From Actinomycetota bacterium (GTDB lineage Bacteria; Actinomycetota; Acidimicrobiia; Acidimicrobiales; CADCTF01), in contig JAHWJU010000001.1 in assembly GCA_019348255.1 (NCBI GenBank), positions 2,900 to 66,899 of the forward strand: DNA of 64,000 nucleotides, given 5' to 3'. Position 1 is the stretch's first letter, and the number at the start of each line of letters is the position of its first letter. Below the pieces are notes generated by a model. That model worked only from the letters and a program-made list of their open reading frames with translations. It had not been told where the DNA came from and did no database searches. This document shows positions 1-64,000 of the stretch, one piece after another. The position numbers and the translations under genes are program-made.

Positions 1-1098
1 GCCGGCCCGGTGGTGGTGCTGCTGGGGGCGGCCATGGCATGGGTGTTGACCGGGGCGGCACTGCGCCCGGTGACGAGGATGACGCGCCGGGCGGCCACCC
101 TTTCGCTGCAGGAGCCCGACGCCCGCCTGCCGCACCCACCCGGAAGCGACGAGTTGGCCGAGCTCGGCCGCACCCTGAACGGAATGCTCGACCGCATCGG
201 CCAGACGGTGGCCCACGAGCGGGCCTTCGTCGACCACGCCGGCCACGAGCTGCGCAGCCCCCTCGCCGTCCTGCGGGGCGAGCTCGAGCTCATCCGCCTA
301 GAGATCTCCAACGAGCGCGGGAGCGAACGGACGGTGGCGGGCATCGATAGCGCCATGGAGGAGACGGACCGCCTCACCGCGCTCACCGAACAGCTCCTGA
401 CACTGGCCCGGGCCGATGCCGGATTTCTCGTGACGCCACCGGCGCCCGTCGAGGTGAGGGACGCCGCCAGCAGGGCGCTGCGCCGGCTCGACACACCACG
501 AGGTCTCGCCGTGGCGCTGCGCGTCCGTCCCGGCGTGGTGGTGAACGCCGACCCGGTCGCCTTCGAGCAGCTCTTGTACAACCTGGTGGACAACGCCGCC
601 GGTTGGGCGAAGAGCCGGCTCCTGGTCCGAGCCGTCGGCAGTGCCGACGCCGTCATCGTGGAGGTCGCCGACGACGGCCCCGGGTTCCATCCGACCGTCC
701 TCCCGCGGGCGTTCGACCGGTTCAGCCGGGCCGATCCCGCTCGGGGCCGCTCCGGCGGCGGGACAGGCTTGGGACTGGCGATCGTCGCGGCCATCGCCGG
801 CGCCTCCAGCGGGAGCGTCGAGGCGGGGAACGGCCCCCCGCTCGGTGGCGCGTGCGTCAGGGTCGTCATGCCCGCGACACCGCGCCGCCCGGCGACACCC
901 GAGCCGGCGTCCTCCCCAGCCGGCGCCCACGAGGCGGCCGGGATGGTCACCTCCGTGCCCGCCACGCGGCCCAGCCGCTCGGTTCCACTCCGGCCACGTC
1001 CGGTGCTGTTGCGCCGCTCGGGCGTCTCCGACCCGGAAGGATTCACAGCACTGCCGCGAAGGAACGACCCTCTGGAAGGGACCGGGCATGGCGACTGA
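1..1098 (+). CDS. Sensor histidine kinase, C-terminal part (5' end lies outside the window)
   Basis: The frame is open from base 1. It has a HAMP-like linker, H-box 'HAGHELRSPLAVLRGELEL', N-box 'LLYNLVDNA', and G-boxes 'DDGPGF' and 'GGTGLGLAIV'. About 85 aa of Pro/Arg/Ser-rich tail follow the catalytic core. The stop overlaps the next gene by 11 nt. Confidence 0.85.
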   Translation, partial: AGPVVVLLGAAMAWVLTGAALRPVTRMTRRAATLSLQEPDARLPHPPGSDELAELGRTLNGMLDRIGQTVAHERAFVDHAGHELRSPLAVLRGELELIRLEISNERGSERTVAGIDSAMEETDRLTALTEQLLTLARADAGFLVTPPAPVEVRDAASRALRRLDTPRGLAVALRVRPGVVVNADPVAFEQLLYNLVDNAAGWAKSRLLVRAVGSADAVIVEVADDGPGFHPTVLPRAFDRFSRADPARGRSGGGTGLGLAIVAAIAGASSGSVEAGNGPPLGGACVRVVMPATPRRPATPEPASSPAGAHEAAGMVTSVPATRPSRSVPLRPRPVLLRRSGVSDPEGFTALPRRNDPLEGTGHGD

Positions 1099-1657
1099 CG
1101 CCGAGTTGACGGAGCTGCCCCCGACCGGATCGGGCTTCGAGCCCGAGTGGGCGCAGGTGTACGAGGCCCATGCTCCGGCGGTGCTCGCCTTCGCCCGGAG
1201 CTGGTTGGGCAACGCCGCCATGGCCGAGGAGGTCACCCAGGACGTCTTCGTGTGGCTGTGGACCCGCTGCGAGGCCTTCGACCCCACCCGGGGGTCCTTG
1301 CGCTCGTACCTGCTGACCCAGACCCGCTGGCGCTGCGTCGACGTCATCCGGGCCGAGGAGTCACGACGGAAGCGGGAGCGCCGGGCCGCCAGTGCCAGCG
1401 AGTTACACGCGGTCCCCCACCACGAAGAGGAGCACGCCGCCGCGCAGCGTAGGGAGGCGGTCCAGGCAGTCCTCGGCTCCCTCGTCCACCTCCCCCCCGA
1501 GGAGCAGCTCCCCATCAACCTGGCCTACTTCGCCGAGCTGACCCACAAGGAGGTGGCTCGGGTCCTCGAGTGGCCCGAGGGCACGGTGAAGTCGCGGATC
1601 CGCAGGGGCCTGCACCGGATGCGCCAGCACGTGGTCGCCGAAAGGGACGTGGTGTAG
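1088..1657 (+). CDS. ECF-type RNA polymerase sigma factor, copy A
   Basis: ATG at 1088 is in frame with track ORF 641..1657. Region 2-like 'EEVTQDVFVWLW' and region 4 HTH 'LAYFAELTHKEVARVLEWPEGTVKSRIRRGLHRMR' are present. It is nearly identical to the ORF at 18438..19055. Confidence 0.85.
   Translation: MATDAELTELPPTGSGFEPEWAQVYEAHAPAVLAFARSWLGNAAMAEEVTQDVFVWLWTRCEAFDPTRGSLRSYLLTQTRWRCVDVIRAEESRRKRERRAASASELHAVPHHEEEHAAAQRREAVQAVLGSLVHLPPEEQLPINLAYFAELTHKEVARVLEWPEGTVKSRIRRGLHRMRQHVVAERDVV
1113..1622. repeat. Direct repeat copy A (internal part of the ECF sigma gene); partner at 18501..19008
   Basis: Manual alignment of the two stretches shows homology starting at 'ctgcccccgaccggatcgggcttcgag' and ending near 'ggcctgcaccggat'. 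The core 1145..1385 is base-for-base identical to 18531..18771 (241 nt). The flanks carry scattered substitutions. Confidence 0.85.
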
Positions 1658-1826
1658 ACGCGGTGGGCTCCGAGCTCCGCGGGTCATCTGGGCGGCGTGT
1701 GTCTTCGTACTGCGGTCGTGATCGTCCTTCCCTCCCCACCACCGTGAGACGGGTTTCCAGCATGCGGGCGGGGGACGGCCGGTCCTGGAACCAGACCTGT
1801 CCGGGGCGGTAGGTGACCGGCCGTCC

Positions 1827-2915
1827 GTGACCGCACGCCGGGGACTGCAGAGGAAGTCGATGGAGCGCAACGTCACTCGGCACGGCCTGGGAGACGTCGC
1901 CGCAGGTGATCGCTCGGAGACCCTCACCCTCGGCGCCGATCCCACCGACCCTCGCCTGCCGTCCCGGTTCGCCGAGGCCCTGGCAGAGCCGCTGCCCATG
2001 GAGGCGGTCGAGCGACTCGAAGGTGCCGCCAAGGCCTTGTTCCGTCAGGTGCTCGCCAGCCCCCGGGCCGTACCCGTCGCCATGGCCGCCGCCTTCGTGG
2101 AGTTCTTCCACACGGTCGGCTTCCTGTTCAAGTACAAGCCGTACGGTGTGAAGGTGGCCTCCCCGTTCGGGTACTCGATCTTCGACCTTCACGACGGGCA
2201 CGGCTTCAGCTTCCAACTGCACAGCCAGCCGAAGCTGGAGGCCTTCCACATCCTCGGCGCAAAGACGGAGAGCTTCGTCTACTTGTCCACCTACCCCCAG
2301 TGGGCGACCGAGGGAAGCCGGGCAGGCCGGCGCTGGGCCGAGGGGCGGGCAGGCATGGAGTCGAGGTATGCCTACGTTCCCGGCCCTGGCGACGTCATTC
2401 GGGTCTCTTCGACCGAGCTCGTGCACTCGGTCGTCGGCTGCACGCTGGAGGAGTATGCGAGCTGCTCCGTCGATGCGGTGGAGCGACTCCTGGACCAGAA
2501 CGCCGGGACGGCCTGGGCGCTGCCCGAGGCACACCCGAGCATCCCCCTCCTCCTGGACGGCTCGTACGCCGATCTTCCGGCACGACTCGTCGAGCACACG
2601 AAGTGCGGGTGGGCGAGGGAGCCGCTCGGGCACGAGCCGATTCTTGCGATCGAAGGGCAGTTCCGAGGGCTGAGGGCCCGGTCCCGCCCGGATCGTCCCG
2701 TGGTGGTGCCTCCGGTCCCGCAGTGGATCAACGTGGTCGTTCCGGTCGAGGGAGGCGTTCGTTGCGCAACGGCCGGGCAGACCTGGTCCGTACGACCGGG
2801 GCAGCTTCTCGCCAGCGCGCCCGGATACGGTGTCGAGGTAGCTTCCGACGAGCCGGCGGTGTTCGCGCTGCACTCGATCGCCCGTGATCTCGTCCTCCGG
2901 CAGTGGAGGCGATGA
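1827..2915 (+). CDS. Cupin-fold protein, type II phosphomannose-isomerase-like
   Basis: This 362-aa ORF has normal amino-acid composition, unlike the Arg/Pro-rich antisense ORF 1515..2984. 'GFSFQLHSQPKLEAFHILGAKTESFVYL' resembles the cupin/PMI motif S-x-Q-x-H-x(2-3)-x-E-x-(W/F). The start is uncertain (GTG 1827 or ATG 1860). Confidence 0.5.
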   Translation: MTARRGLQRKSMERNVTRHGLGDVAAGDRSETLTLGADPTDPRLPSRFAEALAEPLPMEAVERLEGAAKALFRQVLASPRAVPVAMAAAFVEFFHTVGFLFKYKPYGVKVASPFGYSIFDLHDGHGFSFQLHSQPKLEAFHILGAKTESFVYLSTYPQWATEGSRAGRRWAEGRAGMESRYAYVPGPGDVIRVSSTELVHSVVGCTLEEYASCSVDAVERLLDQNAGTAWALPEAHPSIPLLLDGSYADLPARLVEHTKCGWAREPLGHEPILAIEGQFRGLRARSRPDRPVVVPPVPQWINVVVPVEGGVRCATAGQTWSVRPGQLLASAPGYGVEVASDEPAVFALHSIARDLVLRQWRR

Positions 2916-3005
2916 TGCTGCGCGGGTGCCCCTGGTCGTGGGTGACTCGGCTCGCGGCGGAAACGGGGCGCAGGTAGAGCCCACCCGGACGACCGTGCGA
3001 ATCCG

Positions 3006-4547
3006 GTGCCAGTAGCGCGTCGTACTACGAGCCCGGGACGTCGATGTTCGGTGGTCTTTGGAGGCGACGTGCAGGTTCGGTCAAGAGGAGCACTCGGCAC
3101 GGGGCGCGTCGACCGTGGTGCCGGCGGGCGGCCGAACTGGTTCCACCACGGCGCCCTTCCACTCGGTGCCTTGGTACTCGTCGGCGACGCCGCCGGGATG
3201 GCCTTAGGTCTGGCGGCGGTCCCCATGCTGGGGATCGCCTCGAGCTGCATGATCGCCACCCTGCTCGTGGTGACGGCCCGGGGCCATCACCGGCTCGGTC
3301 TGGACCCGTCGTTGAGCAAGGATGCCCCCGGGCTGGTGGGGGCCGTCGCCGTTCCCATCGTGGTGCTGGGCAGCCTCCAGGACTCGACCTACGTGGCGGC
3401 GACCATGCTGCGCTCCGCTCTGGCGGCCACCGTGGCGGTGCTGGCCCTCCGGGCGGTGCTCTACGCGATGGTGAGGGCCCTGCGCAGCCGGCGGCTCCTC
3501 GCCGAACCGACCCTCGTCGTGGGGGCCGGCAACCTGGGCGCCGAGGTGGCGCGCGTGCTCAGAGACCATCCCCAGTACGGCTCCGAACCGGTCGGTTTCC
3601 TCGACGACGTGGACGACGAGATCGGTCTCCCGCTCCCGGTGCTGGGACCGGTGTCCTCGTTGGAAGCCGTGGTGCGCAGCCAGGGCATCCGCCGTGTGGT
3701 GGTGGCCTTCGGGCTCACCACCGATGACCAGATGGTGGAGGTGGTGCGGGCGTGTGACCGTGCTGCGGTGGAGATCCACGTCGTGCCCCGGTTCTTCGAG
3801 CTGGGGGCGGCGGGGGTGACCGAGGACGTGTGGGGCGTGCCCTTGGTGCGGGTGGGGCGCTCGCTGTGTCACCCCGCCGCCCACTGCGCCAAGCGGGCGT
3901 TCGACCTGGCGTTTGCGAGCGTGGCCCTGGTGGCGGTCTCGCCCCTCATGGTCGTCATCGCCGTCCTCGTGCGCCTCTCCAGCCCGGGACCGGTCCTGTT
4001 CCGCCAGGCCCGGGTGGGCCAGCACGGGAAGATCCTGGAGCTACTCAAGTTCCGGTCGATGGAGATCAACGACGACTCCGACACCCAGTGGTCGGTCGAG
4101 GCCGACCAGCGGGTGACGCGGATCGGAGCGGTCCTGCGCCGCACCAGCCTCGACGAGCTGCCCCAGCTGTTCAACGTGCTGCGCGGGGACATGTCCTTGG
4201 TCGGACCCCGACCGGAGCGGCCCTTCTACGTCGAGCGGTTCAGCAGGGAGGTGGCCGGCTACCGCCACCGTCACCGGGCGCCGGTGGGGATGACCGGCTG
4301 GTCCCAGGTGAACGGTCTGCGCGGTGACACCTCGCTGGAGGAGCGGGCTCGCCTCGACAACCACTACATCGAGAACTGGTCGCCGTGGCGGGACATCGTC
4401 ACCCTGGCCCGGACGGCACGAGTGCTGCTCATCGGCGATCAACGCCGCCCGGTCCCCGCCGGGGAGCCGGCGGGCCAGGGGGACGCTCCGGCAGAGGCGC
4501 TGGCGGTCCACCGTGCGTCCGAACCCCGCCAGGATCCGGCAGCGTAG
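3006..4547 (+). CDS. Polyprenyl-phosphate glycosyl-1-phosphate transferase (WbaP/CpsE-type bacterial sugar transferase)
   Basis: The C-terminal catalytic domain reads 'PVLFRQARVGQHGKILELLKFRSM...DELPQLFNVLRGDMSLVGPRPERP...MTGWSQVNG'. The N-terminal half is hydrophobic and is followed by a 'VVGAGNLG' nucleotide-binding-like linker. The start codon is uncertain. Confidence 0.85.
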   Translation: MPVARRTTSPGRRCSVVFGGDVQVRSRGALGTGRVDRGAGGRPNWFHHGALPLGALVLVGDAAGMALGLAAVPMLGIASSCMIATLLVVTARGHHRLGLDPSLSKDAPGLVGAVAVPIVVLGSLQDSTYVAATMLRSALAATVAVLALRAVLYAMVRALRSRRLLAEPTLVVGAGNLGAEVARVLRDHPQYGSEPVGFLDDVDDEIGLPLPVLGPVSSLEAVVRSQGIRRVVVAFGLTTDDQMVEVVRACDRAAVEIHVVPRFFELGAAGVTEDVWGVPLVRVGRSLCHPAAHCAKRAFDLAFASVALVAVSPLMVVIAVLVRLSSPGPVLFRQARVGQHGKILELLKFRSMEINDDSDTQWSVEADQRVTRIGAVLRRTSLDELPQLFNVLRGDMSLVGPRPERPFYVERFSREVAGYRHRHRAPVGMTGWSQVNGLRGDTSLEERARLDNHYIENWSPWRDIVTLARTARVLLIGDQRRPVPAGEPAGQGDAPAEALAVHRASEPRQDPAA

Positions 4548-4613
4548 GCCCCCTCGTGGGCGGACGGGAGTGGGAGCCGGATCTAGGGATCGCCCAGCTC
4601 CGTACTGACCCGT

Positions 4614-6509
4614 GTGAGCGGCTGGCGCCCGGGGCCGAGGATGGTCGGCCCGCCTGGCGCGTCCCCGGGACCTCACACCGCGGTGGACGAGCGGGAGGCG
4701 TTCGACTCGCTGGCGTGGCCTCGGTCGGGGCCGCCCGCCGGCGGGCCGCTCCGCCCGGCGGGTCGGGACCGCGGTCGGAGACGGCTCCGGACGGGCGTGG
4801 TGCTGACCGTGGTCGCTGTCTCGTGGCTGGTCGCGGTCGCCGTCCAGGGGGCACTGGCTGCCGCCGACGCCCGTGCCGGGCGAGACGCCATCGAGGAGGC
4901 CCAGCGCCTGGTCGGTGCCGGTGGCCTCCCCGGGGAAGGAGTCGACGCGGCACTGGAGCGGGCCCGCGCCTCGTTCACGGGTGCCCACGCCCGGATGACG
5001 AACCCCTTCGTCCTGCCGGCACGGGTGCTGCCCGTCCTGGGCCGCCAGCTGCGGTCCTTCGCTGCCCTCGCCGGTGCCTCGGGGCAGGCGGCCGAGATCG
5101 GTGCCACGGCCGTGGCCTCGGCGCAAAAGACCCTTGAGGCCACGGCCGGTGGTGGTCCGGACCGAGTTGCCGCTCTCCGCCGGCTGAGCAAAACGGCCGA
5201 GCGTGCCGAACAGGACCTGGCGGGGCTGGACCTCGGGCCGCGGGACCACCTGTTGGCCTCGCTGGCCCGGGCCCGGAGCGAGCTCGCCGGGCAGCTGGCC
5301 GACGGGCGGTCCAACCTTCGGCGCGCCAGCCTGATCAGCGACGCGGTCGCCGACATGCTCGCCGGACCCGGCGGCTACCTGCTCCTGGCCTCCAACAACG
5401 CCGAGATGCGGGCCGGATCCGGGATGTTCCTCAGCGCGGGGCTCCTGGAGACCCGCGACGGCTCCCTCGTCCTCGGCGCCATGCGGCCGACGGGCGACCT
5501 TCGCCTGCCCGGGATGGGCCTCCGGGGCGACCCCGACCTCCAGGCGCGGTGGGGCTGGCTCCATCCGGGTAGGGAGTGGCGCAACCTGGGCCTCTCGCCG
5601 CGCTTCGGGGGCACCGGAGAGCTGGCAGCGAGGATGTGGCAGGAGCTGGAGGGCAGGCCGCTGGACGGCGTGCTGGCGATCGACGTCGAGGGGGTGCGGG
5701 CCCTGCTGGCGGCCACCGGGCCGGTGCAGGTCGGGAAAGAACGGGTGGGAGCCGATGACGTGGTCGGCCTTCTGCTGCATGACCAGTACCTCGACCTGCC
5801 GGGAGTCGGTGCTGCTGACCAGTTCGAACAGGCCCGGCGTCGTGAGCGTCTCGGAGATCTGGCGGGCGCCGCCCTCCTCGCCCTGGAGTCAGGCGACTAC
5901 GACCCGGGCGTGCTGGCGACCGAGCTGGCCGATGCGGTCAGGGGGCGCCACCTCCTGGCGTGGTCGTCCGACGCCGGCCGGCAGCAGGCGTGGGAGGAGG
6001 CGGGGATCAGCGGCTCTCTCGGCTCGGAGTCGCTGCTCGTCTCCGTGCTCAACCGGGGTGGCAACAAGCTGGACCCCTTCCTGAAGGTGGCGTCGAGCCT
6101 GAGCTTCCGTCCGGTCTCGGATGGGACCGACGTGGCCCTCGAGGTGCGGCTCTCCAACCACACCCCGGAGGGCGAGCCCCCGTACGTCGCCGGACCCGCC
6201 CCCGGCAGCGGTCTGGCCGCCGGCGACTACCTCGGGATCGTGAGCGCCAACGTCCCGGGCGGCGCCGCCAACCTGCGCATCGACGGTGACCCCGCACTGG
6301 TCGCGCGCGGGCCGGACGGGCCCACCCAAGTGATCGCCGCCCCCGTGCTGCTCCCGCGCGGCTCCAGTCAGACCATGGTCATCCGTTTCCGTCTTGCCGC
6401 CGGCGTCGAGAGCATGCGTGTGGAGCCCTCGGCTCGCATCCCCCCCGTCGCATGGAGCATGCCGGGTGAGGAATGGGAGGGCGACACGGCCCGGGTCGTC
6501 ACGTGGTGA
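4614..6509 (+). CDS. DUF4012-like membrane-anchored protein of EPS loci
   Basis: One N-terminal TM helix 'VVLTVVAVSWLVAVAV' is present. 'LLLASNNAEMRAGSGMFLSAGLLETRDGSL' matches my recollection of the DUF4012 core (NNaE-R-gGG). The gene sits next to the priming transferase, as is typical. Confidence 0.65.
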   Translation: MSGWRPGPRMVGPPGASPGPHTAVDEREAFDSLAWPRSGPPAGGPLRPAGRDRGRRRLRTGVVLTVVAVSWLVAVAVQGALAAADARAGRDAIEEAQRLVGAGGLPGEGVDAALERARASFTGAHARMTNPFVLPARVLPVLGRQLRSFAALAGASGQAAEIGATAVASAQKTLEATAGGGPDRVAALRRLSKTAERAEQDLAGLDLGPRDHLLASLARARSELAGQLADGRSNLRRASLISDAVADMLAGPGGYLLLASNNAEMRAGSGMFLSAGLLETRDGSLVLGAMRPTGDLRLPGMGLRGDPDLQARWGWLHPGREWRNLGLSPRFGGTGELAARMWQELEGRPLDGVLAIDVEGVRALLAATGPVQVGKERVGADDVVGLLLHDQYLDLPGVGAADQFEQARRRERLGDLAGAALLALESGDYDPGVLATELADAVRGRHLLAWSSDAGRQQAWEEAGISGSLGSESLLVSVLNRGGNKLDPFLKVASSLSFRPVSDGTDVALEVRLSNHTPEGEPPYVAGPAPGSGLAAGDYLGIVSANVPGGAANLRIDGDPALVARGPDGPTQVIAAPVLLPRGSSQTMVIRFRLAAGVESMRVEPSARIPPVAWSMPGEEWEGDTARVVTW

Positions 6510-7729
6510 GCCTGGCCCTGCCCCGTCGCGGCCGGGAACGTCAGCGTCCTTCTCACCGTCCGCCGGACTGGGGGCCGGTCCCACTGGTCGAGCGGGAGGT
6601 CGGCGCCCGCCCGGTCGGGGCCCTGCGGGCGCTGTTCGTCAACGAGAACCTGGGCGGCCACACCGCCATGCACACCTACCTCCGCGTGGCGCTCGCCGAT
6701 CACCCTGAGATCGACGCCACCTTCATGGACGTACCGCCACCCGGCCTCTGCCGGAGGATGGTGGCGGTCCCGGTCCCCGGTCTGGCCCGCCTCGACGCCG
6801 ACCTGCAGGCCTTGCGCTACCAGCTCGCCCAGAGCGCCTACGTCCGGCGCCGGCTGCATCGCCTCCTCGCCGATGTCGACGTGGTCCACGTCTACACCCA
6901 CAATGCCGTGCTGCTGTCGGCGGCCGCTCTCGCCTCCCGGCCAACGGTCGTATCCCTCGACACCACCAACCTGGTCAACGCCTTCTCGCTCGACTATCGC
7001 CGTCCTGGCCGGATGACCGGCGCCGGCCTGCGGGCGGTGATGCCGCTCGAGCGGCGGGTTTACGAGGCAGCCAGGGTGGTGGTGGCGCAGTCGGAGTGGA
7101 CGGCGGTGCAACTGGAGCACTATGGGGTCTCTCGCCATCGGGTGCGGGTCATACCGTTCGGCGTGACGGTGCCGGCCGTGGCGCCCCGCGCCGCAACCGA
7201 GGGCCTGCCCCGGGTGACGTTCGTGGGCAAGACCATGGCCGGCAAGGGGGGATGGGCGCTGGTGCGGGCGTTCGAGTCTGGCCTGCGAGCGCACTGCCGG
7301 CTCACCCTCGTCACTTGCGACCGGGTGGGGGCCCGGCCGGGGATCGAGGTGCTGAACGATGTGCGTCCGGGCGACGGTCGCCTCCTGGAGCTGTTCGCCC
7401 GGACGGCGGTGTTCGTGCTGCCGACCGTGAACGACAAGGCGCCCTACGCGGTGCTCGAGGCCATGGCCGCCGGCGTGCCGGTGGTAAGCACCCGAGTGGG
7501 CGCCATCCCGGAGATGGTGCAGGATGGCGTGAGCGGGATCCTGGTGGACGCCGGGGACCAGGCCGGCCTGGTGGCCGCCCTGCGGGCCCTGCTCGGCGAC
7601 GAGGACCGGCGCCAGGCCATGGGGGATGCGGCTCGCCGCCGGGTGCTCGAGCGGTTCGACGCCCGCCGGACCACGGCCGACCTCGTCGACCTCCTGGCCG
7701 GGGTGTACGGGGGACGGGAGCCGAGCTGA
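6506..7729 (+). CDS. Glycosyltransferase family 4 (GT-B)
   Basis: 'VFVLPTVNDKAPYAVLEAMAAGVPVVSTRVGAIPEMVQDGVSGILV' is the GT4 E-x7-E region. The GTG at 6506 forms a GTGA overlap with the upstream stop. The track start at 6473 is also possible. Confidence 0.8.
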   Translation: MSLALPRRGRERQRPSHRPPDWGPVPLVEREVGARPVGALRALFVNENLGGHTAMHTYLRVALADHPEIDATFMDVPPPGLCRRMVAVPVPGLARLDADLQALRYQLAQSAYVRRRLHRLLADVDVVHVYTHNAVLLSAAALASRPTVVSLDTTNLVNAFSLDYRRPGRMTGAGLRAVMPLERRVYEAARVVVAQSEWTAVQLEHYGVSRHRVRVIPFGVTVPAVAPRAATEGLPRVTFVGKTMAGKGGWALVRAFESGLRAHCRLTLVTCDRVGARPGIEVLNDVRPGDGRLLELFARTAVFVLPTVNDKAPYAVLEAMAAGVPVVSTRVGAIPEMVQDGVSGILVDAGDQAGLVAALRALLGDEDRRQAMGDAARRRVLERFDARRTTADLVDLLAGVYGGREPS

Positions 7730-7740
7730 GCCCCGACTGG

Positions 7741-9114
7741 GTGGCGGGCCAAACGGCGCTGGCGCAGGGCATGGGCCTCGCCGAGGCCTGCCGTGCCGGG
7801 AGGCTGTCTGCCGGGCTCACGACCCGGCTGGCGCCGCGGTGGGCGGGCGCCTGGGCTGAGTTGCTCGACGACCTGGCCGGACGCCGAGTGCTGGTGCTCG
7901 ACCATGCGCCGGGGCTGGCGCCCGCCCGACTGGCTGAGCAGGCGGGTGAGGTGGCGGTGGTCGACGACCACGCCGACCGCGCCCGCTTCCGGCGAGCCCT
8001 GCCGGACTTCCGGAGGGGGGGCGTCGACGTCGGCACCAGCCGGGCGCTGCTCTCGGGGACGTCGCGCTGGGACCTGCTGGTGCTCGACGGGATCCGGCTG
8101 CGTGCCGGGCTGCTGGAGCGGTTGACCCGAGGCCTGGCGCCCGAGGGCCGCGTCGTAGTGATCGTCGACAACGCCACCAGCGCCCTGCGGGCTCTGGACC
8201 GGCTCGGTGGCGGCGCCTGTGGCCCGGCCGGCGCCCTCGGGATGGGGCTGGACGGGTCGCTGGGGCGGGCTGGGCTGGTCGTCCGCCAGAGGTTCGCCCT
8301 GCTGCGGACCTCGGCGGCCCCGGTGACCGCCTTCGACCTGGACGCCCCCATGGCCGGCGCTGCCGTCCTCCGCGCCGCGGCGACCATGGTCGGCGGCGCC
8401 CGCCGCCGGGCCCTGAGACTCCTGGAGCCGGCGCCGAGGCGGGGGGCGCTGACCCGGGCGGCGGTGCTGGCACCGGCCCGGATGGTGATCGCCGGCGCCG
8501 CCCCGGCTCAGCGGGCGCTGCCCGCCGACCGGCCGACCGGGCGGGTCGGCTACCAGGCGAGCCACGAGAGCAAGGTGGTGCGCGGAGAGCCGCCCACCGA
8601 GGTCGAGAAGCGCTACGTGAGCGCCGACGCCGCTGAGGCCGAAGCGGCGGCCCTCGCCGCCCTGGCCGCCGCCGGGCTCACCGTGGCCCCCCGGCTCGTG
8701 GCCCGGCCCGGCCCCGACCGGGTGCGCATGTCGTGGCTGGGAGGCCGACCGCTCGAGGTGGCCGCCCTGGGCGAGCGTGAGCTGGAGACCTGGGTGCGGA
8801 GAGCGGCACGGCTGCTCGCCCGCATCCAGCTCGCCGTGGGCGCCGACGGCGAGGGCAGGGTGCTGGTCCACGGCGACTACTGGTTGGGGAACCTCCTCCA
8901 CGAGGGTGATCGGATCGTGGGTGCCGTGGACTGGGCCTCGGCTCGGAGGGGCGATCGTACGACGGACCTGGTCCACCTGGTGGACAGCCTCGCCGAGATC
9001 CGCCCGGTCTCCGCCGGGATGCTCCGGCGGCTCACCGCGGCGGCCGGCGAGGAGCACGACGGCGAGGCCCGGCGGGCGCTCGACGGTCCCCCGGAGGACG
9101 TCACCCGGCGCTGA
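7741..9114 (+). CDS. Fusion protein: Rossmann/methyltransferase-like N-domain plus APH/choline-kinase-type phosphotransferase C-domain
   Basis: The C-domain has Brenner-like 'VLVHGDYWLGNLL' and 'VDWASARRGDRTTDL'. The N-domain has a degenerate motif I 'RRVLVLDHAPGL...VAVVDD' and 'GRVVVIVDN'. The first 215 codons of track ORF 7096..9114 overlap the GT4 gene and are not counted. The start may be GTG 7741 or ATG 7771. Confidence 0.7.
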   Translation: MAGQTALAQGMGLAEACRAGRLSAGLTTRLAPRWAGAWAELLDDLAGRRVLVLDHAPGLAPARLAEQAGEVAVVDDHADRARFRRALPDFRRGGVDVGTSRALLSGTSRWDLLVLDGIRLRAGLLERLTRGLAPEGRVVVIVDNATSALRALDRLGGGACGPAGALGMGLDGSLGRAGLVVRQRFALLRTSAAPVTAFDLDAPMAGAAVLRAAATMVGGARRRALRLLEPAPRRGALTRAAVLAPARMVIAGAAPAQRALPADRPTGRVGYQASHESKVVRGEPPTEVEKRYVSADAAEAEAAALAALAAAGLTVAPRLVARPGPDRVRMSWLGGRPLEVAALGERELETWVRRAARLLARIQLAVGADGEGRVLVHGDYWLGNLLHEGDRIVGAVDWASARRGDRTTDLVHLVDSLAEIRPVSAGMLRRLTAAAGEEHDGEARRALDGPPEDVTRR

Positions 9115-9117
9115 GGG

Positions 9118-10599
9118 TCACCGGCGCCCGGCGACGCGGGACAGGGGGCGGCCGGAGCCGTTGCCCCTGCGGTAGTAGTAGGCGTTCCTCGGCGACGGCT
9201 CACTGCGGTTCACGACCACGCCGATGGGTTTGGCGCCGACCTGCCTGAGCTGCTCCACCATGCTCCGGGTCGCCCTCCGCTTGGTGCTCGCCAGGTCGAC
9301 GACCAGCACCGTGGCGTCGCAGTGCGAGGCCACGGCGAGGGCGTCGGCGAACACGCTGGCGGCTGGGGTGTCCACCACGACCAGGCCGGCCCAGTCCAGG
9401 CGGGACAGGAGCTCGCTCAGCTCCTGGCTGCCCACGATGCGGGAGGCGTCGGTGACCGGCGAGCCGGCGGTGATGACGTGGAAGCCTTCGTGGTTGGGCG
9501 CTCGCTTCAGCACCTGGCCGAGGTCGGCACGTCCGCCGAGGAGCTCGGTGAGTCCGGGGGCAGCAGCGACGTCGAGGTAGTAGTGGGCGTTGGGCCTTCG
9601 AAGGTCGGCGTCCACCAGCACCACGGGGACGTCGAGGGTGGCCGCGGCACGGGCGAGGTTGACCGAGATGAACGACTTCCCTGCTCCCGGATCGACGCTG
9701 ACGACGGCCACGGTGCGGACCTGCTCGAGCGAATCCATGAACATGAGGTTGGTGCGCAGGGTCCGGAACGCCTCGAGCATCGTCTCCTCCCCGCGCGCCG
9801 GGATCCGGGCCAGGACGGGAAGGCCGGTGACGTCCGTGACCTCGAGTTCGGGATCCTCGCCGGAGAAGCGGTCGCTGAGGGCGGCGAGCACGACGGTGAG
9901 CTCGCTGTTGACGACCAGGGCCACGAGCAAGGCGAGGAGCGCGTCCCGGGCCGGCGCTGGGGACACGGGGCTGGGTTCGGAACGAGCGGGAGAGATCACA
10001 GCCAGGCGGTCCACCGGCTGCAGGCGCCGCTCCGTGGCCGAGCCCAGCAGGGCGGCATAGCGAGCCTGGAGGGGCGTCCGGTCGGGGGACCCGGGCTCCA
10101 GGGCGGCGAGACGGTCTCCCACCTCCTCGACTTCCGCCTCGAGGGGAGCCAGGGCCTCCTGCAGCGCCTCGTCCTGCTGCTCGGCCACTGCCGCGATGAG
10201 CGCCTGGGCCCCGGCGGCGGCCAGGTCCGTGGCGTCTCCGGGCGATGGGCCGGTGGCGGAGAGGGTGACGAACCCGACGTCGTCGTGGGCCCGGGCCTTC
10301 AGGCGCCGCACCGCTTCGGCGTTGGTGAGCGACAGGTCCGACTGCAGGGCGGCGTCGGCCACCACGGGCGGTGTCTCCGCCAGCTCGGCGTAGGTTCGGG
10401 TGAGGAAGAGGGTGTCGTCTCTGGTGACCGACTCTCCCGCCGTGGCCCGGCCCGAGGTGACGGCCAGGGTGGCGCTGGCTCGGAAGAGGTTCGGCCGGGT
10501 CAGGCTCCAGGAGCCGACCAGGACCGCGACCACGACCGACGCCCCCAGGATGCGCCAGCGGCGGCGCCAGATGGTGCGGAAGTGCTGGGAGAGTTCCAC
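9118..10599 (-). CDS. Polysaccharide co-polymerase (Wzz-like) fused to a BY-type tyrosine autokinase
   Basis: N-terminal TM 'ILGASVVVAVLVGSW' is followed by a coiled periplasmic-type region and a second TM. Motifs are Walker A 'DPGAGKS', Walker A' 'VVLVDADLRRP', Walker B 'LVVVDTPA' and a C-terminal Tyr cluster 'NAYYYRRG'. GTG at 10599 is preceded by 'GGAAACGGA'. Confidence 0.85.
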   Translation of the reverse strand: MELSQHFRTIWRRRWRILGASVVVAVLVGSWSLTRPNLFRASATLAVTSGRATAGESVTRDDTLFLTRTYAELAETPPVVADAALQSDLSLTNAEAVRRLKARAHDDVGFVTLSATGPSPGDATDLAAAGAQALIAAVAEQQDEALQEALAPLEAEVEEVGDRLAALEPGSPDRTPLQARYAALLGSATERRLQPVDRLAVISPARSEPSPVSPAPARDALLALLVALVVNSELTVVLAALSDRFSGEDPELEVTDVTGLPVLARIPARGEETMLEAFRTLRTNLMFMDSLEQVRTVAVVSVDPGAGKSFISVNLARAAATLDVPVVLVDADLRRPNAHYYLDVAAAPGLTELLGGRADLGQVLKRAPNHEGFHVITAGSPVTDASRIVGSQELSELLSRLDWAGLVVVDTPAASVFADALAVASHCDATVLVVDLASTKRRATRSMVEQLRQVGAKPIGVVVNRSEPSPRNAYYYRRGNGSGRPLSRVAGRR

Positions 10600-10705
10600 T
10601 CCGTTTCCACGGAGCCGATCCCACGACGGACCTCCTCCCTTACCGGCTCGCCGAGAAGGCGGACGGTGCCGCGAATCTCCTGTCGCGCCTTTCCGTATAC
10701 CGGCG

Positions 10706-12043
10706 ATGGTCATGACCCTCCGGGGTGCCCCCCCTGCCGTGCGGATGGCCCCGTTCGTGGTCGCCAACGTGGCGCTCGGGGGCCTCGTCCTCGCCGGCCT
10801 CGGTCCGTGGATCGTGGCGCTGGCGGTGGTCGCTCCCCTCGCTGTCGCCGTGGTCGGCCGACCTCAGCGAGGCCTGCTCCTGCTGGCGGTCCTGGCGCCG
10901 TTCAACGGGTTGCTCCTGGTCGTTCCCGCACCGGCCCTGGCCGTAGGCTGGAAGGAGGCGCTGGTGCTCCTGACGGTGGCAGCCACCTTCGTGGCCCCCC
11001 GCCATGCCCGAGGCCCCTCCCGCCGCCTGCCCTCGTGGAGCCCTGCCGTCGTTGGGCTCCTCGCTGTCGGCACGGTCTCGGCGGTCGTGGTGGGGGGCAT
11101 CCAGGCAGCGGTGGGCATGAAGGTGGTGTTCTTCTACGTCTTGGTGGCCGTGGCCGTCTGGCGCTGCCCCTTTGACGCCGCCGAGCGGGACCGCCTGGTG
11201 AGCGTGCTCATGGGCGGCGCCGTGGTCACCGCGGTGATCGGCCTGGGCCAGCAGGTCGTGGGCGCGGGCGCCCTGCACGCCCTCGGCTACGAGTACAACA
11301 CCACGCTGCGGACCACCGGCGGGCTGTTGCGATCGTTCGCCACGTTCAACCAACCGTTCGGCTTCGGCTTCTACCTCATGCTGGTGCTCCTCATCGGCAT
11401 ACCGGTCGCCCTGTCCGAGCCGAAGCGGTGGCGCAACCGGGCCTTCCTGGCCTCGGTGCCCCTCCTCGCCGTGGCGCTGGGCTTCACCTTCGTGCGTGGC
11501 GCCTGGATGGGCCTGGCCGTGGGTCTCGCCTACCTGGGCCTCGTGCGCCACCCGGTCCTGCTGCTCGGCATCCCCCTCGCCCTCCTGGCCCTTCTCTTCC
11601 TTCCCCAGGAGCTGGCCGGGCCGGCACTGTCGGCGTCGTCGTCGGTCGAGCGGGTGGAATCGTGGCAGGAACGGGTCTCGCAGGTTGCGGCGGCGCCGCT
11701 GGGGGCCGGCGTGGGCGTGACCGGCAGCGCCTCGGAGAAGGTGGCTGAGCTGCGGGGTGGGACTCATTACCAGCCGGACAACTACTACTTCAAGATCCTC
11801 ATCGAGCTCGGCGTGCTGGGGTTCTGGCTCTTGCTGCTGCTGGTGGCCTCGGTCTTCACCACCGCTCGGTCGGCATCTCGTCTGGGGGGCGAGCGCGGTG
11901 CCGTCGCCACCGGGGTGGCGGCAACGGTCCTGGCCGCGGCCGTGGCCTCGCTCGTGGCCACGTACCTGGAGATCTTTCCTATGGACCTGTACTTCTGGCT
12001 CCTCGCCGGGACGGTGTCGGTGTGGGCAGACGAGTCGCGCTGA
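10706..12043 (+). CDS. O-antigen ligase/polymerase family membrane protein (Wzy-like)
   Basis: The protein is polytopic and hydrophobic. The characteristic loop 'FTFVRGAWMGLAVGLAYLG' is present. ATG 10706 is in frame with track ORF 10400..12043. The gene is divergent from the BY-kinase gene. Confidence 0.75.
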   Translation: MVMTLRGAPPAVRMAPFVVANVALGGLVLAGLGPWIVALAVVAPLAVAVVGRPQRGLLLLAVLAPFNGLLLVVPAPALAVGWKEALVLLTVAATFVAPRHARGPSRRLPSWSPAVVGLLAVGTVSAVVVGGIQAAVGMKVVFFYVLVAVAVWRCPFDAAERDRLVSVLMGGAVVTAVIGLGQQVVGAGALHALGYEYNTTLRTTGGLLRSFATFNQPFGFGFYLMLVLLIGIPVALSEPKRWRNRAFLASVPLLAVALGFTFVRGAWMGLAVGLAYLGLVRHPVLLLGIPLALLALLFLPQELAGPALSASSSVERVESWQERVSQVAAAPLGAGVGVTGSASEKVAELRGGTHYQPDNYYFKILIELGVLGFWLLLLLVASVFTTARSASRLGGERGAVATGVAATVLAAAVASLVATYLEIFPMDLYFWLLAGTVSVWADESR

Positions 12044-13062
12044 ACGCGCTGTCCCTGCGGCCTGGGGGCGGAGGGGTGCAGACCTACATCCGCGAGCTCC
12101 TGCCCCCCTTGGCGGAGGCCGTGGACGCCGACGTCGTGGCGGCCGTCCAGAAGGATGTCCGCCACGAGCTCCCTGACGGCGTGGGCGCCCTGGTGCGACC
12201 CACGGCCGACGGCGTGGTACGGGCCCTGCACGGACTGCGATCGCTGGGCCCCGCCGACGTGGTCCACGGACTCGACGTCGACGTCCCCGCCTGGCGGCGG
12301 GGTCCGAGTGTCGCCACCGTGCACGACCTGGCCGTGTTCGACGTTCCCTGGGCCTTCTCCGGCCGGCGGGCCCGGGGCGAGCGGGCGCTGATCCGTCACT
12401 CCCTCGCGAGAGTCGACGCCGTCGTGGCCGTCTCCGCCTTCACCGCCGAGCGCGTGGCGGCCTGGTTCGGCCGCGCCGCCGTGGTGACGCCGCTGGCGCC
12501 TTCGACCGACCTGGCGCCGGCACCGGACGAGGAGGTGGAGCGACTGCGCGCCCGCTACCGGCTCCCGCCGCGCTTCGTGCTCCACGTGGGCACGCTGGAG
12601 CCGCGCAAGGACGTGACCACCCTGGCGTGGGCATGCCGCCAGGTGGGCCTCCCCCTCGTGCTGGCGGGCGCGGGGACCCGGAGCTTCCCGGCTCCCGGCA
12701 CCATCCGGCTGGGGTACGTGGCCCGGGAGAGCCTGGCTCCGCTCTACGGTTCCGCCACCGTGGTCGCCTACCCCTCCCGCTACGAGGGCTTCGGCCTTCC
12801 GCCCCTGGAGGCCATGGCCTGTGGGGCCGCGGTCGTGGCCAGTCGGGTGGCGTCGTTGCCGGAGGTGCTCGGAGACGCCGCCTGGCTGGTGCCTCCCGGG
12901 GACGGCGAGCGCCTGGCCGGGGCCATCAGGGAGGCGCTCGCCGACGACGAGCGTCGCCGGGAGATGGCCCGGGCGGGAACGGAGCGGGCTGCCGCCTTCA
13001 CGTGGACGGCGACGGCCTCGGCCACGGCGGCGGTCTATCGTTCCCTCGGCGTGTGCCTGTGA
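12022..13062 (+). CDS. Glycosyltransferase family 4
   Basis: 'YPSRYEGFGLPPLEAMACGAAVVASRVASLPEVLGDAAWLVPPGD' is present. The start overlaps the upstream gene end. Confidence 0.85.
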   Translation: MGRRVALNALSLRPGGGGVQTYIRELLPPLAEAVDADVVAAVQKDVRHELPDGVGALVRPTADGVVRALHGLRSLGPADVVHGLDVDVPAWRRGPSVATVHDLAVFDVPWAFSGRRARGERALIRHSLARVDAVVAVSAFTAERVAAWFGRAAVVTPLAPSTDLAPAPDEEVERLRARYRLPPRFVLHVGTLEPRKDVTTLAWACRQVGLPLVLAGAGTRSFPAPGTIRLGYVARESLAPLYGSATVVAYPSRYEGFGLPPLEAMACGAAVVASRVASLPEVLGDAAWLVPPGDGERLAGAIREALADDERRREMARAGTERAAAFTWTATASATAAVYRSLGVCL

Positions 13063-14588
13063 GGACGGAGGGGCCGCCTCCCCCGTCCCCCCGGCCGGTG
13101 GGGAGCTCCGGTGTGGAGGCGCCCTCGGGCCGAGACGCCGCCGACCCCGCCGAGACCGGGCGGAGCCGTCTGCTGGCCGACGCCGGGACCCTGCTCGCCG
13201 GTCGCCTGGCGGTGGCCGCCCTGGGGTGGGCCGGCACCCTCCTGATCGTCCGCAGCCTCAGCGTGGACGAGTTCGGGCGGTTCACGTTCATCTTCGGGTT
13301 CCTCGGCCTGGTGGCAACCCTCACCGAGTTCGGCATCGGGCGGGTCGCGGTCGCCGGCATCCTCGACGAGGAGCACGACCGGGGCGCCTTCGCCGGCGCC
13401 TACGTCCTGCTGCGTACGGCTCTGGGGCTGGGTGGCTACGTGGCGGCCGTGGCGGTGGTGGCACTGGCCGGCTACCCCGGTGACGTGATAGCGGGCACGG
13501 CGGTGGCCGCGCTGGCGCTGGTCATCGCCACGCCGTCCCACGCCTACGTCGCCGTCTTCCAGGCCGAGAACCGGCTCCGTCCCATCGCCACCGCCTCCCT
13601 CCTGGGGCAACTCAGCCAGATCGCCCTCACGGCGGCGATCGCCGCCGCCGGGGGGTCGATGCTGCTCTTCACCATCCCAGCGGTGGTGGGCGAGGTGGTG
13701 ATCATCGCCTGGCACTGGCGCTGCGCCCGCCGGCTGCTGGCCCTGCGCTACCGGCTGCTGTGGGGGGCGTGGGCCGGGTTGTTCCGAGAAGCAGTCCCAC
13801 TGGCCATCGGCGGGGCGATGGCCACCGCCTACTACCGCATCGACTCGGTGATGCTATCCAAGCTCGACACCTTTGCCGCGGTCGGCGTGTACGGGGTCGC
13901 CTACAAGTTCGTCGACGTCGTGCACTTCGTCTCCACGGCGGTGATGATCGCCACACTTCCGGTGCTGGTACGGGCCTGGCCCGAGCAGCCGGAGGCGTTC
14001 CGGGACGGTTTCCGACGGGCGTTCACCATCTTGATGCTGGCCGCGGTGCTGGTCGTGGCCGAGTTCCTGCTGTTCGCCGAGCCCGTGATCGCGACCCTGT
14101 ACGGACCCGAGTACCGGGCCGGCGCCGACGCCACCCGGGTCGTCGTGGCCGCAGAGTGCATCGCCTTCTTCGGCAGCCTGGCGTTCACCGCCCTGGTCGC
14201 GGCCGGTCGCCACCGGCTCTACCCGTTTGCGACGTTCGTCGGCGTGGTGCTGAACGTTGGGCTCAACCTCTGGCTGATCCGGGCGTGGTCGTACCAGGGC
14301 GCGGCGATCACCACCCTGGTCACCGAGGTGGTGGTGGTCGGCCTGCTGTGGGCCATCCTCCTGCGCCAGCCCGGCCTGCGGCCCTCCCGGCTGGGGCGCG
14401 CCGCACGCGCCCTGCCCTGCGGCGTGGCTGCCGTACTCGCCGGCGCTCTCCTGGACCGGCTACTACCGTGGCCGTTGGCCGCCGTCGGCACCGCCGTGGT
14501 CTTCGTCGCCGTGGTGGAGGTGGCCGGGGCAGCGGGGGCCGGTGGCCTGCGAGCGCTGGCGGGTCGTGCCACGGAGCCAAGCAGCTGA
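13059..14588 (+). CDS. Polysaccharide flippase (Wzx/MOP superfamily)
   Basis: About 12 hydrophobic segments are visible. The N-terminus 'LLADAGTLLAGRLAVAALGWAGTLLIVRSLSVDEFGRFTFIFGF' is typical of polysaccharide biosynthesis (PST) proteins. GTG 13059 forms a GTGA overlap with the GT4 stop. Confidence 0.8.
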   Translation: MRTEGPPPPSPRPVGSSGVEAPSGRDAADPAETGRSRLLADAGTLLAGRLAVAALGWAGTLLIVRSLSVDEFGRFTFIFGFLGLVATLTEFGIGRVAVAGILDEEHDRGAFAGAYVLLRTALGLGGYVAAVAVVALAGYPGDVIAGTAVAALALVIATPSHAYVAVFQAENRLRPIATASLLGQLSQIALTAAIAAAGGSMLLFTIPAVVGEVVIIAWHWRCARRLLALRYRLLWGAWAGLFREAVPLAIGGAMATAYYRIDSVMLSKLDTFAAVGVYGVAYKFVDVVHFVSTAVMIATLPVLVRAWPEQPEAFRDGFRRAFTILMLAAVLVVAEFLLFAEPVIATLYGPEYRAGADATRVVVAAECIAFFGSLAFTALVAAGRHRLYPFATFVGVVLNVGLNLWLIRAWSYQGAAITTLVTEVVVVGLLWAILLRQPGLRPSRLGRAARALPCGVAAVLAGALLDRLLPWPLAAVGTAVVFVAVVEVAGAAGAGGLRALAGRATEPSS

Positions 14589-15745
14589 TGCGCCTGGTCG
14601 CCATATCGCACACGGGACAGGCCTCGGGCGCCGAGCGAGTACTGGTCCGAGCCCTCGGCGAGGCGGTGGAGGTGGGGTGGGAGGTGAGCTGCCTCAGCCC
14701 CGACGGGCCGCTCGTCAGCCTCTTGGCCGATGCCGGCGTAGACCGCCGTCGGTCACCGGAGCTCACCTTGCCCCGTGGCCCCCGCCACCTGGCCGTCCTC
14801 GCCCTGTTCCTCAGGTGGCTGCGAGCCGTCGTGTCCGTGCGCCGGGCCAGCGTGGACGCCGATGTCGTCGTGGTCAACGGCCTCCTGGCCCTGCCGGTGC
14901 TCCGCCTGGCCCGGGCCGGGCTCCGGGCCCGGGTGGCGTGGCTGGTGCACGACGTCATCGTCCGTCCCGACCGGCTCACCCTGCTCCGGGGCTGCGCGCC
15001 AGCCGTCGACGTGGCGATCTGTGTCTCCTCGGCGGTGGAGCGAGCTCTGTCCCCCTACGGCCTCGCCACCCGGGTCGTGCACACGGGCACCCCCTGGCCA
15101 GTCGAGGCCGTACCCCCGGAGCCCCCCTCCCCTCCGGTCGTCGGCTGCAACGCTGTGCTCACCTCCTGGAAGGGTCAGGACGTGCTCCTGGACGCCGTTG
15201 CCGCCATCCCCCGGCGGGACGTCGTCGTCGAGCTCATGGGAGGGCGATTTCCCAAGGACGGCGACTACGTCGCCGCTCTCGAGGCTCGTGCGGCTCGTCC
15301 CGATCTCGCCGGGCGGGTCCGCTTCCTGGGCCACGTGCCCGATCCCCTCCGCCGGATGCGGTCCTGGACGGTCATGGTCTCACCGAGCACCGATCCCGAG
15401 GCGGGCCCGCTGAGCGTGATGGAGGCCATGAGCATCGGGCTTCCCGTGGTCGCCACCGCCCACGGAGGGGTGATGGAGATCCTGGGCGACGCCGGCTTGA
15501 CCGTGCCCCCCCGCCGCGTCGGTGCCCTCGCTGGCGCCATCCAGGACGTGCTCGAGAACCCGAGGCGGTTCCGCGGCGAGGGCGCTCCCGGTCGGACCCT
15601 CGTGGCCCGCGGGTTCTGCCTGGACGCGCAAGTGCGAGCGCTGCTCGAGACCCTGCAGGAGGAGAACGGAACCCGGGACGGCAGCGACCGGCAGGTCGGC
15701 GAGGAGTCGGGCGGGTGCGGGCGAGGGTCCCTGGGCGCCCGCTGA
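14588..15745 (+). CDS. Glycosyltransferase family 4
   Basis: 'MRLVAISHTGQASGAERVLVR...' and 'STDPEAGPLSVMEAMSIGLPVVATAHGGVMEILGDAGLTV' are present. The ATG overlaps the flippase stop (TGATG). Confidence 0.85.
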   Translation: MRLVAISHTGQASGAERVLVRALGEAVEVGWEVSCLSPDGPLVSLLADAGVDRRRSPELTLPRGPRHLAVLALFLRWLRAVVSVRRASVDADVVVVNGLLALPVLRLARAGLRARVAWLVHDVIVRPDRLTLLRGCAPAVDVAICVSSAVERALSPYGLATRVVHTGTPWPVEAVPPEPPSPPVVGCNAVLTSWKGQDVLLDAVAAIPRRDVVVELMGGRFPKDGDYVAALEARAARPDLAGRVRFLGHVPDPLRRMRSWTVMVSPSTDPEAGPLSVMEAMSIGLPVVATAHGGVMEILGDAGLTVPPRRVGALAGAIQDVLENPRRFRGEGAPGRTLVARGFCLDAQVRALLETLQEENGTRDGSDRQVGEESGGCGRGSLGAR

Positions 15746-15746
15746 C

Positions 15747-16064
15747 TCAATCGGGCTGAAACTCGCCCTCGCCCCCGTGCTCCCGTTCCTCCTGCTCGAA
15801 GACCCGTACCTCGTCGACGATCCGCCGCCAGAGCTCGTCGGGGGGTCGAGGTGCCGTGGGGAGCGTGCCCGCGGCCTCCCGCAGCTGCGCCAGTTCCCGT
15901 CGACAGGGGGCGCATCCTTCGAGGTGGGCCTCGATGGCCACTCGCTCGGCCCCTTCCACCGCGCCCAGCGCGTAAGCGCCCAGGAGCGCCTGCAGCTCGG
16001 AGTGGCCTCCGGCGTCCATCATCGACTCGGGATCCGCCGGACCCGGCCGTGACCACGGCTCCAC
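15747..16064 (-). CDS. Zinc-binding anti-sigma factor (ZAS / zf-HC2), soluble, no TM segment
   Basis: 'LGAYALGAVEGAERVAIEAHLEGCAPCRRELAQLRE' carries the H-x3-C-x2-C signature. The product is 91-105 aa depending on the start (ATG 16064 or 16022). There is no sigma gene immediately upstream on the same strand. Confidence 0.65.
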   Translation of the reverse strand: MEPWSRPGPADPESMMDAGGHSELQALLGAYALGAVEGAERVAIEAHLEGCAPCRRELAQLREAAGTLPTAPRPPDELWRRIVDEVRVFEQEEREHGGEGEFQPD

Positions 16065-16296
16065 CCTGGTCCGGCGAGGGATCGAGTGGATGCCAGGTGA
16101 GACATGGAGACCTTCCGAGAGCGACGTGTCTCCTCTGCGTCCTCCAGCGTGCCATAGCTGTGGACGACGAGGCGATCACCTCGCCAACTGGTCGGCTCGG
16201 GTGCGGATCCCGGCTGAGCTGCGTGCCGGGAGGCCCACCTCGTGATCCGCTGCGCCCGTCGCTTCGTACTGGCACGAGGCGAGGGAAGGACGGGAC

Positions 16297-16863
16297 TTGG
16301 AGACCAGGGTGAGGCGACGGGCGCGACGAGGACGGCCGGCAGGACGATCCGGAACCAGGACTGCCCGGCCGCTCGCGTCCGCGGCCCTCGTGGTGGTCCT
16401 GCTCGGGGCGGTCGGGTCGGCGGGCCCGGCGCTCGCCCAGGACTACGTCGGTGCATCGCCGGGCGGTGGAGGGGAGGTGAGGCCCCCCACCGGTCCCGGA
16501 GCGGGCGGCGGGGACGGCGACGCGGCTCGCGGCCCGGGTCCCGACCAAGGCGGCGACTACGTCGGGCTCGCCCCGGACCCGGGCCAAACCGGCGACTACG
16601 TCGGCCTCCCCGGCCCGGCCCGAGCCGGCGACGACCGTGGTGTGGACGTGACGGGCGCGGCGGCGCGCCGCAGCCCGGGGGCGGCCGGCGTCGGCGGCGG
16701 AGCATCCGGCCGGGACGACAGACGGCTCGCCCGGACGGGCACTGACGAGGCGACGGTCGCGATGCAGGCCAGCCCGGTGAGCGCGAGCGACGGGGTGGTG
16801 CTGGCCGGGCTCGGCTTGGCCGGACTGGTCCTCGTCGCCCGGCGGGCCCGAATGCGGAAGTAG
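16297..16863 (+). CDS. Secreted Gly/Pro/Asp-rich protein with a C-terminal LAxTG-type sorting signal
   Basis: The N-terminus 'RRRARRGRP...LASAALVVVLLGAVGSAGPALA|QD' is signal-peptide-like with a twin-Arg. The 'DYVG' unit occurs three times. The C-terminus has 'LARTG', then the hydrophobic 'VVLAGLGLAGLVLVA' and the basic tail 'RRARMRK'. The start is TTG 16297 (after 'GGGAAGGA') or GTG 16309. Confidence 0.6.
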   Translation: METRVRRRARRGRPAGRSGTRTARPLASAALVVVLLGAVGSAGPALAQDYVGASPGGGGEVRPPTGPGAGGGDGDAARGPGPDQGGDYVGLAPDPGQTGDYVGLPGPARAGDDRGVDVTGAAARRSPGAAGVGGGASGRDDRRLARTGTDEATVAMQASPVSASDGVVLAGLGLAGLVLVARRARMRK

Positions 16864-16873
16864 CCCTCGAACC

Positions 16874-17539
16874 GTGAAAGCGAATGTCTTCAACCTGGCA
16901 GCCGCACGAGACGACCGTCTGCGGAACACCGGCGCCGACGCGCCCGTCCTCGTCGTCGGAGACAACGCCGCCGACGTCCGCCTCCTGGCGCGGTTCCTGA
17001 AGCGGCTCGACTGCAGCACCGTCGCCACCGCGGCCGACGCCCGAACCGCGGTGCGGGCCCATCTGGCGCTCCGGACGGAGGTGGTGGTGGTCGACGTCGA
17101 CATGAAGGGAGCCGACGTATTCGAGGTGATGGAGCAACTGCAGTGCGCTACGTCTCCCGACGCCCGACCCCCGGTGTTCGTGCTCACCGGCGAAATGTCG
17201 CCGCAAGCCAGGGAGGACGCGGTGGCGGGGGGAGTGAAGGGCTTCTTGAAGAAGCCACTCGACTACAGCGAGGTGGCGGTGTGCATCTCGAACCTGCTCG
17301 AGACCCGTGCCCTCCGCCTGCAGTTGACGCAGATGGCGAAGGGCATCAGCAACTGCATGTCGGTCATCAGGAACTACGCCGGGTTCGTGATCAGTGGAAT
17401 CGATCAGAGGGCGGATCGGGGCGAGCAGGGATGGTCCGAGATCCGTCGTGACGCCGAGGAGATCCAGTTGGCGGTGGAGAGGTCGGCGGCCTATAGCAAC
17501 CACGTGCTGCGGCACCGGAGCGCGGGGGCAGGGACCTGA
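16874..17539 (+). CDS. Response-regulator receiver domain fused to a degenerate DHp-like helix pair (no phospho-acceptor His, no ATPase domain)
   Basis: REC landmarks are 'VLVVGDN', 'VVVVDVDMKGADV', 'VFVLTGE' and 'FLKKPL'. The C-terminal 'QMAKGISNCMSVIRNYAGFV...DAEEIQLAVERSAAYSNHVL' aligns by eye to the HisKA consensus 'AHDFNNLLTVIxGYAELL...EI..A.ERAA.LT..LL', with Lys where His is expected. Confidence 0.65.
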   Translation: MKANVFNLAAARDDRLRNTGADAPVLVVGDNAADVRLLARFLKRLDCSTVATAADARTAVRAHLALRTEVVVVDVDMKGADVFEVMEQLQCATSPDARPPVFVLTGEMSPQAREDAVAGGVKGFLKKPLDYSEVAVCISNLLETRALRLQLTQMAKGISNCMSVIRNYAGFVISGIDQRADRGEQGWSEIRRDAEEIQLAVERSAAYSNHVLRHRSAGAGT

Positions 17540-17612
17540 AGCTCATGGTGAGGCACGCCGGGGGTGGCGGCACCAGGGGCGCCGTTCGCCGTCCGAGCGC
17601 AGGGAGCGACCG

Positions 17613-18323
17613 GTGAGCAGGCTCCTTGTGTACGACGACGAGCCCCAGGTGCGGCGCCTACTCCGGTCGGGCTTCGAGCGGGAGGGGCACGAGGTCGTCG
17701 TGGTGCACGAGGGGGAGGCCGCCCTCGAGCGTCTGGCCCGGGGAGGCTTGGATCTGCTCGTCCTCGAGGTCGGTACGCCGGGGTGCAGGGGTACCGATGT
17801 GATCCGGCGGGTCAGGGAGTGGTCGGACGTGCCCGTCATCGTGTTGTCCATGCCGCAGGGGCTGGACCACAAGGTGGGCTTGTTGCGGGCGGGAGCCGAC
17901 GACTTCGTCGAGAAGCCGTTTGCCATGGAAGAGCTCAGCGCCCGGGCCCACGCCGTGCTCCGGCGGTGTGAACCCAGTGCCCACTCGGGCGTACTCACCT
18001 TCCACGACGAGCTGGAGGTCGACCTTTCCCGTCGGTTGGTGCTGCTGGGCGGCAACGTGCTGCACTTGACGCCGACCGAGTACCGCCTGCTCGAGGTACT
18101 GGCTCGCAACGCCAAGAAGCTCCTCACCCAGGAGCACCTCCTCCAACGGGTGTGGGGACCGGGATACGCCAACGAGCGCGAGTACCTCCGGACCTACGTG
18201 GGCCAGCTGCGGGCCAAGCTGGGTGATCGGGCGTCCCAACCCCGCTGGATCGCCACAGAGCCGCGCGTGGGGTACCGGTGGCTGGTGGAGCCCGACGTGC
18301 CCCACCACGCGTCCGCGATGTAG
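17613..18323 (+). CDS. OmpR/KdpE-family response regulator with Glu at the phospho-acceptor position
   Basis: GTG 17613 lies 6 nt after 'AGGGAG'. The receiver has 'LLVYDDEP', 'LDLLVLEVGTPG' (E52 encoded at 17766..17768, where KdpE has D52), 'PVIVLS' and 'VEKPF'. The winged helix 'LTPTEYRLLEVLARNAKKLLTQEHLLQRVWGP...YLRTYVGQLRAKLGD...TEPRVGYRW' is KdpE-like. Confidence 0.85.
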   Translation: MSRLLVYDDEPQVRRLLRSGFEREGHEVVVVHEGEAALERLARGGLDLLVLEVGTPGCRGTDVIRRVREWSDVPVIVLSMPQGLDHKVGLLRAGADDFVEKPFAMEELSARAHAVLRRCEPSAHSGVLTFHDELEVDLSRRLVLLGGNVLHLTPTEYRLLEVLARNAKKLLTQEHLLQRVWGPGYANEREYLRTYVGQLRAKLGDRASQPRWIATEPRVGYRWLVEPDVPHHASAM

Positions 18324-18437
18324 CTATCTCCAGCTAACTGGCGGACGCTACATGTTGCTGGTCCTTGTAACTTCTTTACCGAAAAAAGGACATTTGCGGT
18401 GAATCCCTTTCCTTCGTCCGAGGCATGCTGATGGCTT
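18324..18437 (+). promoter_or_regulatory. AT-enriched intergenic region, probable promoter of sigma copy B
   Basis: This is the only conspicuously AT-rich stretch in this part of the window ('ttgtaacttctttaccgaaaaaaggacatttgcggtgaatccctttcc'). It lies directly upstream of the sigma ORF. No confident -35/-10 assignment could be made. Confidence 0.3.
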
Positions 18438-19055
18438 ATGGACGGTGCGGCGGGTGTTGAACGAGGGGGCGGGCCCTCCGATACGGCGGAGGGCGGGCGG
18501 CTGCCCCCGACCGGATCGGGCTTCGAGAACGAGTGGGCGCAGGTGTACGAGGCCCATGCTCCGGCGGTGCTCGCCTTCGCCCGGAGCTGGTTGGGCAACG
18601 CCGCCATGGCCGAGGAGGTCACCCAGGACGTCTTCGTGTGGCTGTGGACCCGCTGCGAGGCCTTCGACCCCACCCGGGGGTCCTTGCGCTCGTACCTGCT
18701 GACCCAGACCCGCTGGCGCTGCGTCGACGTCATCCGGGCCGAGGAGTCACGACGGAAGCGGGAGCGCCGGGTCGCCGGTGTCAGCGAGTTGCACGCGGTC
18801 CCCCACCACGAAGAGGAGCACGCTGCCGAGGAGCGCAGGGAGGCGATCCGGGCAGTCCTCGGCGCCCTCGACCAGCTCCCCCCCGAGGAGCAGCTCCCCA
18901 TCAGCCTGGCCTACTTCGGAGAGCTGACCCACAAGGAGGTGGCTCTGGTCCTCGAGTGGCCCGAGGGCACGGTGAAGTCGCGCATCCGCAGGGGCCTGCA
19001 CCGGATCCGCCACGGCGTGTTCCATCAGTTGGAGATGGCGACCGAGGTCGGCTGA
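18438..19055 (+). CDS. ECF-type RNA polymerase sigma factor, copy B
   Basis: Its domain motifs match copy A, and the 80-aa block 'EWAQVYEAHAPAVLAF...RAEESRRKRERR' is identical. The N- and C-termini differ from copy A. Confidence 0.85.
   Translation: MDGAAGVERGGGPSDTAEGGRLPPTGSGFENEWAQVYEAHAPAVLAFARSWLGNAAMAEEVTQDVFVWLWTRCEAFDPTRGSLRSYLLTQTRWRCVDVIRAEESRRKRERRVAGVSELHAVPHHEEEHAAEERREAIRAVLGALDQLPPEEQLPISLAYFGELTHKEVALVLEWPEGTVKSRIRRGLHRIRHGVFHQLEMATEVG
18501..19008. repeat. Direct repeat copy B (partner of 1113..1622)
   Basis: See copy A. The identical core is 18531..18771, and the offset between copies is 17386 bp. Confidence 0.85.
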
Positions 19056-19155
19056 AACTGCTGTCGCTCCGGCGACACGCTGTTTCCCGGCGATCGCCCC
19101 GTGCCCCATTCCCGACACGGAAGCGGCTGCGTGCTCCCGTGATCCGTCCGGCAGG

Positions 19156-21429
19156 GTGTCCGTAATATCGGAGGTGAGATCGGGACTCGGGCGTAGGGCA
19201 CGGCTGGCCATCGTCGGGCTCGTGGTCCTCATGGTCGCCGTGCCGACGGCCACGTGGCTGGTGCTGTCCTCCGAGGTGACCAGGCTCCCGAGGATCGGCG
19301 CCCGTGCCGGGTTCTCCCCCGGCGGGAACATCTTCAACGAGAGCGACGCCGAGCTGGCCAGATCACTGGACGCCATGGCGGCCAGCGGCGCCGAGTGGGT
19401 CCGCTTCGACTTCCCGTGGGCGTCGGTGGAGCCGGACCCCCCACTGCTGGACCTCCTGGGGGCGGTCACCAGCCGCTCGTTCAAATGGTCGAGCATCGAC
19501 CGGATGGTCGACGCCGCCCACGCCCGGGGGCTGAAGGTCATCGCCCTTCCCTACCTGACGCCGAGCTGGGCCCGTCCGCCGGGCACCATCGACAAGCACC
19601 CGCCGACCGACATCGGCCTCTATGCCGGGTTCGTGGAGGCGGCGGTGCGGCGTTACGCCCCCAAGGGCGTCAAGGTGTGGGAGATCTGGAACGAACCCAA
19701 CCTCTCGAACTTCTGGTCACCCAAGCCCGACCCGTTGCTCTATACGACCCTGCTGAAGGCCACCGGGGCGGCGATCCGTTCCGCCGATGCCGGAGCCACG
19801 ATCCTCCTGGGCGGCCTGTCCCCTGCCATCGACGCCACCGACGGCAACCAGATCTCGCCCAAGACGTTCCTCGAGAAAGTCTATGCCGCGGGGGGGCGCG
19901 GGAGCTTCGACGCCGTGGGCATGCACCCCTACAGCTATCCCGCCCGCCCCCTCGATCCGACCACCGCCAGCTGGAACACCTTCTACCGCCTACCGCTGAT
20001 ACGGGACGTGATGGTGGCCAACGGCGACGGCGCCAAGCAGATCTGGTCCACGGAGTTCGGGGCGCCCACCGGCACCTCGCCGCAGGCGATCAGCGAGGCC
20101 GAGCAGGCGGCCATGGTCACGGACGGCTACAACGCCATCGCCGACTGGGACTGGCACGGGCCCCTCCTGTGGTACTCGCTGCGCGACGACGGCACGGACC
20201 CGAACGACCGTGAGCAGAACTTCGGTCTCCTCAGGCGGGATTTCAGCGCCAAGCCGGCGCTGGCCACCTTCCACTCCGTCATCGGGGGCCTCAACGCCAA
20301 CTACCACCCCCTGGTGCCCAGGGCCATTCTCGACACCCGATCGGGCAACGGCGCGCCGTTGGCCAAGCTCGGCCCGGGCGCCAGGCTGGACCTGCAGGTC
20401 ACCGGCCGCGGCGGGGTGCCGGCCAGCGGGGTGTCGGCGGTGGTGCTCGACGTCACCGCCACCGGACCCACCGCGGTCAGCGAGCTCACGGTCTGGCCCG
20501 CCGGCTGGTCCCGACCGGAGACCTGGGCCCTGAGCTTCCGCGCCAACCAGACGGTCACCGGGCTGACGGTGGCCAAGGTGGGCTCGGGCGGAAAGGTCAG
20601 CGTGTTCAACCGCGCCGGGGAAACCCACGTCATCGGTGCCGTGGTGGGCTACTACGACGACGGCACCGGCACCACAGGAGCCCGGTACACGCCCGTGGGG
20701 CCCACCCGCATCCTCGACACCCGCAGCGGCAACGGGGCCCCGGCGGTGAAGCTCGGGCCGGGCGCCAGCGTGGACCTGCAGGTCACCGGACGGGGTGGAG
20801 TGCCCTCGACCGGCGTCACCGGGGTGGTGATGAACGTCACCGTCACCGAGCCCACCGCCAGCAGCCACCTCACGGCCTGGCCCACCGGCACGACTCGGCC
20901 CGGCACCATCAGCCTGGGCTTCGCTGCCAACCAGACCATCTCCAACCTGGACGTGACGAGGATCGGGTCGGGAGGCAAGGTGAGCCTGTACAACAGAACC
21001 GGTTCTACGCACGTCATTGCCGACGTGGTCGGGTACTACGGCCCCAGCGGGGGCACCACCGGGACGCGCTATACGCCCCTGGTCCCCGCCCGGGTTCTCG
21101 ACACCCGGACGGGCAACGGCGCCCCGACCGTCAAGCTGGGGCCGCGCGGCACCTTGGATGTCCAGGTCACCGGCCGTGGTGGGGTGCCCGCCACCGGGGT
21201 GTCGGGTGTGGTGGTCACCGTCACCGCCTCCGACCCCACCACCGCCAGCAATCTGACGGTATGGCCGACGGGCTCCACTCGCCCTTCGGTCGCCAACCTC
21301 CACTTCACCGCCGGGCGCATTGTCTCGAACTCGGTGTTCATCCGAGCCGGCACCGGCGGCAAGGTCAGCATCTACAACAGCGCAGGGGAGGTTCACGTGA
21401 CTACCGAGGTCGTGGGGTACACGCAATGA
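19156..21429 (+). CDS. Secreted clan GH-A glycoside hydrolase (GH5/GH39-like) followed by three tandem 128-aa beta-rich repeats
   Basis: N-terminal TM/signal 'LAIVGLVVLMVAVPTA' is present. The acid/base motif is 'VKVWEIWNEPN' and the nucleophile motif is 'KQIWSTEFGAP'. Three copies of 'Y-x-P-x-x-P-x-R-(I/V)-LDTR-(S/T)-GNGAP...LQVTGRGGVP...' follow. The exact start is uncertain. Confidence 0.75.
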   Translation: MSVISEVRSGLGRRARLAIVGLVVLMVAVPTATWLVLSSEVTRLPRIGARAGFSPGGNIFNESDAELARSLDAMAASGAEWVRFDFPWASVEPDPPLLDLLGAVTSRSFKWSSIDRMVDAAHARGLKVIALPYLTPSWARPPGTIDKHPPTDIGLYAGFVEAAVRRYAPKGVKVWEIWNEPNLSNFWSPKPDPLLYTTLLKATGAAIRSADAGATILLGGLSPAIDATDGNQISPKTFLEKVYAAGGRGSFDAVGMHPYSYPARPLDPTTASWNTFYRLPLIRDVMVANGDGAKQIWSTEFGAPTGTSPQAISEAEQAAMVTDGYNAIADWDWHGPLLWYSLRDDGTDPNDREQNFGLLRRDFSAKPALATFHSVIGGLNANYHPLVPRAILDTRSGNGAPLAKLGPGARLDLQVTGRGGVPASGVSAVVLDVTATGPTAVSELTVWPAGWSRPETWALSFRANQTVTGLTVAKVGSGGKVSVFNRAGETHVIGAVVGYYDDGTGTTGARYTPVGPTRILDTRSGNGAPAVKLGPGASVDLQVTGRGGVPSTGVTGVVMNVTVTEPTASSHLTAWPTGTTRPGTISLGFAANQTISNLDVTRIGSGGKVSLYNRTGSTHVIADVVGYYGPSGGTTGTRYTPLVPARVLDTRTGNGAPTVKLGPRGTLDVQVTGRGGVPATGVSGVVVTVTASDPTTASNLTVWPTGSTRPSVANLHFTAGRIVSNSVFIRAGTGGKVSIYNSAGEVHVTTEVVGYTQ
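20296..21426 (+). repeat. Three in-frame tandem repeats of 384 bp (20296, 20680, 21064)
   Basis: The period is exactly 384 nt between equivalent codons (A/A/T of '(A/T)-(N/R)-Y-(H/T)-P'). Conserved blocks are 'LDTRSGNGAP', 'LQVTGRGGVP', 'L(T/S)(V/A)WP(A/T)G', 'GSGGKVS(V/L)(F/Y)N' and 'VVGYY'. Confidence 0.85.
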
Positions 21430-22589
21430 GGACGCCGGGAACGGGGGACCGCCGTCACCGCTTCGTCGTCGTCGGTCTCGTCACAGGGGCGCTGGTCTTC
21501 GGCGGTAGCCTTGCTCGAGCCAGTGCCAGCCACGAGAAGGACCAACCCATATCGCTGCTGGGCATCGAGCTGGAGCTGCCCATCCCCCTGCCGCCCCTGC
21601 CGCCACTGCCGGTTCCACTGCTGGACGACCTGCTCGCGCCCGCTGAAACCACCACCACCACAGCACCCACGGCCACCACCGCAGTGGGGACGCCGACGCC
21701 ACCCACGGTCACCACGTCGACGGTGGCGCCCGGCCCGGGGACCAGCACCACGCTTGCGCCCGCTCCGCGGGTGGGTCGCATCGTGTTCTCCAGCAACCGG
21801 GACGGTTTCGCCAGTGGCAGAGGTGGCGGGGGGAACTTCGACATCTACGTCATGAACGCCGACGGTTCGGCGGTCACCCGTCTCACCGACCACCCGGCAC
21901 TCGACGATGGCCCCGTGCCCTCCCCCGACGGCAGCCGCATCGCGTTCCGGAGCACCCGGGACCGGAACTTCGACATCTACGGCATGAACGTCGACGGCAC
22001 GAACGTGACCCGGCTCACCAGTGCTCCCGGCGTCGACTCGTATCCCTCCTGGTCTCCCGACGGCGCTCGCATCACCTTCCGTAGCGATCGCGATGGTCAG
22101 GACGACATCTACGTCATGAATGCCGACGGCTCGAACCCCGTGCGCCTGACCAATCACGGTGCGCACGACCACTCACCGGCGTGGTCGCCCGACGGCCGCC
22201 GCATCGCCTTCGTGAGCGATCGCGACGGTCAGGACGACATCTACGTCATGAACGCCGACGGCTCGAACCCCGTGCGCGTGACGGCGGATCCGAAGCCCGA
22301 TCGGAGCCCGGCGTGGTCCCCCGACGGCGGCCGCCTGGCTTTCGTGAGCGAGCGCCACGGCAACGACGAGATCTACGTGATGAACCCCGACGGCGGCGAC
22401 GTCGTCCGGCTGACCTCCAACCGGGCGGCCGACCTCTCGCCCGCCTGGTCCCCCGACGGCCGCCGCGTCGCCTTCTCCAGCGATCGGGACGGCGACCCCG
22501 AGATCTACACCATGGACACCGCCGGCGGCACCGTGGCCCGTGTCACCGACGACGGGGGGGTTAGCCACCTGCCGGCATGGCTGCCGTGA
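21426..22589 (+). CDS. Secreted TolB-like beta-propeller protein (PD40/WD40-like repeats)
   Basis: ATG 21426 forms an ATGA overlap with the upstream stop. Signal/TM 'FVVVGLVTGALVFGGSLARASA' is followed by a Thr/Pro-rich linker. The unit '...SPDG-x-RIAF-x-SDRDG-x-DIYVMNADGS-x-(V/P)-x-RLT' is repeated. Two units (around 22086 and 22218) are nearly identical at the DNA level. Confidence 0.8.
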   Translation: MRTPGTGDRRHRFVVVGLVTGALVFGGSLARASASHEKDQPISLLGIELELPIPLPPLPPLPVPLLDDLLAPAETTTTTAPTATTAVGTPTPPTVTTSTVAPGPGTSTTLAPAPRVGRIVFSSNRDGFASGRGGGGNFDIYVMNADGSAVTRLTDHPALDDGPVPSPDGSRIAFRSTRDRNFDIYGMNVDGTNVTRLTSAPGVDSYPSWSPDGARITFRSDRDGQDDIYVMNADGSNPVRLTNHGAHDHSPAWSPDGRRIAFVSDRDGQDDIYVMNADGSNPVRVTADPKPDRSPAWSPDGGRLAFVSERHGNDEIYVMNPDGGDVVRLTSNRAADLSPAWSPDGRRVAFSSDRDGDPEIYTMDTAGGTVARVTDDGGVSHLPAWLP

Positions 22590-22696
22590 TCCTTCGCCGG
22601 CTCGCCGCGCCGTCGGCTGGGCGGACCCGGGTCGGCGTCGGGGGAACGGTGAAGGACGGGCCCCCGGTCCACGGTCCAGTCGTCCTGCCGGGGAGG

Positions 22697-22737
22697 ACCG
22701 GCGCCCCGCCCTAGCGGTGGGACGGGGCGCCGGTTTC
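22697..22737 (+). terminator. Hairpin downstream of the TolB-like gene
   Basis: 'ACCGGCGCCCCG' (22697..22708) pairs perfectly with 'CGGGGCGCCGGT' (22723..22734) and is followed by 'TTTC'. Confidence 0.5.
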
Positions 22738-22866
22738 GCCACGGCAGGGGCGGCACGGCCGTGGCCTCCTGTGCATACGGGGGCCGACAGGTGGCGGATG
22801 CGGCGGGATTGATCCAGGCCGGGCCGGCTCCGTAGAGATGCCGTGGGTCGCCCGCGGAGATCGACG

Positions 22867-24054
22867 ATGTCGCAACCGGGTGCGGTGTCGGGACGGGTGG
22901 CGATCGTGCACGAGCGGTTCACCGAGTTGGGCGGCTCCGAGCGGGTGGTCGAGCAGCTCCATGCGCTCTGGCCCGACGCCACCATCCACACCACCGTCGC
23001 CGATGCCGCCGCCCTGCCGCCCGGCTTGGCGACCGCCGACGTCCGCACCAGTGCCTTGCAGCGGCTGTACCGGGGTGACGGGCGCTACGCCCACCTGCTC
23101 CCCCTCCTGCCGGCGGCGATCCGCAGGCTCGACCTCACCGCCGCCGACCTGGTGGTGTGCAGCCACCACGCATTCGCCAACCTGGTACGGGCCCGCCCCG
23201 GCGTGCCGGTGATCTCCTACACCCACACTCCTGCCCGGTGGATGTGGGATCGGGGGATGCTGGCCGATGAGGTGGGGGGACGTCTCGGCCGGGCCGGCCT
23301 GGGCGCCTTCGCCCGCCTGCACCGTCCCGTCGACGCCCGAGCGGCCCGGAGGGCTCACGTCATCGTGGCCAACTCGCGCCACGTGGCCAAGCGGGTCCGG
23401 CAGTGTTGGGGCCGGGTCGCCGAGGTGGTGCACCCTCCCGTCGATGTCGAGCGCTTCGCACCGGACCGCGGCGTGGAGCGCGAGGACTTCTTCCTCCTGT
23501 CCGGGCGCCTGGTGCCCTACAAGCGACCCCACGTGGCGGTCGCCGCAGCGGTGCACGCCGGCGTGCGCCTGGTGGTGGCCGGCGACGGCCGGGCCAGGCC
23601 GGCCGTCGAGGCGGTTGCCGGCAAGGGTGTGGAGCTTCTGGGCCAGGTCGACGACGCAACCCTCGAGGAGCTCTACCGGCGCTGCCGGGCGCTGGTCTTT
23701 CCCGGCGAGGAGGACTTCGGCATCGTCCCGGTGGAGGCCCAGGCCTGTGGCACGCCGGTACTGGCCTGGGGGGTGGGAGGGGTGCTCGACTCGGTCGTGG
23801 ACGGCGTCACCGGCACCTTCTACGACCACGGCAGCGCGGGTACCGAGGTGGACGCGCTGGCGTCGGCCATGGTCGGCTTCGAGGACGAGCGCTTCCGACC
23901 GGAGGTGATCTCCGCCCATGCTCGCCGGTTCTCTCAGGACGCGTTCCGGCGCCGGTTCCGGACGGTGGTCGATCGAGTCCTCGCCTGTCAACAGGGATGC
24001 CGTCATTCCTCGACACCCGATCGCCCACGGGCCGTGCCCGGCGTGGCCGACTAG
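22867..24054 (+). CDS. Glycosyltransferase family 4
   Basis: 'VAIVHERFTELGGSERVVEQL' and 'FPGEEDFGIVPVEAQACGTPVLAWGVGGVLDSVVDGVTGTF' are present. The start is ATG 22867 or the track start at 22843. Confidence 0.8.
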   Translation: MSQPGAVSGRVAIVHERFTELGGSERVVEQLHALWPDATIHTTVADAAALPPGLATADVRTSALQRLYRGDGRYAHLLPLLPAAIRRLDLTAADLVVCSHHAFANLVRARPGVPVISYTHTPARWMWDRGMLADEVGGRLGRAGLGAFARLHRPVDARAARRAHVIVANSRHVAKRVRQCWGRVAEVVHPPVDVERFAPDRGVEREDFFLLSGRLVPYKRPHVAVAAAVHAGVRLVVAGDGRARPAVEAVAGKGVELLGQVDDATLEELYRRCRALVFPGEEDFGIVPVEAQACGTPVLAWGVGGVLDSVVDGVTGTFYDHGSAGTEVDALASAMVGFEDERFRPEVISAHARRFSQDAFRRRFRTVVDRVLACQQGCRHSSTPDRPRAVPGVAD

Positions 24055-24085
24055 CCCATTGCCGTTCACCTCACTGGAGGAACCC

Positions 24086-25393
24086 GTGGAAGAGCAACCT
24101 GGCGTCGACGACCGCAGAGGCCGATCGGCGGTCGGGGACGACCGGCCCCGGCGGGGGAGCAGGGAGCGAAAGCTCCACGAAGTCCCCGCCCCGCCTACCG
24201 ACCCCGTCGATGAGGTTCACCAGTTGAGCGAGACTCGTCGCCAGGTCTCCGACCTCCACCTGGAGGCCGCCAGGGCCCAGGCTGCGGCGCTGGAGAAGGC
24301 CCTCGAGGTCCTGGCCGACGCAGAGGCGGAGGGCGAGGGCGTGCGCCAGTCCGCCCGCAAGGTCCTGGCCGACGCCAAGGTAGAGGCCGACGGCATGCGC
24401 CAGTCCGCCCGCAAGGTCCTGGCCGACGCCGAGGCAGAGGCCGAGGGCATGCGCCAGTCCGCCCGCAAGGTCCTGGCCGACGCCGAGGCAGAGGCAGAGG
24501 CTGTGCTGGAGAAGGCCCGCAAGGTCCTGGCTGACGCCGAGGCAGAGGCCCAAACCGTGCTGGAGAAGGCCCGCAAGGTCCTGGCTGAAGGCGAGGCGGA
24601 GGCGGGGGCGGTGCTCGAGGACAGTCGACGGGACGCTGCCCACCTACGGGCGGAGTCGGAGAAGGAGGCGACGGGGCACGCCGAGGTGCTCTTGGCCCGC
24701 GCCCACAAGGAGCGCGACGACCTCATGGCGGCGGCCGAGGCGGCGGCCGCTGCCCTCAGAGAGGAAGCGGCCACCACGTCCGAGGCATTGCTGGACACGG
24801 CTCAGGACAAGGCCGTCCGGCTGCTGCAGGAGGCCCAGGAGGACTCGACTCGCATTCGAGCCGGATCCGTCGCCGTCCGCGAGCAAGCCGAGGCGCCGAC
24901 GGCCGTCGCCGGCGCCTCGGCGACCGGCCAGGGACCGGCCCAGTCGGAGGAATCGAGTGCCAGCAGCGAAGACGCCCGGCGAGGAGCCGATCTCGCCGGG
25001 CTCCAGGAGGACATGCGCATGCTGGCGAAGATGCTGGGTGAGGCCCTCCAGGTGTTGTCGGCGCAGGCGGGTCCGACCGCCGGCCCGCCGGCGCTGGACG
25101 AGCCAGCGGCCGCCCCGCCGGCGGTCCGGGAGCCGGCGGCGCCCGAGGTGCACGCCGCCGAGGTCGAGGCGCCGGCGGCACCAAGCCCCACTCCCTCCGA
25201 GCCTCCCGTGCCCCTGATCGGCTCACGGGGAAACCAGGCGGCCCCGTCTACGCCGGCGCCGACACCGTCCGGCGGCGAGTCCGGGCCGCCGTCAGCCGGC
25301 GGCACCGCGCTCCACCCGGGCGCGGGGCGCGCCCACGCCGACTGGCCCACGACCAGGCGGAACCGCCGGGGCTGGCGCTACCGCGGCTTCTGA
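24086..25393 (+). CDS. Ala/Glu-rich coiled-coil protein with 18-aa tandem repeats and a Pro/Ala-rich tail
   Basis: GTG 24086 lies 4 nt after 'GGAGGA'. There are six repeats of 'RQSARKVLADAEAEAEGM' / 'VLEKARKVLADAEAEAQT'. No enzymatic motif is visible. The first 56 codons of the track ORF overlap the GT4 gene and are not counted. Confidence 0.6.
   Translation: MEEQPGVDDRRGRSAVGDDRPRRGSRERKLHEVPAPPTDPVDEVHQLSETRRQVSDLHLEAARAQAAALEKALEVLADAEAEGEGVRQSARKVLADAKVEADGMRQSARKVLADAEAEAEGMRQSARKVLADAEAEAEAVLEKARKVLADAEAEAQTVLEKARKVLAEGEAEAGAVLEDSRRDAAHLRAESEKEATGHAEVLLARAHKERDDLMAAAEAAAAALREEAATTSEALLDTAQDKAVRLLQEAQEDSTRIRAGSVAVREQAEAPTAVAGASATGQGPAQSEESSASSEDARRGADLAGLQEDMRMLAKMLGEALQVLSAQAGPTAGPPALDEPAAAPPAVREPAAPEVHAAEVEAPAAPSPTPSEPPVPLIGSRGNQAAPSTPAPTPSGGESGPPSAGGTALHPGAGRAHADWPTTRRNRRGWRYRGF
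24308..24631 (+). repeat. Six in-frame tandem 54-bp repeats
   Basis: 'GTCCTGGC(C/T)GA' recurs at 24308, 24362, 24416, 24470, 24524 and 24578. Confidence 0.9.
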
Positions 25394-25490
25394 GCGCCCC
25401 GGTCGTTCCATCGTACCGTGGTCGGGCCGGTGCCCCGGGCGCCGGAGTCGCCGCCTCCGGGGGAAGGTGGAGACGGGAGCACCCCGTCGC

Positions 25491-26708
25491 TCACCTGTCG
25501 GCCCCACGGGGCGGACGATCGAGCCCGTGCCGGCGCGGCGGTGAGCCCCCCGAACCGAGGAGCGAGCCCAACCGGCTTCGTGCTGACCCCCGCACCGCCC
25601 GGTCCCACCGGGGCCGGACCGGACCGTCGGGGATGTAGGCCTCGATCAGGCGCCTGGCCAGCGGCGGCGGGCTGGCACCCACGACCACGAACCACGTCAC
25701 CCGCTTGAGCCGGTCCTTCAGCGACAGGTGCGGGTGACGCAGGACCGCCTCCACCCCTCGTCCGACGAGGGTGCGGGCACGGTCGCTCGCCAGGAGGTGC
25801 CCGGGCCGGTCGAGCTTCAGCGAGGCCAGCCGGAAGGTAAGGAAAGCGGCGTCGAGGGCGGTCCTGGGGTCGGCGGAGCTTCCCTCGACGCCGAGTCGGC
25901 CGGCCAGAGCGTGGAAGCGGGAGTGGTTGGCGCACACCTGGTCCAGTTTCATGCGGATCCATTCGGGCGTCACCCGGCGGCCGGCGAAGTCGTTCGTCCC
26001 GTGGAGGCGGTAGCGGACGCCGACCTCGTCGAGCGACCGGACGGGCCCGAAGAGGGGAGCCAGCTCCGCCAAATAGGCATCGCAATGGGTCGGGTACCTC
26101 GCCTCGGGCAGGGGAAGCAGCTGATCCAGGACCCAGGCCGGGTGGGCGTTGGCGCTGGTGGGTTGCCAGGCGTAGTTCCGGAACCGCACCACGTGGTGGC
26201 GCAGGTCACCGCTGGGGAGGGCACCGGGTCTCGGCGGCACGAGCAGGCCGAGCGGCGTCCCCGCGGCATCGGCCAGCGCCATCCGGAACTGGACCTTGGC
26301 CAGGCTGGGCTGGCGCTCGAACGCCTCGGCCACGGCTCCGGCGATGCCCGGCAGGAGGATGTCGTCGGCGTCGAGGAACATGACAACCTCGCCGCGAGCG
26401 GCGACGAAGCCGGCGTTGACCGCGGAGCCCTGACCGCCGTTCTCCTTGCACAACGCTCGCAGGTGGTCGCCGTAGCCGGCAATGACCTCCTGCGACCGAT
26501 CCGTCGAGCCGTCGTCCACCACGACCACTTCGACGTGCTCGTAGTCCTGGGCCAGCGCGCTGTCGATGGCGTCGGCCAGGAATCGATCGTAGTTGTGGTT
26601 GAGCACGCAGATCGTGACCAACGGCCGGGGAGGCACGGTGGCCGTGGCCGGTGCGTCGCCGTCGCTCTCGGGGCAGCCCTTGCCGTTCGGGAGGACCGGA
26701 CCCGACAC
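25491..26708 (-). CDS. Glycosyltransferase family 2
   Basis: 'VTICVLNHNYDRFLADAIDSALAQDYEHVEVVVVDDGSTDRS' and 'VMFLDADDILLPG' (D-x-D) are present. The gene starts 12 nt after the upstream stop. Confidence 0.85.
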   Translation of the reverse strand: MSGPVLPNGKGCPESDGDAPATATVPPRPLVTICVLNHNYDRFLADAIDSALAQDYEHVEVVVVDDGSTDRSQEVIAGYGDHLRALCKENGGQGSAVNAGFVAARGEVVMFLDADDILLPGIAGAVAEAFERQPSLAKVQFRMALADAAGTPLGLLVPPRPGALPSGDLRHHVVRFRNYAWQPTSANAHPAWVLDQLLPLPEARYPTHCDAYLAELAPLFGPVRSLDEVGVRYRLHGTNDFAGRRVTPEWIRMKLDQVCANHSRFHALAGRLGVEGSSADPRTALDAAFLTFRLASLKLDRPGHLLASDRARTLVGRGVEAVLRHPHLSLKDRLKRVTWFVVVGASPPPLARRLIEAYIPDGPVRPRWDRAVRGSARSRLGSLLGSGGSPPRRHGLDRPPRGADR

Positions 26709-26720
26709 GGCCGCGGATCC

Positions 26721-28418
26721 TCAGGCGGGGAAGGTGGCGGCGTCGAGCACGCCCACCAGTGGCCGGCCTCGCGTGCCCGGGCCGGGGACCTCCCCGAGGA
26801 GGTGGAGCAGCGTGGGGGTGAGGTCGGAGGCGGAGCGCTCACCGAGGTCGCCGGGCGCGATGCCGGGCGCGCGCACGAGGGCGAAGCCGTTCGGGCTGTG
26901 GGCCGAGGTACGCGCGTGGGGATAGGGGCCGACGGCCCCGAGGGTGGGGTGGGCCAACGCGTCCGGCGCGCCGTCCCACAACACCAGCAGGTCGGCATCG
27001 GGGCCCGAGGGGTCGAAGGGATCGTCGGCACGCAGGCGGATGACGTCCCGCACCACGGGGTGCCCGGTGCGGACGTCGCGACAGGAGGAGAGGAAGCGGG
27101 TCACGTCGTCGCACGCCCGGCGGTAGTCGTCGGGATGCACCACGCCACTCGCCTCCCGGCCGCGGAGGTTGACGCGGATGTGGCCGTCTCCGAACGAGGG
27201 CAGGGCGAACGCCGGCATGTGGTGCCAATAGCGCTCGTACCAGCTCGCCACCTGGTAGTGGAAGGACTTGCGGAAGGCGTCGCGGGCCTCCGGGGTGGGC
27301 TCGACCTCGGGGGGGACGGGTGTGCTCAGCGATCCCAACGGCTGCCAGGGTTCCTTGCCGGCCAACGTGCGCAGGCGCTCGTAGGCACGCGGTGACAAAA
27401 CGCGCCGGGCCAGGCTCCGGGCCCGGTCGACCCCGCCGTCGGTGAACCGGGAGCGCATGTAGGCGTGCCATGACTCCTCCGGACCCGGAACGATCGGGGG
27501 GCAGCCGCGCCGGCGCCACGCCTCGTGGTCGGGATCACGCAGCAGCGCCCGGCCGAAGTGCTGGCGATGGAGCAGCTCGGGGACCAGCACGGTCGAGACG
27601 AGGTCGTCGGCGGGCTGCATGCCGTGCAGGGCGAAGACCACCAGCGCCGTGTCCGGGGGCAGTGCCTCGACCAGCGTCCCCACCGCCTCGTCGATGGCCT
27701 GGAGGACCTCCCTCATCCGCCGGCCCGCCTGGTCGCTGGTCGCCGTCCCGTGCAGCGGGTGCCGTTCGTCGACGCCATGCCAGAGGTGGTGGCCGGTGCT
27801 GTGCACCTCGGACATGCACAGCAACAGCAGGTCCCAGTCGGGGACCTGTCCCTGGAGCCACTCGGCGATCCGCACGCGCCGCCGCGTCCCCACCAGGCTC
27901 GCCTCCGTGAGGTTGTCGATGTAGCGGGGCGCGAACCAACCGATGTCGAAGTCGTTGCCGAAGGCGGGGTTCACCCCGAAGCGGGCGTCGATGTCGCGTA
28001 GCAGCCCCCCCGGCCTCGAGCTGCGTGGGTACTGCGGCGAGTGTGCACCCCACCCGGTGACCTGGACGCCCTCGACCCCGTCCTCGATGGTGGAGTGGAT
28101 CAGGTCGAAGGAGATCACCTTCCGTCGGGGACCGAGGGCGTAGAAGGGCTCGCCGTCGGGCGCACCGATCGAGTAGCTGGCGTACGTCTCCGGGCAGAAG
28201 ACGGCGCCGGGCGCCCACAGGTTGTCACTCGTCGGATCACGACCGGTGAGGAAACGGCGCCACACCAGCTCGGAGCGGTACGGGACCTCGGTGCGCAGCC
28301 GGCACCGCACCGCCTCTTCCCGGATGCGGCTGAGGTGGGGTAGGCGCCCCTCCCGCGCCAGGCGCTCCACGAGCCACCATTCGGCGGCGTCGATGGCAAG
28401 TGCCGCGACTCGCGGCAT
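26721..28418 (-). CDS. Alkaline-phosphatase-superfamily enzyme (type I phosphodiesterase / nucleotide pyrophosphatase-like)
   Basis: ATG 28418 lies 7 nt after 'GGAGG'. 'VAALAIDAAEWWLVERLAREGRLPHL', 'FLTGRDPTSDNLW', 'SEVHSTGHHLWHG' and 'VVFALHGM' resemble the metal-ligand blocks of the Phosphodiest family. No sulfatase C/S-x-P-x-R motif is present. The upstream 112 codons of the track ORF are Arg/Gly-rich and are not counted. Confidence 0.65.
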   Translation of the reverse strand: MPRVAALAIDAAEWWLVERLAREGRLPHLSRIREEAVRCRLRTEVPYRSELVWRRFLTGRDPTSDNLWAPGAVFCPETYASYSIGAPDGEPFYALGPRRKVISFDLIHSTIEDGVEGVQVTGWGAHSPQYPRSSRPGGLLRDIDARFGVNPAFGNDFDIGWFAPRYIDNLTEASLVGTRRRVRIAEWLQGQVPDWDLLLLCMSEVHSTGHHLWHGVDERHPLHGTATSDQAGRRMREVLQAIDEAVGTLVEALPPDTALVVFALHGMQPADDLVSTVLVPELLHRQHFGRALLRDPDHEAWRRRGCPPIVPGPEESWHAYMRSRFTDGGVDRARSLARRVLSPRAYERLRTLAGKEPWQPLGSLSTPVPPEVEPTPEARDAFRKSFHYQVASWYERYWHHMPAFALPSFGDGHIRVNLRGREASGVVHPDDYRRACDDVTRFLSSCRDVRTGHPVVRDVIRLRADDPFDPSGPDADLLVLWDGAPDALAHPTLGAVGPYPHARTSAHSPNGFALVRAPGIAPGDLGERSASDLTPTLLHLLGEVPGPGTRGRPLVGVLDAATFPA

Positions 28419-28603
28419 GTTCGCACCTCCAGGAGGGTTCGAGATTTTCCGGATCTGAACATTGTCCCTACGAGGCCCCGGAACCCTTGGATCACCGGCC
28501 CGCGTTCCGCCTGCCTCGAGAGACGGGCCGACGTTCCCGCCGTCGACCCCGGCGGGGCGCCCGGAGCCCCGTCCACGTCCGTGACAGGCTCCGTTTCGGA
28601 TGC

Positions 28604-30895
28604 TCACAGGCGCAGGCGCTCCGTCACCGTCACCGCCTCGACGATCCAGTCGTGGGCGTGCTCGGGGGGCGGTCGCCACTCGTCGGCCCACCCGATCCAC
28701 TGGAGCGCCAGGTGCAGTCGGGCCCGATCGAGGTCGGTGACGAAGCGCTCCCACGGGGGACGGGGCCCGGCACCCTGGTCCGGCAACGCCTGGTGGTAGG
28801 CCGCCGCCAGTGCGGTTCGGTCCTCATCGCTCCACCCGGTGGACAAGGCGGCGAGGTCCAGCACTCCCGGACCCAGCGCCGACATCTCCCAGTCCACGGG
28901 GCACACGCGCCGCTGGTCCGGGCGCTTCGTGACGATGATGTTGGACGGGTAGAACTCGCCGTGCACCAGCGTGACGGGCAGGTCGACGAGGGCGTCGACC
29001 ACGACGTGGTAACCATCGAGCAGGGGGAGCAGCTCTCGGCGCCGCGGGTGGTCACCGGCGATCAGCGCCCGGTGGGCCCGCTGGGCCCAGAAGGCGAACG
29101 CCGTCCTCCCGTACTCGAGGAGGTACGGGTTCAACCGGCGCAGCGCCCCGACCCGAGGCTGGAAGCGGGCGTGGAAGCGGGCGAGCCAGCGAGCCACCTC
29201 GGCCCAGATCTCCCGATCCGCCACCTGCCACAGCTCGACTCCCGGGACCTTCTCCACGGCGATCCAGTAACGATCCCGCTCCCGGTCGGCGACGACGGCG
29301 TACAGCCGGGCACCGATCCCCTCTCGGGCCAGGATCCGGCGGTAGGTCTCGATGGCGCGCAGCGGCTCGTGGAGGAACGGGGGCTTGGTGCGGCGGGCGT
29401 CCGGCAGCAGGTTCCGCCACGCCAGGTGCTTCACGATGATCCGCAGGCGAGTGCCGCCCACCTCGACCTCCACGTCCTCCAGCCGGAAGCTGGTCGCGTA
29501 GCGGTACGCCTGGCGCTCGAGGAGGCGGACGTCGTCGTGCCCCAGCCGGTCGACGAGCGCGGCCACGATCTCGTCGTCGGACGGGCTGCCGGGTTCGTAG
29601 CCCACCTCGCCGGCGTGGGCGTGGAGGGTGGCCGGGACGCCGTCGGGGGCGTCGACCGGACCGGGTGGAGGGCGGCGCTGTCCCGCAGGGGACGGGGACG
29701 CAAGGGACAGCACCACCGCGTTGTGCCGGTCTGGGCCGGATGAGGCCACGGCGGCTCCCGTCTCCGATGCCGGGTCCTCCCGTCCCAGCACCCGGTCGAG
29801 CAACGTGGTGAGCACTCGACGGCTGTCGAGGTGCTGCTCGGCGATGGCTCGGGCGGCCTGGCGATGGCGGCCGTAGTCGGCGCGGAGCCGCTCGCATGCG
29901 CCCGCCACGTCCTCCGCCCGGCGGAAGGCGAGCAGCCCCTCACCCACCGGGAGCCGCCGCCCGAAGCCGGTGTCCTGCGCCACCACGGGCCGTCCCGACG
30001 CCAGATAGCAGGCGCTGCGATCGCTGAACCACCCGGAGCCGGAGACCACGTAACCGCTCTTGGCGATGCCGAGCTCGCCCCACGAGCCCTGCACGAAACG
30101 GCGGTAGTCCTCCGGGGTGGCCGCCACCGACAGCGGGTCGACGAGCTGCCAGCGGTTCCGGTGCAGCGCCTCCAGATCGGCGACCTCGTCGGGATGGATG
30201 CCGAGGGCGACGAGGAACTGCACGTCGGTGCGGGTGGGGACATCGATCAGCGCTCGCCAGGAATGGACCTTCTGGCCGTAGTGGAGGCCGTCGTGCTGCG
30301 TCGAGCCATAGCTCCTCCAGTTGGCCACGGTGGTCAGCGCCTCGTGCTCCAGCCGGTCGGCGTACGGCCAGTGGCGGAGCACGACCGGCGGCAGGGTGGA
30401 CAGCCACGTGCGCCCGCAGTCGGGGATCGTCGTACCGACGGCGTCGCCGACTGTCACGAAGTGGGTGTGGGCATCGAAGCGCATGTCGATGCCGTCGGCG
30501 GCGTGCCACAGCTGAGCGAAGCCGGGATCGAGGTCGAGGTAGACCCTCGTCGGCACCGCGTCGAGCACGTCGGCATCGGCGAGCAGGCCCGAGGCGTTGA
30601 GAAGGAGATCCACCCGGGACGCGACCCGCCGGAGCTCCTCCCTCCCCATGCCCGCGGTCTGGGCGCGGTGTGGGCGGACGAGGCACCAGCAGTCGGCCAG
30701 GTCGAACCGTTCCATGACCTCGCTGCACCAGCGGGCGCTGGTGTGGAAGCTCTGGTCGTCGCCCTCGACCGGCTCCACCAGCCAGACCTCGTGGCCCAGT
30801 TCGCGCAAACCCAGGAGGTACTGGAGGATCGACCAGGTGGCGCCTCCGTGGGCCGGGGTGCCCGCAACCATCCCACTGACGATGACCGCTGCCAT
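28604..30895 (-). CDS. Paralog 1 of an uncharacterised GT-B-like family, fused to a C-terminal APH-type kinase domain
   Basis: The N-terminal ~385 aa share blocks with the proteins at 31113 and 32294: 'GGATWSILQYLLGL', 'LDLDPGFAQLWH', 'TTVANWRSYG' and 'GSGWFSDRSACYLASGRPVVAQDTGF'. The C-terminal domain (about 28604..29500) has 'LVHGEFYPSNIIV' and 'CPVDWEMSALGPGVLDLA'. The start is ATG 30895 or GTG 30910. Confidence 0.7.
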   Translation of the reverse strand: MAAVIVSGMVAGTPAHGGATWSILQYLLGLRELGHEVWLVEPVEGDDQSFHTSARWCSEVMERFDLADCWCLVRPHRAQTAGMGREELRRVASRVDLLLNASGLLADADVLDAVPTRVYLDLDPGFAQLWHAADGIDMRFDAHTHFVTVGDAVGTTIPDCGRTWLSTLPPVVLRHWPYADRLEHEALTTVANWRSYGSTQHDGLHYGQKVHSWRALIDVPTRTDVQFLVALGIHPDEVADLEALHRNRWQLVDPLSVAATPEDYRRFVQGSWGELGIAKSGYVVSGSGWFSDRSACYLASGRPVVAQDTGFGRRLPVGEGLLAFRRAEDVAGACERLRADYGRHRQAARAIAEQHLDSRRVLTTLLDRVLGREDPASETGAAVASSGPDRHNAVVLSLASPSPAGQRRPPPGPVDAPDGVPATLHAHAGEVGYEPGSPSDDEIVAALVDRLGHDDVRLLERQAYRYATSFRLEDVEVEVGGTRLRIIVKHLAWRNLLPDARRTKPPFLHEPLRAIETYRRILAREGIGARLYAVVADRERDRYWIAVEKVPGVELWQVADREIWAEVARWLARFHARFQPRVGALRRLNPYLLEYGRTAFAFWAQRAHRALIAGDHPRRRELLPLLDGYHVVVDALVDLPVTLVHGEFYPSNIIVTKRPDQRRVCPVDWEMSALGPGVLDLAALSTGWSDEDRTALAAAYHQALPDQGAGPRPPWERFVTDLDRARLHLALQWIGWADEWRPPPEHAHDWIVEAVTVTERLRL

Positions 30896-31112
30896 CGGGT
30901 TCCCGATCACCCCCTCGTCCGGAGCGACCGTGGCATGTCGACCTGCTGCGTGAGGGCGTCAGCCGTGGGCCTCACCCCGGGCTGGTACCCGGCGCCGGTG
31001 GAGGGAACGCGGGGCGTCCGTGGGCGGGGGTCGTCGCGCATCCGGCTCGGTAGCCTCACTTCGTGATCGTCCCGCCGCGACGACAGGGCGCAGCCGCGCT
31101 CGGCCCTCCAGC
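30896..31112. promoter_or_regulatory. Divergent intergenic region between the paralog-1 and paralog-2 operons
   Basis: About 217 bp of non-coding spacer separates two divergently oriented gene strings. No motif could be assigned by eye. Confidence 0.3.
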
Positions 31113-32297
31113 GTGAAGGAGACATTAGCGATCGCCGGGGCACTGGCCCAACGGCCACACCACGGTGGTCACACGTGGGTGTTCCTCCAGTACCTGCTCG
31201 GGTTCCACCACCTGGGGTGGGACGTCCTCTTCCTCGACCGCCTGGAGCCCGACATGTGCGTCGACGGCGCCGACCGCCGGGTCCCGGCGCGGGAGTCGGT
31301 GAACGTCGCCTACCTCGCCGAGGTGATGGACCGCTTCGGACTCCGGGGATCCTGGTGCCTCCTGCACGACGGTGGCCGCGAGACCTTCGGCCTCGGCCGT
31401 GACGAGGTCCGTCGGCGCCTTCGCCGGTCGGCGTTTCTGCTCAACGTGATGGGCTACCTCGACGACGAGGACCTGCTGGCCGTCACGCCGCGCCGGGTGT
31501 TCCTCGACATCGACCCCGGCTTCACCCAGATGTGGCGGGTGCTCGGCCTTCACGACCACACGGTCGGCCACGACGACCACGTGACGATCGGCGCCAACAT
31601 CCACCGGCCGGGGTGCACGGTGCCGACGGCCGGGATCGACTGGCTGACCACCAAGCAGCCGGTCGTGCTCCAGCAGTGGCCGGTGGCCGAGGGGCCGGGA
31701 CGCGGCTTCACCAGCGTCGCCAGCTGGCGAGGCCCGTTCGGACCCGTCGAGTACGAGGGACGCACCTACGGGCTCCGGGTCCACGAGTTCCGGCGGTTCC
31801 TGGATCTGCCCTCCCGCACCGGCGCCGACCTGGAGGTGGCCCTCGACATCCACGAGGCGGAGGTGGAAGACCTGCGTAGGCTGCGCGAGCACCGCTGGCG
31901 GCTGGCCGATCCCCGGGAGGTGACGTGCGACCCCTGGCGGTACCAAACCTTCGTCCAGCGCTCGGCGGCCGAGCTCATGGTGGCCAAGAACATGTACGTG
32001 CAGTCGCTCAGCGGATGGATCAGCGACCGCAGCATCTGCTATCTGGCCAGCGGACGCCCGGTGCTCGCCCAGGACACCGGGCTCGAGGGCGTGGTGCCCA
32101 CCGGCGAGGGACTGCTGACCTTCACCACGCTGGAGGAGGCAGTCGCCGGCGTCGCCGAGATCACCAGTGAGCCGGGTCGCCACCGCCGAGCGGCTCGCGA
32201 GCTGGCGGAGGAGCACTTCGCCGCCGAGCGGGTGCTGGGGCTGCTGCTCGACCGCCTCGGCGTGGGCGGGCCCGGGCGCCTGCGGAAGCCACGATGA
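31113..32297 (+). CDS. Paralog 2 of the uncharacterised GT-B-like family
   Basis: GTG 31113 is in frame with track ORF 31020..32297. Shared blocks are 'GGHTWVFLQYLLGF', 'FLDIDPGFTQMWR', 'TSVASWRGPFGPVEYEGRTYGLRVHEFRRF' and 'LSGWISDRSICYLASGRPVLAQDTGL'. Confidence 0.7.
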   Translation: MKETLAIAGALAQRPHHGGHTWVFLQYLLGFHHLGWDVLFLDRLEPDMCVDGADRRVPARESVNVAYLAEVMDRFGLRGSWCLLHDGGRETFGLGRDEVRRRLRRSAFLLNVMGYLDDEDLLAVTPRRVFLDIDPGFTQMWRVLGLHDHTVGHDDHVTIGANIHRPGCTVPTAGIDWLTTKQPVVLQQWPVAEGPGRGFTSVASWRGPFGPVEYEGRTYGLRVHEFRRFLDLPSRTGADLEVALDIHEAEVEDLRRLREHRWRLADPREVTCDPWRYQTFVQRSAAELMVAKNMYVQSLSGWISDRSICYLASGRPVLAQDTGLEGVVPTGEGLLTFTTLEEAVAGVAEITSEPGRHRRAARELAEEHFAAERVLGLLLDRLGVGGPGRLRKPR

Positions 32298-33430
32298 GCA
32301 CCGTGGTCGTCGCCGGCGCACTGGCCAACAAGGCCGGCAGCGGTGGTGAAGCGTGGGTCCGGCTCAGCTGGGTGCGGGGGTTGCAGGCGCTCGGCCTGGA
32401 CGTCTTCTTCGTCGAGGAGCTGGACCCGGGCCCCGGGGGCGGCGGCCATCCCGCCGCCGTTGCCTACTTCGAGGGTGTGGTGGCCCGGTTCGGCTTGCGC
32501 GAGCGGGCCACGCTGCTCGTCGGTGACGAGGCCTGCTGCGGTCCCGGGCTGGACGACCTGGTGGGGATGGCTCCGTCGGCGACCTTGGTGAACATCAGCG
32601 GGCACCTCCACCACGCCCGCCTGTTCCCTGCGTTCCGGCGGAGGGTGCTCGTCGACATCGACCCGGGCTTCACCCAGGTGTGGCACGCTGCCGGCGACCC
32701 GGGCGCACGGGTCGAGGGCCACGAGGTCCACTTCACCATCGGCGAGCACATCGGCGCACCCGGGTGTCCCGTCCCCACCGGCGGGGTGCAGTGGCGCCAC
32801 GTACGCCAGCCGGTCATTCTCGACGACTGGCCGGTGACGGCGTGCACGGCTCCATGCCGCTTCACCACCGTGGCGAGCTGGCGGGGGCCCTTCGGACCGG
32901 TGGAGCTCGATGGGCGAACCTACGGTCTGAAGGCCCACGAGTTCCGGAAGGTGATCGAGCTGCCCCGTCGCTCCCCTCACACCTTCGAGCTGGCCCTCGC
33001 CATCCACCCCGATGACGAGGTCGATCGCCGGGCGCTGGTTCGACACGGCTGGCACCTGGTGGACCCGGGTCCGGCGGCGGCGCAGCCGGAGACGTTCCGC
33101 TCCTACGTCCAGGGCTCCGGCGCCGAGTTCTCGGTGGCCCAGGGGGTGTACGTGGGCACCGGCAGCGGCTGGTTCAGCGACCGAACGGTGCGCTACCTCG
33201 CGTCGGGTCGACCGGCCCTGGTGCAGGACACCGGCTTCAGCAGCGTGCTCCCGACCGGCGACGGTCTGGTGAGGTTCCGGACGCTGGAAGAAGCGGTGAC
33301 CGGTGCGGAGCGGATCACCCGTGACCACGCCGCTCACGCCGAGGCCGCCCGAGCCATCGCCAAGGAGCACTTCGCCGCCGAGCGGATCCTCCCGCGGTTC
33401 TGCGACGAGGCGGGGATCACCGGCGCGTGA
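32294..33430 (+). CDS. Paralog 3 of the uncharacterised GT-B-like family
   Basis: The ATG forms an ATGA overlap with paralog 2. Shared blocks are 'SGGEAWVRLSWVRGL', 'VLVDIDPGFTQVWH', 'TTVASWRGPFGPVELDGRTYGLKAHEFRKV' and 'GSGWFSDRTVRYLASGRPALVQDTGF'. Confidence 0.7.
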   Translation: MSTVVVAGALANKAGSGGEAWVRLSWVRGLQALGLDVFFVEELDPGPGGGGHPAAVAYFEGVVARFGLRERATLLVGDEACCGPGLDDLVGMAPSATLVNISGHLHHARLFPAFRRRVLVDIDPGFTQVWHAAGDPGARVEGHEVHFTIGEHIGAPGCPVPTGGVQWRHVRQPVILDDWPVTACTAPCRFTTVASWRGPFGPVELDGRTYGLKAHEFRKVIELPRRSPHTFELALAIHPDDEVDRRALVRHGWHLVDPGPAAAQPETFRSYVQGSGAEFSVAQGVYVGTGSGWFSDRTVRYLASGRPALVQDTGFSSVLPTGDGLVRFRTLEEAVTGAERITRDHAAHAEAARAIAKEHFAAERILPRFCDEAGITGA

Positions 33431-34743
33431 CGCACCGGGGCTCCCGGCCGTCACCTGTCCCCACCTCCGCCAGCCGGTACCGGGCGTCGGCGTCCCGGCG
33501 AGTCTGGCTCATCGGGCGTTCGTCGGTGGTCCTGCTGAGCGCGGCGGCGCTCTTCTACGGGCTGTCGAGCGGGCGCAGCAGCGGGCCCTCGCCCGATCTC
33601 CGCAACGGGCGGGTCCACATCCAGGACAACCTCTGGCGCACCGCCGAGCACCGGTACGCGGTGTGGGTGGGGAGTGACGGCATCCCGTACGTCGGACAGA
33701 GCCCGCTGCACGGTGACCGGTGGACGGTGGTCGATCTCGGCCGGATACCCGGGAACCCATTGGCCGCTCCCACCGACGACAACCTCCACAACGTGTACAC
33801 GATCGCCGTCGACGCCGACGAACGTGTCCACGTCTTCGGCAACCACCGCCGGTCGCCACTTCGTTACGCCCGCTCGGCGCCGGGCGGTGACATCGGCCAA
33901 TGGGAACCGGGGGTGGTTCCCGGGCCGACCGAGCGGGTGACCTATCCGCAACTCGTGGCCCTGCCCGACGGCACCCTGCTCTTCTTCCGACGTGAGGGGA
34001 TGTCGGGGCGGGGCGCCGTCATGCTGGCGGCTCTCGACCCGGGCGCGCCGGAGTGGCGACACGTCGGCACCGTCATCGATGGCCGTCCCGGCGACGAGAG
34101 CCCCTATCTGCACCGCGTCGCCGTCGATCCGTCGACGGGCATGGTGCACCTGCTCTTCACCTGGCGCCGGAGCGGTGACGTAGCCACCACGAACGACGTC
34201 GAGTACGCCAGGTCTCCCGACGCCGGGCTGTCGTGGGAGACCACTGGAGGGGAGCGGCTGCCGCTGCCGATGACGCACGGTGCGGCCGACGTCGTCATCG
34301 ACACCCCCCCGGAGGGCTCGGGACTGTTGAACCAGGGCGGCCTCGATGTCGACAGCTGTGGCCGTCCTCATGCTGTCGTCACCTTCGACGACGGCCGTCA
34401 CCGGGCACTGAGACACCTGTGGCACGACGGCCACAGCTGGCAGGAGCGGCAGCTCGACGGAGGTCTCCTCGACGGCCGACCCGTCGTCGTGGCCGGGGAG
34501 CGGGTCTGGCTCGTGGGCGCCAAGAGCGCGGAGGTGCGGGCCGTCGACATCTCGTCGGGCTCCGCCGGAGCCGTGGTGACCTTGGGCACAGCCGTGCCGG
34601 GCTGGGAGGTCACCTACGACTCCCGCGCCGCCTCCGCCGGAGCGCTGGAGACGCTGGTGCCCCGCGATGAGGAGCCGATGGTCCTGGCCGAGCGGCTGCG
34701 CGGCGCCACCGACGAGCCCGGCGACGGCTGCCCGAGCGGCTGA
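33427..34743 (+). CDS. Membrane-anchored BNR-4-like (sialidase-fold propeller) protein
   Basis: The GTG forms a GTGA overlap with paralog 3. N-terminal TM 'VVLLSAAALFYGL' is present. 'DDNLHNVYTIAVDADERVHVFGNHRRSPLRYARS', 'YPQLVALPDGTLLFFRR' and 'YARSPDAGLSWE' (a BNR-like S-x-D-x-G-x-x-W) fit my recollection of the BNR_4 family. Confidence 0.55.
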   Translation: MTHRGSRPSPVPTSASRYRASASRRVWLIGRSSVVLLSAAALFYGLSSGRSSGPSPDLRNGRVHIQDNLWRTAEHRYAVWVGSDGIPYVGQSPLHGDRWTVVDLGRIPGNPLAAPTDDNLHNVYTIAVDADERVHVFGNHRRSPLRYARSAPGGDIGQWEPGVVPGPTERVTYPQLVALPDGTLLFFRREGMSGRGAVMLAALDPGAPEWRHVGTVIDGRPGDESPYLHRVAVDPSTGMVHLLFTWRRSGDVATTNDVEYARSPDAGLSWETTGGERLPLPMTHGAADVVIDTPPEGSGLLNQGGLDVDSCGRPHAVVTFDDGRHRALRHLWHDGHSWQERQLDGGLLDGRPVVVAGERVWLVGAKSAEVRAVDISSGSAGAVVTLGTAVPGWEVTYDSRAASAGALETLVPRDEEPMVLAERLRGATDEPGDGCPSG

Positions 34744-34796
34744 CGAGCACGCGCCCGCCGTCGACCGCGCGATCCGGCGGTCTTCACGCCGAGCCG

Positions 34797-35687
34797 TCAC
34801 CAGCAATAGCCCGCCGCCTCCAGCAGGCCACCGGCGTGCCTCTCGAACAGCGCGGAGTCGTCCTCGGTGAAGTGGTTCCGCCGGTCTCCGACCTGCCGCT
34901 TGCCGAAGGGGCGACCTTCGCCCACCTGCTGGCTCGGCAGGTTGGAGAACGACGTGGCCTCCACGACGACCTTGACGAACGTCTCGGAGATGGGCAGGTC
35001 GACGAACCTGACGAGCCGCTTGACCTGCTCGTGCGGGCTCTGCACCAGGGCCTCGTAGCGCAGCACATGCCACCGTCCCGCCGCCAACGGCCGGTCTCGT
35101 ACGGCGGCGCCGTGTCGGACCGCCTGCACCCATCGCTCAATCTGGTCCATGCGGTCCGTGGGAGCGCATGACCCCAGCCTTGGCCCGGTGCTCGAGCGAG
35201 ACGCACAGGTCACGTCCGTCGCGGAGCACCTCGACGATGCGGGCTTCCGGCCAGCGGCGCAGGATGCGGCTGGCGAAGTAGCGATGCCTCGGCGTCGTCT
35301 CCACCAGGACGTGCTCGTACCCCCCGCCGCGCGAGCGGAAGAACCCGTCGAGGATGCTCTCCACCAGCCCCTCTGCCGCTGCGTCGGCGGCGAGACCTTC
35401 CTGCCCCGCCTCGTCCAGCAGCCGGTGCAGTTCCTCTCGGCTGACCCAGTGGTGCGGCCCGGCGTTGCCGCCGCCCAGACCACCCTGCTCGGCGTGTGCG
35501 TAGCGGGCGATGACCGCCGCCCGGCCGGCCGGCGTCAGCCCGTACTGGGCCAACGGCTGGAACAGGGTCGGAACACGTGGGACTCGGGTCCCGAGATCAC
35601 CTGCGGATGGCAGTCGAGGATGCGTCGCGTCCACGTGGTGCCCGACCGTCCGCATCCGACCACGAACACCTTCCGGCACTGCGTCAT
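34797..35687 (-). pseudogene. Sulfotransferase gene disrupted by two frameshifts
   Basis: The N-terminus 'MTQCRKVFVVGCGRSGTTWTRRILDCHPQVISGPESHVF' (PAPS P-loop) starts at ATG 35687. The middle part ('PTLFQPLAQYGL...YEHVLVETTPRHRYFASRILRRWPEARIVEVLRDGRDLCVSLEH') is in a second frame. The C-terminal part ('MDQIERWVQAV...WHVLRYEALVQSPHEQVKRLVRFVDLP...') is in a third frame. The shifts lie near 35580 and 35155. Confidence 0.7.
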
Positions 35688-35754
35688 GCCGGTATCGCCG
35701 CCCTGGTGCCGGGGTCCCGTGTCGATCCGGGACCGGCCGTTTGAATGATGGTCA

Positions 35755-36627
35755 TCAGGTCGCCTCCGAGCTCTGCCAGGTGTCGAGCTCCTCGTCCGAG
35801 ACGTATCCGGCCCTGACCAACATGGGCCCCGCCAGCTCCGCGAACTGCTTGCGGCGGCTCGGCCCCCATTCGCTCCAGTCGTCGGCAGGGCGGCGACCGT
35901 CGTGCTGGAAGCTCGAGTTGACCCGGTTGCCGCCGAACGCCTCGGCCGGTCCGCCATGAGGACGGAGCCCGAGGAAGGCCTGCAGGCGGTCGAAGCCTGC
36001 CTCCGGTTCGGCGGCGAGATCCTCGTTGCGCACGGTGAGGCACCGATCGGGAATGGCCTCCTCAAGCGCCAGGGCGGTGTCCACCCACTCGCTCCAGACG
36101 GCACATGCCTGCCCGAAGTCGTGTACCCACCCGGGCACCTCGTGGCTGAGCCGGGACCGCTGCCCCTCAGTGAAGACGCCCTCGAAGCTCCCCATCGATC
36201 GAACCACCGCTCGGCCGTCCCGCAGGATGTGCACGAACTGGGCGCCGGGGAGCATCACTGCCAGGTCTTGCGCCATGGCGGTGTAGAGCGGCGTCTGGTC
36301 CACCCAGCGGCGACCACCGCTACGGCTGCTGAAGATGGCGTTGACGGCGAGGCCCACGAAGGCGAGGAACTCGTCGCGCTCCACCGCCTCCTCGCGGATC
36401 CAGCTCGGGGTCGCCCGCTCCATGTTCCCCTTCCAGACACGGTCGAGGCGCCCGTTGCCGAACAGCTCGTGGACGAAGTACGACTCCTTCGAAGCCCACA
36501 GTTCGGGGTGCCCGCCGAGCGCCTTGGCCAAGGCGGTCGTCCCCGAACGGGGTGAGCCGATGACGAAGACGGGGTTCCGGCACAGCCTTTCCAGTCCGAG
36601 GTACGCCCGCAGGTGCTCCGTGGTCAC
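35755..36627 (-). CDS. Sulfotransferase (PAPS-dependent, Sulfotransfer_3-like)
   Basis: GTG 36627 forms a GTGA overlap with the upstream stop. The 5'-PSB loop is 'VFVIGSPRSGTTALAKALGGHPEL' and a 3'-PB-like block is 'RWVDQTPLYT...FVHILRDGRAVVRS'. Confidence 0.8.
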   Translation of the reverse strand: MTTEHLRAYLGLERLCRNPVFVIGSPRSGTTALAKALGGHPELWASKESYFVHELFGNGRLDRVWKGNMERATPSWIREEAVERDEFLAFVGLAVNAIFSSRSGGRRWVDQTPLYTAMAQDLAVMLPGAQFVHILRDGRAVVRSMGSFEGVFTEGQRSRLSHEVPGWVHDFGQACAVWSEWVDTALALEEAIPDRCLTVRNEDLAAEPEAGFDRLQAFLGLRPHGGPAEAFGGNRVNSSFQHDGRRPADDWSEWGPSRRKQFAELAGPMLVRAGYVSDEELDTWQSSEAT

Positions 36628-39600
36628 GTGGTCACCACCTGGCTGGCGCGGACGTGGTACTCCACGATCTCGCGGTTGTAGTACGGGGGCGCTCGCAGCG
36701 GATCGACCCCGTGCTTCCACCCGTACAGGAACCGGTGCGCCTGCAGGAGCCAGTCCACGTGGGGGTCGTGGGCAGCGGTCGTCCTCCGGACGTGGCTGAC
36801 CCTCGCCGCCGGCACGGGCGTGAGCTCGACGCCTAGCTCCCAGGCCCGGTGCCAGTAGTCGGTGTCCTCACCGTAGGCGGGGCTGAACTGCTCGTCGAAG
36901 GGACCGACCTCCCGATAGGTGTCGAGCGTCAACATGAAGCACCATCCCGCCGTACCGCCCTGGTCGGGCTGGCGGAAGCCGAGGCCGTCCCCGTGGTCGG
37001 TGTAGGGGAAGGCGATGCGACGGCCAGTGGTCACCGCCTCGAGCAGCGCCTCGTCCCAGCCCGGCTCGACCAGGCAGTCGCTGTTCAGGACGGCTACCAC
37101 CGGAGCCCGGGCCGCTCGGATGCCGGTGTTCCACGCAACGGAGACGCCCCGGTTCTCCTCGAAGCGGTGCACGACGGCGGGGAACGACCGCTGGTGCGGT
37201 GAACCGTTGTCGACCACCAGCACCTCCGTGGGCACGCGGGCCACCTCCCGGACCCGCGCCACGGTGCGGACCGCCATGTCGGCGAGCTCCCGGGTGCGGC
37301 TCCACACCGGCAGCGTGACGGTCAGGGCGACGGTTCCGGACGAGGGTTCCTGCGTCCCGGTGGACCACTCGGTCACGGTCGGCCCCGCCGGGGCGGGTCG
37401 ATCCCTGCTCGGCGTCGGCGCGGGGGGCGGGTCCACGGCCCGGGCGGCGGTGGGGACGCCTCCGAGGGCCTCGGTGACGCCCTTGGCACTGCTGGCGAGG
37501 ATGAGGGCCCGGTAGGCACGGTGCAACCCCTCTCTGTCGGCGTCGGGTGAGCCGGCGACCACTGCCTCCTCCAGCTCCCGGGCCCGTGCTCGCATTGCGG
37601 GGAAGCCGGGGCGGGCCGCCTCCCACCGCTCGCGGGCCTGCTCGACCTGGGCGTAGCGCCGGAGCTCCTCGCCGTCGTGCAGCGTCGCCATGATCGCCTG
37701 GGCCCGCCCCTTGGCCTCCGTGCGCCGGCAGAACTCGTCGAGGCCGATGGAGCGGACCATGAAGGTGCGGGCCGCCGGGTGGTACACGACCCGGAGGCCC
37801 CGTGGCGCCAGGCGCCAGGCCATCTCGACGTCGATGGAGTAGTCCAGGCGCTGGTCGTGTAGGCCGTGCCGAGCGAGCAGGCTGCGCTTGCACGACACCC
37901 GCCCCTCCCAGAAGCCCCTCCAGTCGAGCTGCTGGCCCGCGCTGAGGTTGGCGTAGGAGAACAGGAAGCCGTCGACGTCGGTCACATAGTGCATGAGCGG
38001 CGTGACGACGATCTCGGGCGCCCAGCCGGTGTGGCCGAGCACGGCGACGCCTTCGTCGGGGTGGGCGTCGTGCGCCCGCAGGTGCTGTTCGAGCAGGTCC
38101 GGAGCCGGTCGGTCGTCGTCGTCGCAGAAGAGCACGATGTCGGCTCGGGCCAGGAGCGCGGCCAGGTTCTTGGCGGGGCTGCGGCCGGCGTGCTGGATGT
38201 GAGCCCACACCAGCGGCAAGTTCCCGAGTCGGGCCTCCAGGACGCCGGCCGTCGCCGTGCCCGGGGAGCCGTCGTCCACGACGACGACCTCGAACTCGGC
38301 GGCGTCGAGCGTCTGGGCGGCGAAGCCGTCGAGGCACCCGGCCAGGAGCTCGGGGCGGTCGTAGGTGCCCACCAGCACGCTGATCCGCGGGGTCCCGGTT
38401 GCGGGGCTGCGGCGGAGCGTCCGCCGCAGGTGGTCACCGTCCCGCACCACGACGTCGAGGACCCGACTGCAGCGCAGGGTGTCGTCGTCCGGCTCGAGGG
38501 TGGCGGCGAGACCGATGACCAACTCGTCGAGCAGCATGACCGGTCCCCGAGCTTCGGCACCGGCCCGCACCGCGAGGACCGGCAGGGAAGTCGGCCCGGC
38601 GACCTGGCGGGCAGCGCAGCCCCGCAGTCGCTCGGTCACCGGCGGGGCGGCCGCCGGCCCCGAGCGGTGCGCCGGTTGCACGCGCTCGGCGCCCAGCTCC
38701 GCAGCCGCGGCCACGAGCTGGTCGAGGAAGTTGCCGGGCAGAAGCGCCGAGTCCTCGAGCGCGACCACCCAATCCACGGCCGGAAGGTCCGGCTCGTTGC
38801 CGATCCGGTCGACCGGCGAGTTGCCGTCGGACGGACGCCACCGCTGGCTCACCCGGCAGCGACTGCTCTCGAGGGCTCGCAGCAGCGAGGGGGGCGGACC
38901 GGCCCGCCGACCGTCATAGGTGCCCAGGACCAGGACCTCGGGCCCCTCACCGTCCACCGCCTCGGCCGTAGTCGGTGACGTGCGTCCGTGGGGTGCCCGC
39001 AGGTCGAAGACGACGGCGTGCTGGTCGGCGTGGACCCGCCGCGCGGTCGAGTTGAGGAACGCATCGAAGGCGGGGTAGTGGTGAAGCCACCAGAAGGCGG
39101 TGCTGGGCAGCACGAGATGGGTCGCGCCCCGCTGTCGCAGCGTCTCCACCTGGTGGATGGCGGACTCGCTGTCGGCCGGGTGGAAGCCCGCCCATCCCCT
39201 GTCGGGACCGAGGGGGAAGTGCCATCCCGTCCGTCCGACCAGCCGGACGAGCTCGTCGTCACCCTTCGAGACGACGAGGACGACCGAGCCGGGCTCGGTG
39301 ACGCCGTCGACGGCCGTGTGCACGGCGGCGACCGTCTCCCGGTAGGCCTCCGCCCGCCGCCGCTCGTGCCGGAAGGCGTCCGGGGCGACGGCAGCCGGGC
39401 GGTGGAGCACGTGGTCGACGATGGCCAGGAACTGCTGGCGGACGCGGCTCATGTCGTGGCTCTCGCCTAGCAGCATCCAGCCGGCATCGGCCAGCCGGTT
39501 CCATGTCGCCTCGTCGACGAGGACCCGGGTGAGGGCGGCGGCGAGATCCTCCGGCGACTCCACCACGAGGGCGTGGGTGTCGTGCCGTACCGGAAGGCCC

Positions 39601-40493
39601 TCCATGGCGATCGGCGTGCCGACGACCGGGGTGCCGGCGAACAGCGACTGGACCACCTTGCCCTTGACCCCGGCGCCGTGGAGCAAGGGCACCACGCACA
39701 CCCGGGCGCGCTCCAGGTAGGGCACGATCGACGGGACCCAGCCGACCATGTGGACGTTGGGCAGGCCGCCGGCATGGGCCCGGACCCGGTCGTCGAGGCG
39801 GTTGCCGACGACCGTCAGGGGATGGGCGGTGAGAAGGGCGGGCTCGAGCCGGGGCAGGACGTCATGGCACAGGTACTCGATCGCCTCGCCGTTGGGCAGG
39901 TGCCGGAAGTTGCCGACGAAGAACATGCCGCGGCGCTCGCGGAACGGCAACGGTGACCGCTCGATCCGCTCGGCCAGCGGCAGCTCGAAGACCTTGCCGG
40001 GGCCGAGGAAGTCGGCGAGCAGGGCCGACTCCTTGGCGGAGACGGTCATGACCGCGTCCGCCTGCCGGTAGGTGTTGAGCTCGGCTGCCAGCAGCTTCCC
40101 GTACCCGTCATCGAGCGTACCGTCCACGCCGAAGCGCCTGCGGGCGTCGCGCAGGAAGTGCACGTCGATGGAGTCGATGAGGACGCGGGTGCTCGGCGAG
40201 TGCTCTCGAAGCAGCGGCAGCAGATGGGACGCCGGCTCCCAGAAGGCGAGGACGGCGAGGTCGAACGCGCCCGCCGCTAGGACCTGCTCGGCGACCTCGA
40301 AGCCGGCGAAGGTCGTCACCCCCCGCTGTCGGAGCCGGTTGGCATGCCGCTCGTCGGCGTTGGCCTCCTGGGCCAGGAAGGTGACCGCCCACCCCTCGTC
40401 GAGGAGGAACTCGATGAGGTCGTCCACCCTCTGGGATCCCCGGTCCCGGTCGGGCTCGGGTATCCGTGTCTGCGACACGATGGCTCGCTTCAC
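36624..40493 (-). CDS. Giant multidomain glycosyltransferase: GT-B (GT4-like) + conserved ~100-aa 'WHFP/WWL' module + two GT2 domains
   Basis: GTG 40493 forms a GTGA overlap with the upstream stop. The GT-B part has 'ARVCVVPLLHGAGVKGKVVQSLFAGTPVVGTPIAMEG'. The module lies at 38997..39299. GT2 domain 1 has 'RISVLVGTYDRPELLAGCLDGFAAQT...FEVVVVDDGS...LFCDDDD'. GT2 domain 2 has 'LTVTLPVWSRTRELADM...VLVVDNGS...AVLNSDCLV...YGEDTDYW'. Confidence 0.8.
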   Translation of the reverse strand: MKRAIVSQTRIPEPDRDRGSQRVDDLIEFLLDEGWAVTFLAQEANADERHANRLRQRGVTTFAGFEVAEQVLAAGAFDLAVLAFWEPASHLLPLLREHSPSTRVLIDSIDVHFLRDARRRFGVDGTLDDGYGKLLAAELNTYRQADAVMTVSAKESALLADFLGPGKVFELPLAERIERSPLPFRERRGMFFVGNFRHLPNGEAIEYLCHDVLPRLEPALLTAHPLTVVGNRLDDRVRAHAGGLPNVHMVGWVPSIVPYLERARVCVVPLLHGAGVKGKVVQSLFAGTPVVGTPIAMEGLPVRHDTHALVVESPEDLAAALTRVLVDEATWNRLADAGWMLLGESHDMSRVRQQFLAIVDHVLHRPAAVAPDAFRHERRRAEAYRETVAAVHTAVDGVTEPGSVVLVVSKGDDELVRLVGRTGWHFPLGPDRGWAGFHPADSESAIHQVETLRQRGATHLVLPSTAFWWLHHYPAFDAFLNSTARRVHADQHAVVFDLRAPHGRTSPTTAEAVDGEGPEVLVLGTYDGRRAGPPPSLLRALESSRCRVSQRWRPSDGNSPVDRIGNEPDLPAVDWVVALEDSALLPGNFLDQLVAAAAELGAERVQPAHRSGPAAAPPVTERLRGCAARQVAGPTSLPVLAVRAGAEARGPVMLLDELVIGLAATLEPDDDTLRCSRVLDVVVRDGDHLRRTLRRSPATGTPRISVLVGTYDRPELLAGCLDGFAAQTLDAAEFEVVVVDDGSPGTATAGVLEARLGNLPLVWAHIQHAGRSPAKNLAALLARADIVLFCDDDDRPAPDLLEQHLRAHDAHPDEGVAVLGHTGWAPEIVVTPLMHYVTDVDGFLFSYANLSAGQQLDWRGFWEGRVSCKRSLLARHGLHDQRLDYSIDVEMAWRLAPRGLRVVYHPAARTFMVRSIGLDEFCRRTEAKGRAQAIMATLHDGEELRRYAQVEQARERWEAARPGFPAMRARARELEEAVVAGSPDADREGLHRAYRALILASSAKGVTEALGGVPTAARAVDPPPAPTPSRDRPAPAGPTVTEWSTGTQEPSSGTVALTVTLPVWSRTRELADMAVRTVARVREVARVPTEVLVVDNGSPHQRSFPAVVHRFEENRGVSVAWNTGIRAARAPVVAVLNSDCLVEPGWDEALLEAVTTGRRIAFPYTDHGDGLGFRQPDQGGTAGWCFMLTLDTYREVGPFDEQFSPAYGEDTDYWHRAWELGVELTPVPAARVSHVRRTTAAHDPHVDWLLQAHRFLYGWKHGVDPLRAPPYYNREIVEYHVRASQVVTT

Positions 40494-42847
40494 CACGGCC
40501 ACCTGCCCGCCACGTCGTCGGTGAGCAGGAGGGCCGGCCAGGCGGCGTCGTCGAGCGGGTCGGGCCGGGGCGGGCGCCGCTGGAGGGATGGGCGCCACAC
40601 CTCCCCGACGGCGCCCGCCGGCGTGCCATCGGCGGCGCTGGCCGTCCGGACCGCAGCCGCTTCCGGCTGGTAGGCCACATGCCAGCGGCGAGCCCACAGG
40701 CTGCCGGCGAGGTCCACGAGGCCATCAGGGCCGGGGACGGGGGCATCGATCTCGTCCAGCGCGGTACGGCGGACGACGAGCATGCCGACCCCGGCGTCGG
40801 TGGGGCGGAGGCGCTCGTGCCAGGGCGAGCACGGGTCGACGGAGCCGGCGGCCACGCCGGCCCACGAACCGTCGCTGAACACGGTGACACCCGCGGCCAC
40901 GAGCCGGCCGTCGCGCTCGAAGAGCTTGGCCGCCACCGCTCCGAGGCCCTCGTCACGGGCGAGGGTTCGGCGGGCCGCGGCCAGAGCGCCCGGGAGCGGC
41001 ACGACCCCCTGGTCGAGAAAGGCCACCAACGGCGCCTGCATGGTGCCATCGACCTCGGGGCCCACGAGCCGGCCGACCGGCTCGGGGCCGAGCACCGCAC
41101 GGATGGCGTCGGCCGCGACCGGATCGGGACCGTCGCCCCTCAGGACCACGTCCACCGCGGCGTCACCCTGGGCGGCGTCGTCGTGCTCGGCGATCACCTC
41201 GGCGACCACACAATGCGAGTCGGCGGGGTCGAGCAGGACCACTGCTCCGGACGCGACTCTCCGGGCCTCCGCTACTCGATCCGGCCGGTCGATCACGACG
41301 ATGTCGACGGTGCGGTCCAGGTAGGGGAGGCTCGGGGCGTCGCCATGGGGCCGGAACACGTTGCGCCCTCCGAGGTGCTCGGCGAGCGCCCTCCCCGTCC
41401 AGTCGAGCACCGACGAGGAGGGGCCTGTGTCCCCCGTGAGGTGGTCGAGGGTGCCCGGCAGATCCGTAGGCCACCCGCTCGCGGCCGGTCGACGGGCGGC
41501 CAGATCGACGAGCAGACCGCTCCCGGGCTCGTCCGCCAGGACCCGGTAGCGGGCCAGGTGGGCCGCCACCTGCGGGTACCGGTCGAGCCACCACCGATAG
41601 GCCTCAGGCAGCAGCAGGATGCCGCTCCCCTCGGCCCGCAGTGCCTCGAGATGGGCCACGGCTGCGACTCCGTCGGCCGGCCAGAAGCCGGCGTACTTCC
41701 GGTCCGTCCCCTGGGGGAAGGTGGTGGCCGGCCGCCCGTAGAGGTCGAGCAGCTGCGGATCCCCCTTGCACACGACCAGTACCGGCACGCTCCGGGGGAC
41801 GTGGGCGCGTACCAGCTCGCGGGCGGCCGAGACCTCCGCCGGCACCGGTTGCCGCGCGGAGGACCATTCGTAGCGCACGGCTTGGAAGGAGTCCTCCAAG
41901 CGGTCGAGGCCTTCGGCCATCGCTGCCCAACCGGCACGAGGGGTCGAGTCACTCTCGAGCGCAGCGATCCTCTTCTCGAGCTCGTCCCGCTCGCGCTCCA
42001 ACGCCGCTATCCGGCGATCCCGCCGGTCGAGGTGCTGGCGGGCGAGCTCCAGGTCGAGGACCGCACGCTCGACCCGGCCGGCGTCGGCGTCGGTGTCCAC
42101 GGGGAACATCCCCTCGGGCGGCAGACCAGCCTCCGCGCAGAGGCGCCGGTACAGCTCCACCACGGCCGGTGATGCGCCCGCCGCCGCCAAGGTGACCTCG
42201 AGGTCGTGGTGACGCAGCCGCTCGTCGAAGGCGGAGACGGCGGAGTCGACGGCTGCCGGTTCCAGCCCGGCGAAGGAGAGCAGACGCCCGGCCGATCCAC
42301 CTCCGTCCTTGAACTGGGCGTGGTAATGGGTGACGAGCCGCTTCTCTGCCGGCACCGCGCCGAGGACGGCTTCGTAGTAGTCGTGCCACAGGCGCAGCGC
42401 CAGCGAGTACGAGATCCGGTTGCGCCGTTTCAGAGAGAGCGCCACCTCCAAGGGGTGACGCACGCAGACGACCACGAGCAGGTCGGGGACGAGGTCGAGC
42501 CAGAATCGGGCGGTCAGGCATGTGCGGGGGTCCTTCCACCCCCAGGGACCCTGGGCCGCGAGCCCGCCCAGGAGCTCGGCCGCGGGCTCGGCCAGGTGCG
42601 CCACCCGAGGGTCGTCGGCGGTCAGCGGAGGGCACGATGGCGGGTTGTCCCAGGCACCGCCGGTGGCCCCGAGAAGGTCCTCGTTGACCCGGACCAGCCC
42701 TTCGTGCTCGAAGAAGCCCTCCGGGTTGTCCGGCGCCGGACCCACCAGATCCCGTTCGTCGCCGAGGTGGAGGCCGGCGAGCATCAGGGCCTTGGCGATC
42801 ATGGACGTCCCCGTGCGGTGCATCCCCGTGATCGCGATCGCACTCAT
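40490..42847 (-). CDS. Sulfotransferase-like N-domain + coiled coil + 'WHFP/WWL'-type module + degenerate GT2-like C-domain
   Basis: ATG 42847 forms an ATGA overlap with the upstream stop. The P-loop is 'IAITGMHRTGTSMIAKAL', followed by 'WGWKDPRTCLTARFW'. A coiled coil 'LELARQHLDRRDRRIAALERERDELEKRIAALE' follows. The module lies at 41498..41800. The C-terminus has 'GVGMLVVRRTALDEI'. Confidence 0.7.
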   Translation of the reverse strand: MSAIAITGMHRTGTSMIAKALMLAGLHLGDERDLVGPAPDNPEGFFEHEGLVRVNEDLLGATGGAWDNPPSCPPLTADDPRVAHLAEPAAELLGGLAAQGPWGWKDPRTCLTARFWLDLVPDLLVVVCVRHPLEVALSLKRRNRISYSLALRLWHDYYEAVLGAVPAEKRLVTHYHAQFKDGGGSAGRLLSFAGLEPAAVDSAVSAFDERLRHHDLEVTLAAAGASPAVVELYRRLCAEAGLPPEGMFPVDTDADAGRVERAVLDLELARQHLDRRDRRIAALERERDELEKRIAALESDSTPRAGWAAMAEGLDRLEDSFQAVRYEWSSARQPVPAEVSAARELVRAHVPRSVPVLVVCKGDPQLLDLYGRPATTFPQGTDRKYAGFWPADGVAAVAHLEALRAEGSGILLLPEAYRWWLDRYPQVAAHLARYRVLADEPGSGLLVDLAARRPAASGWPTDLPGTLDHLTGDTGPSSSVLDWTGRALAEHLGGRNVFRPHGDAPSLPYLDRTVDIVVIDRPDRVAEARRVASGAVVLLDPADSHCVVAEVIAEHDDAAQGDAAVDVVLRGDGPDPVAADAIRAVLGPEPVGRLVGPEVDGTMQAPLVAFLDQGVVPLPGALAAARRTLARDEGLGAVAAKLFERDGRLVAAGVTVFSDGSWAGVAAGSVDPCSPWHERLRPTDAGVGMLVVRRTALDEIDAPVPGPDGLVDLAGSLWARRWHVAYQPEAAAVRTASAADGTPAGAVGEVWRPSLQRRPPRPDPLDDAAWPALLLTDDVAGRWPW

Positions 42848-44787
42848 CGTGCCATCTCCCTTTCGTCGTGTAGCTGACCGTCCGGCGGCGGGGCGCCGTT
42901 GAGCTCGTAGACCACCGCCACATCGGAGGCCGCCGCCCGCCGGTGTCGCTCGTCGAGATGGGCTCGAAAGCCCTTGTAGTGCTCGAGCCACCACAGGGAG
43001 GGCGATGGCACGACGAGCCACCCGGCGCCCTGGCGGCGGAGCTCCTCGAGCCGCTCGATCGCCTCGCCGTCGTCGCCGGGGTGATGGCCGGCCCAGGTGC
43101 CGTCGTCGAGGCGAGGGAAGTGCCAGGCCTGCAGTCCCGGGATGTCGAGGAGGGCGTCGTCGCCCCGGCTGACCACCAGCGCCACCGTCCCGGTCGGGAT
43201 GCACTCCGCGAGCGCATCGGGGAGCCTGTGGCGGAGCTCCCTGTAGGTTCGGGCCGGGCGGCGAGCGTGGGGTTCCCAGACCGTGCCCCACTTAGCCTGG
43301 AAGCGTCGCCGGTTGGCTTCAAAGAGCTCGGCGTGGCGCCCGGTTGGCACGAGGGCGCCCAGGGTGCCCTCGCCGAAGTGGTGCACGAAGACGTCGTCGG
43401 CGCACGTCACCCGGTAACCGGCGTCGCGGACACGGCGCGAGTAGTCGTCGTCCTCGAACATGCCCACCTCGAACCGCTCGTCGAGGAGACCCACCGTCCG
43501 GAGGACGTCACGCCGCATCGCCACGCAGAACATCACCGCCACGGGAAGGTCTCGGCGAGCCGCTGGTCGCCCCCGCCGCCGCCGAGCCTCTTCGACGACG
43601 TCGGCGTAGGCGGCGTGGTCGGCCGGCACCTCGGCCTCGTTGCCGCACCGGTTGGTCACCGGGCCCACCAGGCCGACCTCTTCGTCGGCGAGGTGGTCGA
43701 GAAGGCCGTCGAGCCAGCCGGGGGTCGTGATGGTGTCGTTGTTGAGCAGCACCAGGTGCTCGCCCCGGGCCAGTGCCAGTGCCTGGTTGTTGGCCGCCGC
43801 GAAACCGAGGTTGCGATCGTTGCGCCGCACCCGGACGTGTGGGTTGCGGGCCGCGAGGGCACTGAGGTACCGAGGCGTCCCGTCGGTCGAGGCGTTGTCG
43901 ACCACGACCAACTCGTAGGGCACGGCCGCCCCGTGGGCCAGCACGCTCTCGAGCGCCATGCGGGTGAGAGCCAGGTTGTCGTGCGTCACCACGACCACGC
44001 TCACCGAAGGGTCGCCGGACTTCGGTGGGGCCACCGGCAGGGAACGCCGGAGCACCCGCTCGACGGTCTCGTCCGGCAGGCGAAGGGGGCGACGAGACGC
44101 AGGTGTGATGACCAGGTCGGCCGGTAGGTCGACCGGGGCCGCCCAGCCGGGACGGACGCCGACGGGGCGCGCCGGCGAGGGCGGGACGGCACGGTGGAGG
44201 AGGCGTCCCGGCACGACGTCTTTGTCGAGGCCGGCCCGGGCCGGCTCGACGGCAGCGCCTCGGCGGGGGTCCAGGTGGCCAGCCACGTCGTCGACGGCGG
44301 CGACGGCGTCCGCGATGCCGTCGAAGGCGAGCAGGCCTTCGACGACCGGCAGGGCGCAGGCCGAGCCGGTGCCCCGGAGCCCGAACGGCCGCCCGGCCGT
44401 CGGGCACGGGGCACTGCGCTCGCTGAACCGTTCCGGCTGCAGGCGCACGTTGCGTTCGTGGGCGGCGGTCAGCGCACCTCTGGCCCGGACGATGGGACGG
44501 CGGTACGTGTCGGTGTCGACCGAGACGGCGAGGCCCGGTCGCAGCCGCCAGCCGTGGCGCTCCAGCCGCTCCTGGTCGGGTTCGTCGTCGATGCTGCGAG
44601 CGAGCGTGACCAGCCGACCGGTGGGCGAGGGCAGGTGGAGGATCTCGAGGAGCGCTGGACGGCCACTCCGGCCGTGGTCCTCGTCGAGTCGCTCGGACCC
44701 GACGGCGTACCGGCCCACCAGCCACGCCACCCCGGCCCCGGCGGTGTGGCGCAGGGCACCGAGGACGACCAGCTCCGGCCGGCTCAC
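42844..44787 (-). CDS. GT2 glycosyltransferase with an N-terminal degenerate copy of the paralog family and a C-terminal 'WHFP/WWL' module
   Basis: GTG 44787 forms a GTGA overlap with the ABC stop. The N-terminus 'LVVLGALRHTAGAGVAWLV' and 'ERHGWRL...FSERSAPCPTAGRPFGLRGTG...GLLAFDGIADAV' parallel paralogs 1-3. The GT2 part has 'VSVVVVTHDNLALTRMALESV...LVVVDNASTDGT...LLNNDT...FEDDDYS'. The module lies at 42901..43203. Confidence 0.75.
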   Translation of the reverse strand: MSRPELVVLGALRHTAGAGVAWLVGRYAVGSERLDEDHGRSGRPALLEILHLPSPTGRLVTLARSIDDEPDQERLERHGWRLRPGLAVSVDTDTYRRPIVRARGALTAAHERNVRLQPERFSERSAPCPTAGRPFGLRGTGSACALPVVEGLLAFDGIADAVAAVDDVAGHLDPRRGAAVEPARAGLDKDVVPGRLLHRAVPPSPARPVGVRPGWAAPVDLPADLVITPASRRPLRLPDETVERVLRRSLPVAPPKSGDPSVSVVVVTHDNLALTRMALESVLAHGAAVPYELVVVDNASTDGTPRYLSALAARNPHVRVRRNDRNLGFAAANNQALALARGEHLVLLNNDTITTPGWLDGLLDHLADEEVGLVGPVTNRCGNEAEVPADHAAYADVVEEARRRRGRPAARRDLPVAVMFCVAMRRDVLRTVGLLDERFEVGMFEDDDYSRRVRDAGYRVTCADDVFVHHFGEGTLGALVPTGRHAELFEANRRRFQAKWGTVWEPHARRPARTYRELRHRLPDALAECIPTGTVALVVSRGDDALLDIPGLQAWHFPRLDDGTWAGHHPGDDGEAIERLEELRRQGAGWLVVPSPSLWWLEHYKGFRAHLDERHRRAAASDVAVVYELNGAPPPDGQLHDEREMAR

Positions 44788-46985
44788 CTGGGAGCCCTCG
44801 GCGTCTGCTCGTGGACCGGTCTTCCGCGCGGCAGGCCGTGGCCGTTCTTGGTCGCCGACTCCGCCTGGCCGATCAGGTGGGCGAGCACCGCCAAGACGTC
44901 GTCGGCCGACTGGCACGGGCCGCCTCCATCGCCCGGATGGGCTGGCTGCCCCCGCTCTGCGTGCTTGCCGTTGGAGATGTCGGGATTGCCATCCGCTCCG
45001 GACCCGGACCGGTTCCCGCAGGCCCGGTCACGCCCGCGGGGGAGCGGGGCGACGACCTCCTCGCTCGGGACGGGTGAGGGGGGTGGCTGGGCCTCGCCGG
45101 CGGGGAGCTCCCCTTGGCCGCTCTGTGCCGCCCACAGCTCGTGGTAGAGGCCTTCGGTGGCGACGAGCTCGTCGTGGGTGCCCCGCTGCACGAGCTCGCC
45201 GTGGTGGAGCACCAGGATCTGATCGGCACGCCGGACGGTGGACAGTCGGTGGGCGATCATCAGCGTGGTCCGGCCCTCCATGAGGCGCTCCAGTGCTTGG
45301 AGCACCACCCCCTCGGTGCGAGAGTCGATGGAGGACGTGGGCTCGTCGAGGATGAGAACCGGTGCGTCCCGGAGGAAGGCCCGGGCGACAGAGATGCGTT
45401 GGCGCTCGCCGCCGGAGATCTTCGCTCCCCGCTCACCGAGCTGGGTCTGGTACCGCCGCGGCAGTGCCCTGATGAAGTCATGGGCGTTCGCCGCCTTGGC
45501 TGCCCGGCGCACCTCCTCATTAGTGGCATCGGGCCTCCCGTAGCGGATGTTGTCGGCAATGCTCCCGGAGAACAGCAGCGGCTCCTGCAGCACCACGCTG
45601 AACTGCGCTCGCAGCGACTCCAGCGTGACGTCGCGCACGTCGATCCCGTCGAGGAGGATGCGACCTGCCTCGACGTCGTAGAAGCGGGGGAGCAGGCTGG
45701 CCAGTGTCGACTTGCCCGCCCCGGTCGGTCCCACGACGGCGACGACGCTGCCGGCCGGCACGCGGAACGTGAGGTCCTTCAGCGTCTCGGGACGTTGGGC
45801 GTAGCTGAACCGAACGTCCTCGAAGGCGATCTCGCCATTCGCCCGCTCGATGGCGACGGCGTCTTCCTTCTCCGTGACCCCGGGGGCCTCGTCGAGGAGC
45901 GAGAGGGCGTGCTCGAACATGATGAACTGCTGCTGCGCACCGGTCACGAAGTTCGTCATCTGCTCGAGCGGCTGGTACACCGACGCGATGTAGGACATCA
46001 CGACGAGGAGCTGACCCGGGCTCAGGCGACCCTGCAGTACTCCACGGGCCCCGACACCCAGGACGGCGGCGGTTCCGCAGGCGGTGATGAAGCTCACGGC
46101 CAACCGGAACAGTGTCTGGCGCACGGTGAGGCTCACCCGCGCACCGATGGCCCTCTCCCCCTGGCTGCGGAAGCGCTCGAATTCGTGCCGCTCCCGACCG
46201 AAGGCGACGACGACGCGCAGCATCGCCATCGCCTCGTGGACGATGGACAGGTTGGCGCCTTCCAGGCCGCGGACCCTGCGCAGCTGTGGCTCCACGCGGT
46301 TGGCGTAGTAGATCGTCGAGTAGTACATGAAGGGCAGCACCAGGAGGGCCAACGCCGCGAGGTGGGGGTCGATGCGTAACACGACCCATGCCATGCCGAG
46401 CACGGTCAGCAGGCTCTGGACGAGCGTCGGGATCGACACCACCAGCTGACCCAGCGCGCCCGCCTGGTTGTTCAGCCGGTACATGAGGTCTCCGGTGCGC
46501 TGGTCGTCGTGAAACGTGAGCGAGAGCCGCTGCACGTGCTGGAAGAGGTCACTGCGGAAGTCGAGGCCCATCTTCTGGTCGACGGTGGTGGTGAGGTACT
46601 GGTTCACCACCGTGAGCCCGCCGGTCACCAGGGTGATGAGCAGCGCCGCCCCCACCGCCAGGAGGATGAGGGGCCCGGCCTCTTCACCGATCAACCCCGA
46701 CACCCAGGAAGGAGCCGGTCGGTCGCCGAGGACAGTGTCGATGACGAAGGCGAGCGGCCACGGTTCGGCGAGGGCTGCCGCCGCGAGGAGGCCGGTGACC
46801 GCGATCGAGCTGACCGAGTGCCGCTTGTAGGGGCGGAGGTACGGCAGGGCCCGGGGCAGCAGGGCGAAGCCCCGTCTGAGGGCGTTGGCGCGAGGTCCAC
46901 GCGTCTCGCCCCGAACGTCCCCGTCCGCCTCGTCGTGGAGGTGGCCCTCCTCCGATGGCTGGTCCTCTGCCGCCGTGTCGGTCAC
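44784..46985 (-). CDS. ABC exporter, fused TMD-NBD half-transporter (MsbA/PglK/NdvA-like), with a ~100-aa C-terminal tail
   Basis: GTG 46985 forms a GTGA overlap with the upstream stop. The TMD has six hydrophobic segments. NBD motifs are Walker A 'GPTGAGKST', signature 'ISGGERQRISVAR', Walker B 'VLILDEPTS' and H-loop 'MIAHRL'. The tail after 'LYHELWAAQSG' is unusual. The 5' extension of track ORF 44784..47975 is antisense-shadow-like and is not counted. Confidence 0.85.
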   Translation of the reverse strand: MTDTAAEDQPSEEGHLHDEADGDVRGETRGPRANALRRGFALLPRALPYLRPYKRHSVSSIAVTGLLAAAALAEPWPLAFVIDTVLGDRPAPSWVSGLIGEEAGPLILLAVGAALLITLVTGGLTVVNQYLTTTVDQKMGLDFRSDLFQHVQRLSLTFHDDQRTGDLMYRLNNQAGALGQLVVSIPTLVQSLLTVLGMAWVVLRIDPHLAALALLVLPFMYYSTIYYANRVEPQLRRVRGLEGANLSIVHEAMAMLRVVVAFGRERHEFERFRSQGERAIGARVSLTVRQTLFRLAVSFITACGTAAVLGVGARGVLQGRLSPGQLLVVMSYIASVYQPLEQMTNFVTGAQQQFIMFEHALSLLDEAPGVTEKEDAVAIERANGEIAFEDVRFSYAQRPETLKDLTFRVPAGSVVAVVGPTGAGKSTLASLLPRFYDVEAGRILLDGIDVRDVTLESLRAQFSVVLQEPLLFSGSIADNIRYGRPDATNEEVRRAAKAANAHDFIRALPRRYQTQLGERGAKISGGERQRISVARAFLRDAPVLILDEPTSSIDSRTEGVVLQALERLMEGRTTLMIAHRLSTVRRADQILVLHHGELVQRGTHDELVATEGLYHELWAAQSGQGELPAGEAQPPPSPVPSEEVVAPLPRGRDRACGNRSGSGADGNPDISNGKHAERGQPAHPGDGGGPCQSADDVLAVLAHLIGQAESATKNGHGLPRGRPVHEQTPRAPR

Positions 46986-49645
46986 GCCTTCACCGGCGGT
47001 CGCTGGACCGCTCGCTCGAGGATCCGACGAGGCCGCCAGGCGCTCCGACACAGCGCGGCGGCGACGGCCACGGTGACGACCGCGGCCGCCAGGGCGTTCA
47101 CGGCGAACACCGAGGCGGTGGTCAACGCCGTGAGCGCCAGGCGGGCCCACCGGGGTCGGGTCCGGACGCGGACCTGCACGAAGCCCACGGGATGGCTGCT
47201 GGTCTGCAGGTCGGCGAAGAGGAAGGTCGACACGAGCCGGGCGTCGTGGTCCTCCCAGCCGATCGCCGGGAGGAGTCGCAACCCCTTCCGCCGGAGCTCC
47301 TCGACCAGCGTGGACGCAAGGGCTTCCCGAGACCCATCCTCCTTCAGCACGTGTACGCCGCCGGCGGCGGTCCTCACCGCCCGGGGGAGCGGGGCGACCG
47401 TAGGCAACCCGCGGTGGGCCGCACCGGCCCCGCGCCACCGACCCCAGGTCCGAACGCACGGCTGCAGAAGGTGGTGGGCTGCCACCGACGACCTGAACCG
47501 CGCCCGGGCGAGTTCCGACCCCCGGGGCGGGTGGGCCCGCACCATGTCGATGGCGACGATGCTCAGCAGGTACAGAGCAGCCAGCAGTGCGGGCAGAGCG
47601 AGCTGGACGGCGACGGCGGCGAGCGGTGCGGTGGCGAGCAGAGCCGTGGCGGCGGGCACGCCGGCCTGGTGGGCGACGTCGAGCGCGTAGCCACCTTGCT
47701 GGTACACGGACTGGTACGCGGCGGTGCCGAACTGTCCCCGGTAGACGCGTTGGCCCCAGCGGGCCTGCGGCAACGAGGTGTAGATGCGACCCCGCCACCG
47801 GGCGGTGCCGAGTGGCCCGAAGCGATCCGGGTGGCGGGCCTCCACGAGCGCCTCGGCCCTGCCGTAGCCCCGCTGCTGGCGCAGGTAGGGACGCAGCCCG
47901 GAACGGCGGTGGTGCCACACGAGAGCTGCGGGGTGGAAGCCGATCTCCCATCCCCGGTCGAGCACCTTCCAGCACAGGTCGACGTCGTCACCTGCCGACG
48001 TGTAGACGGGATCGAAGCCGCCCACCTCGATCAGCACCTTCTTCCAGAAGGCCATGTTGCAGCCGGGTACGTGCTCGGCCCGGTCGTCGGCCGTCAGGAC
48101 ATGGACGGGCCCGCCGGGAGCCTGGGCCACGACGTGGGCGCCGATGGGGTCCTCGGGGGGCGGGACGTTGGGCCCGCCCACGCTTCCGATGGAGCTCCCG
48201 TCGAGGGCGAGCGCCAGATAGTACGGCCACTCGGGGCTGGGGTACGCGTCACTGTCGAGGTAGGCGATCAGCTCGCCGGTCGCCTGGCGGAACCCCTCGT
48301 TGCGAGCCACCGAGAGCCCGGCGTGCGGCAGCTCGACCAGTCGGGCCCGCGGATGGCGTCGGACGATGGCGGCGGTGTCGTCGGTCGAGCCGTCGTCGAC
48401 CACGAGGATCTCGAGGTGGGGGTAGTGGAGGTCGCAGGTGTGTCGCAGGCACTCGTCGAGGGTGGTTGCTGCGTTGTACGCACAGATCACCACCGAGATC
48501 GACGGCCACGGCCAGTCCAGGTCACGGACGGTGCAGCGGTTCCATCGGGCGGCCACGTCGAGTGCCGGCTTCGGCGACCGGTCAGCCCGGACCAGACCGA
48601 AGTTCCAGCCGTCGACCTCCGAGCCGCCGACCCACCACTCGTCGGTCCACGAGAACACGCACGTCCCGGCCACGCCCCGGTCGAGCGCCGTCTGCAGCTG
48701 CCAGTCCAGCACCGCTGCCTGGTGCACCTCACCCTCGGGCGAGCGACCGGCGTCAAGCCCGACCTCGCCCAGCACCAGCGGCCGGTCACCAGCCAGGTGC
48801 TGCAGCCGGGTGAGGTAGCGCCGGAATTCGGCTCGCTGCTCGAGGAACACGTTGAAGGTCAGAAAGTCGAGGCACTCGAGTGGTAGATACTCCGCGGTCG
48901 GATAGTTGGCGTAGGTGACGAGGTGGTCGCCGTCCTCCTCCTTCACGGTCTCCACGAGATCGGCGATGGCGGCCGAGATGGTCCGCGTGCCGTACCACCG
49001 GACCACGTCGGCGGGGACCTCGTTGCCCAGGTTGATCGCCAGCACGCGCTCGTCGCCGGCGAGCCGGCGAGCCGCGGCGCGGACCTCGGCCCGACCCTGA
49101 CGCGCCGTGCGCGCCGCCTCCCTCCGGGAGGCGCCGAGCAGGTAGCGCCAGTCCTCCCAATGGACGGCGGCGAGGACGTGCAGGCCCCAGTCGGCGGCCA
49201 GGTCCAGCAGGTCGTCGGGCGGCTCGGTGTAGGTGCGGACCACGGTGAACCCCACCTCCCCCATGGCGGCGAAGTCCCGCTTCATCTGTTGGCGCTCGGG
49301 GAAGCGTGCGCCGTCGGAGGCACGAGGCGCGAAGGTTCCGTAGGTGACGCCGCGGAACTCGAACCGGCGCCCGTTCTCCTTGAAGAACTTCCCGTCGACC
49401 TCGATCCTGCCCAAGGGTCCGTCTCCAGAGATCCCGCCCTGCACGCCCACGAAGGCGTCCCCGCTGGGGGCCCGGGGCAGCGACACCCCAACCACCGAAC
49501 CGGCCCAGCCCGGTACGGATCCGCCGGAGCTGAGGATTTTCCACGGCGTCACCTGTTCCGCTGCCGGTCGCCGGGCTTGCAGGCCGGAGAGGACCCCGTT
49601 CAGGCCGGGAAGCGGAAGGCCCAAGGGGTGCCGAGCCGGTCTCAA
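46982..49645 (-). CDS. Bifunctional membrane protein: N-terminal clan GH-A TIM-barrel (GH17/GH5-like) + GT2 synthase-like domain + C-terminal TM region
   Basis: The GH part has 'FEFRGVTYGTF', 'VLAINLGNEVPADV' (acid/base-like NE) and 'PLVLGEVGLDAG'. The GT2 part has 'ISVVICAYNAATTLDECL...ILVVDDGSTDDT...YLDSDAYP...GCNMAFWKKV...GDDVDLCWK...RQQRGYG'. Hydrophobic helices follow. The start is uncertain: TTG 49645 (TTGA overlap with the upstream stop) or GTG 49552. Confidence 0.75.
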   Translation of the reverse strand: MRPARHPLGLPLPGLNGVLSGLQARRPAAEQVTPWKILSSGGSVPGWAGSVVGVSLPRAPSGDAFVGVQGGISGDGPLGRIEVDGKFFKENGRRFEFRGVTYGTFAPRASDGARFPERQQMKRDFAAMGEVGFTVVRTYTEPPDDLLDLAADWGLHVLAAVHWEDWRYLLGASRREAARTARQGRAEVRAAARRLAGDERVLAINLGNEVPADVVRWYGTRTISAAIADLVETVKEEDGDHLVTYANYPTAEYLPLECLDFLTFNVFLEQRAEFRRYLTRLQHLAGDRPLVLGEVGLDAGRSPEGEVHQAAVLDWQLQTALDRGVAGTCVFSWTDEWWVGGSEVDGWNFGLVRADRSPKPALDVAARWNRCTVRDLDWPWPSISVVICAYNAATTLDECLRHTCDLHYPHLEILVVDDGSTDDTAAIVRRHPRARLVELPHAGLSVARNEGFRQATGELIAYLDSDAYPSPEWPYYLALALDGSSIGSVGGPNVPPPEDPIGAHVVAQAPGGPVHVLTADDRAEHVPGCNMAFWKKVLIEVGGFDPVYTSAGDDVDLCWKVLDRGWEIGFHPAALVWHHRRSGLRPYLRQQRGYGRAEALVEARHPDRFGPLGTARWRGRIYTSLPQARWGQRVYRGQFGTAAYQSVYQQGGYALDVAHQAGVPAATALLATAPLAAVAVQLALPALLAALYLLSIVAIDMVRAHPPRGSELARARFRSSVAAHHLLQPCVRTWGRWRGAGAAHRGLPTVAPLPRAVRTAAGGVHVLKEDGSREALASTLVEELRRKGLRLLPAIGWEDHDARLVSTFLFADLQTSSHPVGFVQVRVRTRPRWARLALTALTTASVFAVNALAAAVVTVAVAAALCRSAWRPRRILERAVQRPPVKA

Positions 49646-50247
49646 CCTGGACCGCGACTGGGGATGGCTCTGGCGGTTCTCGCCATGGTCCGGACGTCTC
49701 CCCACGCCGTCCGGTCCGCCAGCCAGGCGATGTCCATGCGAAGCTTGTCGGGCAGCACCTCCTCCCTGTAACAGCGCTCGAGGTCGGCTGCCGCGGCAAG
49801 GATCTGCTCCTCGTGCCGGTACCGGATGGACGCCGGGCTGGTCAGGCCGGGCCGGACCTCGAGCACCCTGCGCTCCCTGCGGTCGTAGCCGGCCACGTAC
49901 TTCGGGTCCTCCGGACGAGGGCCGACCAGCGCCATCTCGCCACGGTTGACGTTGAGCAGTTGGGGAACCTCGTCCAGCTTGGTCTTCCGCAGGAACCGGC
50001 CGATCGAGGTGACGCGATCATCGCCGGAGACGGTCACGGCGGGGCCGCTGGTGCCGGTCCGCATGGTCCGGAACTTCAGGAGTTGGAACTCCTGCCCGTG
50101 CCGCCCCACGCGGACGCTCCGGTGCAGGACCGGGCCGGGCGACGACGCCCGTACGGCCACGGCGACCAGGACCCAGAGCGGTGCGCCCAGGACCAGGACG
50201 GCACGGGCCACGGTGATGTCGACCCACCGGGGAAGACCCGGCTTCAC
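49642..50247 (-). CDS. Small monotopic phosphoglycosyl transferase (PglC/WbaP-C-terminal type bacterial sugar transferase)
   Basis: GTG 50247 forms a GTGA overlap with the upstream stop. 'PVLHRSVRVGRHGQEFQLLKFRTM...LDEVPQLLNVNRGEMALVGPRPE' follows a single N-terminal hydrophobic helix. Confidence 0.85.
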   Translation of the reverse strand: MKPGLPRWVDITVARAVLVLGAPLWVLVAVAVRASSPGPVLHRSVRVGRHGQEFQLLKFRTMRTGTSGPAVTVSGDDRVTSIGRFLRKTKLDEVPQLLNVNRGEMALVGPRPEDPKYVAGYDRRERRVLEVRPGLTSPASIRYRHEEQILAAAADLERCYREEVLPDKLRMDIAWLADRTAWGDVRTMARTARAIPSRGPG

Positions 50248-51443
50248 GGTGCGTGACGCAGCACCGCCAAGGCGAGCGCGTCGCACACCCGATCCACCTG
50301 GTCATCGGTGAGGTCGGGGTACAACGGCAGGCTCAGCGCTCGCTGTGCCAGGCGATCGGCCGTACCGACACCGGTCGGGCCCAACACGAAGTGCTTGTCC
50401 ATGCCCCGGAAGAGGTGCAGCGGCTGGAAATGGACGCTCGTCGAGATGCCAGCCCTGTGGAGCTCGGCGACGACGCGGGGGCGTGAGGTGCCGGGAGGCA
50501 GGAGCACGACCATCAAGTGGTCCGCCGAACCCGGGTCGGCGTGCGGCGGAACCACGCTGATACCCCGAACCTGCGCCAGGTTGTGGCGATAGCGGCCCAC
50601 CAACCTGCGGCGCCGTGCCTGCAGCTGGGAGAAGCGACGGAGCTGGCTGCGTGCCAGCGCGGCCAGGATGTCGGGGAAGTTGGCCTTGATGCCGGCGCTG
50701 TTCACGTCGTAGAGGAAGCCGTCGCCGGGCAGGTAGCGCTTCCATGCGTCACGCGACATCCCGTGGAGGCGGAAGGTCCGGGCGAAGTCGGCGAGGTCAC
50801 CGTTCTCGGTGGTGATGGCACCGCCTTCGCCACTGGTCAGGTTCTTGGTGGCGTAGAAGCTGAAGCAGGCCGCGACCGACCGACGTCCGTTGACCAGGCC
50901 GTTGCCATCCGAGGCCCCCAGGGCATGAGCAGCGTCCTCGACGAGCGGGACGGCGCGGTCCGCGCACAAGAGGTGGACGTCCTCCCGGACCGCCGAGCCA
51001 CCGAAGTGGACGCCCACCACCGCATCGAGGCCCTGGTCGAGCGCCGCGTCCAGCGACACGGGGCTGAGGTTGAGCGTGTGTTCCTCGATGTCGATGAGCA
51101 CGGGTTGGTAGCCGGCGTGGACGGCCGACAGCGCAGTCGACACGAACGTCCAATCGGGTACGCCCACGCGCGATCCGGCAGGCAGGCCCAGGTAGTGGAG
51201 GCAGATCTCCAGCGCGTGCGTGCACGAGGCGACGGCGACCGCGTGCTGCACCCCGAGGTAGTCGGCCAGCTCCCGCTCGAACTCCAGGGATTGGCCCCCC
51301 GTGGTCAGCCAGCGGGAGCGAAGAGTGGCGGTAACCGCTTCGATGTCGTCTTCTTCGATCGAGGGGAGGGAGAAGGGGACGTCCCCCGCATGGGTTCGAA
51401 CGCCCGTCGACCTGCCGGAGGGCGACACCGTCGTATCGGTCAT
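50244..51443 (-). CDS. DegT/DnrJ/EryC1/StrS-family PLP-dependent sugar aminotransferase
   Basis: 'SLPSIEEDDIEAVTATLRSRWLTTGGQSLEFERELADYLG' and 'CFSFYATKNLTSGEGGAITT' (PLP-Lys region) are present. It is the first gene of the long minus-strand operon. Confidence 0.85.
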   Translation of the reverse strand: MTDTTVSPSGRSTGVRTHAGDVPFSLPSIEEDDIEAVTATLRSRWLTTGGQSLEFERELADYLGVQHAVAVASCTHALEICLHYLGLPAGSRVGVPDWTFVSTALSAVHAGYQPVLIDIEEHTLNLSPVSLDAALDQGLDAVVGVHFGGSAVREDVHLLCADRAVPLVEDAAHALGASDGNGLVNGRRSVAACFSFYATKNLTSGEGGAITTENGDLADFARTFRLHGMSRDAWKRYLPGDGFLYDVNSAGIKANFPDILAALARSQLRRFSQLQARRRRLVGRYRHNLAQVRGISVVPPHADPGSADHLMVVLLPPGTSRPRVVAELHRAGISTSVHFQPLHLFRGMDKHFVLGPTGVGTADRLAQRALSLPLYPDLTDDQVDRVCDALALAVLRHAP

Positions 51444-51637
51444 CGGGCATCACCGGTCGCGCCGCCGCCATCCCGCTGCCCGGGCGCACCACGTGCTTCC
51501 CCACCCGGCAGTGCCTCCGCCGCCGACCAGGTCGACCGCTCCGAGGGAGTCACTGGCCGGGTCCGGTGCGAGCCCTCCGGTCGGCTCCACTCTTCCATTC
51601 GTCACCTCGTGATCAATCGCAGCTCTGCCGTGGCCAA

Positions 51638-51679
51638 CCGGTGCACCCGCCTCCGGGGGCGTGGAGGCGGGTGCACCGG
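51638..51679. other. Perfect 17-bp inverted repeat (hairpin) in the 530-bp spacer upstream of the long operon
   Basis: 'CCGGTGCACCCGCCTCC' (51638..51654), an 8-nt loop 'GGGGGCGT', then 'GGAGGCGGGTGCACCGG' (51663..51679). No U-tract is present on either strand. Confidence 0.6.
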
Positions 51680-51971
51680 CGTGCGGCTCCGTGAACGGCA
51701 GCGTGTGTTTCCCAGTGAGTACGGCGACCATTCGCGGTCGGATCGGGGATCATCCGAGCGGGCCCGGCAGGACGACCCGGCGCGCGCCCACGATTCCCCA
51801 GCACGGCCGGCGCCGGGCGACGGCCGGTGGTGTTCGGTCGGGGTCCCGACGGGCAGGGGCGCAATGGGTCGTCGTGGCCCCGAGGCGGCTGCTGGGAGGC
51901 TCACACCCCCGGAAGGGGGGTGACGTCGGTGATGCTGGGTGCGGCCTCCACGGGCGGAGGCGCCGTGCTGG

Positions 51972-52538
51972 TCAGGAGGAGGCGGCCTGCCCGTCCCTGG
52001 AGAGCTTTCTGTTCCGGCGGGTGCGCACGCTGAATACCGTGCCGGCGCCTACCAGCAGCAGAGCCAAGCCGGCCTGGAGGAGGGGCAGGGAGTCGGATCC
52101 GGTGCGGGCCAGTGCGCCACCCCCCTTGCCGGCGCCGCCCGTGCCGCCGCCGCCGGCGCGGGCGACGCGGTCCGTGCTTCCGCTGCCGGAGTTGCGGCCG
52201 GCAGCGGCTCCCTTGCCGGCAGCGGTTTCGCCGGCTTCGGGCGCCAGCACGGTGATGGGCAGGCGCAGGACCAGGGTGCCGGGCCCGTCGATGTCCTTGC
52301 CGGTCACCGTGATGGTGTGCTGGCCGGGCGCGATGTCGGTCGGGATGGTGACCGTGGCCGTGAACACGCCGGTTGGGTCCGCGGTGGCCGTACCGAGCCG
52401 GCGGGGCGTCGATTGGATGTCGATGACCACCCCTCCGGCGAAGCAGCACCCGGAGATGGTGACCTCCTGGCCGGGGACGACGGTGAGGTCGTCGACGGCG
52501 AGGAAGTCACCCTGGTCGTAGCCCTGCGCCTGAGCCAT
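51972..52538 (-). CDS. LAxTG-anchored Ig-like surface protein, apparently lacking a signal peptide (possibly 5'-truncated)
   Basis: 'VVPGQEVTISG..F.GG..IDIQSTPRRLGTATADPTGVFTATVTIPTDIAPGQHTITVTG' is an Ig-like adhesin repeat. The C-terminus has 'LARTG', the hydrophobic 'LLQAGLALLLVGAGTVF' and the basic 'RTRRNRK'. An in-frame stop at 52581..52583 leaves no room for an N-terminal signal. Confidence 0.55.
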   Translation of the reverse strand: MAQAQGYDQGDFLAVDDLTVVPGQEVTISGCCFAGGVVIDIQSTPRRLGTATADPTGVFTATVTIPTDIAPGQHTITVTGKDIDGPGTLVLRLPITVLAPEAGETAAGKGAAAGRNSGSGSTDRVARAGGGGTGGAGKGGGALARTGSDSLPLLQAGLALLLVGAGTVFSVRTRRNRKLSRDGQAASS

Positions 52539-52902
52539 GCCTTGGTGTAGCTTGACCGCGTGCCGGTCCTGGTCTCGCCGTCACCTGACGGATGGTCGGG
52601 ACCGACCTTCGTGCCGACCCAAGGCGTCGGTGGATGGCGACCACGGCCCCGACTCGTGACGACACCATCCGGACGCAGTGGTACCGGGCGAGGTGGGACC
52701 GCTGCGGGAACCGTGACCGGACCCGGCGGAAGGGTCTGAACGCCCTGAACCCGCCCGGCTCCCTGCACCTCGGCGCACTCGGCGTGAGCGGGCGCGGCGG
52801 CGCTGGTGTGCACCGCGGTCAGCAGCCCGGGGCCCGGCCCGGTTCCCCGGACTGGCCTCATGGGGGCCACCGTGGCCGCCCGGAGCTTCCCGAGGCCCTC
52901 TG

Positions 52903-53841
52903 ATGCGCGTCGTCGTCACCGGCGGTGCCGGCTTCATCGGCGCCAACCTGTGCCGCAGACTGGCGGGCACCGGCGGGATCGATGAGGTGGTGGCGTACGA
53001 CAACCTTTCCACCGGGTCGAAGGACAACCTGGCCGGTGTGGACGGTGTCGACTTGGTCGAAGCCGACATCTGTGACCCGAGGGCCCTGGACAAGGCGTTC
53101 CGGGGAGCCTCGACCGTGGTCCACCTCGCGGCCCGACCGTCGGTGCCGAAGTCCATCGCCGATCCTGTGGCGAGCCACGTGGCCAACGTGACCGGTACGC
53201 TAGAGGTGCTCGAGGCGGTGAGGCGGGCCGGGCGCCCGCACGTGATCGCCGCCTCGTCGTCGTCGGTGTACGGCGCCAATCCCACGCTTCCGAAGCACGA
53301 GGCCCTGAAGCCGTCCCCGCTCAGTCCGTACGCGGCCATGAAGCTCGCCACCGAGACGTACGCGCTGGCGTGGGGACACTCCTACGCCCTCGACGTGCTG
53401 GCCTTCCGCTTCTTCAATGTCTTCGGTCCGCTCCAGCCGGCCGACCACGCATATGCTGCAGTCGTTCCCGCTTTCGTCTCCGCCGCCCTGGAGGGCCGGC
53501 CGCTGCCAGTGCACGGCAGTGGTGAGCAGACTCGGGACTTCACCTACGTGGGTTCGGTGGCAGCCGTGGTCACCGAGGCCGTCCTCCGGCGTGTCAGCGC
53601 GTCGGAGCCCGTCAACCTCGCCTTCGGCTCCAGGACCTCGCTCCTCGAACTCATCGCCGTCCTCGAGGAGGTGCTCGGGCGTCCTCTGGAGCGGCAGCAC
53701 GGCGACGCTCGACCGGGTGACGTGTGCGACTCTCAGGCCGAGGTCTCCCGGCTGCATGCCCTGTTCCCGGGGGTGGAGCCCGTACCACTGGTCGAGGGCG
53801 TGAGGGCAACGGTTGACTGGTTCCTGGACCAACAGGGGTGA
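52903..53841 (+). CDS. NAD-dependent nucleotide-sugar epimerase/dehydratase (SDR family)
   Basis: The Rossmann motif is 'VVVTGGAGFIGANL' and the catalytic 'SPYAAMKLATE' carries Y-x3-K. 'GEQTRDFTYV' is present. The product is 312 aa. Confidence 0.85.
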   Translation: MRVVVTGGAGFIGANLCRRLAGTGGIDEVVAYDNLSTGSKDNLAGVDGVDLVEADICDPRALDKAFRGASTVVHLAARPSVPKSIADPVASHVANVTGTLEVLEAVRRAGRPHVIAASSSSVYGANPTLPKHEALKPSPLSPYAAMKLATETYALAWGHSYALDVLAFRFFNVFGPLQPADHAYAAVVPAFVSAALEGRPLPVHGSGEQTRDFTYVGSVAAVVTEAVLRRVSASEPVNLAFGSRTSLLELIAVLEEVLGRPLERQHGDARPGDVCDSQAEVSRLHALFPGVEPVPLVEGVRATVDWFLDQQG

Positions 53842-53900
53842 CCGACCCGCCGGAGAGGCGGCACGTCGTAGCCTGACCGTGTACCTCGACTGGACGGCCG

Positions 53901-55116
53901 GTGGCCCGACTGCTCGGCGCTGTCCTCGCTGCTCTCTCGGGGCTCGTCGCCGCCACCGGCGCCTCCGGGGTCGAGGCCGGCAAGCGGGTGCTGTCACGAC
54001 CACCGACGATGCCATCACGCCGGTCATCGCCGACGGGCTCCGACGGGCGGAAGCGGGCGGTCACCAGGCGTACGTCGTGCGGCTGGACACGCCGGGCGGA
54101 CTGGACGTCTCCATGCGGAGCATCATCCGGGACTTCCTCGACGCCCGCGTTCTCGTGGTCGCCTACGTGAGCCCGTCCGGTGCCCGAGCGGCGTCGGCGG
54201 AGCGCTGATCACCTTCTCCGCCCACGTGGCGGCGATGGCGCCGGGAACGGCCATCGGCGCCGCCACCCCGGTCGACCTGGAAGGCGGCGATCTCGGCGAA
54301 GAGGCGATCAACGACGCCGCTGCGTTGGCCGAGTCGGTCGCCCGCCTGCGGGATCGAAACGTGGACTTCGCGGTCGACACGGTGCGGCGGGCCCGCTCGG
54401 CTCCGGCCGAAGAGACGCTGGAGCTGGGTGCGATCGACCGGGTGGTCGGCTCCCTGTCCGAGCTCCTGGAGGTCACCGACGGGACCGAAGTCGTCCTCGC
54501 AGGCGACGAAGCCACGAGGCTGGCCACCGCCGGGGCCACGGTGGAGGAAAACGACATCGGGGTCTTCCGCCTGATCCTCCAGTGGCTCGCCGATCCCAAC
54601 CTTGGCGTTCCTATTCCTCTCGGTCGGGACACTCAGTCTCATCTACGAGCTGGCCAACCCCGGTGTGGGCGCCGGGGGCATCGTGGGTACGGTCCTGATC
54701 ATCCTTGCCTTGCTCTCACTGTCCGTGCTTCCGGTCGGGGCGGTGGGCTGCTCTTGTTGCTGGCGGCCGTCTTGTTCGTGGCCGAGCTGTTCGCCCCCGA
54801 TGTCGGTGTCTTCGCGGTCCTAGGAGCCGTCGCCCTGGTGCTGAGTGGCCTGTTCCTGTTCCGGGACGTCGCCGGCCTCAGCGCGAGCCTGCTGGTGATG
54901 CTCCCCACCGCCGTGCTGGTCGCCGGAGGCACCGTGCTGGCCGGGAAGCCGGCACTGCGTGCCCGCCGGAGCCCGGCCACCAGCAGGACGCCGAATCGCT
55001 GGTCGGCAAGCTGGTGACCGGTCCGGCGAACGTGGGGGACGACCGGGCAAACGCACGTGGATGCGGCATGGTGGAACCTGCGCAGCGACGACACGCCGCT
55101 GCACTCGGGCAGCAAA
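53901..55116 (+). pseudogene. NfeD-like membrane-bound ClpP-class protease gene broken by at least 4 frameshifts
   Basis: Recognisable pieces lie in alternating frames: signal 'ARLLGAVLAALSGLVAATGASG'; 'VVRLDTPGGLDVSMRSIIRDFLDARVLVVAYVSPSGARAASA'; 'ITFSAHVAAMAPGTAIGAATPV'; TM part 'FLFLSVGTLSLIYELANPGVGAGGIVGTVLIILALLSL'; 'LLLLAAVLFVAELFAPDVGVFAVLGAV'; and an OB-like end 'LVGKLVTGPA...VDAAWWNLRSDD'. One shift maps to a G-run at about 54195. Confidence 0.7.
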
Positions 55117-55191
55117 GCGTTCCGCGCATCGAAGCGTCGAATCAGCGACGCCGTCTACCGCCAGCTGCTCAACGACACCAACCTGCGGTAG
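55117..55191 (+). mobile_element. Possible 3'-terminal remnant of an IS110-family transposase gene
   Basis: '(S)KAFRASKRRISDAVYRQLLNDTNLR*' resembles, from memory, the C-terminal '...KEALRCLKRRISDAVYRQL...' tail of actinobacterial IS110-family transposases. It is joined directly to the NfeD remnant. No other part of an IS element is visible. Confidence 0.3.
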
Positions 55192-55878
55192 CGGGCCCGG
55201 GAGGGCAACCAAGGGCGTCTCTGACGTCCAACGCGACCGGCCTCACGCCCTGACAGCCGGCTCTTCGGATCAGCCACTCCCGAACCCGAACATCACGCTA
55301 CGCCCGCCCACGCCGCTTCGCCGGGGGACGAGCACAAGCGCCCCGACAGCGCGGAGGAGGGACGTTGTGAACCGAGGTACTCCTCCTCGAAAGAGGGCGG
55401 GTCGTCCCCCCACGCCGGAGTGGCTGCACGGCGGTGCCAGTTGTGATATGTGACCGATGAACTGCGGCGCCTCAACTGCTCCAGCCTCGCGCCACCTCAA
55501 TAGAGCGCGACGGCACTGGCGTCCGGCGCCGAAGATGCCCTGCTTGTACGTACTCTTCTCTGCGGCCGTGCGGCTACCCGGCCGGGTCGACCTGGTGGTG
55601 CTCGACAGCGCTCCCTCGAGCTTGCCCGGGCGCATCGCCGCAGGGCGGCGGTCCGCCCACCGCCCCGGTCACGACCACGCACCCGGGCCAGGGTCGGTCC
55701 TTCGATGGAGGCTGGCGAGATGCCGTTCGAACGCATGCTGGGCGCTATGCAGATCCTGGCCCCGACTGGCGCTGCCGAGGTAGGGATCGCACCGGCGGTA
55801 CGGATCCGACCCGGTGATCTGTGGCGGGCGGCTCTCCGTACCTGCGGTGCCCTATGACCTACGGAAGGAACCCCAAAA

Positions 55879-56037
55879 ATGCAAAAAGCTCGCATGGCGG
55901 CTGCCGCCGCCGCGCTCGCCCTCGTCGTGCTGGCTCCGACTGCTGCCATGGCGGACCCGCCGGGGCCGGGCGACAAGCAGTGCCGGCCGGGGCAGCAGGG
56001 CAACCCCCAGCCCGCTCACAAGGGCGGTTCCTGCTAG
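55879..56037 (+). CDS. Small secreted Pro/Gly-rich peptide with two Cys (52 aa; below the ORF-track cutoff)
   Basis: 'MQKARMAAAAAALALVVLAPTAAMA|DPPGPGDKQCRPGQQGNPQPAHKGGSC'. A 'GGAAGGAA' Shine-Dalgarno ends about 8 nt upstream of the ATG. GC is high at third codon positions. A strong hairpin begins 12 nt after the stop. Confidence 0.55.
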   Translation: MQKARMAAAAAALALVVLAPTAAMADPPGPGDKQCRPGQQGNPQPAHKGGSC

Positions 56038-56048
56038 GTCCGACGACG

Positions 56049-56086
56049 AGAGGAGGCAGCCACGGACTGCCGTGGCTGCCTCCTCT
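56049..56086 (+). terminator. Perfect 17-bp stem / 4-nt loop hairpin after the small peptide gene
   Basis: 'AGAGGAGGCAGCCACGG' (56049..56065), loop 'ACTG', then 'CCGTGGCTGCCTCCTCT' (56070..56086). It is followed by 'GCCTCTCTT'. Confidence 0.65.
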
Positions 56087-56819
56087 GCCTCTCTTGGCGG
56101 GCGAGGATCGCCGTGCCTGCCGGCGGCCGAGTCGACGGCGTGTGATAATCGCACCCCGCAGATCCGGCTGGTGTTGCGCCCGGCCGGTCCTGTGTCGAGG
56201 TGGACGCAGACGATGGGTCCTTCGAAGACAGCCGGCGGTGGCGGCCGCGAGGGCGCGAGGGCGCGAGGGAGACGGAGCCCGGCTCACCGTTCGCCGGTGG
56301 CCCCTCCGGCCAGCCTCTGACTGCGGTTGCCGGCCGCCCTTGCCGCTCGCCTCGCACAGCTGGAGGACGATGTTGCCGCAGCGTCGCCTTAGTTTCGGTC
56401 GACTCGGAAATCACGTTGATGTGCCGGAAGTGGGCAGGCAATGTCCGCGAGAGCGTCCGGCTACCCCGGTCTTGACGTGCCACGGAATCGGCGATCTGCT
56501 CGAAACGGTGGCGCGACAGGACCTATGGCATAACTTGAGCTGCCTCCTCAGCCCGCCGTTCCGGGAGCAGGCGGTCGGAGATGCGCCGTTAGGCGGGCGG
56601 TAGTCGCGAGACCGCTCTCGGATTATGGGCGCGCGTTCTGATGGAGTTGGAGACCGGGGGGAGCACCGGGAGCCGTCGTTCCGTCGCCCCCACCAGGTGC
56701 TGTGGTGGCCACGTAGGGCGCTTCGTCGGTGCCGGCGCGACGATGGATGGATGGGTGCCGTGGATGGCGGAGTGGGCGTAGACGCCGAACGCTGGCTGTC
56801 ACCGGTCGTGCCCTGTCCG

Positions 56820-57141
56820 ATGCTCGTCGGCCGCGCCGTCGAGGTGGATTCGTTGGGCGCTGCGCTGGACATCGCTCGTCCAGGGGCGGGGGGCGGTCGT
56901 CTTCGTGGCGCGCGAGGCGGGCATCGGCAAGTCCCGGATGGTGAGCGAGCTGGCCTCGAACGCGGCGCAGCGACGCGAAGGAGTGCGGGTGGACCAGCAT
57001 GGAGAAGGACAGGGGTTCAGCCCCGAGGAGTTCGACCGCCAAGACGTGGTGGAACTTCCGCAGCGCGAGCTGATGATCGCCGTGACGCTTCTCGGCATCC
57101 CCATTGTCGGACTGTCGGGGGTCGACCTCCGCATCTCCTGA
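56820..57141 (+). pseudogene. N-terminal fragment of a large AAA-ATPase (LuxR/MalT-type regulator) gene, frameshifted and truncated
   Basis: 'MLVGRAVEVDSLGAALDIARPG' in one frame continues, after a G-run near 56885, as 'AVVFVAREAGIGKSRMVSELAS' (Walker A) in another frame. The ORF stops after about 105 aa, whereas such regulators are normally several hundred aa long. Confidence 0.5.
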
Positions 57142-57149
57142 GCCGCCCC

Positions 57150-57452
57150 ATGGGAGTGCCGGCCCCACGGCGCTCAGCCGGGGACGGCCATGTGGGCGCA
57201 CCCCGGCTGACACCTGGGAGACAGCTCCTCGGCGCGTACCAGGGCTCCGGCTCCAGTGAGGTGCCGTACCTGGTGCGGCGGGCCGACGGCACCATGGTCC
57301 AGCTGCCGCGCCTCCTCTACGAGGTGGCGGCCGGCGCCGACGGGCGGTCGATCGTCGACTCCATCGCGTCACGGGTGGGCGGGGCGATGGCCCGGTCCGT
57401 GACCGCCGACGACGTGGCCTACCTGATCGGGGAGGCGTCCCGACCGGCATGA
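57150..57452 (+). CDS. Short ORF resembling only the soluble N-terminal region of a larger actinobacterial membrane protein (gene fragment?)
   Basis: '[59 protein letters not shown]' recalls the N-termini of multi-TM (M50-peptidase-like) proteins. No TM region follows. The stop forms an ATGA overlap with the pilD fragment. Confidence 0.3.
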
Positions 57453-57748
57453 CCGTGCTGGTGATCGGGAGCTGCACCATGCTGGGGTTGGCGATCGGGT
57501 CGTTCCTCAACGTGGTCATTCACCGCGTGCCGCTGCACCAGTCGGTGGTTACGCCGCGCTCCCGCTGCCCGGTGTGCGAAACACCCCTCCGGGGCCGGGA
57601 CAACGTGCCCGTGGTGTCGTGGCTGCTGCTGGGTGGCCATTGCCGTCACTGTGGCTGTCCCATCTCCGCCCGCTACCCGCTGGTCGAGGGGGGCACGGCG
57701 GTGCTGTTCGCCGCCGCCGGTGCCCTGGCCACCGTGCTGCTCGGCTGA
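57449..57748 (+). CDS. pilD: Prepilin peptidase N-terminal (zinc-ribbon/methyltransferase-side) domain only; A24 peptidase domain absent
   Basis: '[67 protein letters not shown]' is the C-x-x-C...C-x-x-C N-domain of PilD. The ORF ends after 99 aa and no peptidase TM core follows in any frame. Confidence 0.7.
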
Positions 57749-58857
57749 AACCTGCGCTCGACGTGCCGACCCTGCGGCGGGACGGCGTTTTCCGCGAGCG
57801 CAGGACGGCGTTCCCGGCGCCCCGGGGCCAGAACGGGCACTGCGCTACTCAGGACCCCCGACCGCAACCGGACCTCGGGCGCCACCCGTTCGCATGGCAT
57901 CAGGCCGAGGCGAGGGCGGTCCGCGCCTTCGGCGCTCGGGAGCGCCGGCCGTGCCACCACGCACGCCTGCGCAGCGGTCGGGTTGTCCGGCGTGGCGTCG
58001 CCTGCTTGGTCGGGCGTCGGCACGCAGATGCCCATGTCGAACCCGGCGACCGACACCTCGACGCAGTCCGGGTGGATCCTCTCCACGACGAAGTGGTCGG
58101 CGAAGACCTCGCCCTCGGCCGGGAGGTAGACATGGTCGTCCATGGTGACGACCGCGCGGGAGGTGCCAGCGTCGTCGGTGACGACCCACTGGAGGCGGAA
58201 CCATTCGAGGAGCCAGCGCACGAGCTGCATCGGATCGTCGATCATCCCCGGCGGCCGCTCCTGGGGCGGATGCCGCTTCGGCGGTTGCTGGGGCAAGTGC
58301 TGCTGGGGCGGGGGCTGAGGAGCCGGGGCATGCCCGGGCGGGGGCTGCTGGGGTGACGGATGGTGCCAGTAGCCCGGAGTCGGTGGCTCCTCGTCCGGGG
58401 GCACCACCGTGGTCCCGGCGGGCGGCGGCGCCGGTGGCTGAGTCCCGACGTCCGGGGCGGCGGTGCCGTCCGTGACTGTCGCGCCGGCACCGGCCGGTGC
58501 GGAAGCCTCCGTCGTCGCCGGCGGGGTGGGGGGCGGCGGTGCCGGGGCTTGTGCCTGGGCAGGGTCCGGTCCCTCCGCAGGCTGGGGATCGGGGACGGTG
58601 ACGAGCTGCTGGAACGGGTCCCGGCCGACCGCGAACGCCAGCTCCGGGGCGAAGCCGACCGGTGATGGTTCGCTCGCCTCCGGCTCGGCCACGGTGGTCG
58701 ACGACGTCGAGGGCGGAGGCGGCGGATCCGCTGGCCCACCGCTGACCGTCAGCAGGAACACCAGGCCGAGGAGCACCCCCGCCGAGCCGGCACCGGCCAG
58801 GAGGAGAGGCCGCCGCCTGACCGCGGCTTCGGTGGGATCGGGGCTGGTTGGGTTCAC
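57673..58857 (-). CDS. Pro-rich membrane-anchored pilus assembly protein (PilP-like)
   Basis: The GTG forms a GTGA overlap with the pilO stop. TM '[19 protein letters not shown]' and a 'GRDPFQQL' motif are followed by a long Pro/Ala/Thr-rich spacer. A beta-rich end reads '[36 protein letters not shown]'. The last ~90 codons look non-coding-like, so the true C-terminus is uncertain. Confidence 0.55.
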
Positions 58858-59507
58858 GAGACCTCCGGGGGGCTTTCGGGTTCGCCAGCGGTGACGTTCG
58901 GGTCGGCGGGCGGGGCGTTGGGGTCGACGAGGAGCGGGTGGTCCGCGGGCAGGAGCGCGTAGGCCTGGCCTGCCCAGGTGCCGGTGAGCTCCGGGTAACC
59001 GGCCTCGGCCTCGGTCAGGGCGATCGTGCCTACCAGCACGGCGCGATCGAGGTCCGTCTCGACCCGGCGGAGCATTTCGGTGACGCCCGCGTACGGGCCC
59101 TCCACCGTCACCGTCACCGGCATCTGGACCAGCACCGTCCCGGCGGCGTCGCCGGTGGGTCCGCCTTCGGGAGGCTGGGGTGTGCCGAAGGCCACCGAAG
59201 TGAGCTCCACACCCGCCCCGCCGGCGGCCTGCTGCAGCTCGGCGAGGATGGCCGGCTGCGCTAGCTGCGACGGGATGAGTCCCTCGAGGCGTTCGAGCGC
59301 CACCTCCAGCTGGTCCTGCCGGTCGGCCAACTCCTCGAGCACCGCGATCTCTCGCTGCAGGGACGTTTGCTGGGCGCGCAGCTGCTCCACGTCGGCCCGG
59401 ACCTGGGCCATGGCGTCCCCGCGGGGCCGGTGGAAGGCGAAGAAGTACGTGACCGACACCAGCAGCGCGACCGTGGCGCCGGCGATGGGGACCCGGAGCC
59501 GTCTCAC
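58854..59507 (-). CDS. pilO: Type IV pilus assembly protein PilO
   Basis: GTG 59507 forms a GTGA overlap with the pilN stop. TM 'IAGATVALLVSVTYFFAF' is followed by the coiled coil 'VRADVEQLRAQQTSLQREIAVLEELADRQDQLEVALERLEGLIP' and the ferredoxin-like 'VTVTVEGPYAGVTEMLRRVE'. Confidence 0.7.
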   Translation of the reverse strand: MRRLRVPIAGATVALLVSVTYFFAFHRPRGDAMAQVRADVEQLRAQQTSLQREIAVLEELADRQDQLEVALERLEGLIPSQLAQPAILAELQQAAGGAGVELTSVAFGTPQPPEGGPTGDAAGTVLVQMPVTVTVEGPYAGVTEMLRRVETDLDRAVLVGTIALTEAEAGYPELTGTWAGQAYALLPADHPLLVDPNAPPADPNVTAGEPESPPEVS

Positions 59508-60229
59508 CGACCAGCTCCGTTGCCGTCGCCGGGCGCCGCCGTCCCGGTTGCGGCAGCCGTCACCCGAGGGACCTCGACCCGCTCGCCGGCGGGAAGACCT
59601 TCGGCATAGCGCCCGGTCAATGCCGTGCCGTCGACGAACGCGGCGCCATCGAAGGTGGTCACCGGCACCTCCCCGATCTCCCCTTCGACGCCCTCCACCA
59701 ACTGCGGCTCGGCCACGCTGGGGATGGCGGCGAGCAGTTGCAGCAGCTCGGCCACCCCCGGGGAGAAGGCCCGCGTCGAGTATCCCGTGAACGTCACCGT
59801 CCCGACCAGGGAGACCTCGTCGTCCGGGCGGGGCGGCGCCCCGGAGAACGCCGGGACGATCGACTCGGCGGTGAAGGAGGTGAGCGAGGCGTCGGGGGGG
59901 AAGGCGGCCGACAGGCGAGCGAGCACACCAGCCCAGGAGATCTGGCTGTGCATGGCGGCGGCCAGCAGCCGCTCCCGTCCGGTGATCTCCTCGCCGAGCT
60001 GGCGGAACGGAGCCAGCTCGGAACGTCGGACCGTGAGCTGCTGGGTCCGGGCCTGCTCCGTGGCCCGCTCCGCCTCGGCGTGGGTGAGTCGGCGGGTTTG
60101 ACTCATGCCCAGAAGCGCGAGCAGCAACAGCAGCACGAGAAGGCCGCCTGCCACCGCGCCAGTCCAACGGCGCTCGACGATGCGCTGGGCGTAGCGATCC
60201 GGGAGGAGGTTGACGCGCGCCGCCATCAC
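59504..60229 (-). CDS. pilN: Type IV pilus assembly protein PilN
   Basis: 'ARVNLLPDRYAQRIVERR' is followed by TM 'AVAGGLLVLLLLLALLGM' and a coiled coil. The start forms a GTGA overlap with the pilM stop. Confidence 0.75.
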   Translation of the reverse strand: MMAARVNLLPDRYAQRIVERRWTGAVAGGLLVLLLLLALLGMSQTRRLTHAEAERATEQARTQQLTVRRSELAPFRQLGEEITGRERLLAAAMHSQISWAGVLARLSAAFPPDASLTSFTAESIVPAFSGAPPRPDDEVSLVGTVTFTGYSTRAFSPGVAELLQLLAAIPSVAEPQLVEGVEGEIGEVPVTTFDGAAFVDGTALTGRYAEGLPAGERVEVPRVTAAATGTAAPGDGNGAGR

Positions 60230-61278
60230 CGCAACAACCCCAGGGCCAGTCCGACGGCCACGGCGAGGAGCGGGTCAGCAGACCTCTGATCGGTGGCAGG
60301 CCCCGACCGGGCGACCTCGAGCGCCTCCACCGGGGCGCCGTGCTCCACCGGGAGCTCCAGCACCGCCTCCAGCCGGTCGGCGAGGGGCGGGGCGAGGCTG
60401 GCCCCGCCCGAGAGCACCGCTCGCTTGACGGCCACGTCTGGGTGCTGGGCGCGGAAGAAGTCGAGCGAGCGCTGGACCTCGGTGATGACCCGCTGCACGC
60501 CGTCGTTCAGCACCCGGGCCCGCTCGTCGTCGGCATCGAGCTCGGCGCCGCCGGCCATGGCCCCGCTGGCCTCGAGCTTGGCCGCCTCGGCCTCGTCCCA
60601 GCCCAGCTCGAGCACCTCCTGGAGCGCTCGGGTGGCGCTGTCGCCTCCCAGGCGCACCATGCGCACGAACAGCGGGCTGCCTCCTCGGTGCACGGCGATC
60701 TTGGTGACCGACGCGCCGACGTCGACGATGATCTCCACCTGGTCGGTCTCCGCCGGTGACGACGCCAGGCTGCGGATGAGGGCGAAGGCGTCGAGGTCGA
60801 CCACGGCCGGGCGAAGCTTGGCGGCCGTCACGGCGGAGAGCAGGCGCTCGACCATCTCCTGCTCGGCCGCCACCAGCAGCACCCGCACGTTCTTCCGGTC
60901 GTCGCCGACGGCGTAGCGCTCGACCACGACGTGGTCGAGCAGGGCGTGGTCGATCGGGATGGGGAGCTGGTCCTGGGCCTGGAGGCGCACCGCGTCACGC
61001 AGTTCGGCATCGGCAAGGTCGGGGAGGTCGATCTGGCGGACCGTCACCCGCTGGCTGGCCAGACCCACCGCCACCGTGCGCTGGCCGAACCGTGCCCGCT
61101 TCCACAGGCCCCGGAGCGCCTCGGTGACCACCTCGGGCTGCACCACGTCACCGTCGACCACCGCCTCGGGGGGCAGCGCCACCTCGCCCCGGCGGGTCAG
61201 GCGGAGGGTGCCGGCCCGCTTGCGCTCGATCTGCACGGCGCGCACCGCGCTGCTGCCGATGTCGAGGCCGATAGCCAC
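60226..61278 (-). CDS. pilM: Type IV pilus assembly ATPase-fold protein PilM
   Basis: The actin-like fold is shown by 'VAIGLDIGSSAVRAVQIER', 'IIVDVGASVTKIAVHRGG' and 'RAVLSGGASL'. GTG 61278 (9 nt after 'GGAG') is the only canonical start downstream of the pilA stop. The track start at 61458 would overlap pilA. Confidence 0.8.
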   Translation of the reverse strand: MAIGLDIGSSAVRAVQIERKRAGTLRLTRRGEVALPPEAVVDGDVVQPEVVTEALRGLWKRARFGQRTVAVGLASQRVTVRQIDLPDLADAELRDAVRLQAQDQLPIPIDHALLDHVVVERYAVGDDRKNVRVLLVAAEQEMVERLLSAVTAAKLRPAVVDLDAFALIRSLASSPAETDQVEIIVDVGASVTKIAVHRGGSPLFVRMVRLGGDSATRALQEVLELGWDEAEAAKLEASGAMAGGAELDADDERARVLNDGVQRVITEVQRSLDFFRAQHPDVAVKRAVLSGGASLAPPLADRLEAVLELPVEHGAPVEALEVARSGPATDQRSADPLLAVAVGLALGLLR

Positions 61279-61399
61279 TGGGGAAAGCTCCGTTGTCGGT
61301 GATGGCGTGGAGGAACGTCGGGAAAGGCGGCTGAGGGCCGCCGACGGCGAAGGAGCAGACGAGCTGCCGCCTTCGCCGTCGAGGGCATCTCTCGTGTGC

Positions 61400-61768
61400 C
61401 TAGCAGGCTGTCTGGGCGAGCCCGGCGCCGGGGCGGAGGCTCCAGATCTCGGCGGCATTGTTGGTGTGGGAGCCCTGGATGCAGTAGGTGTCGGTGGTGG
61501 CGGTGGGCACGGAGACGGTCACGTCCGGCGAGGTCGTGGGTGCCGGCGCATTTTCGTAGGTGCCGGTGTCGGTGAGCTGGGTCTCCATGACGATGGCGTG
61601 GTTGCGCAGGTCGGACTGCACCGCGCCCCGCCAGCCGCGCTGGCGCTGGTTCAAGAACACCGGGATGGCCACCGCGGCGAGGATGCCGATGATGATCACC
61701 ACCACCAGCAACTCGATCAGGGTGAAGCCCTCCTGTCGCCTCCGCGACCGGTCTATCCGTTCAATCAT
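61400..61768 (-). CDS. pilA: Type IV pilin precursor
   Basis: The class III signal is 'MIERIDRSRRRQEG|FTLIELLVVVIIIGILAAVAIPVF'. The C-terminal Cys pair is 'YCIQG...QTAC'. 'GAGGAGG' lies upstream of the ATG. Confidence 0.9.
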   Translation of the reverse strand: MIERIDRSRRRQEGFTLIELLVVVIIIGILAAVAIPVFLNQRQRGWRGAVQSDLRNHAIVMETQLTDTGTYENAPAPTTSPDVTVSVPTATTDTYCIQGSHTNNAAEIWSLRPGAGLAQTAC

Positions 61769-61850
61769 GGTGCACTACCTCCTCGATGACGACGCCTTCC
61801 GTGTTGCCGGCTGAAGCAAGTACGGAGCCGTCGGCCCAGGGATGCGCGGC

Positions 61851-62474
61851 TCACCCGTAGCAGGCGACGAGCACGAGGGCGTCGTCGTCGCTCCTGGCAT
61901 ACCCGTGATGCAAACGCCGGGCCGAGAGGTTCACCGGCAGGGACGGGTCGGCAGCGTCGAGGCACGGTCCGGCCATCCCGTCGGTGGCCGCCACCAGCAC
62001 TCCTCCCGGTGGCAGCGCAAGGGTGGAGTCGCGCAGCGCCGGCAGGCGGTGGCCCACGATCCCACCGCGCAGTGGCACCGACCACCGGGTGAGCGACTCC
62101 CTACGGCGACCCCGCGTGAGGACCGCGGCGTCGACGTTTCCCACCGCTGCCCACACCAGCCGCCGGTGGTCCGAATCGACCTCCACGAGCGTTACGGCTG
62201 CGCCCCGCGAGCCTTGCAGGGCCCGGTGGCAGGCGTTGAGGGCGGTCACCGGCGGCTGCCCCGCCGTACGCCGCAGCGATGCCACGGCCAGCTCGGCGAC
62301 GTCTGCCGCCTCGTCACCGTGACCCAGGGCGTCGACCACGGTGACGCGGGCACCGGTTTCGGTGGCGGAGACCAGGAAGGCGTCGCCGGAGCGCCGCTGG
62401 CCCGGGTAGGCGGTGCTGCACGCAGCCCACTCCAGCGGGCCGCACCGTCCCTGGTGGAGGACCGGCTCAACCAC
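61851..62474 (-). CDS. rsbX: PP2C/SpoIIE-type phosphatase (RsbX-like)
   Basis: 'SGDAFLVSATETGARVTVVDALGHGDEAADVA' and 'GGVLVAATDGM' are present. It is the last gene of the rsbR-S-T-X string. Confidence 0.75.
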   Translation of the reverse strand: MVEPVLHQGRCGPLEWAACSTAYPGQRRSGDAFLVSATETGARVTVVDALGHGDEAADVAELAVASLRRTAGQPPVTALNACHRALQGSRGAAVTLVEVDSDHRRLVWAAVGNVDAAVLTRGRRRESLTRWSVPLRGGIVGHRLPALRDSTLALPPGGVLVAATDGMAGPCLDAADPSLPVNLSARRLHHGYARSDDDALVLVACYG

Positions 62475-62892
62475 GCCGGTCGGCCCACTTGCACATGGTC
62501 ACGGTGGTGCCCCTGCCCACCTCGGAATCGATCTCCATGCTGTCCATGAGGCGCCGGGCGCCGCTCAGGCCGACACCGAGGCTGCCGGCGGTGGAGTAGC
62601 CCTCGGTGAGCGCCTGTTCGACGTCGGCGATGCCCGGGCCCTCGTCGCTGGCGACCGCCACCAGCCCCCAGCGCCCGTCGCACCGCTGCGCCCGCAGCAC
62701 GATCTCGCCGCTGCCGGCGTAGACGACGATGTTGCGGGCGATCTCCGACACGGCGGTGGCGATCACCGTCTGGTTGGTGCGCGAGAACCCCACGGCGCTC
62801 GCCATCTCCTTGGCCCGTGACCGGGCGGCGACGATGTCGGCGTCACCGTTCACGGCGATGGACGCTTCACCCAGGCCTTCACCAGGCGGCAT
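62467..62892 (-). CDS. rsbT: Anti-sigma regulatory Ser/Thr kinase (RsbT-like, HATPase_c_2)
   Basis: 'VIATAVSEIARNIVVYAGSGEIVL', 'VASDEGPGIADVEQAL' and 'GLSGARRLMDSMEIDSEVGRGTTVTM' are present. Confidence 0.8.
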   Translation of the reverse strand: MPPGEGLGEASIAVNGDADIVAARSRAKEMASAVGFSRTNQTVIATAVSEIARNIVVYAGSGEIVLRAQRCDGRWGLVAVASDEGPGIADVEQALTEGYSTAGSLGVGLSGARRLMDSMEIDSEVGRGTTVTMCKWADRRG

Positions 62893-63247
62893 CAGCGACT
62901 CCGCGCCCTCGAAGCTGCGCCAGGCCCTCGTCGAGGTCCAAGGCGGTGCTCACGCCGTCGAGACTCAGGCCCAGCTGGACCATGGCGAAGGCGACCTCGG
63001 GTTGGATGCCGACGACCACCGTCTCCGCTCCGCGGACCCGCACCGTGGAGGTGATGGTGGACAGGGTGCGGGTGGCGAAGGAGTCGATGACGTCGAGCAC
63101 AGTGACGTCGATGACCACGCCCCCCACCCCCGTCTCGCCCACCTTTTCGGCCAGGCGCGCCTGCAGGTCGTGCAGCTCGGCGTCGCTGAGCGCGTCCTGC
63201 ACCGAGGCGATCAAGCACGCACCCTGGCGGAGGATGGGCACCTTCAC
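62879..63247 (-). CDS. rsbS: STAS-domain stressosome scaffold protein (RsbS-like)
   Basis: 'KVPILRQGACLIASVQDALSDAELHDLQ', 'VVIDVTVLDVIDSFATRTL' and 'ETVVVGIQPEVAFAMVQLGL' are present. The start forms a GTGA overlap with rsbR. Confidence 0.8.
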   Translation of the reverse strand: MKVPILRQGACLIASVQDALSDAELHDLQARLAEKVGETGVGGVVIDVTVLDVIDSFATRTLSTITSTVRVRGAETVVVGIQPEVAFAMVQLGLSLDGVSTALDLDEGLAQLRGRGVADAAW

Positions 63248-64000
63248 GGGGCGGTCGGGCGAGCGTCGTCGACCCGGACCACCCGCAGCCCGAGCAGTCG
63301 GTCGGCCTCGTCGACGCCTCCCTGGAGGTCGCTCACCGTGGTGACGTTGGCGAGGTCGATGCCGAGGCCCACCAGGGTCTGGGCGATCTCAGGGGACACC
63401 CCGGTGACGATGGCCCTGGCCCCCATGAGGCGGGCGGCGTCGACGGTCTGGATCAGGTGATTGGCGACCCGGGAGTCGACCACCGCCACGCCGGTGATGT
63501 CGAGGACCACCACCCTGCCCCGCCGGGTGCGGATGGCCTCCAGGAGTTGCTCGGTGAGCTGCTGGGCCCGGCGAGCGTCGAGGATGCCGACGACGGGGAG
63601 GATGAGCAGCCCCTGGCGCAGCTGCAGCACCGGCGTCGACAGGTGCTCGAGCTCTTGTTGCTGGACCCGGATGGTCCGATCCCGCTCGAAGACGTAGGCG
63701 TCGATGGCCAAGCCGAGGTCGAGGAACATGACCTTGGCCAGCGCCCGTTGCAGTTGCTGCATCTCCCCGGCGCCGCCCCGTAGCTCCCGGATTCGCTTCG
63801 CCACCTCCTGCAGGTAGAACAGGTAGGCAGCGAGGTACCAGCTGACGTCGGAGGAGACATTCTCGTGCAGGGCGTCCACCATGGCCAGGCGTCGCTCGAC
63901 GAAGGCCTCGCCCAGGCCGTCGGCGTTGGTGAGCTCGCCGAAGTAGTCGCGCAACAGCTTCCGGCTGTGGTCGAGCGGAGGGGCCGCCCCTTTGCCGTCG
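63244..64000 (-). CDS. rsbR: RsbR-like stressosome sensor protein (globin-like N-domain + STAS); 5' end outside the window
   Basis: The STAS part has 'STPVLQLRQGLLILPVVGILDARRAQQLTEQLL...VVVLDITGVAVVDSRVANHLIQT...AIVTGVSPEIAQTLVGLG'. The N-part 'WYLAAYLFYLQEVAKRI...KVMFLDLGLAIDAYV' is globin-coupled-sensor-like. The frame stays open to base 64000. Confidence 0.8.
   Translation of the reverse strand, partial: DGKGAAPPLDHSRKLLRDYFGELTNADGLGEAFVERRLAMVDALHENVSSDVSWYLAAYLFYLQEVAKRIRELRGGAGEMQQLQRALAKVMFLDLGLAIDAYVFERDRTIRVQQQELEHLSTPVLQLRQGLLILPVVGILDARRAQQLTEQLLEAIRTRRGRVVVLDITGVAVVDSRVANHLIQTVDAARLMGARAIVTGVSPEIAQTLVGLGIDLANVTTVSDLQGGVDEADRLLGLRVVRVDDARPTAP

Follow-up and report, generated by a model that had tools for sequence, protein, structure and literature searches.

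ECF sigma factors can be wired to two-component systems, as in the case of Streptomyces sigE with cseABC. Streptomyces also has AUD-type DNA units, which are flanked by direct repeats and can be amplified or deleted. Bacterial paralogues can evolve in concert through interlocus gene conversion, as has been described for tufA/tufB, the rRNA operons and mtrA (PMC6053082); the word "sigma" is absent from the main text of this survey of 26 genes (PMC6053082).

The window studied here, a stretch of 64,000 nucleotides from an uncultured actinobacterium, contains two stress-type ECF sigma genes, sigA and sigB, that share features with all three systems. Like tufA/tufB they are two dispersed copies in different genomic contexts, they lie as direct repeats on one chromosome, and inside one tract the paralogues are closer to each other than to their orthologues, with synonymous sites apparently homogenised as well. 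Unlike tufA/tufB they are only partly homogenised (the 5′ 242–272 bp of a 513-bp segment), the pair seems to be confined to one lineage and to be young (dS ∼0.09) instead of long-lasting, and these are regulatory genes known from two MAG assemblies, not from finished genomes.

As seen for sigE/cseABC, the sigma genes lie in physical linkage with an OmpR-type regulator and/or a kinase and are found near cell-envelope or polysaccharide genes in an actinobacterium, and the expression of sigma probably depends on the response regulator. The arrangement differs from sigE/cseABC in that the regulator(s) lie upstream of sigB and the kinase upstream of sigA, and in that a zf-HC2 anti-sigma factor is also encoded within the locus. 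The resemblance to AUD units lies in the 17.4-kb segment between direct repeats (242 bp identical, 513 bp at 96%) that are long enough for RecA-dependent unequal recombination. Unlike in AUD units, the repeats are functional genes and no dedicated repeat elements, and no amplified or deleted form was observed.

Anatomy of the repeated sigma genes

The proteins encoded by sigA (1088..1657, plus strand, 189 aa) and sigB (18438..19055, plus strand, 205 aa) are identical to the NCBI entries MBW3648929.1 and MBW3648944.1, respectively. Both open reading frames are intact, and Pfam identified Sigma70_r2 and r4/r4_2 in both copies with no further domain. TIGR02937 was matched well above its cut-off (93 bits versus 42.9), while the best NCBIfam subfamily matches (SigK-like) were far below theirs, for which reason sigA and sigB are not placed in any particular ECF group. 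ECF (group 4) sigma-70 factors are defined by having only the sigma-2 and sigma-4 domains and a length of ∼170–210 aa, and sigA and sigB accordingly belong to this group.

An ungapped alignment of 1114..1626 in copy A with 18500..19012 in copy B (both plus strand, 513 bp, offset 17386) has 21 differences (95.9% identity) and confirms that the 17.4-kb-spaced repeat of two ECF sigma genes is real. The longest identical run is 242 bp (1144..1385 and 18530..18771, both plus strand) and codes for the sigma-2 domain plus the first part of the linker. The original prediction had given the perfect identity as 1145..1385 and 18531..18771, which is right about the repeat and one base short, since the run begins at 1144 and 18530. 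If the 21 differences were placed at random in the 513 bp, a run of at least 242 bp would have P ∼2e-5.

Similar sequence of ∼130 bp had been described on each side of the core, and this does not agree with the alignment. The homology before the core is 30 bp (1114–1143), with CC in A and AA in B at 1142–43 as the sole differences, while the homology after the core is 241 bp (1386–1626) with 19 substitutions (92% identity). The core is flanked by bases specific to B, with AA at 18528–29 before it and T at 18772 after it. Outside 1114–1626 the ungapped identity drops to 27–45% and the homology is lost sharply on both sides; the gene ends and flanks are unrelated, as had been noted.

Between A and B no synonymous differences are found at 68 sites in the 5′ half, compared to 5 at 60 sites in the 3′ half (Fisher P = 0.02, Poisson P = 0.003). 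The 3′ half has dS ∼0.09 and dN/dS ∼1, and most of its differences are non-synonymous and located in the linker. A recent duplication with decay at the ends, as suggested earlier, does not fit these observations, as the outer edges fall abruptly from 92–100% to random and the synonymous differences are unevenly divided between the halves. A related scenario is a young duplicate from a single copying event, in which purifying selection cleared the sigma-2 half while the linker and sigma-4 drifted and no conversion took place. This would agree with the strong conservation of the core, where the family is more conserved than anywhere else and homologues of 56–97% identity share long invariant runs, and with the nature and location of the 3′ differences. 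Selection at the protein level would, however, leave synonymous changes in place, contrary to the contrast between the halves, and the joint switch of both copies at ten sites (six of them synonymous) between the near-identical genomes described below contradicts the scenario unless it is an assembly artefact. We therefore find it highly improbable. For the window alone, a point that weighs against gene conversion is that the synonymous contrast only reaches P ∼0.02. A third sigma paralogue as potential donor was sought within the window, and none was found.

Genomic context of the two copies

Copy A follows a histidine kinase gene with HAMP, HisKA and HATPase_c domains according to Pfam (1..1098, plus strand), of which the window start leaves only the 3′ part. 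As originally predicted, copy A overlaps the kinase stop: the ATG at 1088 and the TGA at 1096–98 give an overlap of 11 nt, a Shine-Dalgarno-like GGAAGG is found 8–9 nt upstream of sigA, and sigA is probably translationally coupled to the kinase. The full kinase has 524 aa, as seen in a contig from a sister MAG and in a Logan contig, and its homologues (454–471 aa) cover ∼85% of the query. The low-complexity C-terminal tail of ∼70 aa (about 880–1098) has no counterpart in the homologues, and GC3 drops to 0.71 beyond about 900.

Both the sister contig and the independent Logan contig contain an OmpR-family regulator of 223 aa, RR_A, directly upstream of the kinase and with a 4-nt overlap with its start. 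Its NCBIfam type is CopR/CzcR-like. The sister contig also carries an IS630-family (DDE_3) transposase gene, located just upstream of RR_A. The kinase had been regarded as one half of a split signalling unit, the other half being RR_B, the regulator next to sigB. RR_A is only 33–35% identical to the RR_B orthologues of relatives, which are themselves 72–79% identical to RR_B. With RR_A immediately in front of it, the kinase is already provided with a regulator of its own, and there is thus no split signalling pair. The nearest homologue of the kinase for which a long context exists (59% identical, the sole such context) has the gene order RR, kinase, receiver, and no sigma gene was found downstream of it in this single context. 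sigA was seen in this lineage only.

RR_B (17613..18323, plus strand) lies directly upstream of sigB and is an OmpR-family response regulator according to Pfam. KdpE is its best NCBIfam match, below the model cut-off, which agrees with the earlier description of copy B as following a KdpE-like regulator. The AT-rich upstream region ascribed to copy B is also present, with 49% GC in 18324–18437. It contains the conserved motif CCTTGTAACTTCTTTA (18363..18378, plus strand) with a −35-like TTGTAA. Upstream of the sigB orthologues in the relatives' loci L031, L032, L115, and L117 we could identify TTGTAA or TTGCAA plus ACTTCTTTA, and 18363..18378 may therefore be a promoter. A receiver-only response regulator of 221 aa (16874..17539, plus strand; Pfam) has orthologues (61–66% identity) at the equivalent place in relatives.

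The intervening DNA had been predicted to contain a Wzx/Wzy polysaccharide locus and an anti-sigma gene, and both were found using Pfam and the gene calls of the sister contig. The Wzx/Wzy-type cluster (3198..15745) contains a priming sugar transferase, DUF4012, GT4, an APH-like kinase, a Wzz/P-loop ATPase protein (tyrosine-kinase-like, minus strand), Wzy, GT4, Wzx, and GT4. The small gene next to it (15747..16019, minus strand) has Pfam matches to zf-HC2/RskA_N on the sister gene, and its NCBIfam anti-sigma matches are all below the cut-offs. ZAS-type anti-sigma factors are recognised by an HxxxCxxC zinc motif within the N-terminal anti-sigma domain, which is found here as HLEGCAPC, and the sequence thus predicts a ZAS-type (zf-HC2) anti-sigma factor. 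An anti-sigma gene is found at the equivalent place in L031, L032, and L003.

Relatives with a sigma protein 74–80% identical have kept the sigB block of EPS genes, anti-sigma, receiver, OmpR-type regulator and sigB. L031 has the order Wzy, GT4, Wzx, GT4, anti-sigma, small protein, receiver, RR_B, sigB, which makes the right-hand ∼8.5 kb of the segment syntenic (sigma 76–79%, EPS proteins 75–84% identical), with Wzy to the last GT4 (GT4c) as orthologues. The RR_B-sigB module is conserved in four loci beyond L031: RR_B orthologues (72–79% identity) are located upstream of a sigma gene in L031, L032, L115, L117, and L118, and L114 and L116 hold only the 79-aa end of RR_B (89% identity). The scan of genome contigs gave one close relative, L003, with a sigma identity of 74% and a different context, and the remaining loci were 22–44% identical. 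The scan of metagenome contigs gave only generic ECF sigma genes, which were matched via "WPEGTVKS", and a homology search with the 80-aa core peptide gave zero matches. From its conserved synteny, sigB appears to be the ancestral copy.

These contexts also bear on the origin of the whole segment. According to the original prediction, a lone sigma gene was the site at which the EPS/regulatory segment came in by Campbell-type recombination, an event that duplicated sigma, parted the kinase from its regulator and left repeats that now act as deletion or amplification sites. The repeats are in direct orientation and flank 17.4 kb as this model requires, and the transposase gene upstream of RR_A could mean that the left end has been mobile. 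The model is at odds with RR_A adjoining the kinase and being so distant from the RR_B orthologues, and with the synteny in a relative of the right EPS half together with anti-sigma, receiver, RR_B, and sigB. Furthermore, no integrase-type Pfam domain was found among the ORFs scanned in 1–21 kb and no tRNA in 1–22 kb, and the search for a compositional discontinuity at the segment boundaries gave no sharp GC break, as both GC and GC3 are continuous across both of them. A Campbell duplication would also copy a contiguous stretch including one flank, unlike the internal 513 bp found here, which have unrelated sequence on either side. Finally, the protein collection contained no hybrid sigA/sigB protein or deletion junction among the members of two 90%-identity clusters, in which two genomes of the lineage are sampled. 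Insertion of this kind is hardly credible. On mechanistic grounds, the repeats could still recombine to delete or amplify the segment.

Concerted differences between two genomes

The sister MAG contig JAHWKE010000001.1 is collinear with the window over 29,055 bp and 99.886% identical, with 33 mismatches. Two sigma-gene tracts account for 26 of these: 16 are located at locus A (1044..1297, plus strand) and 10 at the homologous 18586–18683 of copy B. The other 7 represent a background of 0.025% divergence (7 differences in 28.7 kb), and with this background rate the clusters at both sigma loci have P < 1e-20. The locus A sites are 1044, 1047, 1083, and 1092, which are unique to A, 1142–43, and ten core sites in 1200–1297. 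All four A-unique differences are synonymous third positions in the kinase frame. Copy B was considered as the source of these four flank SNPs and rejected, since the bases do not match it.

In the four-way alignment the core of copy A equals that of copy B within the window and likewise within the sister contig, while window and sister differ from each other at the same 10 sites in both copies. The 3′ half has the opposite pattern, where each copy equals its counterpart in the other genome and the paralogues have 19 differences. Gene conversion should make paralogues closer than orthologues within a tract with an orthologous pattern outside it, and this is what the alignment shows, within one tract only. 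It should also homogenise synonymous sites in a way that protein-level selection does not explain; besides the contrast between the halves, 6 of the 10 co-varying sites are synonymous. The ongoing gene conversion proposed earlier is thus supported, and we infer that the 242-bp identity is probably best explained by one sigma copy overwriting the other. On this explanation, sigA and sigB are a fresh example of a known and fairly ordinary process and no new kind of biology.

The two alleles of the tract, x and y, differ at dS ∼0.09, which equals A versus B in the 3′ half. Polarisation with five outgroups gave 8 to 2 for x being ancestral, a count that leaves the direction of conversion undecided. 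The window-type A allele was also found in an independent Logan contig (k=31), which ends exactly 30 nt past the last A-specific base (branch at 1143/1144). A de Bruijn graph is expected to branch at this point, where the sequences of A and B merge into one, and the polymorphism at locus A is therefore real. Guessed Logan core and flank fragments were absent from the protein collection, and no literature was found on the MAG accessions.

Both sequences are MAG contigs, and the contigs of a third MAG from the same project are named in SPAdes style (NODE_...), making short-read assembly likely. Bulge removal in SPAdes at k=55 acts on variants located between identical blocks, and the variable sites here are bracketed by such blocks of 56–86 bp and 88 bp. 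The cores might thus differ at the ten sites in 1200–1297 in at least one of the MAGs and have been merged as a bulge, with the contig threaded twice through one consensus. In line with this, the surviving A/B differences are exactly those unable to form a bulge at k=55, and the dS between x and y is the same as for A versus B in the 3′ half. Collapse does not explain the six real differences in or beside A-unique sequence (1044–1143), which are contiguous with the ten core sites, and no bulge would form if the final k was larger. In addition, as locus A truly has allele x in one genome and allele y in the other, the identity must be real in at least one genome unless B has a third sequence. 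We consider an assembly collapse rather unlikely. If it did occur, the 242-bp identity and the concerted change would be artefacts and the only real event an allelic replacement at locus A; collapse in just one of the MAGs would make the identity there artificial, leaving no evidence for conversion after the lineages split. The locus is also a warning that paralogue identity in MAGs needs to be checked against reads.

Proposed history and regulatory inputs

sigA and sigB are paralogues. Assuming gene conversion, sigB would be an old resident that closes the conserved block of polysaccharide genes, anti-sigma, small protein, receiver and RR_B and has its own conserved, AT-rich predicted promoter region. 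sigA lies last in a separate operon with RR_A and the kinase, and might have arisen by partial duplication or be an older sigma gene, resident at this locus, whose sequence was overwritten. A and B share 92% identity in the 3′ half, each carries derived states, and each is only 74–79% identical to the orthologues of relatives; as they are closer to each other than to these orthologues, this segment was copied within the lineage. The internal 513 bp of sigA may thus derive from the sigB lineage by copying or exchange.

Later interlocus conversion of the RecA type would have homogenised the 5′ 242–272 bp encoding the sigma-2 domain, leaving all synonymous sites identical. The diverged allele would have arisen at locus A over 1044–1297, including kinase sequence without counterpart in copy B. 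As copy B also has the locus-A allele, at least one conversion would have followed the origin of the allele. One point against conversion is that a tract with ∼10% mismatches would have to be converted in the short time that corresponds to 0.025% background divergence, which calls for a high rate.

The two products might then have the same sigma-2 domain and sigma-4 recognition helix and respond to two regulatory inputs, one from the CopR-like RR_A/kinase operon and the other from RR_B and the sigB promoter, and the single ZAS-type anti-sigma factor presumably sequesters both of them. Provided that the identity is real, the pair represents a clean and datable partial gene conversion between two regulatory genes, in which one sigma protein core is kept uniform under two signalling inputs beside a polysaccharide locus, and a useful example of how regulons gain a second input.

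The changes in the sister allele across 1044–1297 are strand-biased and mostly C-to-T and G-to-A. The sister allele begins in kinase sequence absent from B and is mirrored in B wherever the copies are homologous, and this could be read as two sigma genes that recombine at high frequency and in which one repair event with long single-stranded intermediates gave a mutation shower that was copied to the partner. We regard this as improbable. If true, the pair would serve as a natural reporter for hypermutation associated with recombination, and possibly for EPS switching mediated by the repeats.

Layout of the left end and anatomy of the repeat

The left end of the window was annotated from GC3 frame analysis, Pfam and NCBIfam matches and gene calls on a near-identical contig from a second MAG (JAHWKE010000001.1, GCA_019348055.1). 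This sister contig stems from the same project, is collinear with the window and extends 2.9 kb further to the left. The source contig itself is 77,446 bp long and belongs to an NCBI actinobacterial MAG. A histidine kinase gene truncated by the window start (1–1098, +) overlaps by 11 nt at its stop with sigA (1088–1657, +; MBW3648929.1), which encodes an ECF sigma factor of 189 aa, and a protein without family match follows (≈1860–2915, +). The Wzx/Wzy-type polysaccharide (EPS) cluster occupies 3198–15745 on mixed strands (Bac_transf, DUF4012, GT4, APH-like kinase, a Wzz/P-loop protein on the minus strand, Wzy, GT4, Wzx, and GT4). Next come a small zf-HC2 anti-sigma factor (15747–16019, −), a small protein (16477–16863, +), a receiver-only regulator (16874–17539, +), the OmpR-family regulator RR_B with KdpE as top NCBIfam match (17613–18323, +), an intergenic region of 49% GC (18324–18437), sigB (18438–19055, +; 205 aa; MBW3648944.1) and a GH5-like protein (19156–21429, +).

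The two sigma genes share a direct repeat, 1114–1626 and 18500–19012, which aligns over 513 bp without gaps and with 21 differences. These are CC/AA at 1142–43 and 19 substitutions at 1386–1621, and they leave an identical run of 242 bp (1144–1385 and 18530–18771) that would have P ≈ 2e-5 if the differences were randomly placed. The original prediction had located the repeat correctly to within one base, but the diverged edges, which it put at ∼130 bp per side, measure 30 bp (5′) and 241 bp (3′). Beyond 1114–1626 the ungapped identity is 27–45%, so no homology is left there.

The 5′ half (1115–1384) contains no synonymous and two non-synonymous changes between the copies, versus five synonymous and 15 non-synonymous changes in the 3′ half (1385–1627; dS 0.088, dN 0.087). 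For the contrast in synonymous changes, Fisher P = 0.02 and Poisson P = 0.003. Within the 3′ half the copies are 92% identical to each other, whereas either is only 74–79% identical to the orthologues of relatives, and derived states are found in both. From this we infer that the 513-bp segment was copied between the two loci inside this lineage. At its very ends, N- and C-terminal, sigA has codons that cannot be aligned with sigB but look family-like. The gene may have arisen by partial duplication, or an older sigma gene may have been overwritten.

Probable gene conversion and the question of assembly collapse

Aligned over 29,055 bp, the window and the sister contig show 33 differences and no gaps (99.886% identity). 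Sixteen of the differences fall at locus A (1044–1297), ten lie at exactly homologous sites of locus B (18586–18683) and only seven are spread over the rest. When all four copies are aligned over the core, the two copies of the window are identical to each other, as are those of the sister over 272 bp, and ten sites (6/10 synonymous) separate one genome from the other. Over the 3′ half each gene matches its orthologue exactly, and it is the paralogues that diverge, at 19 sites. Concerted evolution by gene conversion is defined by just this pattern, as known from tuf and further genes of prokaryotes (PMC6053082). The sigma pair is a new example of this well-known process, and no earlier report of such conversion in ECF sigma genes was found.

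The locus A tract starts in kinase sequence that is absent from copy B, and the sites 1044, 1047, 1083, and 1092 are third codon positions in the kinase frame. The polymorphism at this locus is therefore genuine allelic variation. The window-type A allele was also found in an unrelated sequencing run (Logan SRR32481293), where the k=31 contig breaks off exactly 30 nt past the last A-specific base, just where a second copy should make the graph branch. In the simplest real history, a diverged allele would have replaced 1044–1297 at locus A, or originated there, and its homologous part would then have been carried into sigB by conversion.

The four-way comparison supports the gene conversion that had been proposed, although both sequences are MAG contigs and the perfect identity in the window might partly be a product of assembly. 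A third MAG of the project carries SPAdes-style NODE_ names, and the ten co-varying sites are flanked by identical blocks of 56–86 bp and 88 bp. De Bruijn assemblers working at k=55 can treat two real variants so placed as a bulge and merge them, after which the contig passes through a single consensus twice. However, since locus A truly differs between the genomes, such a collapse would make the identity artificial in one MAG and not in both, unless a third sequence is present in copy B. We regard a contribution from assembly as rather unlikely and consider it probable that the 5′ half was at some point homogenised by gene conversion. Whether conversion also occurred after the two MAG lineages split is close to an even call, tilting slightly toward no.

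With five outgroups as reference, 8/10 core sites carry the derived state in the sister allele, most of them through C-to-T and G-to-A changes. At three of the four flank differences, which are not polarisable, the window has C and the sister T. The sister allele (1044–1297, 18586–18683), which departs from the window mainly by these two types of change, is a strand-biased mutation cluster common to both sigma copies. Possible sources are import from another lineage, mutations clustered around a recombination event, or mixed strains in the assembly.

Conserved context of sigB and the polysaccharide cluster

A sigB-type context was seen in every relative with a sigma gene 74–80% identical and a readable context. 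Loci L031 and L032 have the order anti-sigma, small protein, receiver, RR_B (72–73%) and sigma, with an orthologue of the GH5-like gene (76%) after sigma in L032, while L115, L117, and L118 have RR_B (76–79%) followed by sigma. Part of the receiver is also present in L115 and L117. In L114 and L116 only a 79-aa end of RR_B (89%) lies ahead of the sigma gene. L031 also contains Wzy, GT4, Wzx, and GT4 in the order of the window with 75–84% protein identity. The motif CCTTGTAACTTCTTTA (18363–18378) upstream of sigB is kept in four of the loci. None of these sigB-context relatives (L031, L032, L114–L118) has a kinase upstream of sigma. In one further relative (L003/L033) a divergent zf-HC2 anti-sigma gene is located ∼0.8 kb upstream of sigma, and neither a regulator nor a kinase is found within the 1.8 kb of contig upstream of sigma. 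By this synteny, sigB is the ancestral copy, anciently linked to the EPS cluster.

It had been suggested that the repeat is the scar of a Campbell-type event that brought the EPS segment in at a sigma gene. This is unsupported, because the sigB/EPS context is conserved in relatives and no integrase-type Pfam match among the scanned ORFs, no tRNA and no break in GC or GC3 at either boundary of the segment was found. The addition is instead sigA, at the left end. Recombination between the direct repeats could in principle delete or amplify the 17.4-kb segment; neither form was seen among the few sequences available.

In two relatives (P0124, L114 1099–9998; P0004, L117 2231–4988) a different polysaccharide cluster follows RR_B and sigma, replacing the GH5-like gene. 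It contains an epimerase, a methyltransferase, GT1 and GT2, to which L114 adds Wzx, Wzy, and a priming transferase. The RR_B-linked sigma family is repeatedly tied to surface-polysaccharide loci.

The small protein at 16477–16863 (+) is Gly/Asp-rich with three GDYVG motifs and ends in LARTG, a hydrophobic stretch and RRARMRK, which looks like a LAxTG sortase (class E) cell-wall sorting signal. L031 and L032 have a similar-sized gene without family match at the same place between anti-sigma and receiver. Shortly before the conserved sigB motif, an inverted repeat (ATGTAGC ... GCTACAT, 18318–18353) extends across the stop codon of RR_B; it could be a terminator or an operator.

The kinase module, proposed function and other repeats

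The kinase and RR_B had been read as the separated halves of one signalling unit. In the sister contig, however, the kinase start overlaps by 4 nt with the gene for another OmpR-family regulator, RR_A (223 aa, CopR/CzcR-like by NCBIfam), and the order RR_A–kinase–sigA is also found in an independent Logan contig. RR_A is only 33–35% identical to the RR_B orthologues of relatives, which are 72–79% identical to RR_B, so a split of one unit is not supported. No sigma gene follows the closest kinase homologue for which long context is available (59% identical). The kinase–sigA junction looks evolutionarily young, though its four polymorphisms all sit at third codon positions.

The kinase has a Pro/Arg/Ala-rich tail of ∼70 aa (∼880–1098, +) that is absent from homologues of 454–471 aa, and GC3 declines there from ∼0.9 to 0.71. 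Near the end of the sister contig, directly upstream of RR_A–kinase–sigA, lies an IS630-family transposase gene (DDE_3 + HTH; L001 548–1627, −), which corresponds to ∼2.3–1.3 kb left of the window start. A mobile element may have brought in the left-hand module.

The two proteins have in common the sigma-2 domain, for which the identical core codes, and the sigma-4 recognition helix EGTVKSRIRRG; their differences are mostly in the linker. On these grounds sigA and sigB are most likely functionally equivalent, with common promoters and a common ZAS-type anti-sigma factor but different expression inputs. Expression of sigA would come from the RR_A–kinase operon, of which it would be the last gene, and that of sigB from a conserved promoter region of its own that lies downstream of RR_B.

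Other repeats occur further to the right. Within the GH5-like gene a 384-nt repeat is present in 2.4 copies (20325–21240, 73% matches), and in the next ORF region (21839–22527) about five repeats of 132 nt encode 'DIYVMNADGSNP...WSPDGRRI.F.SDRDG', a sequence similar to TolB/PD40-type beta-propeller blades. A tandem array within a coding region (24299–24610), in which a 54-nt unit recurs 5.8 times with 85% matches, gives rise to an 18-aa repeat rich in Ala and Glu. Finally, adjoining genes on both strands at 29827–33385 share 67–70% nucleotide identity (for example 31495–32231 with 32643–33385, and 29827–30208 inverted with 32993–33374) and form a local family of diverged paralogues.

Follow-up and report, generated by a model that had tools for sequence, protein, structure and literature searches.

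A modular eight-gene operon of an uncultured actinobacterium as a candidate lipid-linked pathway for a sulfated glycan

The locus reported here resembles the Campylobacter Pgl pathway in combining a PglC-like phosphoglycosyltransferase (PGT) with a DegT aminotransferase and a fused ABC half-transporter. Sulfated products also have precedent: in chemical terms, sulfated glycoconjugates are widespread in EPS from the environment (PMC10483923), and for the actinomycete Actinoplanes a 2026 study predicted, without chemical verification, an EPS cluster that includes a sulfotransferase (PMC13390465). These reports weaken the original prediction that sulfated bacterial glycans are rare and undescribed for this kind of organism. 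Searches for characterised homologues or homologous clusters found none. From the domain content, we consider it somewhat probable that these genes specify an assembly line in the cytoplasm for a glycan built on polyprenyl phosphate and sulfated before export, making it an uncharacterised variant of the cytoplasmic, lipid-linked glycan pathway.

The operon comprises eight tightly packed genes (g1–g8), all on the minus strand at 35755–51443 of the window, a 64-kb stretch of DNA from an uncultured high-GC actinobacterium whose open reading frames (ORFs) were analysed. GC3 is 0.79–0.91 in all eight frames, which speaks for coding. At all seven junctions the predicted TGA stop is present, and the downstream gene has an in-frame ATG, GTG or TTG that begins one base before it. 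Of the seven proposed 4-nt overlaps, six find support in gene calling on contig L087, which is 99% identical, and/or in conservation in related loci. The exact overlaps of g1/g2 (50244–50247), g3/g4 (46982–46985), g4/g5 (44784–44787), g5/g6 (42844–42847) and g6/g7 (40490–40493) were also called independently on that contig, and a −4 overlap is kept in related loci at g6/g7 (n = 8), g7/g8 (36624–36627; n = 4) and g5/g6 (n = 1), where protein homology begins at residues 1–4 of the ORFs originally proposed. Judged by this spacing, g6, g7 and g8 have a tight, conserved geometry of the kind predicted for translational coupling. As the original prediction cautioned, such overlaps are not peculiar to the operon; others in the window include those at 32294–32297 and 33427–33430.

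The near-continuous chain of overlaps that had been proposed breaks at g2/g3, where a candidate TTGA (49642–49645) would have started g3 at TTG 49645. Homology of g3 to its relatives begins ~77 residues downstream of this codon, and GC3 is only 0.74–0.77 in between; a start at 49486 (834 aa) is the choice of two gene callers, and family members are 800–865 aa long. The start is thus most likely GTG 49486, so that 155 nt separate g2 from g3. Annotators differ at three more junctions, as the NCBI record gives non-canonical starts for g2 (ATC 50217) and g4 (CTG 46862), and GTG 40478 for g7.

The protein encoded by g1 (50244–51443; 399 aa) is a DegT/DnrJ/EryC1-family PLP sugar aminotransferase (PF01041, 1e-94), with best NCBIfam matches to PseC-like and ArnB-like models, all under equivalog cut-offs; an identical protein is deposited at NCBI from an Actinomycetota MAG. 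Divergent from the operon, gV (52903–53841, plus strand) encodes an NAD-dependent sugar epimerase/dehydratase (PF01370, 3.3e-56; TviC, RmlB and GalE models all under cut-off) and is a candidate partner of g1, with which it would supply an amino sugar nucleotide. The small monotopic PglC-like PGT encoded by g2 (49642–50247; 201 aa; Bac_transf, 4.5e-49) has a single N-terminal hydrophobic helix (aa 13–31), and its residues 5–145 align to the PglC structure 8g1n (E = 8e-19), with LDEVPQL, GPRP and the DE dyad retained. Three independent calls agree on its start at GTG 50247. This enzyme would load the sugar-1-phosphate onto the lipid carrier at the inner membrane face.

The operon's one ABC exporter is g4 (44784–46985; 733 aa), a fused TMD-NBD protein of the MsbA/PglK type (ABC_membrane and ABC_tran) with low-complexity N- and C-terminal tails; after GTG 46985, the next canonical start is absent for 80 codons. 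A carbohydrate-binding module was not found in g4. Its best NCBIfam matches are MsbA-related, cyanophycin-associated and glucan exporter models, all under cut-off, and its sequence is best read as that of a generic MsbA-type half-transporter. The original prediction had cast it as both PglK-like and NdvA-like, although neither the PglK nor the glucan-exporter model scores it above cut-off. Thus, of the three normally separate logics said to meet in the operon, the PGT, aminotransferase, GH–GT2 and sulfotransferase content stands, but the sole exporter was counted twice. Polymer export by ABC systems is usually of the Wzm/Wzt type, to which g4 does not belong; in the proposed pathway, g4 would carry the finished glycan, lipid-linked or free, across the membrane.

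Since g1, g2 and g4 repeat the Pgl combination, the pathway might instead end in a short sulfated product, a lipid-linked oligosaccharide or a glycolipid, that g4 flips and that is then bound to protein (S-layer, pilin or sortase-anchored) or kept as a sulfoglycolipid. The structural closeness of the g6 sulfotransferase domain to mycobacterial Stf1 (below) would suit such a product, as would the pilus and LAxTG surface protein genes nearby. We give this little credence. Unlike the Pgl pathway, the operon has neither a PglD-type acetyltransferase nor any oligosaccharyltransferase, in it or next to it, and g4 scores 146 bits against the PglK equivalog cut-off of 1000. No Wzx or Wzy gene was found in the operon, such genes lying in a separate locus at 3–16 kb; the sole Wzy_C-type protein, within that Wzx/Wzy locus, is 25 kb away. 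The locus also encodes at least six glycosyltransferase (GT) domains, a protein with a coiled coil and an extracellular protein resembling a glycanase, all of which suit a polymer better.

Chain growth in the favoured, polymer-forming pathway would fall to the soluble g5 and g7 (at least four GT domains) and to the membrane-anchored GT2 of g3. The latter (46982–49486) comprises a clan GH-A TIM barrel, a GT2 domain, two to three TM helices and a small C-terminal α/β domain. Pfam returned GH2_C (28 bits) and GT2, and Foldseek searches with the AF2 model (pLDDT 81.6, pTM 0.81) matched the barrel to GH2 β-glucuronidases, GH157 and GH5_18, and the GT2-membrane part to PcManGT. The GNE, E241, DSD, GDDVD and QQRxY positions are invariant across 50 homologues. 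The fold and these catalytic residues bear out the predicted GH(clan A)+GT2 architecture; the protein does join a GH-A barrel to a membrane GT2, but it resembles the minimal PcManGT fold and not the classical multi-TM processive type of synthase. Neither TM prediction nor the AF2 model places a TM helix between the GH and GT2 domains, and the cytoplasmic GH-A domain, its catalytic glutamates intact, is without a role in the standard scheme.

The three-part glycosyltransferase g5 (42844–44787; 647 aa) consists of a CgeB-like half domain, a GT2 domain (aa 260–478, Pfam) and a module shared with g6 and g7 (aa 507–629). In g7 (36624–40493; 1289 aa), a GT-B/GT4-like domain (Glyco_trans_1_4, aa 190–326) is followed by the shared module (aa 372–498), a GT2 domain (aa 702–913) and a second GT2 (about aa 1050–1260); its orthologues, 47–59% identical, immediately follow those of g6, and the 4-nt overlap is kept. 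The module spans ~115 aa, and the g5 (42892–43230) and g7 (38970–39311) copies are 33–43% identical to that of g6 (41492–41830), with 30 invariant positions. Searches of Pfam and the PDB found no relative of it. At E ≤ 1e-3 it occurs in 3905 cluster representatives, often as 2–6 tandem copies, and its thousands of hosts are multidomain GT, methyltransferase and sulfotransferase proteins. It probably holds g5, g6 and g7 in one complex or on one acceptor, with g6, whose variable-length coiled coil lies between the sulfotransferase and the remainder, as the candidate organiser.

Sulfation would be carried out by g6 and g8. The first (40490–42847; 785 aa), with a Shine-Dalgarno-like AAGGGAG 8 nt before ATG 42847, comprises a sulfotransferase domain, the coiled coil, the shared module, a small α/β domain and a GT-A-like domain. 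It scores 26.5 bits against Sulfotransfer_3 (Pfam gathering cut-off 27), a model matched by all 24 aligned family members (best 8e-16). Its AF2 model (pLDDT 89.6) has Foldseek matches to Stf1, TPST2, the CurM sulfotransferase, GalNAc-T2 and GlfT2, the best match of the sulfotransferase domain being Stf1. Across 77 orthologues there is no variation in the 5'-PSB P-loop, the 3'-PB R...S motif or a candidate catalytic Glu. In the family alignment, the GT-A-like domain lacks a conserved DxD and the usual catalytic Asp, so it may be non-catalytic. The stand-alone PAPS-type sulfotransferase g8 (35755–36627; 290 aa; Sulfotransfer_3 7.9e-30, Sulfotransfer_1 9e-8) aligns to tyrosylprotein sulfotransferases (TPST) at 5.8e-8, retaining GxPRSGTT, RDGRAVVxS and the 5'-PSB, base and 3'-PB positions. 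Because its P-loop precedes the next possible start, translation must begin at GTG 36627 or earlier; its orthologues (53–56% identical) are placed after those of g7.

A third sulfotransferase gene (34797–35687, minus strand) is disrupted by an in-frame stop and readable through only with two frameshifts, reflecting a pseudogene or an assembly error. The N-terminal P-loop (GCGRSGTT) and the C-terminal part share one frame and the middle part occupies another; both ORFs match sulfotransferase families. The P-loop motifs GSPRSGTT, GMHRTGTS and GCGRSGTT, the PAPS-type assignment and the disrupted copy were all correctly anticipated, and profile searches returned the gene content predicted for g1–g8. 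Genes for PAPS synthesis were not found within the window. In g5–g8 the sole candidate for a TM segment is a borderline hydrophobic stretch of g6 (aa 111–129); it falls inside the folded sulfotransferase domain, and these proteins are therefore taken as cytoplasmic. PAPS is a cytoplasmic metabolite, so transfer of sulfate from it by the g6 and g8 domains should precede export.

The glycan might instead be unsulfated, with the sulfotransferase-like domains serving as inactive scaffolds, binding PAP(S) or nucleotides for regulation, or acting on a non-glycan substrate. The sub-threshold Pfam score of g6, the decayed copy and the very diverse substrates of Sulfotransfer_3 proteins, tyrosine and polyketides included, fit such a role, but the invariance of the g6 motifs, their retention in g8 relative to TPST, and the translational coupling of sulfotransferases to glycosyltransferases in many phyla make this less likely still than a short glycolipid product, and we retain sulfation before export as the preferred reading.

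Synteny was counted in 53 g6-type loci with enough flanking sequence. A g7-like GT is present in 40, directly downstream of the g6 homologue in 32, and a second sulfotransferase in 14, whereas g3-like and g4-like genes occur in only seven and five, respectively. The operon is partly conserved across many uncultured soil and water bacteria: many Acidimicrobiia and members of other phyla have the g6–g7 pair, at times with a second sulfotransferase, but no ABC exporter beside it, all relatives of the g6/g7 module coming from metagenome-assembled genomes (MAGs). In related loci, g1–g2 has no conserved linkage to g3–g4 or to g5–g8. Gene order therefore points to an assembly of separately conserved modules (g1–g2, g3–g4 and g5–g8), which together with the gap before g3 contradicts the one stoichiometrically co-expressed machine originally proposed.

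The modules could even be two or three independent systems side by side, with g3–g4 and CgeB-like GTs making a widespread non-sulfated envelope polymer, g5–g8 making or decorating another glycan, and g1–g2 a local addition. Besides the counts and the gap, the 63–69% identity of g3 among Acidimicrobiia, Nitriliruptoria and Thermoleophilia agrees with this, as does Nitriliruptor alkaliphilus, where g3 is followed by an ABC exporter and a CgeB-like GT and adjoins genes for SLH-domain wall proteins, MBOAT and GtrA, with no sulfotransferase at the locus. We consider it unlikely, if less so than the two alternatives above. The modules adjoin one another on one strand and keep their order here, in two Acidimicrobiaceae MAGs (g3-g4-[CgeB-like GT]-g5-g6-g7, then a convergent BNR_4 gene) and in a Jatrophihabitans MAG (L009; g4-[CgeB-like GT]-g5-g6-g7, the 11-kb contig ending on both sides of the block). 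Here 4-nt overlaps tie g4 to both g3 and g5, and the N-terminal domain of g5 shows kinship with the CgeB-like GTs found alongside g3–g4, linking the modules. Several points count against the single sulfated-glycan pathway that we favour: the lack of PAPS-synthesis genes in the window, the exporter type, the sub-threshold score of g6 and its perhaps non-catalytic domain, the role-less GH-A domain of g3, the unlinked g1–g2 and the broken sulfotransferase gene.

Flanking genes extend the glycan-related content. Convergent on the operon, gF (33427–34743, plus strand) encodes a BNR_4/GH145-like β-propeller with an N-terminal hydrophobic segment (PF15892, 1.4e-52; BT3686-type α-L-rhamnosidase model 1.5e-39, under cut-off); a BNR_4 gene also converges after the g7 orthologue in loci L007 and L008. 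Acting outside the cytoplasm, gF would trim or release the glycan. Upstream of it, gD and gE (31020–33430, plus strand) are paralogous CgeB-like (Glyco_trans_1_2) putative glycosyltransferases with an ATGA overlap and weak PF13524 matches; they are 46% identical to each other and 40–44% to the N-terminal half of gC, and the g5 N-terminus resembles the C-terminal half of gC, gD and gE. Their relatives lie between the ABC and g5 orthologues in L007–L009 and after the ABC gene in Nitriliruptor. By Pfam matches, gA, gB and gC (25491–30910, minus strand) encode a GT2, an alkaline-phosphatase-superfamily phosphodiesterase and a CgeB-like domain joined to an APH kinase-like domain, and their proximity suggests a place in the same pathway. 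Two further neighbours of the operon are a type IV pilus cluster and the gene for a putative surface protein of LAxTG type.

The eight-gene operon on the minus strand (35755–51443) runs from a DegT aminotransferase (g1) through a small PGT (g2), a GH–GT2 fusion (g3), an ABC exporter (g4), a multidomain GT (g5), a 785-aa sulfotransferase fusion (g6) and a giant 1289-aa GT (g7) to a stand-alone sulfotransferase of 290 aa (g8). The original prediction described these genes as one machine joined by seven 4-nt start/stop overlaps. As an observation of the sequence this was largely right: the domain content and the stops are as predicted and six of the overlaps stand, but the ‘TTGA’ placed between g2 and g3 fails, and a 155-nt gap is found there instead. 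At all seven sites the stop codon is TGA and an xTG begins, in frame, one base before it, and GC3 across the eight operon frames is 0.79–0.91 in a window of 72% GC. For all seven downstream frames to be overlap-compatible by chance is unlikely (1/3 per junction, on frame alone), and the conservation of the overlaps across loci is the stronger argument. The −4 overlap is kept in related loci at g6/g7 (n = 8), g7/g8 (n = 4) and g5/g6 (n = 1), and independent gene calling on a 99%-identical contig, taken from a different sample, gives 4-nt overlaps at g1/g2, g3/g4, g4/g5, g5/g6 and g6/g7. Protein similarity in related loci starts at residues 1–4 of the predicted reading frames. The exporter gene lacks any ATG, GTG or TTG in the 80 codons past its GTG at 46985, the P-loop of g8 lies upstream of the next candidate start, and a Shine–Dalgarno-like AAGGGAG precedes the g6 ATG at 42847.

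The TTG at 49645 (within ‘TTGA’, 49642–49645) was rejected as the start of g3. Similarity to g3 relatives begins ∼77 residues downstream, the GC3 of the extra stretch is only 0.74–0.77, and family members are 800–865 aa long; on the 99%-identical contig g3 is called as an 834-aa protein starting 155 nt past the g2 stop. NCBI gene models were compared using contig JAHWKE010000001.1 (assembly GCA_019348055.1), which matches the window. This record uses different starts for g2, g4 and g7, partly non-canonical (ATC, CTG), and names g6 ‘hypothetical protein KY454_00180’. Its PGT starts at ATC 50217 and its ABC exporter at CTG 46862 (minus strand); canonical GTG starts overlapping the upstream stops exist for both and are used by another gene caller. 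A promoter and terminator scan of 34.5–53 kb, which is uninformative at 72% GC, returned no promoters and a single terminator-like site, inside g7, a count below the shuffled expectation. An Rfam scan of the whole window gave no matches. ARAGORN called a 90-nt tRNA-Thr(GGU) at 50013–50102 (+), antisense within g2, which we rejected as probably a false positive because it sits in a coding region and no Rfam tRNA was found at the gathering score.

Synteny splits the operon into g1–g2, g3–g4 and g5–g8, so that it is a string of separately conserved modules. The functional reading first proposed, in which a Pgl-like trio, a GH–GT2 synthase with an NdvA-like exporter and a set of sulfotransferases act as one machine, is plausible but over-unified, since these modules are conserved separately. 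The block g3–g4–[CgeB-like GT]–g5–g6–g7, with a convergent BNR_4 gene, is repeated in two Acidimicrobiaceae MAGs (the BNR_4 gene follows the g7 orthologue at 16945–17706 of locus L007 and 16762–17871 of locus L008). A Jatrophihabitans MAG keeps g4–[CgeB-like GT]–g5–g6–g7; its 11-kb contig stops at either edge of this block. The order g6–g7–g8 was seen repeatedly in many Acidimicrobiia, and looser sets of sulfotransferase, GT2, GT and sulfotransferase genes occur in Verrucomicrobiota, Acidobacteriota, Nitrospirota and Chloroflexota MAGs. Relatives of g6 all come from uncultured organisms and are labelled ‘sulfotransferase’ or ‘hypothetical’. Among the 53 g6-type loci with enough flank, 40 hold a g7-like GT, which lies directly downstream in 32 of the 40; a second sulfotransferase is present in 14, a g3-like gene in 7 and a g4-like ABC gene in 5. 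In Nitriliruptor alkaliphilus (locus L086, 10001–14736) a g3 orthologue is followed by an ABC exporter, a CgeB-like GT, an acetyltransferase and a GT2; this locus adjoins MBOAT, GtrA and SLH-domain wall enzymes and contains no sulfotransferase. The pair g1–g2 is conserved with neither module.

The assignment of the P-loop proteins as sulfotransferases was upheld, with activity predicted from a clear Pfam Sulfotransfer_3 match for g8 (105 bits, cut-off 27), matches across the g6 family and retained motifs. In g8, GSPRSGTT and RDGRAVVRS align to their tyrosylprotein sulfotransferase (TPST) equivalents, and the PAPS-binding motifs are intact. The g6 protein of the window scores marginally below the Sulfotransfer_3 cut-off (26.5 bits, cut-off 27), and all 24 aligned orthologues match the model, with a best E of 8e-16. 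Its P-loop (GMHRTGTS, for the 5′-phosphosulfate) and R...S motif (VRHPLEVALS, for the 3′-phosphate) are invariant, with R130 and S138 unchanged in 77 sequences. The AF2 model of g6 (pLDDT 89.6) matched Stf1 (2zq5), TPST2, the CurM sulfotransferase and SULT2 in Foldseek (E of 1e-5 to 3e-4); a PDB sequence search with the g6 family returned spurious matches only (designed TIM barrels and coiled coils). A third sulfotransferase copy, at 34797–35687, needs two frameshifts for read-through. No cysC or cysDN-type genes were found within the 64-kb window.

In g6 the sulfotransferase domain is followed by two long helices (residues 261–332), a small α/β module, a second small α/β domain and a GT-A fold, the last being nearest to GalNAc-T2 and GlfT2 in a Foldseek search of the AF2 model. 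This GT-A-like part may be non-catalytic, since on our reading of the alignment neither the usual DxD nor the catalytic Asp is conserved. Across 77 orthologues the linker from the sulfotransferase domain to a module shared with g5 and g7 spans 112–392 aa and is bimodal in length. The Acidimicrobiia linker has two parts, a coiled coil and then a basic, Arg/Lys/Pro-rich stretch, and several g6 orthologues match coiled-coil families. In Acidimicrobiia orthologues the post-coil stretch is 100–250 aa long, abounds in Arg, Lys, Ala and Pro and repeats the unit ‘RRLPxPA’; it is absent from the g6 of the window and could bind membranes or polyanions.

The shared module, of ∼115 aa, is found in g5 (42892–43230, minus strand; residues 507–629), g6 (41492–41830, minus strand; residues 319–440) and g7 (38970–39311, minus strand; residues 372–498). 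The remainder of g5 is a CgeB-like half domain and a GT2 domain, and in g7 the module lies between a GT-B domain and two GT2 domains. The three copies are 41–46% identical by local BLASTP; a three-way alignment gives 33–43% identity to the g6 copy and 30 invariant positions, with the motif VLVVsKGD..LL.l.Gr...FP...d..yAG.hPaD...AI..LE.LR..Ga..Lv.P....WWL..Y..f..hL. Pfam and PDB searches with the module found no relative, the PDB matches being only spurious ones to designed TIM barrels and coiled coils. Of the cluster representatives, a profile of the module matched 3905 at E ≤ 1e-3 (2382 at E ≤ 1e-10). It is often repeated in tandem, 2–6 times, and either stands by itself or is joined to GT1, GT2, methyltransferase or sulfotransferase domains. 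That three consecutive, translationally coupled proteins each carry a copy suggests a role in docking or at a common acceptor.

The GH (clan A) and GT2 domains predicted for g3 are borne out by fold matches and invariant catalytic residues. The AlphaFold model (pLDDT 81.6, pTM 0.81) comprises an N-terminal clan GH-A barrel, a GT2 with a membrane part, a small α/β domain and a final TM helix. The barrel matches GH2_C (28 bits, cut-off 21) and is nearest by Foldseek to GH2 β-glucuronidases/galacturonidases, GH157 and GH5_18, with E ∼2e-12 for the GH2 glucuronidases and GH157. The pair N155–E156 and E241, invariant in 50 g3 homologues, agree with membership of clan GH-A; their motif context suggests that N155–E156 is the Asn–Glu acid/base pair on strand 4 and E241 the nucleophile on strand 7. 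The GT2 motifs DSD, GDDVD and QQRxY (interface helix) are likewise invariant in 50 homologues. Because no TM helix separates them, the GH and GT2 domains are both predicted to be cytoplasmic, and from its residues the clan GH-A domain is apparently active there.

By fold, the GT2–membrane part of g3 is nearest to PcManGT (6yv7), a ‘minimal cellulose-synthase-like’ fold. With PcManGT and the processive GT2s it shares the D, DxD and (E/D)D motifs, an interface helix with a QxxRW-like motif and C-terminal TM helices; it differs in having an invariant Tyr in place of the Trp and in carrying a predicted cytoplasmic clan GH-A barrel fused at its N-terminus. A classical processive synthase (BcsA/PgaC/HAS) was considered for g3 and rejected: it has only 2–3 TM helices against six or more, and QQRxY in place of QxxRW. 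Its PgaC equivalog score is 78 vs 422 bits. Superposition of g3 with BcsA is poor (rmsd ∼27 Å). Conservation of the g3 family is unusually strong, at 63–69% identity across Acidimicrobiia, Nitriliruptoria and Thermoleophilia, and GH–GT2 fusions resembling g3 are present in many other phyla.

None of the eight proteins reached an NCBIfam equivalog cut-off, and we therefore give them no specific product name. The aminotransferase g1 matches DegT at 1e-94, while g2 is a 201-aa PGT with a single N-terminal hydrophobic helix that aligns to the PglC structure 8g1n and keeps the DE dyad. The exporter g4 is a fused ABC_membrane and ABC_tran protein of the MsbA type, with low-complexity tails and without an extra folded domain; it matches MsbA, cyanophycin-associated, glucan and HlyB-type models equally well, none at equivalog level. 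Its earlier description as NdvA-like did not survive comparison with the glucan-exporter models (411 vs 733 and 292 vs 585 bits), which fit no better than MsbA models. A cyclic β-glucan system (NdvB/Cgs with NdvA/ChvA) was rejected, as no GT84 or GH94 domain was found. Like the Pgl system of Campylobacter jejuni (PglC/PglE/PglK), the operon combines a small monotopic PGT, a DegT aminotransferase and a fused ABC flippase-type transporter. The PGT and the aminotransferase of the proposed Pgl-like trio hold up, but the exporter reaches 146 vs 1000 bits with the PglK model, and a scan of the operon genes and those next to it turned up no PglD acetyltransferase, PglB OTase or Pgl-type GT set. The operon also differs from Pgl in its more numerous and larger GTs and in its sulfotransferases.

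By analogy, the nearest pathway logic would be that of ABC-transporter-dependent glycan assembly, although the exporter type does not fit. The E. coli O9a WbdA/WbdD, Klebsiella WbbB and Geobacillus WsaE systems assemble glycans in this way, with multidomain GTs and coiled-coil terminators. The operon resembles them in the predicted cytoplasmic assembly of a lipid-carried glycan by large multidomain GTs, in ABC export, in a modifying enzyme fused to an extended coiled coil, and in having no Wzx/Wzy; both lipid-carrier initiation and cytoplasmic multidomain GTs are represented. It is unlike them in that a PglC-type PGT initiates and a GH–GT2 membrane protein is present. The modification domain of g6 is a sulfotransferase, whereas WbdD/WbbB-type proteins carry a kinase, methyltransferase or Kdo-transferase. 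Similarly, g4 is a fused MsbA-type half-transporter and not a two-component (ABC-2) exporter, whereas ABC-dependent O-antigen systems export through Wzm/Wzt, which includes a carbohydrate-binding module. In combining a modifying enzyme with a variable coiled coil and a partner-binding region, and in its conserved coupling to the main GT, g6 resembles the WbdD/WbbB chain terminators; on this likeness a terminator role for g6 is a minority hypothesis, which we consider rather improbable.

Among sulfated-EPS systems the nearest are synechan and the predicted wps-1 cluster. The synechan locus (xss) is Wzx/Wzy-dependent, with stand-alone sulfotransferases. Synechan is a sulfated EPS of Synechocystis PCC 6803 made with GTs and PAPS-type sulfotransferases (PMC8205485), and wps-1 of Actinoplanes missouriensis, itself a predicted cluster, is reported to be Wzx/Wzy-dependent, with stand-alone sulfotransferases, a glycoside hydrolase and a kinase-like gene, its sulfation being chemically unverified (PMC13390465). 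The operon likewise combines GTs with PAPS-type sulfotransferases, and shares its phylum with wps-1. It is unlike both in having no Wzx/Wzy, one sulfotransferase that shares a polypeptide with a coiled coil and a GT-A-like domain, and an ABC half-transporter. Judged by its sequences and models, the locus belongs to a known kind of pathway, of which it is an uncharacterised variant, and its link to sulfate is putative.

In the mechanism we consider most likely, g2 would prime a lipid-linked glycan, possibly with an amino sugar supplied by g1 and gV, an SDR epimerase/dehydratase encoded divergently upstream of the operon. Extension in the cytoplasm would fall to g5, g7 and the GT2 of g3, and g6 and g8 would sulfate the glycan from PAPS ahead of export. 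The exporter g4 would then move the glycan out, and gF, a BNR_4 propeller protein, would process it outside. PAPS is a cytoplasmic metabolite and g5–g8 are without TM segments, so sulfation is placed in the cytoplasm; in g6 there is one borderline hydrophobic stretch, at residues 111–129, within the folded sulfotransferase domain. A bolder and doubtful proposal is that g6-type proteins form a new class of organisers that set chain length in cytoplasmic glycan assembly, in which the sulfotransferase would cap or pattern the lipid-linked chain, the coiled coil (the 112–392-aa linker) would act as a ruler, and the shared module would dock g5, g6 and g7 in one complex. A literature search for sulfotransferase, coiled coil and chain length found no paper joining them.

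If this organiser proposal is true, the sulfotransferase-fusion/giant-GT/second-sulfotransferase module would be a genetic source of the sulfated glycoconjugates of soil, sludge and mat EPS, which are common by chemical analysis but lack known biosynthesis genes. The lineages with the module are Acidimicrobiia and Verrucomicrobiota, Acidobacteriota, Nitrospirota and Chloroflexota MAGs. Sulfated glycoconjugates are reported to be common in granular-sludge EPS, and the genes responsible are said to be unknown (PMC10483923). Literature searches on sulfotransferases in Acidimicrobiia and on sulfated actinobacterial wall polymers returned nothing relevant, and one for the PDB code 9FZ9 gave no matches. 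Many environmental biofilms contain measured amounts of sulfated glycans, yet to our knowledge hardly any bacterial genes for making them have been identified apart from those of cyanobacteria and a few rhizobia. The locus may offer a concrete candidate gene set for sulfated glycans in abundant uncultured lineages, conserved in Acidimicrobiia and relatives and present in looser versions in several soil phyla. It also holds three protein families without a characterised member: the sulfotransferase/coiled-coil/GT-A-like protein, the ∼115-aa module, which is very widespread among glycan-building enzymes, and the highly conserved GH-A–GT2 fusion, predicted to be cytoplasmic and paired with an ABC exporter.

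The operon lies within a larger glycan island of ∼28 kb (25.5–53.8 kb). On the minus strand this island contains a GT2 (gA), an alkaline-phosphatase-superfamily phosphodiesterase (gB, 26721–28754) and a CgeB-like protein with a C-terminal APH kinase-like domain (gC, 28604–30910). Two further CgeB-like genes, gD and gE, lie on the plus strand (31020–33430); gC, gD and gE are paralogues with 40–46% identity, in the CgeB-like putative GT family. The phosphodiesterase and the APH-like domain of gC hint at phosphate-based glycan modification as well. The BNR_4 (GH145-like) propeller gF, with an N-terminal hydrophobic segment, is encoded at 33427–34743 (+), converging on the operon end, and may be the extracellular enzyme that processes the operon product.

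A separate polysaccharide locus of the Wzx/Wzy type lies at ∼3–16 kb (about 3000–15750) and encodes a 513-aa PGT with CoA_binding_3, a DUF4012 protein, GT4s, an APH-like protein, a Wzc-like P-loop protein, Wzy_C and a Polysacc_synt_3 flippase. The Wzx and Wzy homologues occur only in this locus and not in the operon. Type IV pilus genes are found at ∼54–63 kb. Just upstream of the operon, a 188-aa protein (51972–52538, minus strand) has weak Ig-like matches and no clear signal peptide from its called start. It ends in LARTG, a hydrophobic helix and basic residues, a C-terminus that resembles the actinobacterial LAxTG sortase-sorting signal.
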